Below are positions 1 through 64,000 of a DNA stretch of 64,000 nucleotides, one piece after another. The DNA lies in the IMG/VR virus record IMGVR_UViG_3300017969_000006, positions 35,772-99,771 of that record. The stretch is one strand, 5' to 3'. The position numbers were made by a program, and so were the translations under genes. Numbering within the stretch: the first letter of the stretch is position 1; every line of letters begins with the position of its first letter. Below the pieces are notes generated by a model that was not told the DNA's origin, made no database searches, and worked only from the letters and a program-made list of their open reading frames with translations. Source of the DNA: a virus.

Positions 1-934
1 TCACGTCATAAATGATATTGATTGTGCATGAAACTTCGATAGGTGTGTAGTTGTAAACCCCGATATAAAGTCCTGCAATTGACCGATTAGTCACATCTAA
101 TTGAATGTCGTAAAGTTCCGCATTAGTGAGCGTTCGATCGATTCCATAAACAAAAACTGACGCATATCCCGGTGCGTTAGGAGCAACAAAATCTAAACCA
201 CCACCTGCATCGCCGTTGGTTAGATCATAAACCTTGGCTTGGGAAACATTGGAATATTGCGTCACGATATGTGATCGCATTTGTTCAGTTGTTGCGAATG
301 ATGCTGACAAAGCCCGAATAGCCGTCGTGCATCTCGCCAAGTAGGTGATGTCTGTTTCGGCATTCGTTCCATTGGAAAAATCAGCGAGAGCACTAACATC
401 ACCAAGTTCAGGGATAACAGTTTGACAAACAAACTCCGCTCCTTCAGGAACCAAAGGATGAATTCCAGTCAGAGTCGAAAGCACTTCAACTTCAACATAA
501 TGCAGAGGATCTGTCTCCGTTTGATTTGCGCCTCTCAGAATTGCAATTGCATCAGTGTTTTCATAAGTGAACGATTGATCATCACCCGCAACACTGATTG
601 TGTAACTGAAGGTTGTTCCTGCTGGGATATAAACATCTACAAACTCGCCAGCAAACAAACGCAATGTGACAGAAGCCCTAGTGCCCTCATCGCGGTATAC
701 CCCAAGTATGCGGGCAACACCTTCCATAATTCTCGGCGGTAGGCGATTGATCGCTGCCGTATTTAGCGTTGTCATGTATGACATTGCTTGGAAAATTGCA
801 TCGTCAACCGTTCCTTGACGCAAGGTAAAATCAGGAAGAGTTAAGCGGGCAAGTTCGATTGCGCCAAAGTAAACGTCAACCGGATTAACATCGTAGGGAG
901 TGAGATCTACGTACTCCGAAAAATCTGATGGCAT
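1..934 (-). CDS. Baseplate J-like wedge protein (runs off left edge; not in ORF track)
   Basis: Manual translation from ATG 934: MPSDFSEYVDLTPYD...AINRLPPRIMEGVARILGV...IPAGT...NGTNAETDITYLAR...APGYASVFV; open to window edge; baseplate J-type motifs and position after gp25-like gene. Confidence 0.8.
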   Translation of the reverse strand, partial: MPSDFSEYVDLTPYDVNPVDVYFGAIELARLTLPDFTLRQGTVDDAIFQAMSYMTTLNTAAINRLPPRIMEGVARILGVYRDEGTRASVTLRLFAGEFVDVYIPAGTTFSYTISVAGDDQSFTYENTDAIAILRGANQTETDPLHYVEVEVLSTLTGIHPLVPEGAEFVCQTVIPELGDVSALADFSNGTNAETDITYLARCTTAIRALSASFATTEQMRSHIVTQYSNVSQAKVYDLTNGDAGGGLDFVAPNAPGYASVFVYGIDRTLTNAELYDIQLDVTNRSIAGLYIGVYNYTPIEVSCTINIIYDV

Positions 935-937
935 ACG

Positions 938-1240
938 TCATCGTCTCCTGAACGAAAAGTTGACAATGTTTTCACCCTCGTCGTTGATTGCTGATTCAAC
1001 TGATTCAATTTCAACCTCAGGCACAAAACGTGAAGCGTGCAAGACAAATGCACCTTTTTCGACACCGTTAAATGTTGGATCCCAGATACCAAAATCGGGA
1101 GTCAAGGGGAGCGACTGTGGCTCCGTCAAGGTGCAAATAGACAACAACTGCTTGTAATAGTCGTCAGTACCATCGACATCTCTCACAAGGCCATTGGCAT
1201 CAAATTGTAAAGGGAACTTCATTGCGTCCATAATTACCAC
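938..1240 (-). CDS. gp25-like baseplate wedge / sheath initiator
   Basis: 100 aa, FPLQF...TEPQSLPLTPDFGIWDP pattern; lies between spike and baseplate J. Confidence 0.65.
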   Translation of the reverse strand: MVIMDAMKFPLQFDANGLVRDVDGTDDYYKQLLSICTLTEPQSLPLTPDFGIWDPTFNGVEKGAFVLHASRFVPEVEIESVESAINDEGENIVNFSFRRR

Positions 1241-1253
1241 CGTAACAATTCTA

Positions 1254-1670
1254 TCAATGATAACCCTGAAGGGTGCTTACCTGCGATTGAAGGGTACTTA
1301 CCTGCGATTGCAGGGTGCTTACCTGCGACTGAAGGGTGCTTACCTGCGACTCCAGAGCGTCTATTCGATTATCCAGCGATGCAGCGTAGGTTTGCAGTGC
1401 AAATACGTCATACGACCTATCCAACGCGCCAATTACAACAAGATTGTTTTTATTATGGTCAATAAACGCGCAAAGGACCCGCTCATTGACCTTCAGTGGT
1501 TGCTTCGGTGTAGAAAACACAACCGAACAATCCGTGATAGTGATACCAAGCATGGGAACCTTAACTGCGACACGACGCGTAGATCCGACATGCGTGACAG
1601 TGCCGATATAAATACCGCCACCCGGTTCCGGATGGGAGGCACCACTAGCAGCAGAAACAAAACCAGCCAT
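1254..1670 (-). CDS. Baseplate spike (gpV-like OB fold) with C-terminal coiled coil
   Basis: IYIGTVTHV...VAVKVP...PLKVNERVLCAF OB-fold pattern; heptad QVSTLQS repeats. Confidence 0.6.
   Translation of the reverse strand: MAGFVSAASGASHPEPGGGIYIGTVTHVGSTRRVAVKVPMLGITITDCSVVFSTPKQPLKVNERVLCAFIDHNKNNLVVIGALDRSYDVFALQTYAASLDNRIDALESQVSTLQSQVSTLQSQVSTLQSQVSTLQGYH
1267..1350. repeat. 4 x 21-bp tandem repeat (TGAAGGGTGCTTACCTGCGAY) encoding heptad SQVSTLQ on the minus strand
   Basis: Units at 1267, 1288, 1309 and 1330 with 1-2 substitutions. Confidence 0.95.
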
Positions 1671-2761
1671 CAGTTTCCAAACCTTTCCATGTAATCAAAC
1701 ACGGACTCGAATTTCTGTCCAACAGCAAGTTGATTAATTTCTTTATCTTCACGCTCTGGTGAGCGAAATTCGATACTGACCGGGTCATTACCCAAATGCG
1801 AGTAACTCACATTACTAATAATATACGGCCCCTGCATTGTCGGATAATTTGTCACATGCACCGTCATTCCAGCACGCAATTTTGACCCAGAAGACCGTTC
1901 CAACTCAGCAGAACCTTGCACGGCAAGAGGGTCGTTGTCTGAGCGGCGAAGACTTGGCATTGAAACAAGTTTGAATGTGTCATCCGACCTGCTTGGATAA
2001 CGGATGGGGCAAACATTCATTTCCGTAGCATTTTGCATATAGGGAATAACTTCCTCTTTTGGAATATTTTGGAAGTCTGAACCCCATCTACCCAGTAAAT
2101 ATTTTTGAGAACAGAAAAACAAAACGCCTTCCGACTCAAACACGACAAACTTCGCATCAGAGGCCAGTCGCGAAAGAACATCCCAAGTCGAGTCAGCGGC
2201 ACGATCGTTAGTTGCCTTATTTATCTTTTGTGTTTTTGAAGTAGATTCTGCAACGCAATCAAGACCATAATCATGGGCAACGTTAATAACCCAGTTGTGT
2301 CCGGTTCCCTTGATGCTTGAAGGATTTTTGTCACGGCGCATCTGCTGTACAGCCTTGTTTCTCAATTCCAGCGTCCATACTGGTTCGCTTGCCGGGCCGG
2401 AAGCACAAGCAGCAGAAGCAATTTCGAGTGACATGAATTGATGTGCGGCGAGCGTTTCTGCCGCTCCGACACCGTAACCATCCATAAGTTTGAGATCTGT
2501 GAGTGTGGATGTTTTAAAATAGACATCGCGACCAATAGCAAAATAGTTCGCTCGAGCAAGTTCGAAATTTGGGTCGTGAACACGAACAGTGAGTTGTGTC
2601 GCGAGATCGATTCCCATTTCAACTTGAATGTCGAGAATCGCATCCCGAATATCGCTTTTACCATCTATCAGTGTTGGGTCATCCCAAACAAGGTCGGTTC
2701 GTCGGTCGACGAACTCGGCAGTACCACTAGACGTCCAATAATCGCTGTAAACATCACTCAT
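1670..2761 (-). CDS. Baseplate hub (gpD/gp27-like)
   Basis: QLTVRVHDP, STWDVLSRLASDAKFVVFESEGVLFF, LRAGMTVHV...GPYIISNVSY; synteny. Confidence 0.7.
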   Translation of the reverse strand: MSDVYSDYWTSSGTAEFVDRRTDLVWDDPTLIDGKSDIRDAILDIQVEMGIDLATQLTVRVHDPNFELARANYFAIGRDVYFKTSTLTDLKLMDGYGVGAAETLAAHQFMSLEIASAACASGPASEPVWTLELRNKAVQQMRRDKNPSSIKGTGHNWVINVAHDYGLDCVAESTSKTQKINKATNDRAADSTWDVLSRLASDAKFVVFESEGVLFFCSQKYLLGRWGSDFQNIPKEEVIPYMQNATEMNVCPIRYPSRSDDTFKLVSMPSLRRSDNDPLAVQGSAELERSSGSKLRAGMTVHVTNYPTMQGPYIISNVSYSHLGNDPVSIEFRSPEREDKEINQLAVGQKFESVFDYMERFGN

Positions 2762-4308
2762 ACCGGAGTAGCCAGACCGCTAATCAAATTTACATCAAAA
2801 TTCTTCCCTGCTCCATCAACACCGGAACTGAACAACGGAGCAGAGCCTTGGTCGCTGCTGGTGGGTTTCTTGATTGCCGGCACAGGAATAGAGAACTTCG
2901 GCATTGAAAATTTTACAACTGTCAATTTTTCGATCGGGATTTCCCTTAACGTCAAACGAATTGTTGCCGCTGTGATTTCGCGACTTTGAGAATTCATTGA
3001 CCGCCGCAGTGATGTCACCTGCATGTCGGTAATAACGAACTCCATCGGCTTCCCCGTCTCGGCAGCACGTTTCAACTGGATACGGAACATGTCATCCAAG
3101 TTAAACACTGAAACAGGGGCACGTCGTTGCGACATGCGACGCAATGTATCGATGCGTGCTTGAACACTATTGAAGATGCCATCAGGCACAGTGGCACCGC
3201 CTTGTTCAACTCGATCCTCAGCGACTGTAAATTCCATTTCGGCTTGCATGAGGCTCCAGCCAGCCCATTCAACAAGTGGATAGTTCCCCTGACGATCAAT
3301 ATCCACCCATTCTGAACCCAGACCAGAATAACTAATAGTATTCGGAACATAAGGGAAGTAGAAAATATCTTGACGCGACTCTGAACGTTTCCCACCCGAA
3401 ACCGTAGTGTCGGTAACGTATTCAGTGTAAGTCTGAATAATTTGGGGTCGTAGATCCGGCGCTTTGTCGGGGGGAGCAGAGTAACCAAAAGGCGCTTTAA
3501 TAGTCACTTTTCTCGTAGCGGGCGTAGGCGCAATGGCATCCCGTGCAGGACTATTCGATGGACCAGTCTGCCTAGAACCCGAAGGACTACTCGCGTTGCC
3601 GCTCTGACGTTTTACTGACTCGCCAGTAATCGACTGAGACGGGTCAAAATACCAACGAATATACGCATCTGTATATCCAGCGTTCTTCAATGCTTCTTCC
3701 GCTTTACCCTTCAAAGACGCAATTGCGCCATGTAGCGCATAACTGCTAGAGAAATCCGACGATTCAAGAGAACTGATTTGTCGGCGCACACCGTTTGTAA
3801 TACGATCCATTTCAGAACGCGTGTTACTAAGTTGATCAGACAGACGATCATCAGATGAAGTTGCTATCGCATACGGGGTCATGCTTGGAGACGAAAGATT
3901 CGCACCATTTGAAGTTGTTGACGAAGCGTACGCCTGTTCTCTCTGAACTTGAGCAATCCATGCATCTTTTTGAAACGTCGTTTTGACCTTATATTGCGGG
4001 TTGTATCCGTAGATTTTTGAACCAACCTTGTAATGAGACGCAGACGAGCCCGCTGGCCAAACCCATTTAGCGTAGGTTTTAGTGTAATTACTAATGCTGT
4101 ACGGGTTATCAGGGTGTCCGGGCCCTAAAGTTTTCGTGTACGTTTCACTCTTCGCTTTGCCCCACAGGCGTTGAACGTAATAGGTGTTTCCGACTTTCTG
4201 TAAACCCCAGTAAGATTCAACCCGATACATAGTGTCTTGGTAACACAACGTGCCGGTTTCGTTCCGAACCGTATAAGCAATATTTACAGGCCAGTTTTCG
4301 CCACTCAT
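2758..4308 (-). CDS. Tail tube initiator-like baseplate protein with N-terminal extension
   Basis: C-terminal FYFPYVPNTISYS...WVDIDRQG..PL...FVITDMQV...ATIRLTLRE; directly after tape measure. Confidence 0.5.
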   Translation of the reverse strand: MSGENWPVNIAYTVRNETGTLCYQDTMYRVESYWGLQKVGNTYYVQRLWGKAKSETYTKTLGPGHPDNPYSISNYTKTYAKWVWPAGSSASHYKVGSKIYGYNPQYKVKTTFQKDAWIAQVQREQAYASSTTSNGANLSSPSMTPYAIATSSDDRLSDQLSNTRSEMDRITNGVRRQISSLESSDFSSSYALHGAIASLKGKAEEALKNAGYTDAYIRWYFDPSQSITGESVKRQSGNASSPSGSRQTGPSNSPARDAIAPTPATRKVTIKAPFGYSAPPDKAPDLRPQIIQTYTEYVTDTTVSGGKRSESRQDIFYFPYVPNTISYSGLGSEWVDIDRQGNYPLVEWAGWSLMQAEMEFTVAEDRVEQGGATVPDGIFNSVQARIDTLRRMSQRRAPVSVFNLDDMFRIQLKRAAETGKPMEFVITDMQVTSLRRSMNSQSREITAATIRLTLREIPIEKLTVVKFSMPKFSIPVPAIKKPTSSDQGSAPLFSSGVDGAGKNFDVNLISGLATPV

Positions 4309-7300
4309 CGCCGCTCCCTATCAGACTGCTCGCGTGCTTTAATTCGAGACATCACAGTGTCAGCAATAAGTTGCGGATCTGCTCCAGAACCATTCACGTT
4401 AATCGTGTAGTTGTACGTCATATTTCCAGCAGTAGACCCCATGGTGGCCGGCGAGGAAGAGTCACCGGTGTTCGGTACCGCATGCAAATGACGAGAACCA
4501 GCGGAACCATGGAACTCCGCAAAACCGCCGCCGTTTTCAATCATTTGTTTGTACTGACCGAGGTTGTCTCCGATCAGGTCGAGAGCACCGCCCTTAATGT
4601 GGTCAGAACTTGGGCTTCCGAGATTGAAATTGCGCCAACCAGATGTCACAATTTGTTTGCCGTTAATCATCGATGACAGCGAACGGTGTGCCGCCATGGT
4701 GCGACCAAATCGTCCAGAAGCAGTGTCACCCCTCGGCGAGGAAGTATCCGAAGAACCTCCTGTGCTTGGAGGTGTCGTCGTCGTCGGGTCTGTCTCAATA
4801 CCCAAGTCGGCGAGAGCATCATTCATCGCTTTCGTCAACCTACCCAACTGCGAAATGAATTCATCAGTCTGACCTTCAAGGCTCTTGCCCGTATCCTCAA
4901 TCTCGTTAATCATGATGTCAAGACCATACGATTTGAGAATGGCTTCAATTTCAGACTGCGACTTACCCTCAAAAATGTCGCCCGTGATACCCTCAGCCAA
5001 TCTTCGAACACCAGCCGATCCCAAAGCCGAATAGCGGCCTTCAAAGTTGGTTCCTTGAGCAACGGAGAATCCTGCATTTCTCAATACGCTCTGAATTTGC
5101 TCGGTAACCATACTGTTATCAGCAATACTTCCTGTACCAATGGTATCGAGGAACTGAGCAATAGGCCCAAAACTGCGAAGAGCACCCTCCATTCCCTCCA
5201 GAGTTCTGCCTTGACCAAACGCTGCGCCGCCACGACCAAACTGTCTCGTGAACTCCTGATTGGCACGGAAAACGTCGCCGCCATACAACGACACCAACGA
5301 GTCGTAAATCGCTGTGAGTTGCTCTCCGATATCTGCTGATGTGAGAGAGCCCTCGGAATTCATCTCAACCAGAGCGCGAGCCGCCTCGTCCATAATCAAC
5401 GGTGCGTTCTCTGCCTCAATTGACTTATTTAGTTGCGCAAAAACATCGGACGCTTCGTCAGCCATAGCGCCTTGCAACTGCTGATATGACTGAATCATGT
5501 TTTGCGTCAAGGAAGCAATCATGTCCGACGTTTTCGCTGTAGCGTCATACAGATTGGTACCAGTTTCATGAGCGAGACTAATAATTTGGTCTTCAGTCAT
5601 ATGAAGCGCATCTCGCAGACCGCTCATCCGGTCGTTATATGTTGAATCTGCGAAATCAATCGCATCAACAAATGCCTCAACCTGCGGAGTCAGTTTTTCT
5701 AACGCCTCTTTAGGTTTTTCCATCATCTCGGCTAATTGTTCCGTCGAGATTTCAAGACCAAGCGCTCGACGGTTATCGTAAATATTTTGGATTTGCTCTT
5801 TTCGATATGCGTCATCTATATTGGCACCACGACGATTCAAGAGAAGACCCATGCCGGCTGCTCCAAGGGGGCCACCCAGCAGATAACCGCCACCCATCAG
5901 AGCCGCACCTTTTAAGCCCCCGACGCCACCCATGCTCTTTCGATTCGGGTCACCCTTAATAGCCTGTCGTGAACTGGCAGCAACCTTTCGCAACTCATCA
6001 ACATTGAAGACCGAACCAAGATTGCCACTCACCGCAGCAAGTTCTTTAGCCGTTGAACCCTTCAAACCCGCGAGTGCCTCAGAGAACATCGACGATCCGA
6101 TTTCCTCACCGGCTTCCCGTGCCGCATCTTTCTTCGCATTGTTTTTATTCCAAAACGACTTGACGCCACCCACAACACCACCGGCAATGGCACCAATAAT
6201 CGCTCCATGAATACCGAACTGTGCGCCCATCGCGGCACCACCGGCGGCACCACCCAAAGTTCCGACAACAGAATTCTCTGCCGTAAGAGCAGTTCCCAAA
6301 CCGGCGACACCGAGACCCATCAACGGATTAAATCCAGCAACCATCGAACCCAACGCCATTGCACCCTGAGTTTCCTCAGGCATAAATTGGCTCGCAATAC
6401 CTAAGCCAGCCATGGTACCCATGCGGGCCGTGCCGGAATTATTGAAACGACCCACGCCCTCCATGAAACGCTGCCTCGTCGGAGTTCCCGTTCGCCACGA
6501 ACGTGGACCATACTGGCCGGAGAAACGTTGCAGGGCGCTCGGCCCAGCCCATACTGGGCTTCCAGCCATGTACCCGCTCGCACCCGGAGTACCAAGGCCA
6601 CGATTGTATTGCTGTGCGGCACGCAACCCCGACATACCGCCGTTGCGGTACGCGCTATAGAGGCTTTGACGCTGAGCCGCTGTCCCTGCAACAGGAGGAG
6701 GCAACATTCCCCCGCTCGTTTGGCTACGCATCCCGTTTGCCGGACCCGGATACAACTGTCCGCCAGCAGTACCACCGGTAACATTAACAACACCAGCATT
6801 AACATTCATGGTCCCAGTGTTCTTCGGGACAAAACCACCTTTGGTGTTTTTCATGGAACGGAACATGATGCCCGCACCCATCAGCAACCCGAACGCACCG
6901 AAACCATCACCCATGCCACCGAAAATGCTGGCAGATGCTTTGAAAACCTGACCAAGTGCACTGACGATCTGTTTTACGCCCTCAAGGATTTTATTGACAA
7001 ACGGAAGTGCTTTGAAGAACAACTCACGTGACACATCCATGATTTCGCCGAACTTGGCGAGGATTGCCCCAACCTTGGTGCCAAATTCTTCAAGGTTTTC
7101 CCTATTGTCTTGAATCATCTCATTGAGAGATCCGAACCCTTCACGGAATCTATCAATGACAGGCATAAAGATGTTTTTCAACATCTGCTCTAAAACTCGT
7201 GCGCCTTCAATTAACGGCCGGAGCGACTCCTTAATATTATTCCAGCCTTTAGTAAACCTTTCCCAACGGTCAGCCATCCGTTGCATCATTCCGGTTGCTC

Positions 7301-8453
7301 GAGGCAAGTAGTCGCGAATCAACATGACAAAAATGTCGGAAAGTTTCTCGGCGAAACCACCCACACTGTCAATAAATGGTCCGTTGCCGAAACGGATCAA
7401 TTCGCCTTGGACTCTACGGAATGCGTTCTCGAAAGTATTAAGAACTTCTCGGGTGACTTCCTTCAGGGGTTTCAAAAACTGTTGACCGAAGTCAGCGAAG
7501 TTATTTTGGATCTCAGTGAAACCACCCTTAAGCACACTAACCAACGTGCTATTCACAGCCCCAAACTGGCCTTCAACACCGCCAAGAACAGCAAGGTTTC
7601 CTGAAAGAATTGCCTCTTTCAATTCTTCAGCCGTATTGATGCCCTGCTTTTTCGCTTCCTCCATGGCTTTTTTCATCTCAGGCCCGAGCGCTTCAGCCGC
7701 TTTAGTAATTTCACCAAACGACTTCTTCGGATCCTGCAACAAACCAATAAACTCGCCGGCGGCTTTTACGCCTTGCTCGAGTGGCTGGCCAGCAGAAGCA
7801 AAATCCATCAAACCTTTAAGGAGATTTTGTGATCCACGAGTGAAGGTGGAATTCTTAGACACCGCAGCATATGCGGCATTCAAATTCTTCAGACCAACAG
7901 AAGCAAGTGCGGTATCGGTATGCAAGCCGCGCATCACGACTCGTACCTGATTCAGGTTGCTACCGAACTCACCAAACCCTGAATTGCGTCCCTTGTAGGC
8001 ATGCATTGCTGCTGTTTGTTCACGCATGGCGGCAGCAACGGCAGCAATTGCGACAGCGGCAGCAGCGGCACCGGCGGCAACAACATTAAGCATTGCATGA
8101 TACGCCCTACCTAACAGGTTGCCAGCCTTAAAAAGGGCATGAACGCCAATCATTGCAGCACCCATCAGCGCAAATTCGGCGACTGTTGCTTTCAACATGA
8201 GGCCCAGTCCCTTAAGGGAGACCTTGCCAAACATCGCAACCATTTTGTCTACGGAGTCAAAATGTCTCTTCCACGATTTGGTGATGTTCGTGAGCCGCTT
8301 ATTTACAGCGTCGTTGTAACCCTTGGAAAAAGCATTCAACTTAGCCTGAGTTGCTGTGGCAGCAGCACCGATCTGAAGAAGACCATTACGAACTTTTCGG
8401 AGTTGGCGTTCCCCAATTGCCCCAATTTTAATTCGTAGTGATGCTTGTTCCAT
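4305..8453 (-). CDS. Tape measure protein with C-terminal M15/LAS-type peptidase motif
   Basis: 1382 aa, Ala/Gly-rich and helical; follows tail chaperone; C-terminal TSGWR...SDHIKGGALD...HLH. Confidence 0.85.
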   Translation of the reverse strand: MEQASLRIKIGAIGERQLRKVRNGLLQIGAAATATQAKLNAFSKGYNDAVNKRLTNITKSWKRHFDSVDKMVAMFGKVSLKGLGLMLKATVAEFALMGAAMIGVHALFKAGNLLGRAYHAMLNVVAAGAAAAAVAIAAVAAAMREQTAAMHAYKGRNSGFGEFGSNLNQVRVVMRGLHTDTALASVGLKNLNAAYAAVSKNSTFTRGSQNLLKGLMDFASAGQPLEQGVKAAGEFIGLLQDPKKSFGEITKAAEALGPEMKKAMEEAKKQGINTAEELKEAILSGNLAVLGGVEGQFGAVNSTLVSVLKGGFTEIQNNFADFGQQFLKPLKEVTREVLNTFENAFRRVQGELIRFGNGPFIDSVGGFAEKLSDIFVMLIRDYLPRATGMMQRMADRWERFTKGWNNIKESLRPLIEGARVLEQMLKNIFMPVIDRFREGFGSLNEMIQDNRENLEEFGTKVGAILAKFGEIMDVSRELFFKALPFVNKILEGVKQIVSALGQVFKASASIFGGMGDGFGAFGLLMGAGIMFRSMKNTKGGFVPKNTGTMNVNAGVVNVTGGTAGGQLYPGPANGMRSQTSGGMLPPPVAGTAAQRQSLYSAYRNGGMSGLRAAQQYNRGLGTPGASGYMAGSPVWAGPSALQRFSGQYGPRSWRTGTPTRQRFMEGVGRFNNSGTARMGTMAGLGIASQFMPEETQGAMALGSMVAGFNPLMGLGVAGLGTALTAENSVVGTLGGAAGGAAMGAQFGIHGAIIGAIAGGVVGGVKSFWNKNNAKKDAAREAGEEIGSSMFSEALAGLKGSTAKELAAVSGNLGSVFNVDELRKVAASSRQAIKGDPNRKSMGGVGGLKGAALMGGGYLLGGPLGAAGMGLLLNRRGANIDDAYRKEQIQNIYDNRRALGLEISTEQLAEMMEKPKEALEKLTPQVEAFVDAIDFADSTYNDRMSGLRDALHMTEDQIISLAHETGTNLYDATAKTSDMIASLTQNMIQSYQQLQGAMADEASDVFAQLNKSIEAENAPLIMDEAARALVEMNSEGSLTSADIGEQLTAIYDSLVSLYGGDVFRANQEFTRQFGRGGAAFGQGRTLEGMEGALRSFGPIAQFLDTIGTGSIADNSMVTEQIQSVLRNAGFSVAQGTNFEGRYSALGSAGVRRLAEGITGDIFEGKSQSEIEAILKSYGLDIMINEIEDTGKSLEGQTDEFISQLGRLTKAMNDALADLGIETDPTTTTPPSTGGSSDTSSPRGDTASGRFGRTMAAHRSLSSMINGKQIVTSGWRNFNLGSPSSDHIKGGALDLIGDNLGQYKQMIENGGGFAEFHGSAGSRHLHAVPNTGDSSSPATMGSTAGNMTYNYTINVNGSGADPQLIADTVMSRIKAREQSDRERR

Positions 8454-8471
8454 TGGGCTGAACCCCTACAA

Positions 8472-8675
8472 CTAAGACCGATTTTGTCGTGCTTTTCGCT
8501 CCTGTTCCTCACGGTCGCGCTCTATAACTTTAGCACAGGCCATAAGTAGTACCCATTCGTCATCGTCAAGGGCGAGCAAATCCAAAGGATTTGTTCCCCA
8601 TAACTCTCCTAGTCGAGCCGAAGAAATCACATAGGAATCTTCGGTTAATTCATCTAGGAGTCCTTCGTAGGGTCC
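8472..8675 (-). CDS. Tail assembly chaperone C-terminal extension (gpGT-like), -1 frame, no obvious own start
   Basis: -1 frame relative to 8654..9175 reads GPYEGLLDELTEDSYVISSARLGELWGTNPLDLLALDDDEWVLLMACAKVIERDREEQERKARQNRS*. Confidence 0.65.
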   Translation of the reverse strand, partial: GPYEGLLDELTEDSYVISSARLGELWGTNPLDLLALDDDEWVLLMACAKVIERDREEQERKARQNRS

Positions 8676-9175
8676 ACAGCATCTACGGTCTCCCCATATC
8701 CAGCGGCCTCAAGGATAGCGAGTGCCGCAGCCTCTACGTGGGGATCAGTGTGGAAAAAAGCCATAACGGCGTCTGGTACAGGACGGGTACAGTCCGTAGA
8801 TGCAAGTATATCAGCGGAGGCAAAGTTGAGTGGGAAGCCATTCTCATCGAATACTTCTTCCTCATCCATTTCAATGCCGATAGTCGTGTGCCCGACCACG
8901 TAAGCAGCAAACTTGGTTGGGTCCATTCCGTTACGAGTGTCCTCGCCAGCGTTGCGACGCCAAGCCTTCATCTGCTTCTGCGTGATGTTCGGACTGATCT
9001 TCAGGGCAACACCCGGACGATCAGGAACTTCCAAGATGACTTCAGGTCGCGTTACCTTCGCTGAAATCTTCTCTTTCAACCTGTCGAGAGGTGATTCAAC
9101 CTTGCTTGAGCCAGCCGCCTTTGCCGGAGCCGGATCATCAGGGGTGTCGTTGTCAATATACAGTGAGTCGCTCAT
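8654..9175 (-). CDS. Tail assembly chaperone (gpG-like)
   Basis: 173 aa acidic protein between tube and tape measure, ending ...VDPTKDS. Confidence 0.7.
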   Translation of the reverse strand: MSDSLYIDNDTPDDPAPAKAAGSSKVESPLDRLKEKISAKVTRPEVILEVPDRPGVALKISPNITQKQMKAWRRNAGEDTRNGMDPTKFAAYVVGHTTIGIEMDEEEVFDENGFPLNFASADILASTDCTRPVPDAVMAFFHTDPHVEAAALAILEAAGYGETVDAVDPTKDS

Positions 9176-9224
9176 GGTTCGTCAACCTAGCACAGTCAGC
9201 GCGATTTTGGCGCAACAATGCAAC

Positions 9225-9253
9225 GCGGCCCACCCCATTTCGGGATGAGCCGC
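9225..9253 (-). terminator. Hairpin terminator after tail tube gene
   Basis: Minus strand GCGGCUCAUCCC-GAAAU-GGGGUGGGCCGC, 12-bp stem whose G-U pairs form only on the minus strand, followed by GUUGCAUUGUU. Confidence 0.65.
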
Positions 9254-9287
9254 AAAGCCGTAAAACCTAGGTTTTATCGAGTTTTTA

Positions 9288-9752
9288 TCAGGATGCAGAG
9301 TTCACATTCTGAATAGCAAACGTCAGAGCGAAAGTCGCCGGAGCGCCAGATGACGAGTCACCCTCAGGCTCCGTGATTCCGACAAGCAGAGCGTTCGAGT
9401 AGACGCGGTCGGTGCCGATCACCTCGATGTCGCAGTCGTACGTTTTCACGTTGACGTTGTAGTACGCCTGACCGACGAGCGGACGCAACTGGGCCAACTT
9501 GCGGGCAAGACCGGCGGCTCCGTCACTCTCGGTGTAGTCATCGTCGTAATGAGCGGTGAGCGTAATGTCACCAATCTCGAACGGCGCGCAAAGAACCGTA
9601 GGGAACTTCGCTCCACCTTCATAGATTTTCTCAACCGACGCCGTGATCTCACCGCCGGACACCTGAGCGAAACGAAAGCCCTCCCACTTGGGGTGGTTCG
9701 TATCAACTGGTGCGATATCGGCGAGGATCTGTCGCTGTGAAGTTTTGGCCAT
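9288..9752 (-). CDS. Tail tube protein
   Basis: 154 aa directly after sheath; FAQVSGGEITA...EGDSSSGAPATFALTF. Confidence 0.8.
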   Translation of the reverse strand: MAKTSQRQILADIAPVDTNHPKWEGFRFAQVSGGEITASVEKIYEGGAKFPTVLCAPFEIGDITLTAHYDDDYTESDGAAGLARKLAQLRPLVGQAYYNVNVKTYDCDIEVIGTDRVYSNALLVGITEPEGDSSSGAPATFALTFAIQNVNSAS

Positions 9753-9769
9753 CTGTCATTCTCCCTTGG

Positions 9770-11248
9770 TCAGACAACCGAGTTGGTCAGGTTGCTCTTA
9801 ACGATGTCGACTTCGATCTTGTCGCCGACACTCGACACGCGGATACCGACCTTGGCCTTGATAAGACCATCAGCCAACTGGGTAACAGGGTTGAGCGACG
9901 TATCGCACTTAACCGTGTATCCATAGTCGATCCGCTTGCCGTTTGCGTCGAACGCCTCATAAAGGGCGCCGGCGAGACGAAGAGGTTCAAGCACAGCGAT
10001 GAGTTTCGCCTCAACGCTGGCAAAAATGTTGTTACGTCCGTCGATGACGCTGAAGAGAAGATCTTCAAGCGTGCGATTGGCCTCGACAACCACGTGGTTG
10101 ACAAGATCCTGCGCCGTCATGTAACGGAAGTTGCTGGTGTCCGACGAGAGCGAACGAGCGCCATAGATGCGAATCGTGTTATTGATCGTGCGAATGGCGT
10201 TCACGTGTGCTTCGTCCAGTGCATCTCCCGCCGACTTGTCGAGAGCAAACTCGATTCCGTTGACGTAGCGTGCGTTCGAGATGATGCCTGCGCCGGGCTG
10301 CTGAGGTCCAACCTGATTGTGTGCGCGGGAGCGAACACCGGCAGCGTAGCCAAGCGGTGGAATCAGACGGTTGATGCCCGGAGTGGAAGTTGGAACATAA
10401 ACCCACGGGTAAAACACCGCAGCATGCTCACCATTAGCAGCACCGAGCGCTTCCGACCTGCCGTTAGCACCAGCAGTCACTGCGGTGGTACCAGCCGGAT
10501 AGTGATGGATGCTCATACGGTTGTTGGTGTTCGCGTGGGCGATAAGCGCGTCACGGACGACAGCGGAAGTTGTCTCTGGGCACCCAACAACGCCAGTTCC
10601 AAAAGAATTGAGGAACAAGTCGAGAGCAGCCGAGTACTGGTTGTCACCGGGGGCTCCACCGTCGCTCACCACTGAATTGTCAGCGTTCGTGGTCGGGAAC
10701 GCAGTTGAAGCAACTGGAGCGGGCATCAACGTGCCGGTGATTTCCGCCGTCACATATCGAGAAGCAATAGCGCTCGTGTTGATGCGTCCGACCATCTGAG
10801 CAAGCGACAAACAGTCACCAGTGTTGTACACCATGGTGCCTTCCCAATAAAGGCGAAGAGCCGAACTGTTTGCAGCAACACCGATGACGACTTCGTAATT
10901 GAGATCGTCTACCCATGTTCCCGGACCGTTGGCGGTAAGTTGCAATGCCGAATCAGCGTTGACATCATCGAGTTCGATGTACGAAGTGACTGGGTTGGCG
11001 CCAGTGACTCGAGCGACGTAACACTGGGTGCCGCCCTCCTCGAAGAATGCTTTAACGGTGTCATGCAGGTAGCCGTTTGAGACGTATCCGCCGTAGAGGG
11101 CCTCGTACTCTTCCATGCTGTTGACTTTTGAGGCCTGATCGGCAGGACCACGCTCGGTGATACCTGCAAAAAAAGCCTGTGACGATTCGCGAGTGGTGTT
11201 CCCGGTAGGGCCACTTCGCACTGCTGTTGAAATTACGACTCCCGGCAT
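9770..11248 (-). CDS. Contractile tail sheath protein
   Basis: MPGVVI..., FFAGITERGP, AFFEEGG..CYVARV, AAVFYPWV, IRIYGARSLS. Confidence 0.93.
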   Translation of the reverse strand: MPGVVISTAVRSGPTGNTTRESSQAFFAGITERGPADQASKVNSMEEYEALYGGYVSNGYLHDTVKAFFEEGGTQCYVARVTGANPVTSYIELDDVNADSALQLTANGPGTWVDDLNYEVVIGVAANSSALRLYWEGTMVYNTGDCLSLAQMVGRINTSAIASRYVTAEITGTLMPAPVASTAFPTTNADNSVVSDGGAPGDNQYSAALDLFLNSFGTGVVGCPETTSAVVRDALIAHANTNNRMSIHHYPAGTTAVTAGANGRSEALGAANGEHAAVFYPWVYVPTSTPGINRLIPPLGYAAGVRSRAHNQVGPQQPGAGIISNARYVNGIEFALDKSAGDALDEAHVNAIRTINNTIRIYGARSLSSDTSNFRYMTAQDLVNHVVVEANRTLEDLLFSVIDGRNNIFASVEAKLIAVLEPLRLAGALYEAFDANGKRIDYGYTVKCDTSLNPVTQLADGLIKAKVGIRVSSVGDKIEVDIVKSNLTNSVV

Positions 11249-11348
11249 AGGATTCTTCCCTTTTCTTGCGTCGGACGGTCACTTGTAAGTGTAATCACAA
11301 TTGTACAGAACACTTATTCGTTTCCTTGCAACTGCTTTGTATAGGATA

Positions 11349-11747
11349 TCAGACCTCATCTTCCGATGAGTTGACATTTTCGGGTTCTTCCACCTTCTCC
11401 TCGACTTCGGGCGCTGCCTCTTCAGCGGTCTCCTCTTTGGGAGATTCTGCTGATTCATCGGACACCACTTCCTCGACGGGATCAGTTTTGGTTTTGGAGG
11501 GAGATTTCTTTGGCTTTGAAGGAGCATCCACACTGGTTTCGTCGATAGCGACGTCGCCGCGCTCAACAGCGGCCTTCAGGGTTGCGTCCTGCTTTTTAAG
11601 GCGACCCCAAGAACGTGCTGGCATGACCTGACCTTCATCGTTGATCATTACGCTGTAGGAGCGAAGGCTGTGGACACCAACTCCACCGTCCACTTTGGCC
11701 ATCGCTGCTTCTGAGCGTGTGCAAACTTCGAAATGATTTCCAGACAT
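11349..11747 (-). CDS. Hypothetical protein with acidic low-complexity tail
   Basis: ORF track 11349..11765; ATG 11747 lies 6 nt after TATACT. Confidence 0.55.
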   Translation of the reverse strand: MSGNHFEVCTRSEAAMAKVDGGVGVHSLRSYSVMINDEGQVMPARSWGRLKKQDATLKAAVERGDVAIDETSVDAPSKPKKSPSKTKTDPVEEVVSDESAESPKEETAEEAAPEVEEKVEEPENVNSSEDEV

Positions 11748-11761
11748 GTGTAGAGTATACC

Positions 11762-12025
11762 TCACTTACCTTTTAGAAGACGTCCAGTTTTACCGAACGA
11801 CGCCAATGTTTTCAAGAACTTTTTTTCCAGACCGTCTACGATTCTCGGGTTATCTTTTGACACGAGCCAGATTTCGTGTCGTTTCGTTTTGCATGAATGG
11901 TCACAGATTTCAAAGTTGTCTATACCGCTGCAAGCGACGACAACTTTGTCCTTTGTGTCATAGCCAAACGCATAAACATCAGACACGCCGTTATTCAATT
12001 TAATACAACAACCACAATTACTCAT
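11762..12025 (-). CDS. Hypothetical Cys-containing protein
   Basis: Start overlaps the upstream stop (ATGA). Confidence 0.5.
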   Translation of the reverse strand: MSNCGCCIKLNNGVSDVYAFGYDTKDKVVVACSGIDNFEICDHSCKTKRHEIWLVSKDNPRIVDGLEKKFLKTLASFGKTGRLLKGK

Positions 12026-12630
12026 AACTCAATGCTTTCCGTAGATCCCATTCCTCTAATAACCGTTTCGATATCGAACTCACCGACCTCACCCAAAGGC
12101 TCGCGCATCACAATCTCATTAATTGACAAGTCGTAACCCAAATACGAGCCAGCAAGCATTCGATCACCCTTCAATACAGTGAGGTCCGAGAACTGCTCCT
12201 GAATTGTTCCCTCATCAACGAGAACTTGGAAAGTTTCCCGAGGATCGGTTGCCCTCAAACATGGGCGGTCAAGCAACGCTGAACGCACGACCGTAGTCAG
12301 ACGGTCTCTCATGGTCGTGGCCTCTTCAGACCCAGCATCACGTACCCAAATGTATGTTCGCATCTGATACGTGACCCGATACTCGGGATGACTCCGATCA
12401 AAACCAATTCGCTCAAAGTTCGATGTCGAGATAGCCACCGTAATCAGGGTCGGCCACGAATCCAAAGCAATTGGTTCGTAAGTCAAATACTTGCGGGGAT
12501 CAGGCAGTAGATAGTCATCTAAATTCCATCCGTTACGATACGAAACCAATCGAGTCGGAAGATCGAACTTGAGATACTCGTTTACATACTGTTTGGCGAA
12601 ATGTGCGCCATGCATCAAATCAATTGCCAT
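12022..12630 (-). CDS. Tail terminator / completion protein
   Basis: 202 aa between neck genes and sheath; WPTLITV...YRVTYQMRTYIWV. Confidence 0.55.
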   Translation of the reverse strand: MAIDLMHGAHFAKQYVNEYLKFDLPTRLVSYRNGWNLDDYLLPDPRKYLTYEPIALDSWPTLITVAISTSNFERIGFDRSHPEYRVTYQMRTYIWVRDAGSEEATTMRDRLTTVVRSALLDRPCLRATDPRETFQVLVDEGTIQEQFSDLTVLKGDRMLAGSYLGYDLSINEIVMREPLGEVGEFDIETVIRGMGSTESIEL

Positions 12631-12636
12631 AAACCA

Positions 12637-13098
12637 TCACCCGTCCACGTCGCCGTCTTTAATGTATTTAGCGGTTTTCTCTGCCCACTCGCGAGAGAAA
12701 TTCATCGGCTCATACACAACTTCACGTTTCGGCATCTTCGTAGTGCCGTACTGATGGAATTTAGCATACTTAATACCATTACCAAAAGTAGCCTCTTTAT
12801 CTCGAATCTCACTATCTGTACCACGCAGTTCACTGAGGCTTCGAAACAAGCGTCCACTCTGAACCATGGGCGGAGCACCGGGAAAATGAACAGATTTCCA
12901 AGATGCATACTCTGCATCGAGAGGCCGCCAACCGCCAGCAGCCAAGCCGTTGTCAAGGAAGTTTTGACGCCAGTCTCGCTGAAGTTGACGCCTCATGGCA
13001 CGAAACACCGGTTTGAAATTATCTGCGCGATGCATCATCCCGCGAAGGTCAGAACGAGTGCCGTCGTCCTCCCACTCAACATCAAAAAGAAGTGCCAC
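12637..13098 (-). CDS. Virion morphogenesis / tail completion protein (P2 gpS, Mu gpG-like)
   Basis: GGWRPL...MVQSGRLFRSL...YAKFHQYGTTKMPKR signature. Confidence 0.8.
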   Translation of the reverse strand: MALLFDVEWEDDGTRSDLRGMMHRADNFKPVFRAMRRQLQRDWRQNFLDNGLAAGGWRPLDAEYASWKSVHFPGAPPMVQSGRLFRSLSELRGTDSEIRDKEATFGNGIKYAKFHQYGTTKMPKREVVYEPMNFSREWAEKTAKYIKDGDVDG

Positions 13099-13100
13099 GG

Positions 13101-13724
13101 CTATGACACCTGAACGCGTCGATACCTCTTGACCGCCATCAATTCTTTTTCAAGAAAACCGGTTTCCATCGGCGCAACATTTCGTGGTTCCAAATCCTTG
13201 ACACCGACAACGTCGTCATGCATGTTTTGCATTTCACGAGTGGCAGCACGCAAAATCATCAACTTGAACATTTTGATGTCGTTGCCCGCCAAACCAGCGT
13301 CGTATGTGACTTCAACAATGTCATCCGCCCAACCACGGAAAAGATCCATCCCGTATCTGCGAACAACAAAATCACGATCCTCAGTCAAAGTTTCCCATTC
13401 CTGAAAACGTGGCTTCAACCTGACCTGAGAAACGGAGACAACCGGTGAATTGCGCAAATAAATCGTTGCAGGTGGCTGGGCATAAGTGATCGGATTCATC
13501 GTTGTATCTAGTGATGTGTTGTAGAAAAACGACGACATCGGAACGCCAACATGGTTTGCTGGAAGTTTGTATTCCTCGGTAAAAGTTCCAACCTCGATAG
13601 GTCGATTTAAGTACGCCTCGAGTTCGCTTTGCAATCCACCAAGCACCATTTCAGCGGCGTCCTCTTGACGCAGCGAAAAGGATATATCCATGTAATTTTT
13701 GAGATCAGCGATAGAAACAAGCAC
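13101..13724 (-). CDS. Head-tail adaptor (gp6/gp15-like)
   Basis: LVSIADLKNYM...ELEAYLNRPI...VEVTYDAG; probable GTG start at 13724 within ORF 13101..13835. Confidence 0.75.
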   Translation of the reverse strand: MLVSIADLKNYMDISFSLRQEDAAEMVLGGLQSELEAYLNRPIEVGTFTEEYKLPANHVGVPMSSFFYNTSLDTTMNPITYAQPPATIYLRNSPVVSVSQVRLKPRFQEWETLTEDRDFVVRRYGMDLFRGWADDIVEVTYDAGLAGNDIKMFKLMILRAATREMQNMHDDVVGVKDLEPRNVAPMETGFLEKELMAVKRYRRVQVS

Positions 13725-13740
13725 CAAGGCCCCCTTCGAA

Positions 13741-13908
13741 TTAGCCTCGGCGACGACGGCCGCGTTCGCGAATAATGTCACGAATCGTTTCGTCACGACG
13801 CCTGCGACCAACAAGACGACCGACGCCCTGCGCACCAGATCTAATCAAACGACGAAGAGTGCCCGGCCTACGGACGGTCTCATCTCCTGTTCTACCGGGT
13901 ACAGCCAT
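13741..13908 (-). CDS. Small Arg-rich basic protein
   Basis: ATG 13908 preceded by AAGGAG; MAVPGRT...RERGRRRRG. Confidence 0.55.
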   Translation of the reverse strand: MAVPGRTGDETVRRPGTLRRLIRSGAQGVGRLVGRRRRDETIRDIIRERGRRRRG

Positions 13909-13972
13909 GTCAATCTCCTTAAGGTGATGACATAAGTGTAGCACCAGAACACGTGCGTTTTTAAGAAAAATA

Positions 13973-14521
13973 CTAGCGATCTGGGCCCGGAGGTGGTTCA
14001 ACTAGAGCGCCACCGGCGTCAACTGTTCCCGCAGGAGCCTCAACCGGAACCCACGCACGAGAATACTGATGGTTTTTTACGTTTCGGCTTTTCAGAATCG
14101 TTCCATCTAGCATCAACTCGAGTTCATCGCCGCGCATCGACCACTGGCGATTGAAATCTTCTGCCTTAAACACACCAGAGCGTTTCAGGGTGCGGACAAT
14201 GTTTGACAACTTTTTAGCAACGATGCTTCCACGGCCTCGATTGAGTTGAATATGAAGCGCCATTGCCTCAACCTCAGATATGTCTAAAGAACGCACGGGA
14301 ACAACGTCAAACTTCTCTCGCAGGTGTTTATTCCCTTGAATCAACATGACCCTCTGAGACCCATCAATGATTTGTTTCGTTGAAGAACGAATAACTATTG
14401 GAGTTAGCAGTCCGTAATCTCCAAGCGAGGAGGCCAAGGTCAGCAGATCCGGCCGAAGAATATGGGTGGCGTTCCATGTTGGAACAACAAGTTCATCAAT
14501 TTCCATGTACTCAAGCATCAT
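13973..14521 (-). CDS. ibrB: IbrB-like ParB/Srx-domain protein
   Basis: GLLTPIVI...IIDGSQR...HIQLNRGRG; directly downstream of IbrA-like gene. Confidence 0.7.
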   Translation of the reverse strand: MMLEYMEIDELVVPTWNATHILRPDLLTLASSLGDYGLLTPIVIRSSTKQIIDGSQRVMLIQGNKHLREKFDVVPVRSLDISEVEAMALHIQLNRGRGSIVAKKLSNIVRTLKRSGVFKAEDFNRQWSMRGDELELMLDGTILKSRNVKNHQYSRAWVPVEAPAGTVDAGGALVEPPPGPDR

Positions 14522-15653
14522 TATCCTCGCTCAACTTTTCCAGTGCTTTACGGCGAAGAGTATCCGCCCTTGTTTTTGGCCCAACAGGTGACGCCGCCAA
14601 CGTGGTCAACTCGTTCAACAGCAAGTTGCGAATCAGCCAGTTCAGTGGATATGAATACGGATCGGCAGCGTGCTTCTTCCTGAATTCAGCAACGAAGGCT
14701 CTCGCCCTAGTTTGCTTCGTCGGGCCTATCATGAAAGTGCCCACTACGTCTTTGACGCCGTCCCAACCACGAGACGCAAACTTTTCAATGACCTGTTCGA
14801 TGTCATACTCTGGCCACCATCTACGTTGAGCATCGATGTATGGGAAGCATTCGTAGAGCCTGTCGTAGAACTCCGGTTCTGTCGCAACAAGATCCCCAAT
14901 ACGTCGAATGGCAACGGAGTGTAAGGGAATACCAACCCGCGTGTTTGATCCTGTAAGTGCGGCAAGATCATAATATTCGCAATACGGTGCACCATGTTCC
15001 TCAGAGATGAATTTGAATACATCATCGGTATTCCAGTCATAGATGACCTTCGCGAATTTAAGTGGAACACCGCTCTTCAGTCGGTACGGCTTCACAATGT
15101 AGTTCTCGTGGAGTTTCTGAACACATGACCTGTAACGAATCATGGATTCCGATGCTCGAACACCGGTAATAAAAGCGGTCGAACCCTTTTTCCCCTGCAT
15201 GGTGTAATAGTCAACAGATTCCGGAAGGCTTTTGCTGTGATCTAGGCCAAACGAGTAACCGGTAATCGCATCATCCGGCATCTCGCGAACAAGACGACCC
15301 TCTGAGCGTCGTTGATCACCCCACAAAATGACAGACTGCCGGCGACCCAAAACCCAAACCTCAGCACCATAAGGCAGGCAATACCACTCCATGTCGACCC
15401 AGTCAAAATTCTTGACCATGTTGACATAGTCAATGACTACGGGTGAGACCATTTCCTCGTCACGAAAAATAACTTTCACAGGGCCGAGGCCACGCTCTTC
15501 GTGAATTTCTTTGGCCAAATACAAGACTGCTGTTGAGTCTTTTCCCCCAGAAAATTGGACGCAAACGGTATCGAACGAATCATAGATATGGCGAATTCGT
15601 TCACGCGCAGCATCGACAACGCTGATGTCTAGAAACATCCTCTGACGTGTCAC
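14511..15653 (-). CDS. ibrA: IbrA-like PAPS-reductase-family protein
   Basis: VQFSGGKDS, FRDEE, GVRASESMIR, IYDWNTDDVFK; GTG 15653 overlaps upstream stop. Confidence 0.8.
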   Translation of the reverse strand: MTRQRMFLDISVVDAARERIRHIYDSFDTVCVQFSGGKDSTAVLYLAKEIHEERGLGPVKVIFRDEEMVSPVVIDYVNMVKNFDWVDMEWYCLPYGAEVWVLGRRQSVILWGDQRRSEGRLVREMPDDAITGYSFGLDHSKSLPESVDYYTMQGKKGSTAFITGVRASESMIRYRSCVQKLHENYIVKPYRLKSGVPLKFAKVIYDWNTDDVFKFISEEHGAPYCEYYDLAALTGSNTRVGIPLHSVAIRRIGDLVATEPEFYDRLYECFPYIDAQRRWWPEYDIEQVIEKFASRGWDGVKDVVGTFMIGPTKQTRARAFVAEFRKKHAADPYSYPLNWLIRNLLLNELTTLAASPVGPKTRADTLRRKALEKLSEDNDA

Positions 15654-16264
15654 AACTTGCCTCGCTTGATCTTGCCTCGCTTGATGTCGTATGCGAGTTT
15701 GGTTTGAGTTGGCTTGGTAAACGGCGCAGGGTGCCTGAAAATACCAAGGTACAGGGCTTCCCATCGTTCCTGTGTTTCAATTCGAATCCAGTTCCCCCTA
15801 ATCAGAGGTGAGGGATAAGGTGCTCGCCCAAGCATCTCGTTGATCTCAACAACTGTGTATCCCTTGTCGCGGATTCGCTGTGCGATTTTTTTGCTGTAAG
15901 AGGAACGCACCAGTTGCTTGGGGCCGAAATTGTCTGGTCGAACCCGCAAGATCTTGCTTTCCGTTTCTCGCCAAACCATCTTGGATTTCCCGGAACGGAT
16001 TTTTTTGAGCGTTGCTTCATGTATGCCTGACCGTATTGCAACAGCGTTGATGCTAACCCCATGTTCCTTCAGGTAAAGCAAATGTCGTTGAGCAACGCCC
16101 GGATCAACCGAACGACTCGGCGGCTCAGGCCCAATCCCCTGCTTGAATCGTCGATGCAGACGCATACGCTCACGATTGTAGGTTCTGTGTGCGATTACGC
16201 ATGCCTCACACTTGCAACCCCTTGAATACCCGGCGTGCTCTCCGTGGCGTATCGGTTTGCTCAT
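15650..16264 (-). CDS. Zn-finger plus HTH DNA-binding protein
   Basis: HGEHAGYSRGCKCEAC and GVSINAVAIRSGIHEATLKKIRSG. Confidence 0.6.
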   Translation of the reverse strand: MSKPIRHGEHAGYSRGCKCEACVIAHRTYNRERMRLHRRFKQGIGPEPPSRSVDPGVAQRHLLYLKEHGVSINAVAIRSGIHEATLKKIRSGKSKMVWRETESKILRVRPDNFGPKQLVRSSYSKKIAQRIRDKGYTVVEINEMLGRAPYPSPLIRGNWIRIETQERWEALYLGIFRHPAPFTKPTQTKLAYDIKRGKIKRGKL

Positions 16265-16929
16265 GGGGAAACTCTACCGTGGGCCTCCCAAGCGTCAAAC
16301 GTCACCGGCATTTTTTCTTTGAATGAATACTCAATCGCGCCGGCATAATCCCGGATTTCCCTTTGAGCGGTAGAATCCGTACGCAAAGAGAGGAAGTTCA
16401 TAAGCGCCCTAGCGTTTACAGTCCAGTAAAACTCCGTGAATGTTGACACCGGGAGTACCGTTCTGGCAATTTCCTTCGCAACTCCCCGCTCAAGCAAATA
16501 GTTGTATGTTCTAAACGCCGCCTGATTCGACTGATTGATCACCTCGGAGACCTGCTCAGCCAACTCGTCATCAAGAGGTTCAAAAGTATAACTCCCCGGT
16601 TTACCCGTCTGCTTTCGACAATATTCTCCGACAGGCACATACCCAGCATTGTCCAAGCGGGTATACCGACCAGAAATTTCATTGAACGAACCAATGCGGT
16701 GCCGGAACCATTCGCGGGCGACAAAAATTGGACACTTGACGTGGAACCGAAATGAGTTGTGCTCGAAAGGCGTCCCATGACGCTCCCTCATCAGAAAATT
16801 AATGAGCCCCTCATCAGCATCACCCATGACCTCTCGCCTATCCCCAAAAGAAACTCTGGCGGCATTGACAACAGACAGATCATCAGCCATCGAATCGTCA
16901 AGTCGAACAAAACCATGTTCATGAATCAT
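16261..16929 (-). CDS. thyX: Flavin-dependent thymidylate synthase
   Basis: HGTPFEH, PIFVAREWFRHRIGSFNEISGRY, NARALMNFLSLR, AQREIR; ATG 16929 with GGAGG. Confidence 0.95.
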   Translation of the reverse strand: MIHEHGFVRLDDSMADDLSVVNAARVSFGDRREVMGDADEGLINFLMRERHGTPFEHNSFRFHVKCPIFVAREWFRHRIGSFNEISGRYTRLDNAGYVPVGEYCRKQTGKPGSYTFEPLDDELAEQVSEVINQSNQAAFRTYNYLLERGVAKEIARTVLPVSTFTEFYWTVNARALMNFLSLRTDSTAQREIRDYAGAIEYSFKEKMPVTFDAWEAHGRVSP

Positions 16930-16930
16930 C

Positions 16931-17713
16931 TTAGACCTCCGAATGCGCGTCGATAAAGGACATAATTTTCTCTGCCGTTGTAGACCCGTCGTAGCCGGGG
17001 TCATTCCGCAACCACCGAATAAAGTCATACCATCGACGTTGCTGCTCCGGATCGTCGAATACCAAGGTGTATTGAACGACAGCCTGAGGCGCAGAACCCG
17101 GTGACGCTACGGTCGAACCCTGAATTGCAACTTGCTTATGATCGACGTCACCACCGGCCACAATTTGACGCTCGCCGTCAGCGTTCTCTTCGACAATAGG
17201 ATTGTAAGTTGGCTTTGTGTCAACTATGACTGGCGGAACATAAGACGAAGAACCGACCGTCGGATCGTTGGCGTTAAATGATGCTTCCTCGTATGCGGCG
17301 ATTTCAAACTCGTCCCATCCAAGTCCATCGAAAAGGTCCTGATAGTTGTTCTCTGCCATCATTTCCATGAGTTCAAAAACCGCAGCGTTATCGCTTTGGC
17401 CTAGTTCAACAGTTCGGTTGTCAGCAAGAGCGAAGGCAATTGCTTTATCCATGTCACCATCCATGCGCACTGCCGCAACCTGAGTCCATCCCAGTCGTCG
17501 TGCTGCTTCAACTTGGTGATTCCCAGCGATTACCGTGAATGTTCCATCATCACCATTTGGAGTGATGACAATTGGACGCACTTGTCCGAATTCACGATAC
17601 GACGCCATGATTGCCTCAACGTTACCTTTTCGAGGATTACTAGGCAGTGGCGTCAAAACGCTGAGGTCGATAGCAAGATCGGCAATTGCTTTATCAATAT
17701 TGTTACTCACCAC
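16931..17713 (-). CDS. ParB-like N-terminal domain protein
   Basis: PSNPRKGNVEAIMASYREFGQVRPIVI...IAGNHQVEAARRLGW...ALADNR. Confidence 0.8.
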   Translation of the reverse strand: MVSNNIDKAIADLAIDLSVLTPLPSNPRKGNVEAIMASYREFGQVRPIVITPNGDDGTFTVIAGNHQVEAARRLGWTQVAAVRMDGDMDKAIAFALADNRTVELGQSDNAAVFELMEMMAENNYQDLFDGLGWDEFEIAAYEEASFNANDPTVGSSSYVPPVIVDTKPTYNPIVEENADGERQIVAGGDVDHKQVAIQGSTVASPGSAPQAVVQYTLVFDDPEQQRRWYDFIRWLRNDPGYDGSTTAEKIMSFIDAHSEV

Positions 17714-18164
17714 TAATCACCTCAATAACATCGATGTGAGCATTTTCCATGAACAAACGCACTCTAGCCCAATCTTCATACGCTGAATCGGAATAACAAA
17801 CCACCCTGACAATTCCACTGGAGGCAATTTGTTTGGCGCACCCGTAACAGGGTGGTCCGTTTACAATCAGGGTGCCACCAATCCTTTGACTGGGGTCAGA
17901 CCACAACAGCGCATTTGCTTCGGCATGTTGAGCGATGCAGTTGTCGTAAACCGCGCCATTGGCCGATCCCTCCGTATAGCGTGGACAATGACCGTCGACA
18001 CAATGACCAATTCCCGGCGGGGAGCCGTTATAACCCACTCCAGCGACACGGCCATTGGGCATTAGAACAACAGCGAAATACTGACGTTTAGCGCAAGTGG
18101 AAAACCTGCCGGCCAGATCAACGCACGACTCAAGCCAGTTCTTCTCGCGCCTTGATATTGTCAC
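17703..18164 (-). CDS. dCMP deaminase
   Basis: STCAKR, GYNGSP, HAEANAL, PCYGC. Confidence 0.9.
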   Translation of the reverse strand: MTISRREKNWLESCVDLAGRFSTCAKRQYFAVVLMPNGRVAGVGYNGSPPGIGHCVDGHCPRYTEGSANGAVYDNCIAQHAEANALLWSDPSQRIGGTLIVNGPPCYGCAKQIASSGIVRVVCYSDSAYEDWARVRLFMENAHIDVIEVISGE

Positions 18165-18508
18165 GGCCCAACCTGAACACGCACATTTGCATTCAGTGTC
18201 CGCATGGCATCAATTGACGTTCTAAGTGACAACAACTTTTCCCGCTTCGATTTCACAAGCGCTTCAGCAATCTTGAAATCGTATTGCTCATCCGCCATCT
18301 TGTAATCAGCCCAAGACTCACGTTCCTTAATTGAGCCCTTAGCGCTGAGATATTCTTTAGCCCAATTTGATTTATATAAGGCTTCTTTCTTCGCCGAATC
18401 TTCCGCTAATACTTCGAAGGCCTCCGTCTCATCTTCGAGATCAGCGATCAAACGAAGCAACTCGTCTTCGATTTCAACCTGACTAATAGGGCTGTTTCTA
18501 CGGTTCAT
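18161..18508 (-). CDS. Hypothetical coiled-coil protein
   Basis: 115 aa, helical, translationally coupled. Confidence 0.55.
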   Translation of the reverse strand: MNRRNSPISQVEIEDELLRLIADLEDETEAFEVLAEDSAKKEALYKSNWAKEYLSAKGSIKERESWADYKMADEQYDFKIAEALVKSKREKLLSLRTSIDAMRTLNANVRVQVGP

Positions 18509-19010
18509 TTCTCCACTCTATTTTTTCTAATGCGGCCAAATGTGATTCTGGCCAACTGTAAGATGACTCACCCAAATGCGCTAAAACCATCTGACGCAAA
18601 ATCCATGCGTCACACATATCGTCAGATCCAGAACCAGACCACACGATTCCGGTTCTCGCAGAAATTGAACTTACAACTTCGGTTTTCGAAGCATTCCCTT
18701 TTCCGGTGGCGAACTTCGCTCGTGAAGTGGGTGGTATTTCCACGTAAGGAATACCATGCTCATAAAAATCGACACGCAAAACTCCACCAAGTTCACCCAA
18801 AGCATGAGCGTGAGAATTTCTTGAAGAAAAGGAATATCCCTCGATCGCTATCAGATCTATCGAGTGCGCCCGCACAAGAGCGTTGACAAAATTACGTATC
18901 TGAATTAGACGTTCAGGACCTTTTGTCTTCGGCTGAAAAACCATCGTTTCATCGTCAGACATGCAAACACCAGTCGATGTCAGCGATGGATCAACACCAA
19001 GGACGTTCAT
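18498..19010 (-). CDS. ruvC: RuvC-like Holliday junction resolvase
   Basis: VLGVDPSLTSTG, IAIEG, KFATGKGNASK, DDMCDA; ATG 19010. Confidence 0.88.
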   Translation of the reverse strand: MNVLGVDPSLTSTGVCMSDDETMVFQPKTKGPERLIQIRNFVNALVRAHSIDLIAIEGYSFSSRNSHAHALGELGGVLRVDFYEHGIPYVEIPPTSRAKFATGKGNASKTEVVSSISARTGIVWSGSGSDDMCDAWILRQMVLAHLGESSYSWPESHLAALEKIEWRNEP

Positions 19011-19378
19011 TTCTCCCAGCCGTGTTTCGCTAAACCCAACTCGAATGCCAACTGCGGATAATTGCCAATTCGAACATGACATTCTCGACAGACTGCAATG
19101 CAGTTGGACTCATCAAGAATCGAACCGCCCTGACTTCTGCGAACAAGTTCGTGAATGTCTACACTCCCCCTACGAGTGTAAGCAATGACTCCATCGTGCC
19201 TCGCAAAAACCGGACACGCTTGACAGTATCTGTGATCGTCCAACATTTTTGCGACAAGTTTGCGTCGCTCAACATATTCTGCTTCACGTTTCTTGCTACG
19301 CACTTTCAATGGCGAACCACGCTTCAGACCACCAGACCTCTTCAAAGGGGTCCGCTTCATCGGTTTGCCACGCTTCAC
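19007..19378 (-). CDS. HNH endonuclease-like protein
   Basis: CQAC...DIHELVRRSQGG...NCIAVCRECH. Confidence 0.75.
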   Translation of the reverse strand: MKRGKPMKRTPLKRSGGLKRGSPLKVRSKKREAEYVERRKLVAKMLDDHRYCQACPVFARHDGVIAYTRRGSVDIHELVRRSQGGSILDESNCIAVCRECHVRIGNYPQLAFELGLAKHGWEK

Positions 19379-19929
19379 AACAACGCAGCATCCACGTTGT
19401 CGAACTCCCAGCGATTATCGAGGGTAGCCCACAGTGCTTTGTCGACCTCAGTTTCTTCCATGTTGTACTCCTGCAACATGGTCCGATGCATCTTGATAGC
19501 GCGACGATAAAAATCTGCGGTTTCCCAAGGGCTTTCCTCGATGACCTGACCGTTTTCAATCATCGCATTAACTTGGTTCAAGCGTCTTTGAACAAAGAAC
19601 CTAAATCGCTCAACCTTGTTTCGCTTAGATTTGTATGCCGACTCAGCGGTCTTCAATAATTTTGCACCATCACGGCCAAGCGCTTTGTACCTAGATGCAT
19701 CGGCTTCAGAGTCAGCATCAATATCGTCAATCTGTCCGTTCAAGTTTTCAACAAGTACCTGAAGGGCCCGTCTCCACTTGTCCCAGTTCTCTTGCTTCAT
19801 TAATGTCTGTCTTTGATCTGGCGACAGTTTATTTTTGACTTCTTCAGCCACCATTTGTGCAAAAATTTCGTCCGGAATCACCACTACCTCCAAGCAGGGC
19901 AAATTGTTTTGTAGGCGCACCAATCGCAA
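19375..19929 (-). CDS. Hypothetical protein (true start probably near 19884)
   Basis: Coupled ORF in the recombination cluster. Confidence 0.55.
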   Translation of the reverse strand: MRLVRLQNNLPCLEVVVIPDEIFAQMVAEEVKNKLSPDQRQTLMKQENWDKWRRALQVLVENLNGQIDDIDADSEADASRYKALGRDGAKLLKTAESAYKSKRNKVERFRFFVQRRLNQVNAMIENGQVIEESPWETADFYRRAIKMHRTMLQEYNMEETEVDKALWATLDNRWEFDNVDAALL

Positions 19930-20666
19930 AGCCGTGAGGTGCGAGTTTCGAATTGATGTGTCTCACACGCCTCATCAATAAGACGCTTCGTGATAGTTAC
20001 ATACTCAATTGTATCGCTTCTATCCTGATCAGTGAATGGAACTTTATATTTAGTCCCATCCTTCAAATACAACAGTTCGAGTTGATCAGGTTCACATACT
20101 CCGAGTTCACCAATCAGCGTCCCATAAATCCGCAGTTGCAAAAATTTGTCATCGACCCATCGCTTTGCAGGAGTTTTTCCGGTTTTGTAATCGGAAATAA
20201 CATTTGTGTCACCGATGGTTAAACGGTCGATGAAACCCTTCAATGTCACACCATTAATCTGGCCATTCAACTCGTACTCAATGTGGGTTGCGTCAACTTG
20301 CTTAGGGTTCTCGACATTGAAGATGTTCTCCAGACACCACCACGAGTTCCAGCGGAACATTCTGATGACATCTGGATCAGTACCAATCCAAGGCGTTACG
20401 CGTTCGAGCCATTCACTGTTCTCCCACGTGCTCGCAGCAAGTGACTTTAGGTTCGCTAAATTCCTATCGTCGGATGGGAGCACGTAGAAGTATTCCAATG
20501 TTTCATGCACAAAGTTACCCATCAGCGTCGCCTGCGTTGGCTCGTCTGGGATCATGTCGATTTTTGAGAACCGAAACTTCTGCGGACACTGATTGAACGT
20601 GCCCATTGATGATGGCGATAAATGCGGTGGGGGGACTAGAACATCACTACTCGCCATTAGGCTCAA
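19884..20666 (-). CDS. PD-(D/E)XK RecB/Cas4-like exonuclease
   Basis: LSPSS...CP, GNFVH, GFIDR, DYKTGK, CDWCAYKTICP. Confidence 0.9.
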   Translation of the reverse strand: MSLMASSDVLVPPPHLSPSSMGTFNQCPQKFRFSKIDMIPDEPTQATLMGNFVHETLEYFYVLPSDDRNLANLKSLAASTWENSEWLERVTPWIGTDPDVIRMFRWNSWWCLENIFNVENPKQVDATHIEYELNGQINGVTLKGFIDRLTIGDTNVISDYKTGKTPAKRWVDDKFLQLRIYGTLIGELGVCEPDQLELLYLKDGTKYKVPFTDQDRSDTIEYVTITKRLIDEACETHQFETRTSRLCDWCAYKTICPAWR

Positions 20667-21291
20667 CCCATTCCCCGCCCATCATAATGCGAACGCACTC
20701 ACCGATTAGAAACTCCAGATCGACAGCCGACGCGGTTTCCAAAGTGGGCTTAGGGGCGCCGTCGGCATACTCCGACCATACCTGTCCAAGTTCAGCCTTC
20801 TGATCGGCATTCAATTCCTTAGTGTGGCTAATGAAAGAAGTCCACAGTGCGATGATTTCTTCACTAACGACAGGCTTGGAAGCCTCCTCGTCAATGGCCA
20901 AAGCCTCGTCGGTTCGTGCGAGGTAGAGGCCGATACCGAACTGTTGAGCGGCCTTCTTGAGAGCGTCCGAAACGGCGCCCTTGAACTCGTCACCAAGATC
21001 AACAATGTCTCCGTTCTTGGTGCGCTTAATCTTCTGACCGCCAATGCCATCCTTCCAGACCAACGTGCCGTCAATGGTGGTTTCGATGCGAACATGGGCG
21101 ACAATGAAGTCAGGATCAAGTTGGTCTCGGGCGCACGAGATGATCTGGCTACTCCACTTTTCTACACCAAACACCTTGTTCATTCGAGTGATGACTTCAC
21201 TGACGGGAATGTAAGTCAGGTTCGCACCACCCTTTTTAAGGGTCCGTTCAACCTCTCGGGGAAACGGTTCGTACAGGTCATTCAATTCCAT
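20647..21291 (-). CDS. Rad52/Rad22 (Sak-like) single-strand annealing protein
   Basis: LTYIPVSEVITRMNKVFG...FKGAVSDALKKAAQQFGIGLYL. Confidence 0.9.
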   Translation of the reverse strand: MELNDLYEPFPREVERTLKKGGANLTYIPVSEVITRMNKVFGVEKWSSQIISCARDQLDPDFIVAHVRIETTIDGTLVWKDGIGGQKIKRTKNGDIVDLGDEFKGAVSDALKKAAQQFGIGLYLARTDEALAIDEEASKPVVSEEIIALWTSFISHTKELNADQKAELGQVWSEYADGAPKPTLETASAVDLEFLIGECVRIMMGGEWVEPNGE

Positions 21292-21794
21292 TACTTCGCC
21301 TTTCCAATATTGCCCTTGCGGACAATGACGCTGGTTTTTGCTTCTGACTCGCAGTAGTTGTCAGGGTTGATTCCAATTTCATTCAACTTTGATGCACGCC
21401 AATACGAAGGCTGAACAAAGTCCAACATACGCATGGCGACATCCTCCGAAGACATGACAACCTCGCCGGTATCCATGTCAATCGATGATTGAACGATTCT
21501 ACGCACGACGTCGTTTGCAATGTCCTTGTGACGCCACTTTGTGCGAGACGATGACATCTTGCGTTCGATTTCAGCACCGTCACGCAACTTGATGAATTCA
21601 TTGTTTCGCATCAGGACGCCCATTCGTGCTTCGACAGAAGAATAGACGTACGAGAGATCCGTCTTGAGAAGATTCAGTTCGAGCATCAAATTTGCGGCAT
21701 CTTCCACATTGACCTCATCGGACAAATATTCCGCGAGTGCATCATCGAGATCCGCGATTTGACGCCGAAGATCAGCAATCAAGTTAGTAATCAT
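21291..21794 (-). CDS. Hypothetical protein
   Basis: 167 aa coupled to the annealing-protein gene. Confidence 0.6.
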   Translation of the reverse strand: MITNLIADLRRQIADLDDALAEYLSDEVNVEDAANLMLELNLLKTDLSYVYSSVEARMGVLMRNNEFIKLRDGAEIERKMSSSRTKWRHKDIANDVVRRIVQSSIDMDTGEVVMSSEDVAMRMLDFVQPSYWRASKLNEIGINPDNYCESEAKTSVIVRKGNIGKAK

Positions 21795-21826
21795 TGTTCC
21801 CCTTTAATAAGTGTGGGTGGTTGTTG

Positions 21827-23131
21827 TTATACGACGATAGCAACTCTTTTTCGCTGTGGCAACCCCAAACCTGTTAAATGTGTGAACGCCCCCACAGCAG
21901 AGTCGACTTGGTCATCATGTGGCGCGGCCTCCGGGAACGCCGATAACTCATCAAGCCATTCTGTTAACCATGGGGCGCGTACACATCTGACGTTGCCGTT
22001 GGCAACAGCAGCAGCAAATGGCCGTGCGCGCGTAACCTTGTCTCCAGTCGAACGGATTCCAGCAAAATCATAGCCAGACAGCACATATCGAGCATACTGA
22101 TCGACAAGGGCCTTCCCTGATGAACCCGGCTCTTGCTCCATGCGAATCGCAACATGCCTTCCGTCTTCGTACGCCGTTTGAGCGATCAGTTGTTCAACCT
22201 TCTCGCCCTTGACCCTTGCTTTCTTTACATCAAGGATGTATGCGATGCCCTGATCGAACAGCATCAACGTACCCACAGTCCAGTCAGGGTCCGGGTTGGA
22301 CTGTGATGGTTCGGTGGCAGCCAAGTCCCAGAATCGAACAGCCCGGGCAGCAGATGAAATCTCAGGAACCTCATGCTGATCGAGAAGAACAACATTTTCA
22401 CGTTCAAAAAGACTGCCAAGCGTAGTTGACCACCAATCACCTTCTTCGAGCCGGCGTCGCTCAACAGGGTCAAGCGCTTGAAGGGTCTGTCTGTAGGAAG
22501 CAGCGTCGATACCCGGGTTGTCCGTCAACTTCGACGGAACGAAAATCCGGTTGTGTTCGAGACCTTCAACAATGAATCGTTGCCGCACCCAGTTGGGCGC
22601 CGGGTTGGAAGCAGCCCTCATCCGTAGTGGCACCTTGGACAGGGGGCCGTTTGCTGGACGACGCAAACGCGAGAACATGTAGCGGTAGTCCGATTCGCGA
22701 ATCTCGGTGACCTCGTCCATTCCGATAAATTGAAATTCAGCACCCTTATAACGCAAATAGTCCTGCTGATTGTTCAAATACCCGAAAGATATGCGTGCGC
22801 CAGACGGGAAAACTGCCGTGTAGTTATTGGCGTTCCACCGAACGTCATCTTCGGCAGCAATCCAAGATTGGAAACGGTCCATGATTGCTCCGGGCAAAGC
22901 AAGGTCAGCGTAGGTGCGCCTAAACAGGATTGCGCTATACCCGGGCACATCGACATATTGAAGTGCCGACATCAAAAGGGCCGAACTTTTACCGCCACCG
23001 GCCGCTCCGCCAAACAGGGCCTCGAGAGCGTACGTACGCAAAAAGACCTTTTGCGTCAACGATGCGGACTCTGGACAGTACAGCGCTTCCTTCGGCTGCA
23101 AATAATCTAAAACCTTTTGCCAATCTTCCAC
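21827..23131 (-). CDS. terL: Terminase large subunit
   Basis: LFGGAAGGGKS Walker A, IGMDEVTE Walker B, AASNP, RFWDLAA, HDDQVDS nuclease motifs. Confidence 0.93.
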   Translation of the reverse strand: MEDWQKVLDYLQPKEALYCPESASLTQKVFLRTYALEALFGGAAGGGKSSALLMSALQYVDVPGYSAILFRRTYADLALPGAIMDRFQSWIAAEDDVRWNANNYTAVFPSGARISFGYLNNQQDYLRYKGAEFQFIGMDEVTEIRESDYRYMFSRLRRPANGPLSKVPLRMRAASNPAPNWVRQRFIVEGLEHNRIFVPSKLTDNPGIDAASYRQTLQALDPVERRRLEEGDWWSTTLGSLFERENVVLLDQHEVPEISSAARAVRFWDLAATEPSQSNPDPDWTVGTLMLFDQGIAYILDVKKARVKGEKVEQLIAQTAYEDGRHVAIRMEQEPGSSGKALVDQYARYVLSGYDFAGIRSTGDKVTRARPFAAAVANGNVRCVRAPWLTEWLDELSAFPEAAPHDDQVDSAVGAFTHLTGLGLPQRKRVAIVV

Positions 23132-23189
23132 TGAGAGACCTTTCGCGCTATTACCAGAATAGACGACAACGTTGCGCTATGTTGTGAGT

Positions 23190-23387
23190 ATGGCCGAGCA
23201 GATAAAAACGAAGTGGCGACGCATGCGTGAAAAAGTCAACCGCGTTAATGTTGCCAACCTTCTGATGCTATTATTTATAGTGTTTACCAGTATTGGTGTC
23301 GCTCTTGTCGCCCCTTCGGCGGGATGGGGTTTCATTGCTGCTGGTGTAACAAGCGGCATATTCGGCTATCTGCTGGGACTTGAATAA
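23190..23387 (+). CDS. Small two-TM membrane protein preceding the portal
   Basis: Two hydrophobic segments; ATG 23190 lies 6 nt after TATGTT. Confidence 0.6.
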   Translation: MAEQIKTKWRRMREKVNRVNVANLLMLLFIVFTSIGVALVAPSAGWGFIAAGVTSGIFGYLLGLE

Positions 23388-23389
23388 GC

Positions 23390-25375
23390 ATGGCATGGAA
23401 CTCCTTTGAAAAGAAGTCACTCAACAACATTGAGTCGAAAGCCGCACGGGTGTCGGTCGGTGCGCCCATTGCCAACAACCCCAGTTACGCCGGAAAAGGT
23501 TACCGAGACCCTTGGGACATTGAACGTGCGTACAAAGAGGGGATGCAGAAAGTTGTCTGGGTATCGCGATGCATCGACGCGATTGCCGGCAACCAAGCGC
23601 GACTACCAGTAATTCTTCGGCAAAACAATGATCCCGAAGGAAAGATCGTTACCAAAAAGAATCTTGGAAACGGCAGCATTCTCGACATCCTGAACACGAA
23701 GGCGAACGAAGGCGAAAACTCCTTCATCTTCCGTTACAGGCTTTCCGCCCAACTTCTGATGAGCACACGAGGTGCTTTCATTGAGAAGATTAGGGGGCGC
23801 GATGGTCGAATTATCGGGCTGAACTTGCTTCCCCCTCAGTACACGTCACCAATTCCTGACCCGAGGCGCTTCGTTGCTGGCTATGAAGTGCTCATGCCTA
23901 ACGGCGAGAAAATCATCATGAAGCCAGATGATGTCATTTGGATTCGCCGTCCGCACCCCATTGACCCATACCTGTCGATGACTCCAATGGAATCAGCAGG
24001 TATCGCGATCGAAATCGAAAACCTTGCGAAACTTTATAACCGCAACTATCTCATCAACGATGGCCGACCGGGTGGTCTCCTTGTTCTCAAGGGAGAAATC
24101 GACGAGGATGATAAAGATGAACTACGTAATCGTTTCCGAGGAAATCTTGGACGCACCGGCGCAACAACGGTAATCGCCGCTGATGATGGTGTTGACTACG
24201 TCGACACCTCGTCGAGCCCCCGCGATGCTGCTTACATTCAGATGCGGCAAATCACGAAAGAAGAGATTCTCGCCTCCTTCGGCGTGCCTGAATCGGTCAT
24301 CGGTAATGCTGCGGGTCGAACATTCTCGAATGCTGCCGAGGAAATCCGAGTTTTCTGGATTGAGACGATGATGCCTCACTTGGAGCATCTTGCTCGAGGG
24401 CTGGACGAAGCAGACGAGAAGCATTATGTCGACTTCGACACCTCTGAAGTTCCGATCCTTGTGATTTACAAGCAGGAGCGGGAAAGATACCTGCTCGATG
24501 AACTCCAGCAAGGTCTCATCACCCCAAATGAATACCGCGAGGCAACCGGTCGGAAAAAGGTGGAATCAGAACTTGCCGATTCCATGTTGATGAATCCCAA
24601 CCTCACGCCTGTCGGAAACACAGAAAAACCGATGCCCGGGCCAGAAGCGCAAATGGGTGGAGGGGCCCCCGGAATGCCGGGAGCGATGCCGGGAGCGATG
24701 CCCGGACAACCGGGAGAAACGCCAGCGGCAATGCCGCCGCAGCAGCCGGGCGCCGCACCGCTTGATCCAAACACCATGCAGGGCGCTATGGCGGCTGAGC
24801 AGGCTCCGATGGAAACAACTAACGTTGAGCCACCGGAAGGACAGTTGGCGGATCCGGCGTTCGGTAATGTGAATACCAAATCTGACATAGATGCCGATCT
24901 TGAGCGTTGGACTCAAATCCTTGAGCGGTCACTTGAAAGGCTTGTTGAGCGACAGCAGCGAGTTGTGCTTGAAAAAGTAAGTGGTCAGAAAGCGCGAAAA
25001 GCACTTGCCGAGGGAACAATCGATCCGGACAGCGTAATGCCATTAGACGTCTGGACGAAGCAGTTGGAAGAAGACATTCTTCCTGTCTTGAACTCAATTA
25101 TGAAGGACGGGCAGGGTTTTGATGTGAAGTCGGAAAATAACGACGACATGGTTGTTCATGCCAACGCTGCACTCAGTCGCATTAAAACTGTGGTTTCTGA
25201 TACCCGCACGTTTTTGGATATTGAGATCAATAAGTGTATGGCCATTCCAGACGGTGAATTGCGCCTGAAAGTGCTTCGTTCTGCGCTTACAGGGCATTTT
25301 GCCTATCTGATGGGCAAGAAGGTTAACGAGATTGCGACCGCAGAGGCTCGCAGGGCTTGGAAATTGGCCAAGTAG
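23390..25375 (+). CDS. HK97-family portal protein with Pro/Gly/Met linker and C-terminal helical extension
   Basis: WVSRCIDAIA, NDGRPGGLL, EEILASFGVPESVIG, GLITPNEYREATG. Confidence 0.93.
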   Translation: MAWNSFEKKSLNNIESKAARVSVGAPIANNPSYAGKGYRDPWDIERAYKEGMQKVVWVSRCIDAIAGNQARLPVILRQNNDPEGKIVTKKNLGNGSILDILNTKANEGENSFIFRYRLSAQLLMSTRGAFIEKIRGRDGRIIGLNLLPPQYTSPIPDPRRFVAGYEVLMPNGEKIIMKPDDVIWIRRPHPIDPYLSMTPMESAGIAIEIENLAKLYNRNYLINDGRPGGLLVLKGEIDEDDKDELRNRFRGNLGRTGATTVIAADDGVDYVDTSSSPRDAAYIQMRQITKEEILASFGVPESVIGNAAGRTFSNAAEEIRVFWIETMMPHLEHLARGLDEADEKHYVDFDTSEVPILVIYKQERERYLLDELQQGLITPNEYREATGRKKVESELADSMLMNPNLTPVGNTEKPMPGPEAQMGGGAPGMPGAMPGAMPGQPGETPAAMPPQQPGAAPLDPNTMQGAMAAEQAPMETTNVEPPEGQLADPAFGNVNTKSDIDADLERWTQILERSLERLVERQQRVVLEKVSGQKARKALAEGTIDPDSVMPLDVWTKQLEEDILPVLNSIMKDGQGFDVKSENNDDMVVHANAALSRIKTVVSDTRTFLDIEINKCMAIPDGELRLKVLRSALTGHFAYLMGKKVNEIATAEARRAWKLAK

Positions 25376-25409
25376 CAGTTTACGTAAATAACTCGCAGTT
25401 TACGTAAAC
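25375..25409. promoter_or_regulatory. Direct repeat GCAGTTTACGTAAA x2 (20-bp period), each containing palindrome TTTACGTAAA
   Basis: Copies at 25375-25388 and 25395-25408, upstream of the prohead protease. Confidence 0.6.
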
Positions 25410-25485
25410 CCTTTATTTTGCTCGTATTAGTTGCATTACGTCAACTACGCTTCGTTTATTATATTTAGTGTCGAAGGAGCGAAAA

Positions 25486-27168
25486 ATGCCCACTAACGAA
25501 CTTACCGATCTCGAAATCAAAGCAGCGCCAGCCGGCCAGATGACCGTAAATCAGGCAAAAGGCATCGTCGAGGCTTTCGTTGCAGGAATTGGCAACAAAG
25601 ACTCTGTGGGCGATATTTGCGCCTCGGGAGCGTTCAACGCGAGCCTTAAGCGCCGCAAGCCACGCGTGGTGTGGGGACACAACTGGAATGACCCAATCGG
25701 TAAAGTGCTTGAAATCTATGAGGTTCCGGCTACCGACCCCCGCCTTCCGGAAAAGATGAAACGTGCCGGAATCGGTGGACTTTACGCAAAAGTTCAGTTC
25801 AACCTCAACAGTGAAAAAGGACGCGAAGCGTTCGCAAATGTCCAATTTTTCGGTTTAGAGCAAGAATGGTCAATCGGATACAAAACGCTCGACGCCATTT
25901 TCGATCCCGCCAAGCAAGCGAATGTTCTCAAAGAAGTCGAACTTTACGAAGTCAGCCCAGTTCTTCATGGCGCAAACCAGTTGACGGGAACAATTTCCGT
26001 AAAAGCAGCGAAGCAGAAACTGCGCGACCCCAAGGGTGGGCTGACCGCCGCTGGGCGACGTCACTTCAACCAGACCGAAGGATCGAACCTCAAGCCGGGC
26101 GTTAAAGGTCCTGCTGATACGCCGCAAAAAATGCGTCGGAAAGGCTCGTTTCTGACTCGCTTCTTCACAAACCCATCCGGGCCAATGAAAAAGCCGGACG
26201 GCAAGCCGACTCGCCTCGCACTTTCAGCGGCTGCATGGGGCGAACCAGTTCCACAAAACCGCAGTGACGCAGCCAAACTCGCCGCAAAAGGACGTCGACT
26301 CCTTGAACGCTACGAGAATGCGAAGAAAAAAGATGCTGATTGGGACGAGGAGCAAATCGACTATACGGTCTTTGAGAACTTCTTCGCCGAGGATAACCCC
26401 GAGTTCAAAACGCTCGAAACTGACGAGGGATTCTCTATTAACGATATTGAAATCGACGAGGTCGACGAAAAGGGCCACTACATGATGCGTATGGTTCCAC
26501 GCAGAGCCCCAGAAAGCCCCCGCCGTGACATTTTCGCAGAAGGCGAAGCGCAATCCCTCAATGCGGAGAAGCGAAACGCCCTTGAAATGGAAATTGCTTC
26601 ACGAACCCAGATGCCGATCAAACTCATTGAGGCGACGGAAAACTTGGCTGTCTTTGCTAAGAGTAAGCCAGATGGTACTAAGAAGTTTTACCGCCTTCCA
26701 TACCACTGGGACACTGAAACCCAGCAATACATGTTTGGCAAGCCAGAGCGCGTCGAGCCAGCGATGATGTGGCGCCCACGGAAGCCACGCGTCGTCGTCC
26801 CATCACAAATGCCGTCAATGCCGGTTGAAGTAAAGCCTCAAGGTGAAGGGCGAGGCGAGTACAACAACCCTGTAACCGTGAAGTTTGAAGAAGATGAGAA
26901 AAGCGCAATCGATCAAATGATGGAGTGGCTTGATGAATCTGAAGATGTCGAAATGAAGGAAGATGCTGTTCGCTTCATCATCGAATGCGACATGGAAGAT
27001 GCCTTCAACGTGAAATCTGCATTCGACCCAATCTTCGATTACTACAAAGTTGACGTCGAAGTTACTGAAGATGGAATTGAAGTTCTGTCAGAGGCTTCTG
27101 ACGACTTCTTGAATGCCATTGCGGTTGCTTCCAAATCGATCTTCGGGGAGACCGAAAAAAAAGTCTGA
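25486..27168 (+). CDS. HK97-type prohead protease with DUF6321-like domain and acidic tail
   Basis: GNKDSVGD, WGHNW (His), EWSIGY (Ser), ELYEVSPVLHGAN; DPKGGLTAAGR...PTRLAL...W; ATG 25486 with AAGGAG (ORF track start GTG 25468). Confidence 0.92.
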   Translation: MPTNELTDLEIKAAPAGQMTVNQAKGIVEAFVAGIGNKDSVGDICASGAFNASLKRRKPRVVWGHNWNDPIGKVLEIYEVPATDPRLPEKMKRAGIGGLYAKVQFNLNSEKGREAFANVQFFGLEQEWSIGYKTLDAIFDPAKQANVLKEVELYEVSPVLHGANQLTGTISVKAAKQKLRDPKGGLTAAGRRHFNQTEGSNLKPGVKGPADTPQKMRRKGSFLTRFFTNPSGPMKKPDGKPTRLALSAAAWGEPVPQNRSDAAKLAAKGRRLLERYENAKKKDADWDEEQIDYTVFENFFAEDNPEFKTLETDEGFSINDIEIDEVDEKGHYMMRMVPRRAPESPRRDIFAEGEAQSLNAEKRNALEMEIASRTQMPIKLIEATENLAVFAKSKPDGTKKFYRLPYHWDTETQQYMFGKPERVEPAMMWRPRKPRVVVPSQMPSMPVEVKPQGEGRGEYNNPVTVKFEEDEKSAIDQMMEWLDESEDVEMKEDAVRFIIECDMEDAFNVKSAFDPIFDYYKVDVEVTEDGIEVLSEASDDFLNAIAVASKSIFGETEKKV

Positions 27169-27194
27169 GGGGTCGCGCTCAAAGTTTCGACCCC
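27154..27194 (+). other. Putative -1 programmed frameshift signal (A AAA AAA + 6-nt spacer + GGGGTCG/CGACCCC hairpin)
   Basis: A8 at 27155-27162; stem 27169-27175 pairs with 27188-27194; the -1 frame is open into ORF 27315..30038. Confidence 0.7.
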
Positions 27195-30038
27195 AACGCT
27201 GTAGATGGTGACGAGGACGGTCTCGTTCAGGAGGGCACCCCCTTCGAGCGTCCAGCCACACCCAATGTCGCTCGCGCCCTTAGGAGCGCCACAAGTTCCG
27301 CCGGATTCGACGGGATGAAACGCGACGATATGGCGAAAATGCGTTCAGAAGAATTCAACGAGGCGGTACAGAAACAGTTCGAAAAAGCAAAGGAACTGAG
27401 GGCCGAACTGTACGAGAAATATCCAAAACTGGATGCGATGCTTGCAGCGCAGCAGATTGCGACCGTCACTTCAGTTCGCACCGGTCAGGACATCCGTGAA
27501 GAAGATGTCATGGAAGAACTTCAAGATCTGCTGAAGATCGATAGCGACGAAATCGACGACCTAGCAGACATCATCGCCAGTACACGATTCAGCCAAGACC
27601 TCCTCGAAGCGGACGAAGCGCAAATGTCAATTTCTCGCGCTCGAGATTTCGTTGAGGAAACAACTGAGGACATGGGGAACATCTCGCTCGCAATCACCGA
27701 CATGGAAGAAGACGTAGAAACCGCTCTTGACCGAATCAAGAAAGAACTTGACGGCATGGAGATTTCTACAGGGCAATTCAAAGATCTTGCTGAATCCGAT
27801 GACCGTGCCGACGCAACCCGCAGGCTACTCACTGATTTGATTGACGACCGAGAAGAACTTGAGCAACAGATTCCTCAAATGGGCTACCTTCTTGAAGATT
27901 ACGACGAGGTCAAGGAGATGCGCGATCAACTCAAAGACCTCGTAGATGAACTCGAAGAACTTTCAAGTGGACCTGTTGAATCTAGGGAGCGGGGACGAGA
28001 TCTGCTTAAGCAAGGTTTCCTGAACGCTGACTCACTAAACACGGGGTACGACGAAGACAAGTTTCGTGAGATGCTTGGAAAGTTCCGCAAGACAAAGACT
28101 TACGAGCGTGCCACCGAAGGGATGACAATCGTCCGCAAGCGCAGTATTCCAAAATCTGAACCCGTTGCTGACAGCGACGCCGCAAGGGACATTCATGGAC
28201 TTGGAAAGCGCAGCATCATCAACATCCCGGAAACGGGCGTTCAGGTCATGCTCAACGATGATCAACGTGGCGATGCTCGTCGCACCATCGCTGGTCTCAG
28301 GTCATCAACACAAAATCCTGATGCTTTCGAGAAGATGGACGAGTGGCTTTCCGGTAAATCGCCCAATATTTCGCGAGATCAGCATGAGGAGATTTTCAAC
28401 GAGTTCGCAGATGCCGCCAACCGGGATTTGGATCTTGGAGACCTCCGACACGTCCGTGACGCGATCAACTTGGCGGCAATGTCTGAAGATGGAAAATGGA
28501 AAACGCCAAAGGCTGAGGGTGGATTCGATGGAAGACCAAAACCCGCTGGTCTGACTAAGCGCCAAAGAGCAGATTTGTTGGAGTGGGGGCAAAACGACGC
28601 AGATGACATGCTGCGTAGACGCTTCGTTGGTCTGAAAGAAGATGATGTGTCCCCCAAGGGGTGGATGATGCTCCGCAACGATTTTGGCGGTGGCATGCGT
28701 TCAGCAACTGGCGGTGGAAGCATCAATGAAACGCGTGACACCGGCAAGCGAGCACAGCGAGGTAGGCCGGTTGGCGCTGGTGATGAGAAGAAATTCAAGG
28801 GCAAACCGTTCTCGGAAGTAAAACCTGACAATTGGGATCAGTTGACTGCCGATGAGAGGTTTGACGAACTTCTTACGAATTTGCACCCTTCTAAGACCGG
28901 TCTTCGAGAAGTTGACTTCAACCGTTTGAGAAAAGAACTGGTGCTGGAGTCTCTCCGCTCAGATCAGGAAAGCGAGCGTGCTCGACGTCGGGCTCAGCGT
29001 CGGGAAGCGCTGGCGAACGTCAGGGTAAGCAAACCAACTGAGCGCCCTGCTGCTCGACCTGCTCCAGTTGCTACAACCGCTGAACAAGCCAAGAAGCAGC
29101 GTCAGCAGGAAGTCACGAAAATCGGCAACCGAGTTGCCCGTATTTCGTCAAATATTGACAAGCAGTTCGAGAGAGACGAAGAACGTGGTTTGGACCCCAA
29201 CGATGAGTCCCATAGAGATATTTGGGCGTCACTTACCGACATTTTGGAAGATAGCGATGAGTTAACCCTGTCTCAAGCAGAATCCATCGCTGCAACCCTT
29301 GACGACTACCTAGAAGAAGCATCCGGAGCAGATCTTACTGCAACCGAATCAAACAGTGTCCAAAATGCTCAGGTTCTTCGCGCAGATATGGGCGATCTGA
29401 TTGACAGATATAGGCTTGACCCGAATATCAGCAAGGGTGACAGTTCAGCGGCGGTCCGAATTGGCGGCGAAGGTGAAGAAGATGTCGCCACCACCGGCCG
29501 CTCCGCCGCACGATTCCTTTCCGAAGGCGGAATGCGATCATTTACCTCATACAAGCCTTCCCCAACCGTCCAAGAATACGCAGAAGCACGCAGAAGCCAA
29601 GGGCTACGCAGTCAACAGGCTGGACGAACCGTAATCAATGAGGAAGCGACATTCTTCAAGGCAATCGAAGATTCTCTGGCAAAAGAAATCAGAGAAGCAC
29701 GTAACGCCAACGATTCACGAACGGTTAAGGGGCTTGAACTACTTCAGCGAATTATGCGTCGTCAAGATTCAGGCAAAGTCTCGGATCGTCGAACCAACGC
29801 CGGCGCACTTTGGGTGACGGCAGACGAAGCCGATGAGATTTTGGACGCGATGATGTTTGCCCTTGACCGACAAATGGAAACAGGCGGATCTAGGGTGGAC
29901 CTGTATGCACAATTTGTCGAAATTATCTCGGCTGCCGCAATGGGGACATTCATCAGCAAGACGACCTCGGAGGTTTCGTCACGAACCCAAGCACGAACGA
30001 ACAGTCAAGGACGACAAGTAAATATCCCGAATCAGTAG
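27162..30038 (+). CDS. Tagged cargo protein 1 (frameshift extension of the protease; ORF track 27315..30038)
   Basis: -1 frame reads SLRGRAQSFDPNAVDGDEDGLVQEGTPFERPATPNVARALRSATSSAGFDG, then continues into MKRDD...; largely helical, five [GA][LM]RS motifs. Confidence 0.75.
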   Translation, partial: SLRGRAQSFDPNAVDGDEDGLVQEGTPFERPATPNVARALRSATSSAGFDGMKRDDMAKMRSEEFNEAVQKQFEKAKELRAELYEKYPKLDAMLAAQQIATVTSVRTGQDIREEDVMEELQDLLKIDSDEIDDLADIIASTRFSQDLLEADEAQMSISRARDFVEETTEDMGNISLAITDMEEDVETALDRIKKELDGMEISTGQFKDLAESDDRADATRRLLTDLIDDREELEQQIPQMGYLLEDYDEVKEMRDQLKDLVDELEELSSGPVESRERGRDLLKQGFLNADSLNTGYDEDKFREMLGKFRKTKTYERATEGMTIVRKRSIPKSEPVADSDAARDIHGLGKRSIINIPETGVQVMLNDDQRGDARRTIAGLRSSTQNPDAFEKMDEWLSGKSPNISRDQHEEIFNEFADAANRDLDLGDLRHVRDAINLAAMSEDGKWKTPKAEGGFDGRPKPAGLTKRQRADLLEWGQNDADDMLRRRFVGLKEDDVSPKGWMMLRNDFGGGMRSATGGGSINETRDTGKRAQRGRPVGAGDEKKFKGKPFSEVKPDNWDQLTADERFDELLTNLHPSKTGLREVDFNRLRKELVLESLRSDQESERARRRAQRREALANVRVSKPTERPAARPAPVATTAEQAKKQRQQEVTKIGNRVARISSNIDKQFERDEERGLDPNDESHRDIWASLTDILEDSDELTLSQAESIAATLDDYLEEASGADLTATESNSVQNAQVLRADMGDLIDRYRLDPNISKGDSSAAVRIGGEGEEDVATTGRSAARFLSEGGMRSFTSYKPSPTVQEYAEARRSQGLRSQQAGRTVINEEATFFKAIEDSLAKEIREARNANDSRTVKGLELLQRIMRRQDSGKVSDRRTNAGALWVTADEADEILDAMMFALDRQMETGGSRVDLYAQFVEIISAAAMGTFISKTTSEVSSRTQARTNSQGRQVNIPNQ

Positions 30039-30127
30039 AACGTCAATAAGTACTCCACAGAATAAGCCAATTTTGGGGTACAATTTGACAAACGGTCCTC
30101 ACGAAAAAACAGTTTAAATACCTCTGC

Positions 30128-31690
30128 ATGGTCACAGGCAAACAGGCTATGATGCCATGTAGTGGTTGTAGCATCTCTAAGAGATGTTTACTGAATAACA
30201 TGCAGTACAAGGAGCCTACCAACATGGAACAAGAAGAGAAAGCAGTCATCAAGATCGATGCCGAGGGCAAGATGATGAACTGCGCCAAAGGCCATGGTGG
30301 AGACGACTGCGGCTACAAAACTGGCGCGAAGATGTGCGGCAAGTGTGGAGCCATGGCAGTTGAAGTAAAAGATGACGATGCCGACTCCGAAGATCTCGAG
30401 GCCAAGTCCTACGATGAAATCGACGAAGACGACGAAATTATCGAAAAGGCACTCGCCGCCGTTGCTACCGATGAAGACGAGGACGAGGACGAGGAAGAGT
30501 CCGACGAGGAATCGGATGATGACGCCGAGATGAAGGCTGTTGGCAACGCTCCACAGATGGATGAAGAAGAAGACGAAGAAGACGAAGACGAAGAAGAGGA
30601 CGACGTTGCCCCCGCAGAGGCCGCCCCAGCCGAAGAGGCCACTCCTGCCGATGATGAGCCCACCCCTGATTCTGATGCCGAGATGGAAGAAGAAGAAGAC
30701 GAAGACGAGGAAGAGGACGACGAAGAGGAAAAAGGCTGGATGGGTGACGCTCGCAAGCGCCGCCTCCAGACCATGGGGCGCAAATCTGCCGACCTTGGTC
30801 AGACCGGCTTCCTCTGCGCCGTCGAGCGCAAGGTGTACCCGGGAAGCGCATCCGTCTGTGACGACTGCCCGGGTGGATGTATCGCCGAAAAAGGCATGCC
30901 CGGTCTCATCGAAATCGAAGGCAAGGCCGAAGCAGAGTTCAACGGTACCGTCATTGATTCCGGATACTCGCAGGACAGCGACATCTACGTCATTGACCTT
31001 GAAGTTAAGGACGGACACGCCATCGAAGTGTTCATGGAGGGATCCACTGGCGAAACCCTCGGCTTCCATCGTCTCGACGACTCTGTGTTTGAGCAGAAAT
31101 CGCTGACCGCTGACACCGAACTAATCGATTTCAACGTCGCTGCCGAAATTGCCGTCAAATCAATCGAAGGGGTTGAAGGCATCGTTACCGCTGTGGAGCC
31201 TGACACCTTCGAAGGCTTTGACGTTTACGCAGTAGAGGTCGACGGTATTGATGGCAAGTCATATGACGTATTCGTCGCTCTAGACGGAGAAGTGCTTGGT
31301 TTCGACACTTACGAACCGGACGAGGCGGAAGAGATTGAAGCCGAAGCGGCAGAAATCGCCCTCAAGCGTGCGTTTAATGAATCCCAGCGAGAGGAAATGG
31401 CCAAAGAAGGTCTTGCGCTTCCTGATGGTTCTTTCCCAATTTCCAATGTTGACGATCTGCGCAACGCAATCATGGCCCATGGCCGCGCCGTCGACAAGGA
31501 GAAAGCCAAGAAGCACATCATTAAGCGCGCCCGAGAAATGGGTAAGGAAGAGATGATTCCTGCTGCTTGGACATCCGCCAAGAAAGAAGACGCCGAGGTG
31601 AACGACATCAACGACGCAAGTTTCATGCGTTCGCTGGTCGAGTTTGAAATGCTCATGAACGAGGACGACAGCAACGACGGGAACTCCTGA
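30128..31690 (+). CDS. Acidic head-associated protein: Cys clusters, PepSY-like repeats, C-terminal DUF6582-like domain
   Basis: Long D/E tracts; AAEIAVKSIEG..VTAVE...YAVEV...YDVFVALDGEVL; QREEMAKEGLALPDGSFPISNVDDLRNAI...HIIKRA; alternative ATG 30224 has AAGGAG. Confidence 0.7.
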   Translation: MVTGKQAMMPCSGCSISKRCLLNNMQYKEPTNMEQEEKAVIKIDAEGKMMNCAKGHGGDDCGYKTGAKMCGKCGAMAVEVKDDDADSEDLEAKSYDEIDEDDEIIEKALAAVATDEDEDEDEEESDEESDDDAEMKAVGNAPQMDEEEDEEDEDEEEDDVAPAEAAPAEEATPADDEPTPDSDAEMEEEEDEDEEEDDEEEKGWMGDARKRRLQTMGRKSADLGQTGFLCAVERKVYPGSASVCDDCPGGCIAEKGMPGLIEIEGKAEAEFNGTVIDSGYSQDSDIYVIDLEVKDGHAIEVFMEGSTGETLGFHRLDDSVFEQKSLTADTELIDFNVAAEIAVKSIEGVEGIVTAVEPDTFEGFDVYAVEVDGIDGKSYDVFVALDGEVLGFDTYEPDEAEEIEAEAAEIALKRAFNESQREEMAKEGLALPDGSFPISNVDDLRNAIMAHGRAVDKEKAKKHIIKRAREMGKEEMIPAAWTSAKKEDAEVNDINDASFMRSLVEFEMLMNEDDSNDGNS

Positions 31691-31713
31691 AGGCTGGGAA
31701 AGAGTGGCCCACT

Positions 31714-34700
31714 ATGGCCAACATCCGGGCCGAACGAGTAATACTTTCTGATCGCGTCAACACCTATCGACGTGATTACGAAACCATTGGTGCTCTCTTT
31801 CGGATAAAGAGTGCGGTACTTGCTTCCCAAGAGAGCCTTGACCCAAACATCTCTGTAAAAGCGTTAAATCAGGATCTTCCCAAAAAAGATAAAAAAGATT
31901 CTGAGAAGCGCACTTCTGGTACGGGAGTTGAAGAACAACTCCCCGAACTTCGCTATGCGCCTAACGGCAAACGTGGCCGTGGCGACGTACTCAAACTGCA
32001 TGTAACCCCACGCGACCTCACAACTGGCAACGAACCAAACTTTGGTTGGATTCCTGCTCCTGAGAAAAAATCCGAAGAGGAAACACGCAAACAAATGCGT
32101 GAACTGTTGGATTGGAAGAAGCGCCGACCCAAAGTTCGCGTCAGGAGTTTTCGTGCTGACCCAAGAACAGGTCAACGAGTAGAGGATTCCGGTGTCGATG
32201 TCGAAGTAAAAGGACTCGGCAGAAAACTGAACCAGATTGTTCCCGGAGGGAATTTGTCCTCACGTGCGGCTGGGGCAGTTGGAGTACTAACTGACGCAAA
32301 CGGGAAATTCCGATGCCCGCCCGGAACCCCGGCAGCCAACCAGTTCACCGATGAATTTGGTACAAACTGTTTCAAACCAGCACTCTCCTCGCGTCGACTC
32401 ATTGGAGCGATGCGTCGGTGGTTCGACAAATATGTTGAACTCGGAGAACAAATCCAACTGCTTGAAAGCATGGGCATATACGGTGTCGGGCCAGACGACC
32501 TAACCCCTCAATACAGGCAAAACATCCGAAACATGGTTCGGGCTGCTGGAAGTGTTGCGCCAAAAGAACGCGTCCAAGAAGTTCAATCCCGAATGGACAC
32601 CGCAATTGATGCCCTCCAAACACGACTTGGAACGACTCGCGACACCACAGACAATGCCGACATGTGGACCGCGCTGGCAACGCTGGCCGCCGATGAATGG
32701 CAAGACCTTGACTTCTCAGGGATTTTTTCCGGACCGGAAGGCTGGGGTTCGTGGAACAAAAACATGCTTGCCGACCCAAAGGGTCGCACTCCTCAAGCAG
32801 CAGCAGATCACACTGCCGACGTTCGTAGCCAATACATCTCAATGTTTGACAACTGGGTGTCGGACGGCCCAATGCGCCAAAGGTACCGAGATGGAGACCC
32901 CGAAGCCAGAGCCCTCATTGACGAAATGGTTACCCGCCATCTGGCAGCAGAGCGTGGCTTCTTAAAGGCGATTCTTCAGGAGTATCAAGAATCCCCGGAA
33001 ATCATGCGTCAAGTAAAGACGCTAGGCCGAACGCAAATCCGTGATGGCGAGGCGTTTGATGACTATTGGCGAGTAGATGGAGAATGCAGCCCGGCAGGTT
33101 TCCACCCCAGAGATGGGTTCGCTCTGAATATTGACTTCAACGCGGCAGCAGTGGCTCTGAAACCAGCAATCCAAAACGGACTAGCAAATTACACTTCTGA
33201 CGGCCGCATCCTCTTATTCGATATCGACCCCAACGATGTGTCTCGCTCATTCACTTCGGAAGCCGAACAGTGGGCCGAAATCGGAAACCTGATGCAGAAC
33301 ACCGTCGATCTTGAACGGTGGCGAAATGTTTACGCTCAAGACCTTTCTACCGCACGCCACGGCTCAATCGAAGCAAAGGGTGTGCATATCGCAAAACATG
33401 AACTTGGTCACGCCCGCCAGTACCAGTTCATTAAAAATGCCGTCTTGGACACCCACGCCAAAACAGGCTCCACCTACTTAGTCAACTCAACTTCAGGTCA
33501 AATTGAACGGCTCGACGTTTCTCCCGATCAGTGGACTAACCAGCAATGGGTTGATGTGGTGACGAGTCAGGTTCAACGTCTTATCCCAGAAAAGTACCTC
33601 GCCGATGGCTTCCCACCGACGTCGCTTGAGACGTTCGAAGGAACAATGCTTCACATCATGGCGGGAAGGTATTACCAAGACGAAGTTCAAAATTTCTTCA
33701 ACTTGAATGATGATGCCAAACGAGGACAGTCGGCATTGATGATGCTCGAAGGCATGACAGAATTGCGCGCGCTTCGAGATATGGGTGTCCTCATGGATCC
33801 AGAACTCGACCGGCTCGTGTCATGGATGGACGACGTTGACCCCAGAACACCGGAACGCCCTGATCCGCAAGGAGTTATCTGGCCGCCGCCGACAAGTTCA
33901 GCAATGCAAGTGTTCCAGCCGGATCCCAATGGAACGTGGGACACAATTAGCCGCACCCCGATTGAAGATCCAAACCCGTTCATTCCTGACCTTGGCGGAA
34001 AACAGGAACATATCGATGCCATCAATTCACGCATCTCAAGTCTCAATCGCAGTCTTCCCGACGCCGAAAGAGACCTTTTTGATCCAAGAAGCGAAGTCGT
34101 CGAAATCCAGAACGGCAATGACGTTGTCGAACAACTGAGAAGTGGCAAAACCGCTCTCGACATTGAAAACCTGACGGTTAAGAAACAGCAAATCATTGAC
34201 CGCGAAGTACTTGCTGAGGACATCGCAGCAACAGGAGAAATCGACGATGTTGGGGATCTCGAGGTCGGCGATGCCATCCGATTCAAAGGATTCAAAACAC
34301 TTGATCGCCGCATGGATGCTGATCAAGAACAAGACCTTTCGGCTGACGAAGGAAAACGGAAAGTCAACTTTGTTCTACCTAAGGGAACAAAAGGCATCGA
34401 AAAACAAAACCCGGCGAACAACGAGCCCGATCAGGTTGAGATTCCCGGCGGAGAATACGAAGTCCGTTCTGTTAACCCAGATGGAACTGTCACGCTAGTT
34501 CCCCGCAGCCAAGATGATGCCGACACCGTTGCTCGTCGCCTCATCGACAGTCTTGATGGAAGTTCCGACATAGACGACGTTCGCGATGCTGTAAGAACAG
34601 TTCAGAAACGGGCGCAGAAGTACGTCCAGAAAAAGGAAAAGATTCGTCGAGCCACGCGATCCAGCGACCCGGCCACCGCACAACGTATGGAGCGGCGCAA

Positions 34701-37700
34701 TGCGGCGATTGTCGAAGAAATTCGGCAACGTGGAGCAAACCCATTCCGCGTAACCGACAGAGATATCGAACGCATCTGGGGCTCTGTAAGACCCGGTGAA
34801 CGTCCACCATTCACCCGTGCCCAAGCAGAAGAGGCTTACGGACGTGCGCTCGAAACTATCGAAGATCTCCGTGGCCGACCAACAACTGGGCGATTTGGTC
34901 GAGCATTGGAAGCAACTGATGAAGTCAGAGAATTCCTAGAGACCGCCCGCCAAAGCGAAATCGGTGCGCGTATTGAACGCGCTGTAATGGAGTACCACAA
35001 CGGTTTCGATTCACGCCCACGATACCGGACCGACATGGACGGCCTTCAGAGCATCATTGACACAGGGGACTCACGTGGCCTCATCCCGCCACGCGGTTCT
35101 CAGTGGGATCCGTTCCTTGATGCTGAAGATGCCATGCAAGGGTTCACTCCAGATGATGGAATTCGTCCACTCTTCGGCAATCTGCTGCACGCTGACGATG
35201 ACAGCGCCATTCAACGCTACTTGGACAACATCAAGGGTTACGCCGCTATTCGAGACTCGGAGTTCTTCGATCGGGTAACTGAGTCGCCACTCGGCAAAGT
35301 CCTAACCGGAGATGTCGAATTGGTTCTTCGTGCCGATGTCGCTCGCCGAACCGGATACGGAATTGGTGATGCACGAGGTCAAATCGCGTTTGGCGTCATG
35401 ATTCACGACGACGATCCAGCGCGTGTCCGTCAAGCACTCCTGACACGTCGATTTGGCGGACCTATTGACGACACCGCAACCACAGGCGCAGCATTGGACT
35501 TCTTGCACGCAGACCTGACCGGTGACTACTCGGGAATCAGAACCCCGATGGACACCCTTTCCCTTGACGCTGGCCTCAGCGTAGACGTCAGAGATCGAAC
35601 TATCCGTGGACGAGTAGACGCAGATGCATTTATCGCAGGCGGATTCAACGGCGAAGAACTAGAAAATGTTCGAATCGGTAGTGCTTCACTGAACTACAAA
35701 CGTCAATTCCTAGCACCAGCAGAAGTCGGCGCGAACAACAGCGAACTCCGCAAGAGGCTCGGTCTTGCCGGTCTCTCTAAAACTGAAGTAGACACCGTGT
35801 TTGAGTTCGCTCAAAGCGGCCGCCTCGACCTCGAATCAGCCGACTTGCTACGAATGAACAAAGCAGCACGGGAACAGGCAGACCGTTTCGCAAGAGTCGG
35901 TATCAGCACAACTTTCACCAACGATAAGGGCATTAACGTCCTTGATGGTGCTTCGGTATCGGTAGAAACACCGGGTATTGGCCGCATCGAAGCATCCAAG
36001 CGTGCCGACGACATCCTGCGTGTACGCCTTGAGGGAGAAATCGCCGAGCGCGCAGAAGACATTGCCAAACAAATTCGATCTGGTGTTGGTCTTCGTTCAG
36101 CAACCTCTTCACCACGCCGAGACGCCCCAATCAATGTCGTTGACCCCTTTAGTGATGACCCATTTGGCGGTGTGGTTGACCGAGCACGGACTGTTGTCAC
36201 CGACCGTATTCGCGACGAAGTAAGCGAAAGAGCAACGGCGCTTGCAACAGAGAAGATTGGCCGTCTGGGAGCCAAACTTTCCCGTCGTCAAGTTCAGAAT
36301 CGCGGCATACAAAGAGTTGGCATGAACGTTCTTCAATCGGACCGAGCAGAAAATTTGCTTCGTCGGGCCGGACTTGAGACAGACGACATTGAGAACATCC
36401 GCTTTGTCGGTGAACTTGCTGCTGCCTTCGGAACTTCCGGACCGGCCGGCGTCGGATTGGTTCTCGCTCGACGCGGAAGCCGTGAAGGAATCGATTTTGG
36501 TGTTCGCAAAGCACGCGAACAAGGTTGGATCACCGACAGCCAAGCCAACGCAATCTTGCGCGCCGCAGACACCGTTGCACCAGAAGGACTTCCTGATGCG
36601 GTGACGAACGCAATTGGTGAACAAGCGCAGCGAGCCATCAACTCAGACGCAGCCGATCGTGCTAGGGAAATCGCAAGCGCCGCCGCTGAACGTGTGCGTG
36701 AACTTGACCTTGGTGATCGTGTTGGGGACATTTTTGATAGGGGTCGCACGGCCGATACTCCTGCTCTTCCGTCCACACCCAACGACCCATTCTCCGCGAA
36801 TGATCCGTTCGCACCTATCTCCGGTGGAGGGCTTCGCTCTCAAACTGGGCGTTCGATTCTCGCACAGTCGAAACCAATTTTTGACATTGAATCTGATGAC
36901 GACATCAACAAATTGGCCGACGAACTGCGAACCCTTACGCAACCAGATTCAAGAAACCCTAATAACCACGTGAGCATCATGGCAGAAGAGTTGCGAGACA
37001 TTATTGGCGATATAGAAACTCCTGATCTTCTCACTGGTGAACCACGCAAATATGCGGAAGACATCACTGACAGCATTCCTTCATATATTGCCAACAGAGT
37101 ACGCGAGCAACTGGGCGATATGCCGCTTTCTGACGAACAGAAGCAACGCGTTGGGGAACTGCTCGCGGCATCCGAGCAGATGCGAGAACTTGACGCCTTC
37201 CGGTTTGACATCATGCAACGGAGGACACCTGATCAAGTCACTGATACGAATGACCCATTTGGTGGTCCACCACCAAGAAGGCCAAGCGCACCACCACCAA
37301 GAAGGCCTACAGCAAACGACCCATTCTCTGACGGTCCAGAAGAAGTTCCAGAAACGCCGCCTCAGTACACCGCTGCGCAAGCACGCGAACGTCTCGATGA
37401 GATCCTTGCAGATTCAACGATTTTTACAACCGAATTCAATCAGCGCCAATCAACTATCACCGAGCGAGAAAATCGTCGATCCGAAGTGGAAACACGCAGG
37501 CAAGAACTTGAGTCAGTAATCAATGAACTGGCTAGATACGAAATGGTTACCGCTGACCGTCTGACAGAAGAAATTGATAGAACTGCACCAGTTGGAAAAG
37601 CCACAACCACACAAGCGGCCAAAATCGATCCCAGACAACACGCCCCACAGCAAGGCATTGTTCGTGACCCCAAAGAGGTCCAGCGAATCGCAGAACAGAC

Positions 37701-38742
37701 TGTCGCTCCCGCTGCCGACCTCACCTTGCCAGAACACCGTGATGAGTTGCGCACGCTCCTGCTCGAGAACGAAAACATCACCAAATGGCTTGGCCTCATT
37801 CAGGAACGAACCCCCATCATCAAGGAGGGGATCGGCAACTGGATGAATGATGTTTACGCCCTTAACCCACCCCCCGCAGACTGGGACGTCAATGAAATAT
37901 GGCGAGAGTCCGGAGGCTTGGTCGGAGCGCGACTTACCGAAGCGCTCATTAGAAGCAGAGGTTATGACGCGCCAGCAATGACTGTAAATGAAGCAGAAAT
38001 GGATCTTCTTCTAGCCACCCGTGGACTTATGCCGATCTCACGTGGTGCTACCAACAACATGCAACGCGCAACCCTTGATTCGTCAGAAGAATTCCTCACC
38101 GGAGGCGGCATTGACGGTGCTGGGCTCTATTTCGCTATCGAAGGAACAAGCCCCACCCGACTGGGTGGCGGACATCACGAGGCCGACGGCTACATCGAAG
38201 GCGTATCAGATGCTTCTGTTATCCGTGGCGCGCTAAACCCCGGCGCGAAAGTAATGCAAATTTCTGCTGCAACACGAATGGCTGAAGAATACCGGTTGGA
38301 AACTCTAGGTGAGGATGTTGGTGCAGGAGGGGAAGCGAACCCTCTGATCGCCCTGAGGCGCAGCCTCGTGAACGACCCATCTCAGGCCGATTTGTTGGAA
38401 GCGTTAGATTCGGCGATTGTTGATTCAACCGACCCAGCAAAGTTTGACGGAGGATCAGTTAACGGACGGACAGTAATTCCGTTGCTCTTGGGCTATGACG
38501 CTACAATTTCCGAGACACGAGATGATAACCGCGTTGTCATTCTGAACCGCTCGGCAGCAATCCTGCAAGACACAACGTATACGGGTCAAGAGTGGGCTGA
38601 GGCAAAACCATGGGATCGCCTCTTGGAACGCGCCAAAGTGCTTGGTGCCGACATGGACATTCCTATCGGCCTATCACCGGAAGAAAGAACACAGTGGGTT
38701 CTTGAGAAGTTGGAAACAGAATTTGGAGCGATCAGTGGATAG
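31714..38742 (+). CDS. 2342-aa polyvalent protein: zincin peptidase plus several ADP-ribosyltransferase-like domains
   Basis: HELGH (33397) + EGMTE (33748); VLPKGTKG ART-like segment; RPLFG...VELVLRADVARRT DUF3626-like segment; C-terminal GAGLYFA...LLGYDA...VILNRS. Confidence 0.7.
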   Translation: MANIRAERVILSDRVNTYRRDYETIGALFRIKSAVLASQESLDPNISVKALNQDLPKKDKKDSEKRTSGTGVEEQLPELRYAPNGKRGRGDVLKLHVTPRDLTTGNEPNFGWIPAPEKKSEEETRKQMRELLDWKKRRPKVRVRSFRADPRTGQRVEDSGVDVEVKGLGRKLNQIVPGGNLSSRAAGAVGVLTDANGKFRCPPGTPAANQFTDEFGTNCFKPALSSRRLIGAMRRWFDKYVELGEQIQLLESMGIYGVGPDDLTPQYRQNIRNMVRAAGSVAPKERVQEVQSRMDTAIDALQTRLGTTRDTTDNADMWTALATLAADEWQDLDFSGIFSGPEGWGSWNKNMLADPKGRTPQAAADHTADVRSQYISMFDNWVSDGPMRQRYRDGDPEARALIDEMVTRHLAAERGFLKAILQEYQESPEIMRQVKTLGRTQIRDGEAFDDYWRVDGECSPAGFHPRDGFALNIDFNAAAVALKPAIQNGLANYTSDGRILLFDIDPNDVSRSFTSEAEQWAEIGNLMQNTVDLERWRNVYAQDLSTARHGSIEAKGVHIAKHELGHARQYQFIKNAVLDTHAKTGSTYLVNSTSGQIERLDVSPDQWTNQQWVDVVTSQVQRLIPEKYLADGFPPTSLETFEGTMLHIMAGRYYQDEVQNFFNLNDDAKRGQSALMMLEGMTELRALRDMGVLMDPELDRLVSWMDDVDPRTPERPDPQGVIWPPPTSSAMQVFQPDPNGTWDTISRTPIEDPNPFIPDLGGKQEHIDAINSRISSLNRSLPDAERDLFDPRSEVVEIQNGNDVVEQLRSGKTALDIENLTVKKQQIIDREVLAEDIAATGEIDDVGDLEVGDAIRFKGFKTLDRRMDADQEQDLSADEGKRKVNFVLPKGTKGIEKQNPANNEPDQVEIPGGEYEVRSVNPDGTVTLVPRSQDDADTVARRLIDSLDGSSDIDDVRDAVRTVQKRAQKYVQKKEKIRRATRSSDPATAQRMERRNAAIVEEIRQRGANPFRVTDRDIERIWGSVRPGERPPFTRAQAEEAYGRALETIEDLRGRPTTGRFGRALEATDEVREFLETARQSEIGARIERAVMEYHNGFDSRPRYRTDMDGLQSIIDTGDSRGLIPPRGSQWDPFLDAEDAMQGFTPDDGIRPLFGNLLHADDDSAIQRYLDNIKGYAAIRDSEFFDRVTESPLGKVLTGDVELVLRADVARRTGYGIGDARGQIAFGVMIHDDDPARVRQALLTRRFGGPIDDTATTGAALDFLHADLTGDYSGIRTPMDTLSLDAGLSVDVRDRTIRGRVDADAFIAGGFNGEELENVRIGSASLNYKRQFLAPAEVGANNSELRKRLGLAGLSKTEVDTVFEFAQSGRLDLESADLLRMNKAAREQADRFARVGISTTFTNDKGINVLDGASVSVETPGIGRIEASKRADDILRVRLEGEIAERAEDIAKQIRSGVGLRSATSSPRRDAPINVVDPFSDDPFGGVVDRARTVVTDRIRDEVSERATALATEKIGRLGAKLSRRQVQNRGIQRVGMNVLQSDRAENLLRRAGLETDDIENIRFVGELAAAFGTSGPAGVGLVLARRGSREGIDFGVRKAREQGWITDSQANAILRAADTVAPEGLPDAVTNAIGEQAQRAINSDAADRAREIASAAAERVRELDLGDRVGDIFDRGRTADTPALPSTPNDPFSANDPFAPISGGGLRSQTGRSILAQSKPIFDIESDDDINKLADELRTLTQPDSRNPNNHVSIMAEELRDIIGDIETPDLLTGEPRKYAEDITDSIPSYIANRVREQLGDMPLSDEQKQRVGELLAASEQMRELDAFRFDIMQRRTPDQVTDTNDPFGGPPPRRPSAPPPRRPTANDPFSDGPEEVPETPPQYTAAQARERLDEILADSTIFTTEFNQRQSTITERENRRSEVETRRQELESVINELARYEMVTADRLTEEIDRTAPVGKATTTQAAKIDPRQHAPQQGIVRDPKEVQRIAEQTVAPAADLTLPEHRDELRTLLLENENITKWLGLIQERTPIIKEGIGNWMNDVYALNPPPADWDVNEIWRESGGLVGARLTEALIRSRGYDAPAMTVNEAEMDLLLATRGLMPISRGATNNMQRATLDSSEEFLTGGGIDGAGLYFAIEGTSPTRLGGGHHEADGYIEGVSDASVIRGALNPGAKVMQISAATRMAEEYRLETLGEDVGAGGEANPLIALRRSLVNDPSQADLLEALDSAIVDSTDPAKFDGGSVNGRTVIPLLLGYDATISETRDDNRVVILNRSAAILQDTTYTGQEWAEAKPWDRLLERAKVLGADMDIPIGLSPEERTQWVLEKLETEFGAISG

Positions 38743-38959
38743 CAAACGAGTCACCACCGGAGATGACGGCATCCGTTTTCAGCCTAGCCAGACGTACTTG
38801 AAGTACATGGAAACCAGCGCTGTTCGTGAACTGCTTGATAAAGACCCCGACGTTGAACCGTACCTCCAGCAGATCTTTACTGCGCTGCCACAAGTCAGTG
38901 AAGTAATCGATCTTTACAAAAACACCTACATCATGGCGCTGCGTGAGGTTGAAGAATGA
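38735..38959 (+). CDS. Small protein coupled to the 2342-aa gene (candidate immunity/partner)
   Basis: GTG 38735 with GGAG upstream, overlapping the upstream stop; 74 aa. Confidence 0.55.
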   Translation: MDSKRVTTGDDGIRFQPSQTYLKYMETSAVRELLDKDPDVEPYLQQIFTALPQVSEVIDLYKNTYIMALREVEE

Positions 38960-41445
38960 GAGCAGTACTAATTGGTCAAGTTAGAAAAAACCCGGTCTAC
39001 TACGACCTAGACGGAAAAGAAACTGACGCGTTCGTTGTCGATAAAGAAAACAACGTTGTTCCGGTCAACGTTATCTCCCTCATTGGCAAAGGCCTCATAG
39101 AACCCATCAACGACTCCGACTTCACTGACTTCTTTTGGAATGGTTCCAAAGAGAGCAGCAAAAGATGGGAAAACATTTTTATCCATCGCGTTCAAGATGT
39201 GCCAGACAAACTGTTGCGTGGAGTTCAAATGCTTACCACTCCACCAAAAAAGAAGAATCCGGCGCGATCGAAAGCCGTTGAGGAAAAAGCGCTGAGAGCA
39301 GATGCCTACAAAGCGCTTGTTGAGAGCGAGCAGCACGAGAAAGCACTGGGTCGAAGTCTAAATCGATTCGGTGGAAGGGCTACTGCGGGTGTTCGTGGAT
39401 TCGTTCGTAATGCCCGATGGGACCCTGACGCATTGGATGCTGACGGTGATGGTTGGGTTCAGGAAGGAACACAGTTCGCTCGTCGGATAACCGGTGCTAA
39501 TGTGACGAAACCGAATAAGCCTTCTCCACCCGAAGTCAACGTTGAGCACTATCGCGCGCTTAGAAGTCAACAAAGGCGCAATTATCAGAACTATCTAAGC
39601 GGATCGATCAGTGAACGACTTGCAAAACGTAAAGCGCGATTCTACATCGACCGCATGGAGAAAGTTGACCAAATGATCGAAAGCCGTTTCTCTGACGGCA
39701 AGCGAATCAAGACCGTTGGCGATATGCGTAAAGCGTTTGAACGTGCTCATCCGGGTTTCATTACAGGTGACAGCACTGCCGAATACTTGAATAGCGCAGA
39801 TCCTGATGAGGAACTAAAAGACACGGTTAGGGAACATGGCTACATGTTTCTTTTGGCACTTATGTCGAATCCGGACCTAACGAAAGCAAACTGGAAATTC
39901 ACTAAAGTTGATCCATCCGAAGAGTTTTCTGGCGCCGCTGCTTTCAAAGGGCCGAACAAAATCGACAGACTTGGAAAAGCACGAGATTTGCCTCGAAACC
40001 GAAAAATGCTTATCGAGATCTCCTACAAAGATGAATTTCCCGAAGCGAAATTTAGAGATGCGCAACAAATGGATGCTCGTTTACGTTTGCAACTTGAGAA
40101 CACCAAGATTATTGCGTCCATATTGAGGTCTGATTTGCCAGACGATGAGAAGCAGGAGTTTGTTCGTCGTTTTCATGCTCGCTCAACAGCATTCCACGAA
40201 ATGACACATGGAAGCATGTATTTTAAAGCGTTCACAGATTCATTGGCGTCAGTCGGTTTACAGCCTGACGAAAAAACCGACGCCGATGCGATCTTGGATG
40301 AGGTGTATACAGCAATATCAGATTTAGCACCAGAAAAAGCATCCCTTCTTGCCGATCAATTCTGGGCAGAAACTATTGCCATGCCAGTTGCATTAGTCAA
40401 CCGTGTCTTGAATTATCTTATGCTTCGTTCCAGTATGGATCCAAGAGCGAAATCAACCATGCTTGATGCGATCAATGCGGATCTCACGGATGGTCAACCC
40501 AATGCCCCTGAACCATTGCGTGTCTCAAAGAAACTCTCCGCGTTTCTTAATGACAAGCAAATCCCGAAAAATCTTGCTAAGCCAAACGATCCACAAGATA
40601 CAACCTTCGAAGAAGGTGACGCTTTATCAATCAACTCGACTATGAACATACTTGCGCATCTGGTCAACGACTTGGGTTCTGGAAATGGTTACCAGAATAG
40701 GCTTCCGTGGGCTGGACGGAAGGCAGTTAACTTTGGTAAGAGCGAAGATGACATTGCCCTGAATTGGCCGCTCCTCTTGGAACATGGAATTCCAAATACA
40801 GACCTTGATTCAGAAGATGTAAAAACATTGCTTATGGCAAATATTCGCATTGGAGAAGTAATCTCGGAAGTGCTTCAATCAGGTAATCCAGACAGCATCA
40901 GGAATTTTGCTGCTATTGCGGCAAGTAACCAAACACAAATTGCTCCCGCTGTTTGGTTGGGCCTTACTGGGAATATCGCAAATCAAAGCATGCGTGAAGC
41001 ATACGTTCAATCCAGTATTCGAGGGGGAGTATCGCAACTTTGGGAAAGCGTTAAAGCAAGCGGCACGGACCGTGATCGAGGAAGAATCATTGACACCCTC
41101 GCCTTACTCTTGGGCGTATGGGACGACCTGACCCCACAGCAACGCGATCTTGCTAAGAACTATGCCGCAATGTCGGGTGGCGGTCTTTATGCTTCGTACG
41201 CTGGATATATCACTAACTTCACGCAGTTGGGTCGAGTTTTCGATGGACTCAACTATGAACTGCTCGCCGAACTTGGCCCCTTAGCCCTATTCGGCAATGT
41301 GGCAGAAATGGCGGATGAACAGGCTGGCGGGATTCGCGAACTTGACCCATCTGAACCAACATATGAAGCATTGCAGAAATTGATTTCGTGGCTGTGGCCC
41401 GAACTCCCCTTCGCGTTAAACGGTAAAGAGAAGGCAAAGTCATGA
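38956..41445 (+). CDS. Tagged cargo protein 2, zincin-like metallopeptidase
   Basis: HEKALGR, WDPDALDADGDGWVQEGTQF, ALRSQQ; HEMTH (40195) and distal LYASY...ELLAE (41257). Confidence 0.7.
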   Translation: MRAVLIGQVRKNPVYYDLDGKETDAFVVDKENNVVPVNVISLIGKGLIEPINDSDFTDFFWNGSKESSKRWENIFIHRVQDVPDKLLRGVQMLTTPPKKKNPARSKAVEEKALRADAYKALVESEQHEKALGRSLNRFGGRATAGVRGFVRNARWDPDALDADGDGWVQEGTQFARRITGANVTKPNKPSPPEVNVEHYRALRSQQRRNYQNYLSGSISERLAKRKARFYIDRMEKVDQMIESRFSDGKRIKTVGDMRKAFERAHPGFITGDSTAEYLNSADPDEELKDTVREHGYMFLLALMSNPDLTKANWKFTKVDPSEEFSGAAAFKGPNKIDRLGKARDLPRNRKMLIEISYKDEFPEAKFRDAQQMDARLRLQLENTKIIASILRSDLPDDEKQEFVRRFHARSTAFHEMTHGSMYFKAFTDSLASVGLQPDEKTDADAILDEVYTAISDLAPEKASLLADQFWAETIAMPVALVNRVLNYLMLRSSMDPRAKSTMLDAINADLTDGQPNAPEPLRVSKKLSAFLNDKQIPKNLAKPNDPQDTTFEEGDALSINSTMNILAHLVNDLGSGNGYQNRLPWAGRKAVNFGKSEDDIALNWPLLLEHGIPNTDLDSEDVKTLLMANIRIGEVISEVLQSGNPDSIRNFAAIAASNQTQIAPAVWLGLTGNIANQSMREAYVQSSIRGGVSQLWESVKASGTDRDRGRIIDTLALLLGVWDDLTPQQRDLAKNYAAMSGGGLYASYAGYITNFTQLGRVFDGLNYELLAELGPLALFGNVAEMADEQAGGIRELDPSEPTYEALQKLISWLWPELPFALNGKEKAKS

Positions 41446-41780
41446 ATCAGAAAGAATGGAACAAAAAACTCGAGAAAACTACCGGTTTTCCAATCAGTGA
41501 AATGTTCACTGCGCTATCCAGTGATCAACTGATTGGGAAGATTCGGGAGGCTGAAGATGGAAAGGATCCATTCGCTGACAAAAGAATGGAAAAATTTGAG
41601 CAATTTCTTGATGTCCATTCAAATAAGCGCGTAAACCCAAACAATCCTTTTAGGGACGATCGAGATCGTGAAATTTGGTCAACGATCGAGTTCCGGACAG
41701 TTCTCTTGCCTCCAAAAGAACGAAATAAGCGGATTCCAACCTATTTCGGACCGAATCGAGTACAACTAGAAGTTTCCTAG
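41442..41780 (+). CDS. Small protein coupled to the 829-aa gene (candidate immunity/partner)
   Basis: ATGA overlap, 112 aa. Confidence 0.6.
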   Translation: MNQKEWNKKLEKTTGFPISEMFTALSSDQLIGKIREAEDGKDPFADKRMEKFEQFLDVHSNKRVNPNNPFRDDRDREIWSTIEFRTVLLPPKERNKRIPTYFGPNRVQLEVS

Positions 41781-41813
41781 CATCATCATTATCTATTCTA
41801 AACTGGATACACC

Positions 41814-42449
41814 ATGGATGAAATCGAAGTCAAAGGCCCACAAGATGTAATCCTCGACCTTCCACAGGAACGAGTCACGGCGATTACTGGCGGCAGGGGA
41901 CCGCGTCGCGGCAACCTTGAGAGGTTGTTGCGCTATTGGCGTCCCATCATGAAAAAGCCGGGTGGATTCAGAAGGTGTCGTGTAATTCTTGCGGACCACC
42001 CAGAACTTTACCCACTCGAACGAATCTGTGCTTGGCTGCACCATGAGACAACCGGTCTTTGGCCCAATGAGGGATGTCACCATCCCGGAATGAAAAACTG
42101 TAGAGGAAAACTCAAGAAGCGGAACTGGTCTGATGCCGACTGGAGCAAGAGGATGGCTCGACGCTTCAAAAAGAACAAGAAATCTATCTTTGATCATCAA
42201 GTTGATGACATGTTCTACGGTGATTTTATTGAACGTAAAGAACTTGAAACAGATTTCGACTATAATCAAGTAGTTACCGAAACAGATTTCAAGCATGCGA
42301 TGTCCGTTTTGTCAGACTTCATGGACATGGAACCTGATTTCGTCTCGTATATCAGAGATTACGAAAACTGGGAAATCGTCGGAGACGACGAAAACGGCGA
42401 TGAAATTTCGGCAACATTCGTGAAAACCGAAGATTGCGGATGTGACTGA
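41814..42449 (+). CDS. Head-associated protein with Cys/His domain
   Basis: GNLERLLRYW...PGGFRRC...ICAWLHHETTGLWP; begins MDEIEVKG. Confidence 0.65.
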   Translation: MDEIEVKGPQDVILDLPQERVTAITGGRGPRRGNLERLLRYWRPIMKKPGGFRRCRVILADHPELYPLERICAWLHHETTGLWPNEGCHHPGMKNCRGKLKKRNWSDADWSKRMARRFKKNKKSIFDHQVDDMFYGDFIERKELETDFDYNQVVTETDFKHAMSVLSDFMDMEPDFVSYIRDYENWEIVGDDENGDEISATFVKTEDCGCD

Positions 42450-44404
42450 TGGCCACTTCATACATTTACGAAAAAGAAGTTGATTGTGAAGCGTGTCCAA
42501 GTGTTCGCGTGAAAAGAACGATCATCGCCAAACTCGAACAGAAAGAAAACGTTCGTTACCTCCGGCAAACTCGCGCAAATCGTGAAGAACTCGTGCAATT
42601 TAAAGCACTTTCTAAACGAAACGGGAATATTCGCCAGTATGACGTCAAACGAGTTGGCGCAATCGGGTCAAGTAGCCGTCTGGGGCAAGCAGCCCAAGCA
42701 ATCGGAACCATTGCCACCCCCGGAAATATTTCCCCTTACCGCAGCCCAATCAGGTCAGGAATTGCTCGTGCCCTGACTCCCGGCAAACCCGGTGGTATGC
42801 GTGGTGTACGTCGCCGGGGACGAACCTCTAGGTGTCCAGAAGGATTCCAGTACGGTGGTCGTTTTACTGACAATGAATTCTCGACATGTGGGCAACAGTT
42901 GTTCGATGTTCCATCTCCCCTTGGCGCAACAATTCGCGCAATTCGTGAGCAGCAAAGAGCCGCCGCTCGAGGACCAGCCCAACCGCGAACTGCCGCTACG
43001 CCAATTGCCTCACAAGGAACAGTGAATCGTGACCGTGCCGTTCGTGCGGCACAAATTCCGCGCGTGTCAGCCACCACGAAGAAAACCGATCGCGATAAGA
43101 GCACCGCTGAAGTAATCAAAACGATGGGCAAGCCAGACATCAACGCCACTCGCCTCGTCCGACGTGACGGATATGTTCTCGAGCCAGTCGTGACACCCCG
43201 AGTTCTTCGAACCATCCCAGACAACCGAGACATGGTTGATGCAACATTTATTCTGACTGCCAAGAATCGCGCAGACCTTGGCGACCAAGAACTTGGGCTT
43301 CTTTCAAATACAGGCGTAACCAACGTCACGTATGTTTTTCAAGACGGATCTTACGTTCAGATTCGAAAAGTTCGTTCATTGACCCGTGGTGAGCGACGCA
43401 AGTTGGGTCGCACCGTGAACGCGGCGATGAAAGTTGATAACGAAAGTGACCCTCTTGCACGCCTGAAATACGTTTCAGATGAGACCGGTGATGGCATCGA
43501 TCTCGTTGAGAGCCTACGAGGCGGTCGCACGATTCAAAAAATCCTTTCCGGGAAAGGCAAAGTTTCGAGATCGAAAGATTCAGAAACTGTCGATCCGCTT
43601 GGAGACGCCGCAAAAACAGTTCGAGACGGAGGAGACATCTCCTCTATCCGCCCAACAATCCTGCAAGAAGCGATTGGTAAAACGAATCTCTTCAAAAAGA
43701 CAGGTACTGACAAGTACAAGGCTGCCGATGGCAGGGTTTACACACTGCGCACTTCGGGCAAGTCAGGCGAACACATTACGCAAGCCATGTCATCCGCAGT
43801 CCAAGACCACCTCGGACTCAACGGTGTTGATATCGCATTTGTCGGTAAGGGATCATCGAAGCGCAAGTACTTGTCCATGACCCCGGAATCCGAGATCGTC
43901 GACGGTGCGCTTTCCAAAGAGAAGTCATTCAATGACCTCGATGTGGACGACGTGGCAAAACTTTTCGTATCTGACATGGTTATGGATATAGAAAGTCGCG
44001 CCAGCAACACGGTTGCGATCTTCGACAAGGGGGATGAGTCGTCGCTCATTGCGACATTTGCCCAAAGTGAACTCGTGGATCTTTCGGATGCCAAAATTCG
44101 TGAACGTACCCAGAAAAAGATTCGCGACATGAAAGCATTGCAACCCGACAGCATTTACAGTAAATACTATAAGAGTTTGAAGGCTGAACAGCGCCGACAA
44201 ATGCAAGAAGAGATCGACAAACTCATTGCGAAAGCACGCGAATTTAACTTCACCAAATTCCGCGACAAACTCTACGCAGATGGAGAACTCTCCTCAGCGG
44301 AGAAGACACACTTGAACATTATTGCTAAAATTATTAAGACACGTATTGATGTACTTACCGACAGTAGGGAAGTTTTGATGCGTGTTCTCGGAGGTCAGAA
44401 GTGA
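42449..44404 (+). CDS. 651-aa cargo-like protein with RCPxG..FTD..C motif and degenerate HipA/PI3K-like C-terminus
   Basis: RCPEGFQYGGRFTDNEFSTC; DGRVYTLR...AVQDHLGL...VAKLFVSDMVMDIESRASN. Confidence 0.6.
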   Translation: MATSYIYEKEVDCEACPSVRVKRTIIAKLEQKENVRYLRQTRANREELVQFKALSKRNGNIRQYDVKRVGAIGSSSRLGQAAQAIGTIATPGNISPYRSPIRSGIARALTPGKPGGMRGVRRRGRTSRCPEGFQYGGRFTDNEFSTCGQQLFDVPSPLGATIRAIREQQRAAARGPAQPRTAATPIASQGTVNRDRAVRAAQIPRVSATTKKTDRDKSTAEVIKTMGKPDINATRLVRRDGYVLEPVVTPRVLRTIPDNRDMVDATFILTAKNRADLGDQELGLLSNTGVTNVTYVFQDGSYVQIRKVRSLTRGERRKLGRTVNAAMKVDNESDPLARLKYVSDETGDGIDLVESLRGGRTIQKILSGKGKVSRSKDSETVDPLGDAAKTVRDGGDISSIRPTILQEAIGKTNLFKKTGTDKYKAADGRVYTLRTSGKSGEHITQAMSSAVQDHLGLNGVDIAFVGKGSSKRKYLSMTPESEIVDGALSKEKSFNDLDVDDVAKLFVSDMVMDIESRASNTVAIFDKGDESSLIATFAQSELVDLSDAKIRERTQKKIRDMKALQPDSIYSKYYKSLKAEQRRQMQEEIDKLIAKAREFNFTKFRDKLYADGELSSAEKTHLNIIAKIIKTRIDVLTDSREVLMRVLGGQK

Positions 44405-47400
44405 AACAGTACGCTTTAGTAAAGGACATGGTTAACGGCTCGTCTTACTATGGCGTTGTCATCCGTGAAAATGGGCTTACCGAATGCAAAGGTGTTTCAG
44501 GTGTAGGCGAAAAGTGGGCGGAATCTTACAACAACGCCGAAACTAAGTCCCTTGACGATGGTCTTCCCTATGGTGTGAAAATCGGAGAATTCCATGCGTT
44601 GACTCAAAGCGAGGAAATCCTTGTCGAACACATGCTTGACGGCAACACTGTTCGTTTCCCAGACAGAACTCAACTGAAGCAACTGTCTTTCCACAAAACA
44701 GACGCTAATTCAAGCCTTCCTGCCGTTTCAAACACGCCGCTTTCAGCATTTTTGATGGATGACCTGCAAACCGCAGTTGACTACAAGATTCGCGCTTTCC
44801 TCTCCGACTCTGCGAGAGCGTCAGTGATGCTGAAGTCACGTCTTGAAAGATACGGCATCAGCGACACAACTGTCGGCTTCAAGTCTGCAAGCAATAACAG
44901 TTTCCTGAATGAAGACATGTCCAGTGTGGCTCGTGGACATGGCAATCTTCGACGTGCGCTGTTGGATATCAGAGACGCAAAATCAACCTTCCTAGAAAAT
45001 CATCCGGGATATCAGGTTGGAATCGAGGAAAAAGCAATCGGGCGTAGCCTCGGTCGAGGTGCGCGCATTGGCAGACGTGCGGCTCGCGCCTTCAAGCCAT
45101 ACGACCCGAACGCAATCGATGGCGACATGGACGGAATTGTTCAAGAAGGAACACCTTGGGAACGTCCAGCAGTCAGAGTTGGTGGACGTGGCGTTCGCTT
45201 AACCCCAACGCAGCAGCGGGCAAGAAGCGAAATTGCTCCAGATGTCGGGATGCGTAGCCGGACGGGTGATGGAGAAAGCATTCAGGACAGGCTTACAGCG
45301 GCGCGTAACAGTCGACAGCAAAAACTTGCCGATCGCATGCGTGAAATGGGTTTCGACGATGACAATCAAAAAGAAATCAATGACTGGCTGAGAACCTTTA
45401 ACCCGGAAGATTTCGAATATACCGACATTGATGATCTCGAGATTGAAGGTCTGACCTCGCGCCGTGGCTCATCCAGCCCTACCGGCAGCATTTTTGGTCA
45501 GCGCCGTTACTCAAGCGAGGATTGGATCGAAGGCCAACTCGATGAGGGGCCGCTTGCTGGTTCTTTCTTTGAACTTCGAACCGCACGCGATTACACCGAA
45601 AGCAACTTTAATGATCCGGGTGAAACGCTCGGTGGTAATGATGAGTTGACTGTTTACACGCCTGATGGTGTCGTTCTCAGTTTCGAAAACGAAACATGGG
45701 AAGACTCTTTGGACCTTATCAATGTCCGCGCACCGGGCGGTGATGGCCTTCGGTCAAGAAGTCGACGCGGGGATGACGAGGACTACCCTCGTATCGACCC
45801 CGATCTCATCAACAGGTTGCGAAATGAACGATTTGTTCCCGAGACAAGTCGTTCTGGTCGTGCACGTCAAAACCGCATCATTAACACCCCGAACGCTGAT
45901 GGTGGTCCACCACGTCGTGCAGTCCGGGAGCGCTCTGGCCGAGTTGTCCCAGAACCACCGGCACGTGATCGGAGCGGACTGCGCAGCAGGACCGGTGACA
46001 CCGCCAACAGAAATGCCGAATTGACCGGTGTAGGAACAACCGTCCCCAAAGCCATGAAGGCAAACAGGAAGTTCTTCCAAACACTTGCTGCCAACGGATT
46101 CGTTTGGGACGACAAGCCTGACACCAGTGGCAGAGTTAGGATTTTCCTACCCGACCGCATGTCCGACTGGACACTTGACCAGCCCGACAGCGTCCGTAAT
46201 CAGTGGGGCAAATTCAAACCAGCCCGCGAAAATCAGGCAGCCGGCTTCATTCACGTACACCCCGGCAAGGACACGCCACAACGTCCTGAAAACATGGCGA
46301 AACGTTTCCTGCGCACCATTTTTGGCGACACCGCATGGGACGACATGGAAGCAAACGCCAAGAAACCCGGCGATAAGCGCGGCACTGGTCGAATCGGAGT
46401 AATTCCTTCAACTAGCACCGGCGCGACTGGATTGCGTTCCGCAACGTCTCGTGCTCGCACTCGTACTGCCTCAACGGAAAGAGTAGCAACGCCCACCACA
46501 ACCGGACGAAGCCTCCGCTCGGGCCAACTGCGCAAACTTGGAAAGCCCGGTGTCGCAAGAGGTGAAAGCGACGGAAAAATCTGGGAACAATTGGATGACA
46601 ACCAACGCGATTTGTTCAAGCAATTTGCACAGGCGCGTGAAGTTCAGTTGATGCGGAATCTCACTCAGGATGCGAGAATGCGAAAGTTCCGCAACAAGAT
46701 GATAGATGATGGCGATTTCGACGAAATCGACGAGGACGGCAACGTTGTGCGGAATTACAACAAACCGCTTGCTCGAAACATCATCCCATTGGCGCAACGA
46801 GAAATTGACGATCTGCTTCGCGATGAAAAAATCACGGAGGAAACCCACGTAAAGTGGCAGAAAACTTTGGACGACATCAAGACGTTGCGCAACATGAAGG
46901 AAAGCGACAACTACGAAGCGCTGGAGCACCTGCATCCGGCAAGTCGTGCCAAGATCATCAAGGACGCTCGGGGTGAAGATTCAAGCATTCCGGGTGTTCG
47001 TGCACTGAAGGCTGATGGTCCGTCAACGTTCTTCGGTGATCAAGCCCGTACAGCCAGTGGTCGTAGCGCCGGTAAGAATCGGAAACCGAAAAGGAAGCGG
47101 CCTTTCGCTGACCGCATTATCACACCGAATGTTGAACGACTACAGCGTCGGGCGGCTCGTCGTCAACGAGCACAAGCGATTCGTCGGGGAGGCCTTGTTC
47201 GCGGTCAAGAGGCTGACGTTTCTGCAACGCAAAATGCTCGACGCAAACTGGCTCGTCAACTTCGTCGAGCACGACGCAGATTTAAAGGAGAACGCGACGA
47301 AAGAGCGATCCGTAAAATCTTTGACGAAAAGAAGAAAAATCACCCATTGGCCCGTACAAAAGAAGGCGCTCCAGAAGTCAATGACAAGTACGTTGATTAC

Positions 47401-48246
47401 CTTGCCTTCGTCGGATCAAATATTGATAAACGTCAAAAAGGTGAACTCTCATCAGACGTTCGCGACAGCGTCCTTCGAGACCTTTGGCAAAACGGAGGAT
47501 TCAACCAACGCCCCGAACTCATTTCTGCGGACGAGATGCAGGCCCTCAGCGATGCGGGTTGGCAGGTTCTACACCGAGGAGTTGACAGACTGGGAACTCA
47601 AGCACAAGCAAACACAGATTCGTACAAGGAAGACTTGGACCGTTTCACGCCCGGCGAAACTAATCTACGAGCACATGGCGTTGGCGAATACTGGGCTGCT
47701 CCGGGGAGTGGGCACTGGGGAGGTTACGGTTCTGGCATGCTTGCCTTCATTGACCCAGAAGGCAAAAGGATCCAGAGGAATAAACTCAAGGGATTATCAG
47801 ATGAATCTTGGCCAGCAATGAAGGAAATCCAAGATCTCATCGATGAACTAGGTGATGGAGTTGCACAAGGTGAAGACCCTGCAAACTTCGTTGATCAAGT
47901 AATGGAACGACTCCGCTCCAATGGTCTCGAAGGTCTCCTCGAAAAAGATAATGAAATCATCCAAGTGGCTCGCCAATTGCTCGACAGGTACAAGGGCATG
48001 ACCCCGAATGACACAAAGCGTGAAAATACGTGGAATGCCATTCAATATATGCTCGGCCAATCGAGGCAGGCGCAATGGTCAGGCGGAGAGGGATATTGGG
48101 CTCCAATCCTCGGCTACGACTACGTCACCTCAAACGAGGGCGTGTTCCTTGTTCACAACCGAGGCAGTGTTGCTGTGCTTGACGTCGCCGAACCGCTCAG
48201 CGGCGGAGCAGCAAAGACAATTGTAGATGGCCTCAATGAAGGGTAA
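44401..48246 (+). CDS. Tagged cargo protein 3 (1281 aa), multi-module with C-terminal ART-like domain
   Basis: EEKAIGR, YDPNAIDGDMDGIVQEGTPWERPA, four G[LM]RS motifs; C-terminal GFNQRP...LHRGV...HGVGEYWA...ILGYD...VHNRG. Confidence 0.7.
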   Translation: MKQYALVKDMVNGSSYYGVVIRENGLTECKGVSGVGEKWAESYNNAETKSLDDGLPYGVKIGEFHALTQSEEILVEHMLDGNTVRFPDRTQLKQLSFHKTDANSSLPAVSNTPLSAFLMDDLQTAVDYKIRAFLSDSARASVMLKSRLERYGISDTTVGFKSASNNSFLNEDMSSVARGHGNLRRALLDIRDAKSTFLENHPGYQVGIEEKAIGRSLGRGARIGRRAARAFKPYDPNAIDGDMDGIVQEGTPWERPAVRVGGRGVRLTPTQQRARSEIAPDVGMRSRTGDGESIQDRLTAARNSRQQKLADRMREMGFDDDNQKEINDWLRTFNPEDFEYTDIDDLEIEGLTSRRGSSSPTGSIFGQRRYSSEDWIEGQLDEGPLAGSFFELRTARDYTESNFNDPGETLGGNDELTVYTPDGVVLSFENETWEDSLDLINVRAPGGDGLRSRSRRGDDEDYPRIDPDLINRLRNERFVPETSRSGRARQNRIINTPNADGGPPRRAVRERSGRVVPEPPARDRSGLRSRTGDTANRNAELTGVGTTVPKAMKANRKFFQTLAANGFVWDDKPDTSGRVRIFLPDRMSDWTLDQPDSVRNQWGKFKPARENQAAGFIHVHPGKDTPQRPENMAKRFLRTIFGDTAWDDMEANAKKPGDKRGTGRIGVIPSTSTGATGLRSATSRARTRTASTERVATPTTTGRSLRSGQLRKLGKPGVARGESDGKIWEQLDDNQRDLFKQFAQAREVQLMRNLTQDARMRKFRNKMIDDGDFDEIDEDGNVVRNYNKPLARNIIPLAQREIDDLLRDEKITEETHVKWQKTLDDIKTLRNMKESDNYEALEHLHPASRAKIIKDARGEDSSIPGVRALKADGPSTFFGDQARTASGRSAGKNRKPKRKRPFADRIITPNVERLQRRAARRQRAQAIRRGGLVRGQEADVSATQNARRKLARQLRRARRRFKGERDERAIRKIFDEKKKNHPLARTKEGAPEVNDKYVDYLAFVGSNIDKRQKGELSSDVRDSVLRDLWQNGGFNQRPELISADEMQALSDAGWQVLHRGVDRLGTQAQANTDSYKEDLDRFTPGETNLRAHGVGEYWAAPGSGHWGGYGSGMLAFIDPEGKRIQRNKLKGLSDESWPAMKEIQDLIDELGDGVAQGEDPANFVDQVMERLRSNGLEGLLEKDNEIIQVARQLLDRYKGMTPNDTKRENTWNAIQYMLGQSRQAQWSGGEGYWAPILGYDYVTSNEGVFLVHNRGSVAVLDVAEPLSGGAAKTIVDGLNEG

Positions 48247-48255
48247 ACTATTGAC

Positions 48256-48639
48256 ATGAGTGATACAACTAACGAATGGGGCGAAGATCTGCAAGAGGTA
48301 GAGCGTCGACAGCAATTCACCGACCGGTTTAACGAGTTGATGGACTTGACCGACTACCCGCCATTTTCAATCAATCTTGAAAAACACAACGAGTATCGCG
48401 AAGAAGTCATGGCCTACAGCGTGAAAATCTCTGAACAAATTCGTGAAAGCGACGCAATCGAAGATCGACCATTCTCAACACTTATGGCGAAATGGGAAGA
48501 TGACCTTGACGAGGCCAAACTCTACAAACAGCGTTATGGTAGGGATTTTGTTGGCGCCCAGAAAGCGGCCGCAAAGAATGACGGCATCTCCATGCGTGAC
48601 GTAAAGCCCATCGGACCACCATCAGCATATAAAGACTGA
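48256..48639 (+). CDS. Small protein after the 1281-aa gene (candidate immunity/partner)
   Basis: 127 aa; ATG lies 6 nt after its own TAAACT box. Confidence 0.6.
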   Translation: MSDTTNEWGEDLQEVERRQQFTDRFNELMDLTDYPPFSINLEKHNEYREEVMAYSVKISEQIRESDAIEDRPFSTLMAKWEDDLDEAKLYKQRYGRDFVGAQKAAAKNDGISMRDVKPIGPPSAYKD

Positions 48640-50243
48640 TGAATAAAGGGGCCGCCGGGAAAGCGCGAGCACTCCGACGCGCTAAAGAATTGGGATGCAC
48701 TGGTGCACACAAACATCCTGACGGCGGCTGGATGGCATGCTCCACCCATGAAGAGTACGAGCGTTTAGAAGCCGAAGAAGAGTCCGAGCAAGAAGAAAAA
48801 TCCGTTCTTTCTCGTGTTCGTGAATTCCAAAGTGTTCGCGAACGAAAAGGCAAACGCCGCAAAAAGAAAAATAAAAAGAACTGGGAAAAACTCGGTGAAC
48901 GTGGCGTTGTTTCAATCGACACAATCACTGGCGGCGGGCTCGTTTCGGGCGCTGTCGCTGGAAAAGTTGCATCAGCAATCCCCCGTGACGGAGAAGAAGA
49001 TGTTTTTACCGACATCAACTCAGCACGTCGAAGGGCGCGACAACTGGGATGTATCGGAGTTGCACGACGTCGTTCCACTGGCGGTCAAGTCGTATGGACT
49101 CCGTGTTCAAACATCACCGACTATGCGCGACGCACAGGAAGCACCGCCCTTGGCCGTCGATACATAGAACGAATGCGACGGCAAGAAGCGCGTCGAATCG
49201 TTGAAGAAGAACGCAAGCGCGGTCGCTACAAGCGTAAAATTTCCCTATTTGAAGAACTTCACGGGAAAGCGCTCGGCAGGAAAATCCGTCAGGCTGCTGC
49301 TGTTTTCGATGCCAATGCCACGGATGGTGACAACGACGGGATGGTGCAAGATGGCACCGCTTTTGCTAGACCAGCAATCCCCAAGGGTGTCGGTAAGTCG
49401 AAAACATGGAAAGACCTCATTGAGATGGAGCCCGGTTGGATGTCCGAGGCACCAAAAAACATTCAAAGAGCAGCGTCGCAGGAAGCGAGAGAAAAACACC
49501 GGAAATTACGTGTTTCTGGGCTTCGTTCGCAGCAAACCGGGTCCGGTGGTCGTGCTCAAGTGAGTCGAATCATGCAACAAGTCATGCCAGAGCATCGTGG
49601 AAAAGAGGATAGAACCCTCTATTTCATTGGCGGAACAACTGGTGCGGGGAAGTCAACTCTCACCCGAAATGACAGATTTGGGATACCGGGGCCTGATGCT
49701 GCTGCACATATTGACCCTGATGAGATTAAGGCCGGTTTGGTTGGCTGGGATAATGGCCGTGGTGCTGGTGCCGTTCACGATTCTTCACGACGAGTTACCG
49801 ATCACGCCATGAAAGCAGCGGCTGAGGAAAAAACCGATATGGTCGTTCAGGGTACTGGCAAGAGGACTGAGCACCTTCAAATGGCTCGTCAAAATGGATA
49901 TGCAACTGTTGGGCACTTTGTTCATATTCCCGGTGACGAAGCAGATCGCCGGATTGTTCAGCGAAATGCTGACAATAGGCAGAATGGTGGAGCGATAATC
50001 CCGGAATGGTTTGGGAGCCAGATTGGTCGTGAACTACAGCCGATTGTTCCTCGTCAAATTACATCCGGATTATTTGATGAATTCTTCTTGTGGGATAACA
50101 GCGGAGACACACCCGTTCTGATTGCTAAGCGCACCAAAGACGGAAATTACAACATCAATGATATTGATGCTTTCAATGATTTCTTTAGTCCGACCGGAGC
50201 CGAGTACGTCAAGAACTACTGGGATAGTAAGTCAAGTAGTTAA
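48639..50243 (+). CDS. Tagged cargo protein 4: two DUF3721-like repeats plus zeta-toxin-like P-loop kinase
   Basis: AKELGCTGAH...WMAC and ARQLGCIG...WTPC; HGKALGR, FDANATDGDNDGMVQDGTAF, GLRSQQ; GGTTGAGKST, HIDPDEIK, VVQGT, LWDNS. Confidence 0.8.
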   Translation: MNKGAAGKARALRRAKELGCTGAHKHPDGGWMACSTHEEYERLEAEEESEQEEKSVLSRVREFQSVRERKGKRRKKKNKKNWEKLGERGVVSIDTITGGGLVSGAVAGKVASAIPRDGEEDVFTDINSARRRARQLGCIGVARRRSTGGQVVWTPCSNITDYARRTGSTALGRRYIERMRRQEARRIVEEERKRGRYKRKISLFEELHGKALGRKIRQAAAVFDANATDGDNDGMVQDGTAFARPAIPKGVGKSKTWKDLIEMEPGWMSEAPKNIQRAASQEAREKHRKLRVSGLRSQQTGSGGRAQVSRIMQQVMPEHRGKEDRTLYFIGGTTGAGKSTLTRNDRFGIPGPDAAAHIDPDEIKAGLVGWDNGRGAGAVHDSSRRVTDHAMKAAAEEKTDMVVQGTGKRTEHLQMARQNGYATVGHFVHIPGDEADRRIVQRNADNRQNGGAIIPEWFGSQIGRELQPIVPRQITSGLFDEFFLWDNSGDTPVLIAKRTKDGNYNINDIDAFNDFFSPTGAEYVKNYWDSKSSS

Positions 50244-50394
50244 CTAGATAAGGGCCTTATGTAATGCCCTTAAAAAAATAGTGTTATTTGCCTTATTTGG
50301 GGCTAGTGATGTTGTACCTTATAGGTAAGGGCGCGTGCTTACGTAGGCCTTGTAAACCATCCATCACGTAATTCTTCCAAGGAGAAGACCCATC

Positions 50395-51711
50395 ATGGCA
50401 GATTCAAGCCGCATTACGGAGTTGCAGACCGCGCTCCAGAGCAAGATGGACGAGAACAAGGCCATTGCCGACTCGTTCAAAATTGAGGACGGCGTCGTCG
50501 TCGTCGAAAATGACCAGAAGTCCGCGTTCGACGCGAACATGAAGGACATCAAGGAGATCAAGTCACTGATCGCCGGCCTTCAGGACTTCAGCGAAGTTCA
50601 GTCGTGGAGTGCAGAGTCGGTTGAGTCCGTCGCTGCTGCCGCTGCTGCTGGCGAGGGCCTCCGCGAGGCTCGCGCTCAGTTCAAGTCGATCGGTGAGGAA
50701 TTCCTCGCTTCCGACGAGTTCAAGAGCCTTCAGGGTGGCCGTAACGGCGCGAACATGCCGTCGCCATTCCAGTACTCTGGCTCGCTGACCACCAGCGGTT
50801 ACGGCGTTAAGGACATCTACTCGGCGATGCCTTCCGGCACCCCGGGTCAGTTTGGTTCGATCCAGCGCGATCCGATTGTGATCCCGCCGCAGCGCACCAA
50901 GCGCGTCCGCGACCTGTTCCCGACCCGCACCACTTCGGCTGCGATCATCGAGTACTTCCGCATGACCGGATTCACCAACAACGCGGCGACCGTCGCTGAG
51001 CGTGGTGGCACCCCCGAGACGTTCGCTGCGAAGCCGCAGTCGACGATGACCTTTGAGGGCGCTCAGGCTCCCGTTCGCACCATCGCTCACTGGGAGGCCG
51101 CTCACCGTAACGTCCTCGCCGACGAGCCGCAGTTGCGTTCGATCATCGACAACGAGTTGATGTACGGCCTCCGTCTTCAGGAAGACGCTCAGATCCTCTC
51201 TGGTGACGGAACTGGTGAGAACCTCACTGGTGTTCTCAACACCACTGGTATCCAGACCTACGACTGGTCCGACGGTGCGCTCAGCCCGGTTCCGGACACG
51301 AAGGCTGACGCGATTCGTCGCGCCGCCACGCTTTCGTTCCTCGCCTACTACGAGCCGACCGGCGTCGTTCTTCACCCGAACGACTGGGAGGACATCGAGT
51401 TGACGAAGGACAGCAACGGTCAGTACCTCGTCGCGGTTTCGGTCGCGATGGGTGGCGAGCCGCGCGTCTGGCGTCTCCCGGTCGTCGAGACCCCCGCTAT
51501 CACCGAGGGCACCGCTCTCGTCGGTGCGTTCGGTACCGGCGCCCAGTTGTACGACCGCGAGCAGGCGAACATCCGGATCTCCGAGCAGCACTCGGACTTC
51601 TTCGTTCGCAACGCGATCGTGGTGCTCGCCGAGCAGCGTCTGGCCCTCGCGGTCAAGCGTCCGGAGGCCTTCGTGAAGGTTTCCTTCGACGGCGCTCCCG
51701 AGGCTCCCTGA
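50395..51711 (+). CDS. Major capsid protein, HK97 fold with N-terminal delta domain
   Basis: VRDLFP, VAERG...KPQS, VRTIAHW, QEDAQILSGDGTGENLTGVL, VLHPNDW, FVRNAIVVLAEQRLALAVKRPEAF; AAGGAG RBS; strong codon bias. Confidence 0.95.
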   Translation: MADSSRITELQTALQSKMDENKAIADSFKIEDGVVVVENDQKSAFDANMKDIKEIKSLIAGLQDFSEVQSWSAESVESVAAAAAAGEGLREARAQFKSIGEEFLASDEFKSLQGGRNGANMPSPFQYSGSLTTSGYGVKDIYSAMPSGTPGQFGSIQRDPIVIPPQRTKRVRDLFPTRTTSAAIIEYFRMTGFTNNAATVAERGGTPETFAAKPQSTMTFEGAQAPVRTIAHWEAAHRNVLADEPQLRSIIDNELMYGLRLQEDAQILSGDGTGENLTGVLNTTGIQTYDWSDGALSPVPDTKADAIRRAATLSFLAYYEPTGVVLHPNDWEDIELTKDSNGQYLVAVSVAMGGEPRVWRLPVVETPAITEGTALVGAFGTGAQLYDREQANIRISEQHSDFFVRNAIVVLAEQRLALAVKRPEAFVKVSFDGAPEAP

Positions 51712-51751
51712 TCCTCGGATCAACAACTAACGGCCTAGAGCCGTAGGAACG

Positions 51752-51784
51752 TCCCCCGGGTTAGTCCCCGGGGGATTTTCCTTT
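51752..51784 (+). terminator. Intrinsic terminator after the capsid gene
   Basis: TCCCCCGGG-TTAGTC-CCCGGGGGA followed by TTTTCCTTT. Confidence 0.85.
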
Positions 51785-51802
51785 ATATGTACAATGTTTA
51801 AT

Positions 51803-51964
51803 ATGGCAAAGAACAGCAACGCCGACAACGATTATTGGGATGAATACAAACGGATTGGTCGAGACTTCAGGGGTGGACCAGAAGACCTCGAGGAACTTGT
51901 TGTTGATGAACATCGGCACGTGCGTATCCATCGCCGTAGAAAAGAAAAGATGACCGACGAATGA
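51803..51964 (+). CDS. Small hypothetical protein (53 aa, below ORF-track cutoff)
   Basis: ATG 7 nt after TACAAT; MAKNSNADNDYWDEYKR...; stop overlaps the next start. Confidence 0.5.
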   Translation: MAKNSNADNDYWDEYKRIGRDFRGGPEDLEELVVDEHRHVRIHRRRKEKMTDE

Positions 51965-52326
51965 TGACTCTGTACACCTATCGGGCACGGCTTGACCGTG
52001 TTGTTGACGGAGACACCGTCGACCTAACCATTGACCTTGGATTTGATATCCACCACAAAGTCCGTTGTCGTCTTTATGGAATCAACACTCCCGAGAGCCG
52101 AACAAAAGACCTTGCTGAAAAAGAAAAAGGTCTTGCCGCTAAAGCCTACGTGGAAGACTGGTTTAATTGGAATAAAGAGTGTTTTGTTCAAACCATGAAG
52201 GATGGCAAAGGCAAGTATGGTCGCCTTCTCGCCAATATCTACCCAGACGAAAAGTGTGAGTTCTCTCTTAACGAACAGTTAGTTGACTCCGGTCACGCTG
52301 TCGAATACTTTGGTGGAGCACGATAA
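51961..52326 (+). CDS. Staphylococcal-nuclease-like (SNase) protein
   Basis: RVVDGDTV, RLYGINTPESR, GKYGRLLA, LNEQLVDSGHA. Confidence 0.9.
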   Translation: MMTLYTYRARLDRVVDGDTVDLTIDLGFDIHHKVRCRLYGINTPESRTKDLAEKEKGLAAKAYVEDWFNWNKECFVQTMKDGKGKYGRLLANIYPDEKCEFSLNEQLVDSGHAVEYFGGAR

Positions 52327-52328
52327 TC

Positions 52329-52610
52329 ATGTCGGATTCGCCCGGATGGTGGGTGAATTCTAACGACCATTACTGGAACCTAGATGGGACCCCAGCAAAG
52401 GCAATGCTCATCAAACGGCTACGAGAAAACGTAAAAATCGTCTCACTTATGCCATGGACATCCGATGTTTACGGATGTTACCCATGTGATGTTTACTGGG
52501 TGGACAGAGAAACATGTTGGGTCTGTGGTGACGAGGGTTTGCTCCTCGCCAACGCACAGACCAAAATCAACATGGTGAAGGACGCCCACAGGGGCAACAC
52601 CATCACTTGA
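52329..52610 (+). CDS. Hypothetical Zn-ribbon protein
   Basis: CYPC...CWVC. Confidence 0.5.
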   Translation: MSDSPGWWVNSNDHYWNLDGTPAKAMLIKRLRENVKIVSLMPWTSDVYGCYPCDVYWVDRETCWVCGDEGLLLANAQTKINMVKDAHRGNTIT

Positions 52611-54528
52611 TTGGACATGCGCCCGTAGCGCAGTCATCCATAACGACGTCCTCCGAGAAGATTGACTGCACCAAGGGAACCGAGAAGTCAATCTTTTCCA
52701 ACATCTTCTTGTACTCATCTTCAGTACATTCCTCGTAAGGCGGAAGCGGGAAGTTGTGATCCGAGTGCAGAAGGAACGAGACAGACTTGACACCGTCGGT
52801 GTAATTCTTCGACAGCCACTCACGGATGTCGTCAAGTTCTTCAATTCGATAGTAGACGGTTACGGACACAGCGTTGTCTGCCCAGACGGTCTGCATCTTC
52901 TTAACCCATTCCAACTGGTCAATAGCAGTCATGTCAGCAGCAAGTACTGAACCCTCTGGCGATTCACATGGGAACTCAACAACATAGCGAGTGCGATCTT
53001 CGCGTCCATCGATGCCCACGTCCCACTTGACTGGGTAGCCGCGCCGACGGCAAGCATCAACCAACGGATCTGAAGAGCCAAATCGAACACGACGAATGTA
53101 ATGACGAGCATACGCAGGATGAACACCCGGAGTCACACCCGGTAGCAGAGCCAACGTTCCAGAAGGCTGAACAGTAGTCAGACGAATCGACTTCGGGAAA
53201 CCATGCTCCGCCGAATACTTCTCATCGAGACCTTCCAGATACTCGTACACCGGATCGAGCCACGAAATCTGCTTTTCCGATGCCTGAAGAATGCCCGTCA
53301 CCGACTGACCAAGACGAGCGTTCTTCGAAACGATCTTCGTAGTCTTCTCGTAAGGATATGACAGACGCGTGATCTGCTTCTGAGTCATGTAGAGCAGTTC
53401 TGAAATTTCCCGGAACTGAGCAAGCGACTCGATATTTGGAAGGAAGATCGTCGAAAGGTTGCACGACTCCCCGTCGCCAAGAGCAATTTCAGCACACGGG
53501 TTATAACCCTCAATGCTCGGGTCTGCCTTCTTGTGTCCCAGACGACCAAACTTGCGTGCCAACTTTCGGTTGACAAGACCGTATGGTTCCCCTGAGCCGT
53601 CGTAACCCTTCCACACCTCGGGCACAATTTCTTCCCACGCGTCAGCGTAAATCGAGTTGTTGGAGTTTGCGCGCCATGCGGGCACGTTGCCGGCAGACCA
53701 GTTCTTTGCCCGAAGGAAGAGAACATCATCCGGGTCTCCGATCGCGATTTGAGCGGAACGTCGCGATGAACCAGAAACCACAATACGCCCAATGATGTTG
53801 CAAATGTCGAGGACATCAACGGAACGCAACTTCTTGCCAACGCGAGCATCCATGACCTTGCAGATATCCTCGATGCCGTCGATCAACGCACCCGGACCTG
53901 ATGCCGTGCCACCAAACGTCTTGAGTGGTGCACCGTACTCGCGGATGAGAATCGTTGAATACGAGAACGACTTGCCCGTGTAGAAGTACGACTTCAAAAC
54001 GGAATGAACCAGACGCGACCACCCCTGACGCGAGTCGGGGACAATGATGTCGGCGTCATTCGTCTTCTCATGAGAGATAGCAACACCCGACTTGACCTTT
54101 GGCAACTCGTGAATTTTTGCGCGTTCCACCGAGAACCCGACGCCACCACCGAGCATGAGGTGATCGAACAGGAATTCGAAGTCCTCAACCTTTTCAATGT
54201 TGACGAAGTAACAGTTATTCAGGGAAGCAGCGTTGAACTGCTGAACCAACGGGGTACCCAACTGCCACAACGCACGACCCGAAAATGAACACCGCAAATT
54301 GAACATGTGATCGAACAATGTCTCGGCCTGCTTCTTGGTGTAAGGAACACCGATCTCTCCAGCGCCCTCAATGACTCGAGCGATTGTTTCTGGCCAAGTT
54401 TCAATCGTTCCGTCATCTTTCGGACGGCTGTAGGTACGCAGATAGACAATCTCGCCCATTCCATTAAAGCCCCACGGAGGTGTTTTTTGGGCGTACGAAT
54501 CTAGGAACGACTGTTCAAGCAGGGTCAT
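52603..54528 (-). CDS. nrdJ: Class II (AdoCbl-dependent, monomeric RTPR-type) ribonucleotide reductase
   Basis: YLRTYSR, SGRALWQLG, LNNC, GGGVGFSV, NPCAEI, CNL, TTVQPSGT, C-terminal CATGACPIK. Confidence 0.93.
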   Translation of the reverse strand: MTLLEQSFLDSYAQKTPPWGFNGMGEIVYLRTYSRPKDDGTIETWPETIARVIEGAGEIGVPYTKKQAETLFDHMFNLRCSFSGRALWQLGTPLVQQFNAASLNNCYFVNIEKVEDFEFLFDHLMLGGGVGFSVERAKIHELPKVKSGVAISHEKTNDADIIVPDSRQGWSRLVHSVLKSYFYTGKSFSYSTILIREYGAPLKTFGGTASGPGALIDGIEDICKVMDARVGKKLRSVDVLDICNIIGRIVVSGSSRRSAQIAIGDPDDVLFLRAKNWSAGNVPAWRANSNNSIYADAWEEIVPEVWKGYDGSGEPYGLVNRKLARKFGRLGHKKADPSIEGYNPCAEIALGDGESCNLSTIFLPNIESLAQFREISELLYMTQKQITRLSYPYEKTTKIVSKNARLGQSVTGILQASEKQISWLDPVYEYLEGLDEKYSAEHGFPKSIRLTTVQPSGTLALLPGVTPGVHPAYARHYIRRVRFGSSDPLVDACRRRGYPVKWDVGIDGREDRTRYVVEFPCESPEGSVLAADMTAIDQLEWVKKMQTVWADNAVSVTVYYRIEELDDIREWLSKNYTDGVKSVSFLLHSDHNFPLPPYEECTEDEYKKMLEKIDFSVPLVQSIFSEDVVMDDCATGACPIK

Positions 54529-54618
54529 TTGGGGCCTCTTTCGAAGTATTTTGTGCGGTTATGACGGGTAGTAAATCCCCGTTTGTCGATTGTATCTGAC
54601 CGACAAATACTGAAAGCG

Positions 54619-54939
54619 TTAAGCCAATCCGAGATTTCTTGCTTCTTCGAGAGGAATGTGTTTTCCTGCCGGATATTTAAGGACTTTAGCGACGGTGAAC
54701 GGAGTAATTTTTTTCTCCTCCCACACATCTTCCTCGAGCAGAAAGGTTTGAGACTCAACCAAGGATTCGATCTGGTTGTATCCGGCCACATGTTCTGGTG
54801 GCTGAAGATCTCCTTTGCAGTCACCAGTAGGGTGGCCACATACCGGACATGGCTCCCTGCTTGCAGCAGAAAAGCCAACTTCCAGACCATCAATGCGGAT
54901 CACTCCGTCATTTCGTCCGAAAGAGTTGTATCCGATCAT
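54619..54939 (-). CDS. Hypothetical protein with CPVCGHPTGDC motif
   Basis: ATG 6 nt after TACAAT. Confidence 0.6.
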   Translation of the reverse strand: MIGYNSFGRNDGVIRIDGLEVGFSAASREPCPVCGHPTGDCKGDLQPPEHVAGYNQIESLVESQTFLLEEDVWEEKKITPFTVAKVLKYPAGKHIPLEEARNLGLA

Positions 54940-54963
54940 CCCTTAATTGTACCCCTCATAGCG

Positions 54964-55590
54964 TTAGAACTCTTGGACATTGAAGCCAGCGGCATTCAGC
55001 ATCGTGATTGGATCCTCACCGAGGGTTTCGTCTTCATCCGAACACGGCCCCCTGAGAGTTGCTGCGATCATAGCGGGGATGATTGCCTCGCGCAACACCG
55101 AAGCGGCACCTTGCGTGTATGCGACATTATCTTCCCACCAGATGTGTTCTTTATTAATATAACTATATGGCGCACTTATTAACATTACATTAGGAGAATC
55201 ATCTACGCCGAGTGAAACGTGAGTCACAGTCACGCATTCCCTTACGTTTTTATTGCCATCGGCAAATAATGCGGCAAGATTCTTCCCCGCCGTCATCTCC
55301 GGAGTTTGAGAATGAAATCCTTCGGCCACAAACGTAACCTCGTCACAACCCCAAAAATACCTCATTGCGTGTAAAGCGCCAAGACACATCTCGAATCGTT
55401 CTTGCAAATCCTTCTTCATGAATTCACGAGTTAATTGGACAACAAGAGCAAGTTCGTCTCCTACCCACCCAAAGAAATTGAATGGGATATCCTTACCAAC
55501 ACCCTCATCAGCAATGAGAACTTCTTTCGCGATCTGGGCAGAAGTCAGCGAAAGCGCAACCTTGGAATATATGTCTGGATATTGGTCCAC
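54964..55590 (-). CDS. Hypothetical protein
   Basis: 208-aa ORF with globular composition. Confidence 0.6.
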   Translation of the reverse strand: MDQYPDIYSKVALSLTSAQIAKEVLIADEGVGKDIPFNFFGWVGDELALVVQLTREFMKKDLQERFEMCLGALHAMRYFWGCDEVTFVAEGFHSQTPEMTAGKNLAALFADGNKNVRECVTVTHVSLGVDDSPNVMLISAPYSYINKEHIWWEDNVAYTQGAASVLREAIIPAMIAATLRGPCSDEDETLGEDPITMLNAAGFNVQEF

Positions 55591-55636
55591 GACTGGCTAC
55601 AATAGTCCACGCACGCCAAAATCAAGGGAGAAATCA

Positions 55637-55975
55637 ATGGCAAGCAAGAAACCGGCAAAGAAAACCCCAGCGAAAAAGGCACCCGCCAAGAAAACGGCGC
55701 CAGCCTCAGGAAAGAAGACCGCTGCTGCTAAGAAATCCGCAGCAAAGAAGGCACCTGCAAAGAAAGCACCTGCAAAGAAAGCACCTGCCAATGCAGCACC
55801 GAGGAAGCGCGCTCAGGCAACTGGCCCATACGCTGGGAACAACACTGAAGCAAAACAGTTCACGGAAGCACCAGCACCTGCTCCTGCTCCGGTTGAGACC
55901 ACAGCCGAAAAGATTGATATTGTCGTCGAGAAGCCATCTTGGCGCTCGCGTCTCGTGGCGGTCTTCAAAAAATAA
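55637..55975 (+). CDS. Histone H1-like PAKK-repeat protein
   Basis: ATG 55637 with AGGGAG; KKPAKKTPAKKAPAKK...; 15-bp DNA repeats at 55744-55788. Confidence 0.7.
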   Translation: MASKKPAKKTPAKKAPAKKTAPASGKKTAAAKKSAAKKAPAKKAPAKKAPANAAPRKRAQATGPYAGNNTEAKQFTEAPAPAPAPVETTAEKIDIVVEKPSWRSRLVAVFKK

Positions 55976-55993
55976 CCGCGTAGGGCAGGCCTG

Positions 55994-56671
55994 ATGGCAC
56001 TCGAAGTTCGAGACAATTTCATCAATCCAGAGTTATTCGAAGCAGTTCGCCTCGATGAAGGTTTCTTTCCGCCAGAAATGGAAGGAATCAACATTGGCGA
56101 ATACCTGAACGAATTTCATGACGAAGAATGTGACTGCTACGCCCCATACATGTTTTGGGATGGATGGCATAATTCGCCCGCAGACACAACTCGCAAAAAA
56201 GTAATTCAAGAAATTTGGTCGACCCCGGGCTTGCTCCCATGCGACATTGATGACGTCGTCGGCTTCGAATACTGGACACGAACGTTTCTACCCGGACAAT
56301 TTTTGGCTGTGCACTGCGATGAAGACACGTTCTTGTACCAGAAATCGCAAATATTTCGTGGCCCCATCATCGGATGTGTTTGGTATGGGCCATCCGAAGC
56401 AACAGGCGGATTTCTTGAACTTCACGACAATATCCTCAAAGAAGGAAGAGGCGTTTTAGAACGCAATTTACTTGACCCGATGATGTCACCCATTGAAGAA
56501 CGTGAGCGAATTAAGTACCAGCCGAATCGCCTAGTCGTATTCGACGCCGGTCACCGCCTACATGAAACAACGAAGACACTTTCAGGAAAACGTCAGGTCA
56601 TGGTAATCAATGTTTGGCTCAAAGATAAACCTCCGACTGCTCTAGAGACTGGTGAGTTCTTTTACGAATAA
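55994..56671 (+). CDS. 2OG-Fe(II) oxygenase
   Basis: GFEYW...LAVHCDED...NRLVVFDA...HET...R.VMVIN. Confidence 0.8.
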   Translation: MALEVRDNFINPELFEAVRLDEGFFPPEMEGINIGEYLNEFHDEECDCYAPYMFWDGWHNSPADTTRKKVIQEIWSTPGLLPCDIDDVVGFEYWTRTFLPGQFLAVHCDEDTFLYQKSQIFRGPIIGCVWYGPSEATGGFLELHDNILKEGRGVLERNLLDPMMSPIEERERIKYQPNRLVVFDAGHRLHETTKTLSGKRQVMVINVWLKDKPPTALETGEFFYE

Positions 56672-57314
56672 AAAAATTATGCAACTCGAACGAATATCGC
56701 TTATTGAACTTGGTGTTTGGGTAGGAAAAATTGATGAGGTCAACCCAAAACAAATCTCGTCGGATATCCATAATTACGCTCAAACCATCGATCAGGAATG
56801 CCCTGATTACGGCGTAATTTCGCGCGGGTTCGTTCAATTTGAAGATTTGGTAATGCCGATCACACCGGAAGTTACAAAACTGGAAACAGCCGTAAAAGCG
56901 CGCCTCCATCATCTAACAGGCAGAGACTACGAGATCCACGATATGTGGGCTGTTGACCTCGAATACAATCAGAGTGTCATCGCCCACTCACACCACTCCA
57001 ATCTTCACGTACATCCCCACGAGTACTACAGCGTCACTTATTATCCGCAAGTGCCCGAGGGCTCCGCAGAACTCGTTTTCAACTACGACTACTGCAACAT
57101 GATGAGCGGCACCGCAAGTGTGAAACCGGAAGTCGGAACGTGTGTCATTTTCAACTCATACATCCAACACATGACGTCTCGCAACAAATCCGATACGTCT
57201 CGTCTCGTTGTAAGCATGAACCTCGGGCCCGTTGACCCAACGGTTGACCCAAATGCTGATTGGTCCGTGTACTGGAACAGGCCTGTAATCGAAAATCCCG
57301 AGCCGCATAAATGA
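56652..57314 (+). CDS. 2OG-Fe(II) oxygenase (HxH type)
   Basis: MWAV...AHSH...YSVTYY...PEVG..VIFNSYIQH...RLVVSMN. Confidence 0.8.
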   Translation: MSSFTNKKIMQLERISLIELGVWVGKIDEVNPKQISSDIHNYAQTIDQECPDYGVISRGFVQFEDLVMPITPEVTKLETAVKARLHHLTGRDYEIHDMWAVDLEYNQSVIAHSHHSNLHVHPHEYYSVTYYPQVPEGSAELVFNYDYCNMMSGTASVKPEVGTCVIFNSYIQHMTSRNKSDTSRLVVSMNLGPVDPTVDPNADWSVYWNRPVIENPEPHK

Positions 57315-57727
57315 CAACAGAACATCGCCGCTCACCTCGCAAAAAAGTTACAAACATCGAACGGGTTGGCGCATGGGGAAAAGTGCGGTACCTGCATCAT
57401 CTCGAGTGCGGCCATGTCGAGTCGCGCCCAAGAGCGTCGTCGGCCCCACGCCTCGGCTGTGTGATGTGCTTGCGCATCTCCGAAAAAGAAGCGGAACTCG
57501 AAGATTTACTAATAGTTAACGAGAATCCTGTTGACATTGGACACGATGCAGGCCAAGATGAAATACGACTCGCAAAGACAGCCAGCATCATCGCCAAAAG
57601 ATTCGGTGTGCCAGTCGAAGCAGTCGACATACACGTTGCAATTGGGCCAGAAGGCACACTCGTCTACAACGGTGGACTGGTGTTCCTCTCTGGGGAAGAC
57701 ATATTCCGGTTAGTGGGAGAACGATGA
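57311..57727 (+). CDS. Hypothetical Zn-binding protein
   Basis: LECGH...CVMC. Confidence 0.55.
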   Translation: MTTEHRRSPRKKVTNIERVGAWGKVRYLHHLECGHVESRPRASSAPRLGCVMCLRISEKEAELEDLLIVNENPVDIGHDAGQDEIRLAKTASIIAKRFGVPVEAVDIHVAIGPEGTLVYNGGLVFLSGEDIFRLVGER

Positions 57728-58059
57728 ACAGTAAGGTTGAGCCGGTACCAGCCGGCGCCGGTGCATGCTACGAAATGCCAGTGTCTTGGTGGTTTCCGCA
57801 TTTTGATCCAAGACGAAATGGTTCAATCGCAGTGATGCGACAGAACCGTGAAAAAGCGATCGAAATCTGCAATTCATGCGAATACAAAGAACAGTGTCTT
57901 GAGTGGAGCCTGCATCACGAACCTCTAGGCGTGTGGGGAGGTATGCCAGAATACCCACGAGCGGTTCTTCGAGCGAAGCGTGGTATCGAATGCTCGAACA
58001 ATGCGTTTATCTCTGTTCCCGGAAAAGGGGTACGTAACGTATCTGCGGTGAAAGGCTGA
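57724..58059 (+). CDS. whiB: WhiB-family Fe-S transcription factor
   Basis: AC...WWFP...ICNSCEYKEQCLEW...GVWGG. Confidence 0.9.
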   Translation: MNSKVEPVPAGAGACYEMPVSWWFPHFDPRRNGSIAVMRQNREKAIEICNSCEYKEQCLEWSLHHEPLGVWGGMPEYPRAVLRAKRGIECSNNAFISVPGKGVRNVSAVKG

Positions 58060-59834
58060 TGTATGGCCACACCGAAACTCTCCTGTCGAAACTAGACGGC
58101 GTCGTAAAATCTGCGAACGGATGGGAAGCACGATGCCCATGCCGTCAAGATGACCGCAACCCATCACTTTCCGTTAAAGAAAATTCCGATGGAAAAATCG
58201 TCATGTTCTGTCACAGGAACAACGGATGTGGTGCCGCTGAAATCTGCTCGGCTATCGGTTTGCAACTTTCAGATTTAATGCCACCATCTGACAAGACGCA
58301 AACTGCATCAATCGATTATCCAAAACAGGAACGTCCAAAACTAAAGTTCGTCGCAAAATACGAATACCGCGACGCCGACGGAACCCTGCTTTTTGAGAAA
58401 GTTCGATACACCGAACCCGATGGCAAAAAGACTTTCCGCCAACGCAAGCCCGACGGATCTGGGGGCTGGACATACAGCCTTGGAGACACCCCAAAGGTGT
58501 TATATAACCTGCCCGCCGTCTTAGAGGCAAAAGCAAACGGAGAACCAATCTTTCTCGTGGAAGGAGAGAAAGATGCAGACGCTCTCATCTCAATGGGTGC
58601 TTGTGCCACAACTATGCCCGGAGGGGCAGGTAAATGGCTCGACATACACACTGAGGCTCTCGCTGGAGCAATCGTGGACGTTATCGTCGACAACGACGAG
58701 CCCGGACGCCGACATGCACACCTTGTCGCAGGCATCCTCACTCAAGCCGGTTCGGACGTAGCGATTTGGCGAAGCCAAACTCAAAAAGACATTTACGACC
58801 ACCTGCAAGCGGGTGGGTCAACCACCGACCTCGAACAGATCCCATACGAAACCCTGATCTCTGAGTTTGCTGGCCAAACAATCGAGCCAGAAGAACAGGA
58901 AGAAGACGGTGACGAGCCAGAACTTGTCGAGCACACTCCGCAAGAAAAAGCAATCCTCGACATCGCCCATCTGCTCACGTCAGATAAAAACCCAAAACAC
59001 ATTCTTCTAAAAATCGCTGACATCGCCTTATCACAAGGCCAAGAGTTCTCGCAGCCAGATCCGGGCCGACTGGTGAACTGGGATGACTTCGTCATGGAGG
59101 AAACTGACGATTCGTATGAATGGCTCCTACCCGGACTATTGGAAAAACAAGAACGAGTAATGGTCGTAGCCGCTGAAGGTGTTGGCAAAACCATGCTTGC
59201 CCGTCAAGTGGCGATCTGCTCAGGATACGGAGTTCACCCATTCACTTTTCAACGCATGCCACGTGTACGCACGCTCACCGTTGACCTAGAGAACCCTGAG
59301 CGAATCATCAAACGAACGTCCGACAAAATCGTCGGAGCAGCAAAGTCAATGGGTTACGAACGCAAAGGTGACAACCATCTTGTTATCAAGCCGGACGGCC
59401 TGAACCTGCTATCGGTGCAAGACCGAATGATCTTGGAACAACACATCGAGGCAGTCGAGCCAGAAATCCTAGTAATGGGACCCCTCTACAAAGCATTTCT
59501 CGACCCCGGTACTAAAACTTCTGAAGCGGTTGCAATCGAAGTCGCAAAATATCTCGACCGCATACGGTCAACCTACAACTGTGCGCTCTGGTTGGAACAC
59601 CACGCTCCACTTGGAGCATCACAAACCTCTCGCGAGTTACGTCCGTTTGGATCCGCTGTCTGGTCACGTTGGCCAGAGTTTGGACTCGCGTTACAGCCAG
59701 ACCCCGTTCGCCCTCACGATTTTGTTTACGACGTAAATCATTTCCGTGGTGCTCGAGACCTTCGCGCATGGCCCACGCAAATGACACGCGGCAAGAAGTT
59801 TCCGTTCGAAGTATTGGAGTTTATGAAAGTATGA
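58059..59834 (+). CDS. Primase-helicase (Zn-binding + Toprim + RecA/AAA helicase)
   Basis: CPC...NPSLS...CH, VEGEKDAD, DNDEPG, AAEGVGKT, RPFGS. Confidence 0.9.
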   Translation: MYGHTETLLSKLDGVVKSANGWEARCPCRQDDRNPSLSVKENSDGKIVMFCHRNNGCGAAEICSAIGLQLSDLMPPSDKTQTASIDYPKQERPKLKFVAKYEYRDADGTLLFEKVRYTEPDGKKTFRQRKPDGSGGWTYSLGDTPKVLYNLPAVLEAKANGEPIFLVEGEKDADALISMGACATTMPGGAGKWLDIHTEALAGAIVDVIVDNDEPGRRHAHLVAGILTQAGSDVAIWRSQTQKDIYDHLQAGGSTTDLEQIPYETLISEFAGQTIEPEEQEEDGDEPELVEHTPQEKAILDIAHLLTSDKNPKHILLKIADIALSQGQEFSQPDPGRLVNWDDFVMEETDDSYEWLLPGLLEKQERVMVVAAEGVGKTMLARQVAICSGYGVHPFTFQRMPRVRTLTVDLENPERIIKRTSDKIVGAAKSMGYERKGDNHLVIKPDGLNLLSVQDRMILEQHIEAVEPEILVMGPLYKAFLDPGTKTSEAVAIEVAKYLDRIRSTYNCALWLEHHAPLGASQTSRELRPFGSAVWSRWPEFGLALQPDPVRPHDFVYDVNHFRGARDLRAWPTQMTRGKKFPFEVLEFMKV

Positions 59835-60313
59835 AACTGGTTGATCTACACCCGTGGGAGTATGACCATGCGCTGAGTGTTGCTGCTCGCCGGTGTGCTG
59901 CCAACTGGGGTAAACAAGATGCTCCGCATTACCACCGCAAGAACATGGAGGACGACCGGACTGCTCAAGCAGCGGCTTGCGTCTGCGAGTTGGCTGTCGC
60001 AAAAGCAACGAACCGCTATTGGTCTGGACATGTTTGGCACAAGAGCGAACATCACTTGTATCGGGATCTCGCCGATGTAGGTGAAAACATTGAAGTCCGA
60101 CGTATCCGCACCCGCATGTCTGCCGCTGTAAGGCGACACCAGTTGGGAAAAGGTTTAGTATTATTTGTAGCAAGGCCTGTATTGCCAGAAATGACACAAG
60201 TCGAAATATTTGGCTGGAAAAAATATGACGAGGCATGGGAAATCGGCGAACCGGCCTCATATGACCCCGACAACACCCGCGTAATCGGAGTTGAACATTT
60301 GGAACAATTATGA
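59831..60313 (+). CDS. Hypothetical protein (PD-(D/E)XK-like)
   Basis: ATG 59831 overlaps upstream stop; CELAVAK...ADVGENIEVR. Confidence 0.6.
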   Translation: MKLVDLHPWEYDHALSVAARRCAANWGKQDAPHYHRKNMEDDRTAQAAACVCELAVAKATNRYWSGHVWHKSEHHLYRDLADVGENIEVRRIRTRMSAAVRRHQLGKGLVLFVARPVLPEMTQVEIFGWKKYDEAWEIGEPASYDPDNTRVIGVEHLEQL

Positions 60314-60984
60314 GCGACGACAGTGGAAAAGCCCTATCACGAGAATTCTTAGCCGAACGTGACCTGCGCATCTTCAAAATGAGGCAGGCCGGCGTGACGA
60401 CAACTGAAATTGCGCGACGCTTCAATGTCAGCACATCAGTTGTGTCGAAAGCGGTCGGTCGTCAACTCGAAAAAATGAACCGGGAAGCCATGATGGCTTA
60501 CCCTGAAGTTTTGCGAATGGAACTGGAACGCTTAGATGCGCTACAAGCCGCAATATGGCCGATGACACAACATCGACGAGTGACCCTTGACGATGGGCAA
60601 GAAGTTTCAGTTGAACCTGACATGAAAGCAATTCAGCAGGTGCTGAGCATCATGGATCGTCGCTCAAAACTTCTTGGAATGGACCAGAACAACCTCACCG
60701 TTCAAATGGACATTTCCACAGACACCGCGACCCCGATCCGAGTTTCCATGGCAAGCGAAACCGACACGGGTGCCGCACCAGTCGACGCATTTGACCCTAA
60801 AGAAGAAGCCCGCCAACTACTAGAACTCATGGGCAGATCCGGCGTCCTCCCAGACGCAGAAGTGCAGCAAATGTTAGGAACAGGGACAGAAGAGGAACAA
60901 GACATCGAGGAAGCCGAGATCGTCGAAGTTATCCGAGATGTTGAAGTGCTAGAAAATTACAGAGGCAACGATGAGTCAGATTGA
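60310..60984 (+). CDS. HTH protein, candidate terminase small subunit
   Basis: MRQAGVTTTEIARRFNVS...MELERLDALQAAIWP...AIQQVLSIMDRRSKLLGMD. Confidence 0.6.
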   Translation: MSDDSGKALSREFLAERDLRIFKMRQAGVTTTEIARRFNVSTSVVSKAVGRQLEKMNREAMMAYPEVLRMELERLDALQAAIWPMTQHRRVTLDDGQEVSVEPDMKAIQQVLSIMDRRSKLLGMDQNNLTVQMDISTDTATPIRVSMASETDTGAAPVDAFDPKEEARQLLELMGRSGVLPDAEVQQMLGTGTEEEQDIEEAEIVEVIRDVEVLENYRGNDESD

Positions 60985-61687
60985 CGGACTAGAACAACTT
61001 TACATTTTCCCGAACTTCCTAGACGAGGACGAAATCAACCTCTGGAACAATCGGCTCCGCGCAGAAACATTCTGGAAAGAAATTCCAGCGAGTGACCACG
61101 AACACTCAACTCAAAGAAACCACATTTCCATCGACGGCGACAATATGCGCAACGACCTTTCATTGCTTCAAGACAATGAGGTCCTAGTATCAAAAATCAA
61201 CGCCAAGGTCGAACAAATTTTTGGGGAACATTTTCTCACGCCCACAACCCTTTACTATCGGAAGTGGGTTGCCGGAATGACACAAGGGCTGCACCATGAC
61301 GCATGCTACGAGTATGGGGCAGGTCTAGATTGGCGCACAAACAGCGAAGCAAAAGAATCGGCTTTCCCTATTGCTTTTCACGACGTAGCAACCGTCCTCT
61401 ACTACAACGACGATTTTGAAGGCGGAGAAATCTTTTTCCACCGGCCAAATATCTCATTGAAGCCGGAACGCGGAATGCTCATCATGATGCCATGCACCGA
61501 CAGATACATTCATGGAGTAAATGAGATCACCTCTGGCGAACGATACATTTCCGCCCACTTCTGGACACGTGCAAAAACGATCGCAATGTGTCTGGGTCAC
61601 GATAAAACCCGCATAAATGAATGGATATACAAGTACTCCGACTGTGATAAGGTTGACCGCCTACTCAGTGACATGCGGCGACACTAG
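60971..61687 (+). CDS. Prolyl-4-hydroxylase-like 2OG-Fe(II) oxygenase
   Basis: LHHD...VLYYNDDFEGGE...HGVNEITSGERY. Confidence 0.85.
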   Translation: MSQIDGLEQLYIFPNFLDEDEINLWNNRLRAETFWKEIPASDHEHSTQRNHISIDGDNMRNDLSLLQDNEVLVSKINAKVEQIFGEHFLTPTTLYYRKWVAGMTQGLHHDACYEYGAGLDWRTNSEAKESAFPIAFHDVATVLYYNDDFEGGEIFFHRPNISLKPERGMLIMMPCTDRYIHGVNEITSGERYISAHFWTRAKTIAMCLGHDKTRINEWIYKYSDCDKVDRLLSDMRRH

Positions 61688-61706
61688 AAAGATGTAGTAT
61701 CTAGAC

Positions 61707-62066
61707 ATGAGCGAAGAATCAACAGAAATTGAAATCACCTCCATCGAGGATCTGCCCTCAGTCGACTCCGAACAGTTGGCCGAAGTCACCTCATCTCCAT
61801 CGCATTTCCAATCCGTCCTACTAACCACGAACGAGTGGGGAACATTTGAAGTTCGATGGAACGGCACCACTTTCATCCTCCTTAAGGGCATTGCAACACA
61901 CACCTCTGAAGGAAAACCTCCAATTGTTTCGTACGAGGTTCTCGGACATCAAAACCCCGATGAGGAAGTGGACTATCCGTTCCCGCTTGACCTTTCAGTT
62001 CTCGAGCGAATCGGTCGCGTCCTCATCCACACCGTCAATACCGCTGCAAGCGAGGACGACGAGTAA
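61707..62066 (+). CDS. Hypothetical acidic protein
   Basis: ATG 6 nt after TAGTAT. Confidence 0.55.
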   Translation: MSEESTEIEITSIEDLPSVDSEQLAEVTSSPSHFQSVLLTTNEWGTFEVRWNGTTFILLKGIATHTSEGKPPIVSYEVLGHQNPDEEVDYPFPLDLSVLERIGRVLIHTVNTAASEDDE

Positions 62067-62075
62067 ACTGCCAGT

Positions 62076-63518
62076 GTGCGCATCCTAGGGATTAACGACT
62101 CAAGCCACGACGCAGCAGTAAGTGTAATTGACAACGGAGAAATCGTTTTTGCGGCGCACAGCGAACGCTACAACAAACAAAAAAACACTTACGCAATTTC
62201 TGACGACCTGATTGAAGAGGTCATGTCGGATCCGCCCGACTTGATTGCTTACTTTGAGAAACGTCCATTTAAGCGGGCTCGCAGATTTAGACACGGAGGC
62301 ATCAACGGTGCCTACCAAAACCTATACAAAAAACTGCATAAATATCAATGGCCAAAAGAGGTGCAGGTCTCACACCACTACAGTCATGCAGCCGCCGGAT
62401 ATTTCACGTCGACATTTGCGGAAGCAACAGTAGTTGTACTAGATGCCATCGGCGAATTTGAAACCGCAACGATTTGGGACGCCAGCGGAAACAATATCCG
62501 CAAACGAGAATCGCTACGGTACCCGATTTCATTCGGATTGTTCTACAGCGCATTCACCGATCTAGTCGGGCTAAAACCCGGCTTTGACGAATACGTACTT
62601 ATGGGAATGGCCGCCTACGGAGACCCATCCCGATACGCGGCCGAGATCAACAAAATGTTCCCAAAGTGGAACAGCCAGACACAGAACTTCCACCACGGAG
62701 TCAACTGGCCGCACCCAATCATCTGCGAACAAGACAAATACGATATAGCAGCAGCAGTTCAACTCATATATCAAAATCGTTTAATTGACCTGATGCGCTA
62801 TGTGCGGCGCGACTCACCCACACAAAACCTTGTTTTCATGGGCGGCTGCGCACTCAACTGTTCAGCCAACACGAAACTTCTTGACATCTGGGACGAAGTT
62901 TGGATAATGCCGAATCCCGGCGACGCCGGCTCAAGCCTCGGTGCCGCACTAGCAATCTACGGATCACACATCGAATGGCGCGGCCCATACCTCGGTCACG
63001 ACATCGGCGGCGACTTTTACCCATCCGAAGACATCATCGACGTACTGCTACGAGACAAAATTGTTGCAGTCGCAAACGGAAGAGCCGAATTCGGTCCGCG
63101 AGCATTGGGGAACCGTAGCCTTTTGGCTGATCCCCGACCAGCCGACATGAAAGATCGCGTGAACCAAGTTAAAAAACGGGAACCTTTCCGTCCATTCGCA
63201 CCAATCATTATGGAAGATCACGTGTCCGAATGGTTCGAAATTGACCGCCCCGTCCCATACATGCAATTTGCCGTAAAAGCGCGCTTTCCAGAACTCATGC
63301 CGGCCGTAGTGCACCACGACGGAACATCACGAATCCAAACCGTGAACGAATATCAACACCCCGGCCTCTACGACGTTTTATCAATGTGGTATCACCAAAC
63401 CGGGATGCCAGTTCTATTAAATACCAGTCTCAATGTTCGTGACCAGCCTATGCTCAACGACGAACTCGATGCCCTAGTATGGCAAGAAATGAACCCACAA
63501 GTAAAACTTGTAACGTGA
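62076..63518 (+). CDS. NodU/CmcH-family carbamoyltransferase
   Basis: ILGIN..SHDAA, HHYSHAA, DAIGE, MGMAAYG, GGCALNC, EFGPRALGNRSLLADP, KKREPFRPFAP, LLNTSLN. Confidence 0.93.
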   Translation: MRILGINDSSHDAAVSVIDNGEIVFAAHSERYNKQKNTYAISDDLIEEVMSDPPDLIAYFEKRPFKRARRFRHGGINGAYQNLYKKLHKYQWPKEVQVSHHYSHAAAGYFTSTFAEATVVVLDAIGEFETATIWDASGNNIRKRESLRYPISFGLFYSAFTDLVGLKPGFDEYVLMGMAAYGDPSRYAAEINKMFPKWNSQTQNFHHGVNWPHPIICEQDKYDIAAAVQLIYQNRLIDLMRYVRRDSPTQNLVFMGGCALNCSANTKLLDIWDEVWIMPNPGDAGSSLGAALAIYGSHIEWRGPYLGHDIGGDFYPSEDIIDVLLRDKIVAVANGRAEFGPRALGNRSLLADPRPADMKDRVNQVKKREPFRPFAPIIMEDHVSEWFEIDRPVPYMQFAVKARFPELMPAVVHHDGTSRIQTVNEYQHPGLYDVLSMWYHQTGMPVLLNTSLNVRDQPMLNDELDALVWQEMNPQVKLVT

Positions 63519-63527
63519 GGAAATACG

Positions 63528-64000
63528 ATGGCACCAAAACACTTTGCCGACAACTGGATCGCTGACTGGTCGCAAAATGACGCAGATCGAATCAAACGAG
63601 AGCAACGTTTTGCTCACTTCCGCGCACACACCCACATCCACGGTCTTCCAAAATTTTCGAAGTTGACCAAACCTGACAAACAGTATTGGGCGGCCCTCAC
63701 ATACAAAGACGTAGCAGAAATTTCTCGAAATCAAGAGATTTTCTGTGCAAGCGAAGGGTATCTGATTACAGATTTGCCGCGTGACATTTTCGAATATTTT
63801 GGTTCCCTACTGGCGCTCGACAATCCTCGACATAACGAAGTTCGGTCAATCGTTCAGCGAGCATTTGGGGCATCAAACGTAGCCAAACTAACCACGATGA
63901 TCGAACAAGTCACAGCGGATATTGTCGACGATGTAATCGAGAAACACCCTGAGCGAAAGTGTGACATTCACACTGAACTCTCAGCGCGACTACCAACTGA
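63528..64000 (+). CDS. Cytochrome P450, CYP124/CYP125-like (N-terminal part; runs off right edge, not in ORF track)
   Basis: Manual translation: ...YWAALTYKDVAEISRNQEIF...EYFGSLLALDNPRHNEVRSIVQRAF...CDIHTELSARLP; GAGG RBS. Confidence 0.85.
   Translation, partial: MAPKHFADNWIADWSQNDADRIKREQRFAHFRAHTHIHGLPKFSKLTKPDKQYWAALTYKDVAEISRNQEIFCASEGYLITDLPRDIFEYFGSLLALDNPRHNEVRSIVQRAFGASNVAKLTTMIEQVTADIVDDVIEKHPERKCDIHTELSARLPT

Follow-up and report, generated by a model that had tools for sequence, protein, structure and literature searches.

The tetrapeptide Gly-Leu/Met-Arg-Ser marks the joints between modules in giant, putatively head-packaged proteins of an uncultured phage, and it also marks one linker of the tape-measure-like protein of the same phage. 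The motif has the form G-[L/M]-R-S, usually followed by x-[T/Q/R], and related phage lineages each spell it in their own way. Such lineage-specific spelling of the joints is what one would expect of a recognition site that co-evolves with a single trans-acting factor, which would most likely be a protease cutting the polyproteins apart. That the motif serves some phage-encoded protease as a cleavage site is, in our view, likely.

The window is a stretch of 64,000 nucleotides from a 99.8-kb record, and the whole record was scanned. The phage comes from a salt marsh and is of the myovirus type. The motif-bearing block is flanked by the gene of an HK97-type (S78) prohead protease on one side and the capsid gene on the other; Pfam and PHROG matches place the portal and the S78 protease upstream of the block and an HK97-fold capsid gene downstream of it. 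The elements that frame the sites are as follows.

25468..27168, plus strand: prohead protease ORF (Pfam and PHROG matches), with Peptidase_S78 at residues 29-176, DUF6321 at residues 186-257 and an acidic C-terminal part
27154..27314, plus strand: region of the A8 run (27154-27161), from frame reading and comparison with the relatives L098 and L049
27186..27257, plus strand: tag copy 1 (FDPNAVDGDEDGLVQEGTPFERPA), 6 residues ahead of the first site
39418..39489, plus strand: tag copy 2 (WDPDALDADGDGWVQEGTQFARRI)
45100..45171, plus strand: tag copy 3 (YDPNAIDGDMDGIVQEGTPWERPA)
49305..49376, plus strand: tag copy 4 (FDANATDGDNDGMVQDGTAFARPA)
50395..51711, plus strand: HK97-fold major capsid protein, last of the block (Pfam, PDB alignments and alignments of relatives' capsid proteins)

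The sites and look-alikes of the head block, and the site in the tail protein, are listed next.

27276..27293, plus strand: ALRSAT, first site after protease and tag, with Ala at position 1; plausible from relatives' GMRS/GMRA
28293..28310, plus strand: GLRSST, look-alike, aligned to HLASSN, VLATTR and KAGDAV in homologues
28692..28709, plus strand: GMRSAT, residue 460 of ORF 27315, conserved in the homologue alignment
29529..29546, plus strand: GMRSFT, residue 739 of ORF 27315, conserved among Arg-class relatives in the homologue alignment
29601..29618, plus strand: GLRSQQ, residue 763 of ORF 27315, 3-8 residues before a conserved C-terminal domain (GRTxIxxEATFFK)
36088..36105, plus strand: GLRSAT, residue 1459 of ORF 31714, followed by a Pro/Asp-rich stretch; no homologue coverage
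36829..36846, plus strand: GLRSQT, residue 1706 of ORF 31714, conserved, aligned to SGRGLRSSTGR in L003
39556..39573, plus strand: ALRSQQ, residue 201 of ORF 38956, between carrier with tag and HExxH domain
45247..45264, plus strand: GMRSRT, residue 283 of ORF 44401, first site after the tag, conserved, aligned to GMAS (L035), GFAS (L079) and GMRS (L108)
45745..45762, plus strand: GLRSRS, residue 449 of ORF 44401, in an Arg/Gly/Asp-rich stretch; no homologue coverage
45976..45993, plus strand: GLRSRT, residue 526 of ORF 44401, in a Pro/Arg-rich stretch; no homologue coverage
46429..46446, plus strand: GLRSAT, residue 677 of ORF 44401, conserved, aligned to GMRS in L078 and L010, with the L010 homology block beginning there
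46510..46527, plus strand: SLRSGQ, variant, residue 704 of ORF 44401, aligned to GMRS (L014) and GFAS (L080, L059), whose homology blocks begin there
49518..49535, plus strand: GLRSQQ, residue 294 of ORF 48639, directly before a zeta-toxin-like kinase domain (homologue alignment and model)
6717..6734, minus strand: GMRSQT, residue 574 of the tape-measure-like protein (ORF 4305-8453), in a Gly/Pro-rich linker

When the residues of eight block proteins (7,347 aa) are shuffled, G[LM]RS is expected 0.33 times and is observed 11 times, while the 6-mer pattern of the original prediction is expected 0.03 times and is observed 13 times. None of 5,000 shuffles matched the observed count in either case, and the outcome was the same when shuffling within 40-aa windows preserved the local richness in Gly, Ser and Arg. 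The commonest tetrapeptide in the block is GLRS, which occurs 8 times. For the record as a whole, the block's 7,505 aa contain 11 copies of G[LM]RS, against a single copy in the remaining 23,820 aa (Fisher p = 1.4e-6); that outside copy is the GMRSQT of the tape-measure-like protein. In a six-frame translation of the window, the 6-mer is confined to the coding frames of the block, plus one in-frame occurrence in the tape-measure-like ORF, and all 13 hexapeptides of the original prediction lie in coding frame where it had placed them. G[LM]RS is absent from the major capsid protein, and there is no site in the conserved single-module block proteins encoded by ORFs 30128, 41814 and 42449.

Every Arg, Ser and Gly codon (six, six and four, respectively) occurs among the sites, in line with the claim that synonymous codons vary, and the 61-nt windows around them are at most 48% identical. 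Therefore, the sites are not DNA repeats, and selection acts at the level of protein.

Two AlphaFold models, calculated with alignments of relatives as input, show where the sites lie in relation to domains. All four conserved sites that were modelled fall in breaks with pLDDT<50 at domain borders: GMRSAT 28692 at the start of segment 172-202, GMRSFT 29529 within segment 422-481, GLRSQQ 29601 at the end of that same segment, with the first strand of the C-terminal domain at model residue 483, and GLRSQQ 49518 (residues 294-299) in the break 291-300, just ahead of the kinase domain at 301-534. The last of these, in an ORF with a Zeta_toxin Pfam match, is the site that had been said to precede the zeta kinase directly, as indeed it does. 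Flanking hydrophobicity is below the median at all sites, which together with the four breaks agrees with the claim that most of them lie in linkers. Both non-conserved look-alikes, GLRSST 28293 and SLRSDQ 28950, lie in helices of the models, the former in predicted helix 27-41 of a block with pLDDT 56-70. Since GLRSST 28293 is neither conserved in homologues nor placed outside a predicted helix, it is probably a chance match, and the same probably holds for SLRSDQ. The expected coincidence of motif and domain boundary is thus seen at the four conserved modelled sites and fails at GLRSST 28293, the one of the 13 proposed sites that probably does not stand. The variant SLRSGQ 46510, also proposed as a site, is probably the real second site of a double joint, because it aligns with the GFAS and GMRS sites of relatives.

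In relatives with 30-57% identity across the matching regions, the site is kept at homologous positions while the surrounding linkers vary in length and sequence, and BLAST homology blocks (HSPs) begin at the motif. Retention amid varying linkers is the behaviour of a functional short linear site where modules meet, and supports this view of the motif. To take single joints, GMRSAT 28692 is aligned with GMRS or GLRS in eight relatives, with homology blocks beginning there; GLRSQQ 29601 is aligned with GMRS, GMRA, GFSS or GFAS depending on lineage, and three homology blocks begin at it. GLRSQQ 49518 is aligned with GMRS, GLRS or GMRA in four relatives, while L078 (GMAS) and L080 (GFSS) have their own spelling tens of alignment columns upstream. 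In one of the four, L108, the same carrier and the same zeta kinase are separated by an insertion of about 900 aa with further GMRS sites at its edges. In three relatives the carrier of ORF 38956 (residues 1-125) occurs by itself, as a protein of about 140 aa, and in another, L053, the comparison finds carrier, tag and GLRS.

The spelling of the motif is GLRS, GMRS, GLSS, RLSS, GLAS, GFAS or GFSS depending on lineage, and the most over-represented tetrapeptide of each lineage is its own variant (GLSS, for instance, occurs 14-17 times in L075). The Arg class and the Ser/Ala classes are almost mutually exclusive, with counts of R11/S0/A0 in L003 and R0/S13/A0 in L075. That each lineage has a spelling of its own for its sites fits a recognition site co-evolving with one trans-acting enzyme. 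Tag and motif are both absent from the nearest cultured relatives, Gordonia Bendigovirus phages (about 41% identity in the protease domain), and the system was not found in any cultured phage.

The site at 27276 lies upstream of the first ATG, GTG or TTG of its ORF and is read only by a -1 shift out of the protease frame. The -1 frame at the A8 run extends homology with relatives (EKK/SLRGR..) through the tag and the first site and on into ORF 27315, and L098 and L049 are in frame across the matching region; the A8-run sequence is identical among contigs from four separate runs. In almost all relatives the protease is in one ORF with tag and cargo; such ORFs have 5-11 sites and a cargo of up to about 2,400 aa, with GMRS or GMRA lying 20-40 aa C-terminal to the tag. 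The DxDxDG tag is a separate conserved element that looks like an address label.

In the proposed mechanism, G-[L/M]-R-S would serve as a short recognition sequence within the flexible linkers that join the modules of those virion proteins that leave the particle at infection, and a phage-encoded endopeptidase would recognise and cut it. The site-bearing proteins would be the protease-led polyprotein, three carrier-tag-effector proteins, a 2342-aa zincin protein and the tape-measure-like protein. Cutting would release the effectors both from the N-terminal carrier, which bears the DxDxDG tag, and from one another. The most probable enzyme is the HK97-type (S78) prohead protease at the N-terminus of the first polyprotein, acting within the prohead like T4 gp21 and the phiKZ and SPN3US proteases, and the cut bond would probably be that before the invariant Ser (Phi-x/S), as in HK97 K103/S104. 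Specificity at the third position would have drifted between lineages, to Arg, Ser or Ala, with all sites of a genome following.

The S78 protease is favoured because of its fusion to the first polyprotein in almost all relatives, and the finding of S78 as the only head-protease family in the record also counts for it. Should the third residue be P1, replacement of Arg by Ser or Ala would be a large step, which counts against the assignment. Protease columns 52, 55 and 92 split the Arg-class from the Ser/Ala-class lineages, but other groupings of lineages have as many such columns, so that these may serve as a lead, not as evidence for the assignment. In six of eight lineages, the corresponding linker of the tape-measure homologues contains the site in the spelling of that lineage. 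Because the tape-measure-like protein is assembled in the tail and not within the prohead, its lineage-matched site is not accounted for by an enzyme that works only inside the capsid. The original prediction, that the motif is a protease site splitting the head polyproteins, is thus partly supported: a functional short linear site at the joints, conserved in position, spelled by lineage and edging the L108 insertion, is borne out, while the motif extends beyond head polyproteins. For the proposal as a whole, recognition and cutting with the S78 assignment included, we lean cautiously towards acceptance.

An unlikely alternative is that a packaged zincin reads the motif and cuts there. Candidates are the HExxH domains of the ORF 31714-type protein and ORF 38956, and the cutting could take place before assembly in the cytoplasm, within the capsid, or, after ejection, in the new host. 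An enzyme active after ejection could reach the tape-measure-like protein and the head cargo alike, and every lineage with data keeps HExxH, at about residue 570-616, in its homologue of ORF 31714. The capsid maturation site may, by pattern with HK97, be FK/SIG (97/98), and it is constant whatever the junction spelling of the lineage, so that junction and capsid sites may be read differently or by different enzymes; this is expected if S78 reads K/S-type sites and another enzyme the junctions. K[SA][ILVM] is in fact separately enriched in head proteins (30 against 14.9 expected). Iyer et al. (PMC5512222) also argue that such metallopeptidase domains process polyvalent proteins, but that proposal is an inference, and no zincin of a polyvalent protein is known to process its own chain. 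The zincin region, moreover, is just 25-37% identical between lineages, the zincin proteins lack the DxDxDG tag, and the first and densest run of sites sits in the polyprotein fused to the S78 protease.

It is improbable that the motif is an uncut docking peptide, comparable to the cargo-loading peptides of encapsulins, which would, for example, contact the inner capsid surface, portal or scaffold to load or order cargo, or which would be read as a signal while cargo is ejected through the tail. A short linear motif, multivalent within chains and placed in disordered linkers, would suit such a role, as would its presence in head cargo and tape-measure-like protein, all of which would pass the tail channel, and co-evolution with one partner would likewise give lineage-specific spellings. 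The likely partners, however, are highly conserved while the motif class changes (capsid 75-82% identical between lineages of different class; portal matches with E about 1e-270), the sites lie exactly at borders of module gain and loss, the tag already resembles an address label, and cutting of a tape-measure linker is known from T5 pb2, after R1127 (PMC10038345). Cutting by a host protease, or cis-autoproteolysis in which the invariant Ser would be the nucleophile of an N-to-O acyl shift, as known for SEA domains and pyruvoyl enzymes, is very improbable, since, although the Ser follows a small or variable residue and different hosts could account for different spellings, autoproteolysis needs a folded frame around a bond whose flanks here are unconserved, variable in length and predicted to be disordered, and spelling differences among phages so close (capsid protein 75-82% identical) are more easily explained by a fast-evolving phage enzyme than by housekeeping proteases of the host.

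The system resembles several known ones. Polyvalent proteins (Iyer, Burroughs, Anand, de Souza, Aravind 2017, PMC5512222) are giant and multi-domain and occur in late or virion gene contexts like the block here; they mix zincin, zeta-type kinase and ART-like domains, and their predicted fate is packaging, injection and processing into units. In that work the processing is ascribed to embedded metallopeptidases, a term search finds no recurring junction peptide, and the assemblin-like peptidases are C-terminal, whereas the protease here is N-terminal; of the Pfam domains in that catalogue, Zeta_toxin alone is detected here. In T5 pb2 the tape-measure protein is cut after Arg in a linker between a hydrophobic stretch and a peptidase domain, with no link to head-cargo sites described (PMC10038345).

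In T4 (IPI-III and Alt, stripped of N-terminal targeting peptides by gp21; PMC9958956), phiKZ (gp175) and SPN3US (gp245), the N-terminal targeting part of head-packed, injected proteins is removed at a short recurrent consensus. The 20-254-aa propeptides that gp245 removes by cutting nine head and ejection proteins at its motif (PMC10052503) resemble the 200-290-aa carrier and tag before the first site here. Those proteases, members of the T4 gp21 lineage, have Glu before the cut bond (A-x-E in SPN3US), whereas the protease here is an HK97-type Peptidase_S78 and the motif G-Phi-x-S. Unlike in T4 and the giant phages, the substrates here are polyproteins that combine several modules and have several sites inside the chain, the protease heads the first of them, the spelling varies between close relatives, and a tape-measure-like protein bears the motif too.

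HK97 gp4 and gp5 share protease family (Pfam) and capsid fold with the phage here, and the HK97 protease cuts between a basic residue and Ser, at K103/S104 in an unstructured stretch (PMC10275583), which matches G-L-R/S if the bond before Ser is cut. The HK97 protease is small and its known substrates are the capsid delta domain and itself, while the capsid protein here is without G[LM]RS. To our knowledge, neither cargo polyproteins nor a junction code are known for it. Herpesvirus assemblin, which has its fold in common with the HK97-type proteases, cuts (V/L/I)-x-A/S. The register differs by one position, the hydrophobic residue being P3 in assemblin and P2 here if the cut is before Ser; the GFA/S spelling of some lineages nonetheless reproduces the A/S bond of assemblin together with an upstream hydrophobic residue.

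The tetrapeptide G[LM]RS occurs 11 times in the 7,347 amino acids of the cargo block, i.e., the eight ORFs between the S78 prohead protease gene and the capsid gene, where 0.33 occurrences are expected from shuffled proteins; for the six-residue pattern [GA][LM]RS[AQRSF] of the original prediction, the corresponding numbers are 13 and 0.03. None of 5,000 shuffles, which include shuffles within 40-residue windows that keep the linker composition, reaches either observed count, and within the block GLRS is more common than any other tetrapeptide. In the other 80 ORFs (23,820 amino acids) G[LM]RS occurs once (Fisher p = 1.4e-6), where the whole-record comparison rests on a crude gene set. The enrichment that had been anticipated, over shuffled proteins as well as over the rest of the proteome, is present, and all 13 hexapeptides from which it was deduced were recovered in coding frame and in place.

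All six arginine codons, all six serine codons and all four glycine codons are in use at the sites, and the DNA that flanks them is at most 48% identical. It follows that the recurrence is selected at the protein level, and a DNA repeat or a recent duplication is ruled out as source of the motif. Twelve of the 13 listed sites are plausible, but GLRSST at 28293 is probably a chance match, since its position holds unrelated residues in relatives and falls in a helix in the model of ORF 27315, in a block with pLDDT 56-70 (ORFs are numbered by their start coordinate). The variant SLRSGQ (46510), which had been listed beside the main pattern, is probably real; it aligns with GFAS and GMRS sites where the matches of relatives begin. 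SLRSDQ (28950) was rejected as a site: the model places it in a long helix (pLDDT 87-89), and the aligned position is unconserved, with unrelated residues. Some joints are double, with about 25 residues between the two sites: GMRSFT and GLRSQQ at 29529-29618, and GLRSAT and SLRSGQ at 46429-46527.

The source record is an IMG/VR virus of 99.8 kb, about 67% complete, of which the window covers bases 35772-99771, and near-identical contigs are present in many 2018 salt-marsh runs, with a depth of 7-17x for the contigs of this phage. The phage is a myovirus, with a tail sheath gene at 9770-11248 on the minus strand. The genes that carry the motif share the head module with the protease, in the order portal, S78 protease, cargo block and capsid protein:

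21827-23131, minus strand: large terminase
23390-25375, plus strand: portal, in the head module
25468-27168, plus strand: prohead protease, consisting of a Peptidase_S78 domain (Pfam), DUF6321 and an acidic tail
27315-50243, plus strand: cargo block of eight ORFs, where the only Pfam or PHROG matches are Zeta_toxin and DUF3721, both within ORF 48639
50395-51711, plus strand: major capsid protein with HK97 fold, which closes the block

Among cultured phages, Gordonia Bendigovirus and Brevibacterium phage Cantare come closest, with a capsid protein about 50% and a protease domain 41% identical. A tblastn search of cultured phages with the protease ORF gives only matches of about 41% identity (Gordonia, Brevibacterium, Streptomyces), over the protease domain alone, and the same search with the 54-residue tag segment, a DxDxDG-type element described below, gives none; neither motif nor tag was found in the Gordonia phage stretches examined. 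With ORF 44401 as query no related loci were found. The protein encoded at 30128-31690 (520 residues) has a Cys-rich N-terminus, a very acidic Asp/Glu run (roughly residues 85-200) and a C-terminal domain in which all lineages share about 60% identity; its place is always after the protease polyprotein, it has no junction motif and is possibly a scaffold.

When the block is aligned with related loci in viral contigs (L-numbers below), the sites keep their position and their flanks vary. The GLRSQQ site at residue 763 of ORF 27315 is aligned with GMRS, GMRA, GFSS or GFAS, depending on lineage, and always stands a few residues before a conserved GRTxIxxEATFFK and after a linker of variable length. 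Positions are kept likewise at residues 460 and 739 of ORF 27315, 1706 of ORF 31714, 283 and 677 of ORF 44401 and 294 of ORF 48639. Moreover, BLAST matches start at the motif in both partners, at 763 for L119, L068 and L089, at 460 for L003/L090 and at 677 for L010. The homologue of the zeta protein in L108 has the same DUF3721 carrier (the N-terminal part before the tag), the tag, a first GMRS and the same kinase, with about 900 residues, bounded by further GMRS sites, between carrier/tag and kinase. The N-terminal 125 residues of ORF 38956 form a stand-alone protein of about 140 residues in L078, L010 and L059, and in L053 the same carrier precedes the tag, GLRS and further sequence. No site is present in ORFs 30128, 41814 and 42449, which are the conserved single-module proteins of the block. 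Judged from these alignments, the sites are where modules are gained and lost.

The structure predictions bear on the same point. In a model of residues 289-907 of ORF 27315, built with an alignment of 14 relatives (mean pLDDT 67), the conserved sites 460, 739 and 763 fall in the low-confidence model segments 172-202 and 422-481 (pLDDT<50), so that the suggested agreement with domain boundaries is borne out there, and the site at 763 precedes the first strand of the C-terminal domain by 3-8 residues. In the model of ORF 48639 (mean pLDDT 71), GLRSQQ at 294-299 occupies a break at 291-300 directly before the kinase domain at 301-534, as had been claimed from the sequence. Given the share of low-confidence residues, the chance that four out of four conserved sites lie in breaks is about 3 in 1,000, and flanking hydrophobicity is below the median at all sites. 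The sites are therefore predicted by the models to lie in accessible, unstructured segments at domain borders.

Another peptide, [ND]DPF, recurs in Pro-rich linkers at residues about 1480-1870 of the 2342-residue protein of ORF 31714-38742, where NDPF occurs four times together with VDPFSDDPF and ANDPFSANDPFAP; in L003, DPFADPFADPFA stands directly after a GLRS site.

The tag, (E)KALGR ... [FYW]D[PA][ND]A.D[GA]D.DG.VQ[ED]GT.[FW][AE]R[PR], is found in four proteins, all encoded on the plus strand, and the first G/A-[LM]-R-S site follows 6 to 47 residues after it:

27186-27257, plus strand: tag copy 1
39418-39489, plus strand: tag copy
45100-45171, plus strand: tag copy
49305-49376, plus strand: tag copy

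The form [FY]DPNAxDGDxDGxVQEGTxxERP is very widespread, with at least 117 viral contigs carrying it (loci L004-L120); it also stands at the C-terminus of many small proteins of 60-230 residues, sometimes as two tandem copies (L054, L061). In the model of ORF 48639 the tag falls within a low-confidence segment, 208-254.

Copy 1 and the site ALRSAT (27276) precede any possible start codon of ORF 27315 and can be reached only by a -1 shift at an A8 run (27154-27161) where the protease frame ends; the last codons of this frame are GAA AAA AAA GTC TGA. Homology with the nearest relatives runs unbroken over the A8 run into the -1 frame, from ..ASKSIFGETEKK to SLRGRAQSFDPNA.. in the window as compared with ..ASKHFFGGGSKKALRSLRGLTARFDPNA.. 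in L098, and in almost all relatives protease, tag and cargo are a single ORF. The same A8 occurs in contigs that were assembled separately for four runs, including one RNA library, so that the frame break is in the DNA and an error of one assembly is unlikely as its cause, where the four runs may share one sampling campaign. The A8 run is thus either a programmed -1 shift, which would set the ratio between free protease and protease-cargo fusion, or a fixed frameshift mutation.

The scan of viral contigs with the tag pattern gave at least 117 stretches; among the matches listed, about 50 come from a single clade, whose portals match with E-values near 1e-270 and whose capsid proteins share 75-82% identity. 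In the long ORFs of each lineage the most over-represented tetrapeptide belongs to one motif family:

Top tetrapeptide in the long ORFs of each lineage
GLRS: window, L003/L090, L094, L068
GMRS: L014, L029, L036, L047, L083, L089, L108, L119
GLSS / LSSG: L075, 14-17 times
RLSS: L088, 13 times
GLAS: L025, 7 times
GFAS: L005, L015, L022, L033, L051
GFSS: L026, L041, L069

Written generally, the site is [G/R]-[L/M/F]-[R/S/A]-S, preceded by Arg or Gly and followed by small residues. Inside one genome the Arg class and the Ser/Ala class, defined by the third residue, nearly exclude each other: in L003, 11 sites are of the Arg type and none of the Ser or Ala type, and in L075, 13 are of the Ser type and none of the Arg type. 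The 2510-residue protease polyprotein of L075 (IMGVR_UViG_3300010885_034363) ends ...GRDSGRGLSSGRNRKKG*, so that only 10 residues separate a junction motif from the stop codon.

The one G[LM]RS outside the block lies in a tail protein:

4305-8453, minus strand: tape-measure-like protein of 1382 residues, so called from its size, its hydrophobic segments and an M23-like C-terminus seen by eye, with no PHROG hit
6717-6734, minus strand: GMRSQT at residue 574 of this protein, in a Gly/Pro-rich linker

In the homologues the same linker has the spelling of its own lineage: the L003 phage has GGLRSST and the GLSS phage L075 has GGLSSGK, GLAS stands twice in the GLAS phage, GFAS twice in those of L041 and L021, and the L022 phage has GFAS; the site is absent only from the two GMRS phages examined. 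On this comparison the lineage-matched spelling cannot be chance, and it implies that the same recognition system reads a tail protein. Tandem sites also occur in tape-measure homologues of other lineages (two GLAS, two GFAS). With its hydrophobic segments and its C-terminal M23-like stretch (..GGALDLIG..HLH..), the protein has a layout like that of T5 pb2, which is cut between such parts. In pb2, the tape-measure protein of T5, the linker is cut after R1127 by an enzyme that is unknown (PMC10038345).

That the motif is a protease recognition site which splits the polyproteins at module joints is well supported by the comparison of relatives and by the models; the R|S bond and the head protease, which the original prediction had joined to it as possibilities, are parts that we infer. 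The S78 protease is favoured as the enzyme. It matches the Peptidase_S78 profile (PF04586, 47 bits against a cut-off of 21), WGH65 and WS129, invariant in 23 relatives, are presumably catalytic, and among head-protease families the record has S78 only, with no ClpP and no S49. In relatives this protease is fused to cargo, in the polyprotein with the densest run of sites, and its own relatives in T4, phiKZ and SPN3US do the same job on head and ejection proteins (PMC9958956, PMC10052503).

It is favoured, and no more, because the site in the capsid protein does not change along with the junction spelling, because of a separate enrichment of K-[SA]-[ILVM] and the EKALGR that opens each tag, because a zincin, the predicted HExxH domain, is conserved in every lineage with data, and because the code is common to a tail protein. 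G[LM]RS is absent from the capsid protein, the portal and the scaffold-like ORF 30128, with GEGLRE at capsid residues 86-91 as nearest match, and also from the capsid maturation site, where a column upstream of S-I-G (GLRE / LKG / IKE / LSS / LKS) tracks the junction class only partly. In the head-module proteins (23390-51711) K-[SA]-[ILVM] occurs 30 times when 14.9 are expected (z = 4), and 18 times when 5 are expected with a preceding hydrophobic residue or Glu; the instances, among them the EKALGR with which each tag starts and FKSIG / FKSLQ of the capsid protein, may form a second, HK97-like class of sites. As to the bond, the better guess is that the chain is cut just before the invariant Ser (G-L-R|S, G-F-A|S, G-L-S|S), which would recall the A|S bond of herpesvirus assemblin. 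This position is preferred because HK97 is cut at K103|S104, in an unstructured stretch (PMC10275583), and because the capsid proteins of the clade have [KRQ]|[ST]-[IV]-G where the maturation site is expected by pattern.

At columns 52, 55 and 92 of the protease (counted from the Met at 25486) the Arg-class lineages differ from the Ser/Ala-class ones, and according to the portal tree the class changed at least twice. Co-variation of protease and motif class was dropped as evidence, since other groupings of the five lineages are backed by equally many columns, and the three columns serve only as a lead for mutagenesis. A complex prediction of the S78 domain (residues 1-176) with a 39-residue joint segment (A1 residues 462-500) gave a score of 0.02 and supports neither side.

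A bolder reading, to which we give little credence, is that an 'ejectome code', particular to each lineage, is read by a single phage protease that evolves fast. All proteins leaving the virion at infection, head cargo as well as tape-measure protein, would share the junction peptide, and all sites would be re-spelled together when the specificity shifts between Arg, Ser and Ala. Cutting may then occur wholly or partly after ejection into the new host rather than in the prohead, which would explain why a tail protein shares the code, and the drifting spelling could protect against interference by co-infecting relatives or by host inhibitors. In the searchable literature we found nothing specific on S78 specificity or on protease-headed polyproteins. 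We also found there no HK97-type protease heading a polyprotein, no chains of this kind with several internal sites each, no spelling that switches at all sites together from one close relative to the next and no junction site common to cargo and a tape-measure-like protein. The site shared with the latter links head and tail in maturation or in processing after ejection, a connection undescribed in that literature. If the motif is a cutting signal, the injected protein set of a large uncultured clade, with carrier, address tag, junction and effector, could become readable from sequence alone, and the Arg, Ser and Ala classes would provide a natural series of matched protease and site variants for the evolution of protease specificity.

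The multi-module cargo proteins resemble the polyvalent proteins of Iyer et al. (PMC5512222), of which 2 to 15 unrelated effector domains are a trait; here homology blocks and models clearly show a multi-module build, with Pfam thresholds reached in the cargo block only by Zeta_toxin and DUF3721, and with HExxH motifs seen by eye, of which that in ORF 31714 is conserved in its homologues. In that paper polyvalent proteins are predicted to be processed by embedded metallopeptidases, with assemblin-like peptidases at C-termini, and term searches of it show no junction peptide (PMC5512222). The proposed junction system works like the capsid-targeting sequence and gp21 of T4 and like the head proteases of giant phages. 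It differs from the systems of T4, phiKZ and SPN3US type in that the motif is not at the capsid, portal or scaffold-like protein, and it shares with them a short motif that recurs in several head proteins far above chance; if the motif is indeed cut, the logic of head-protease processing in T4 and phiKZ would extend to HK97-type proteases and to true polyproteins.
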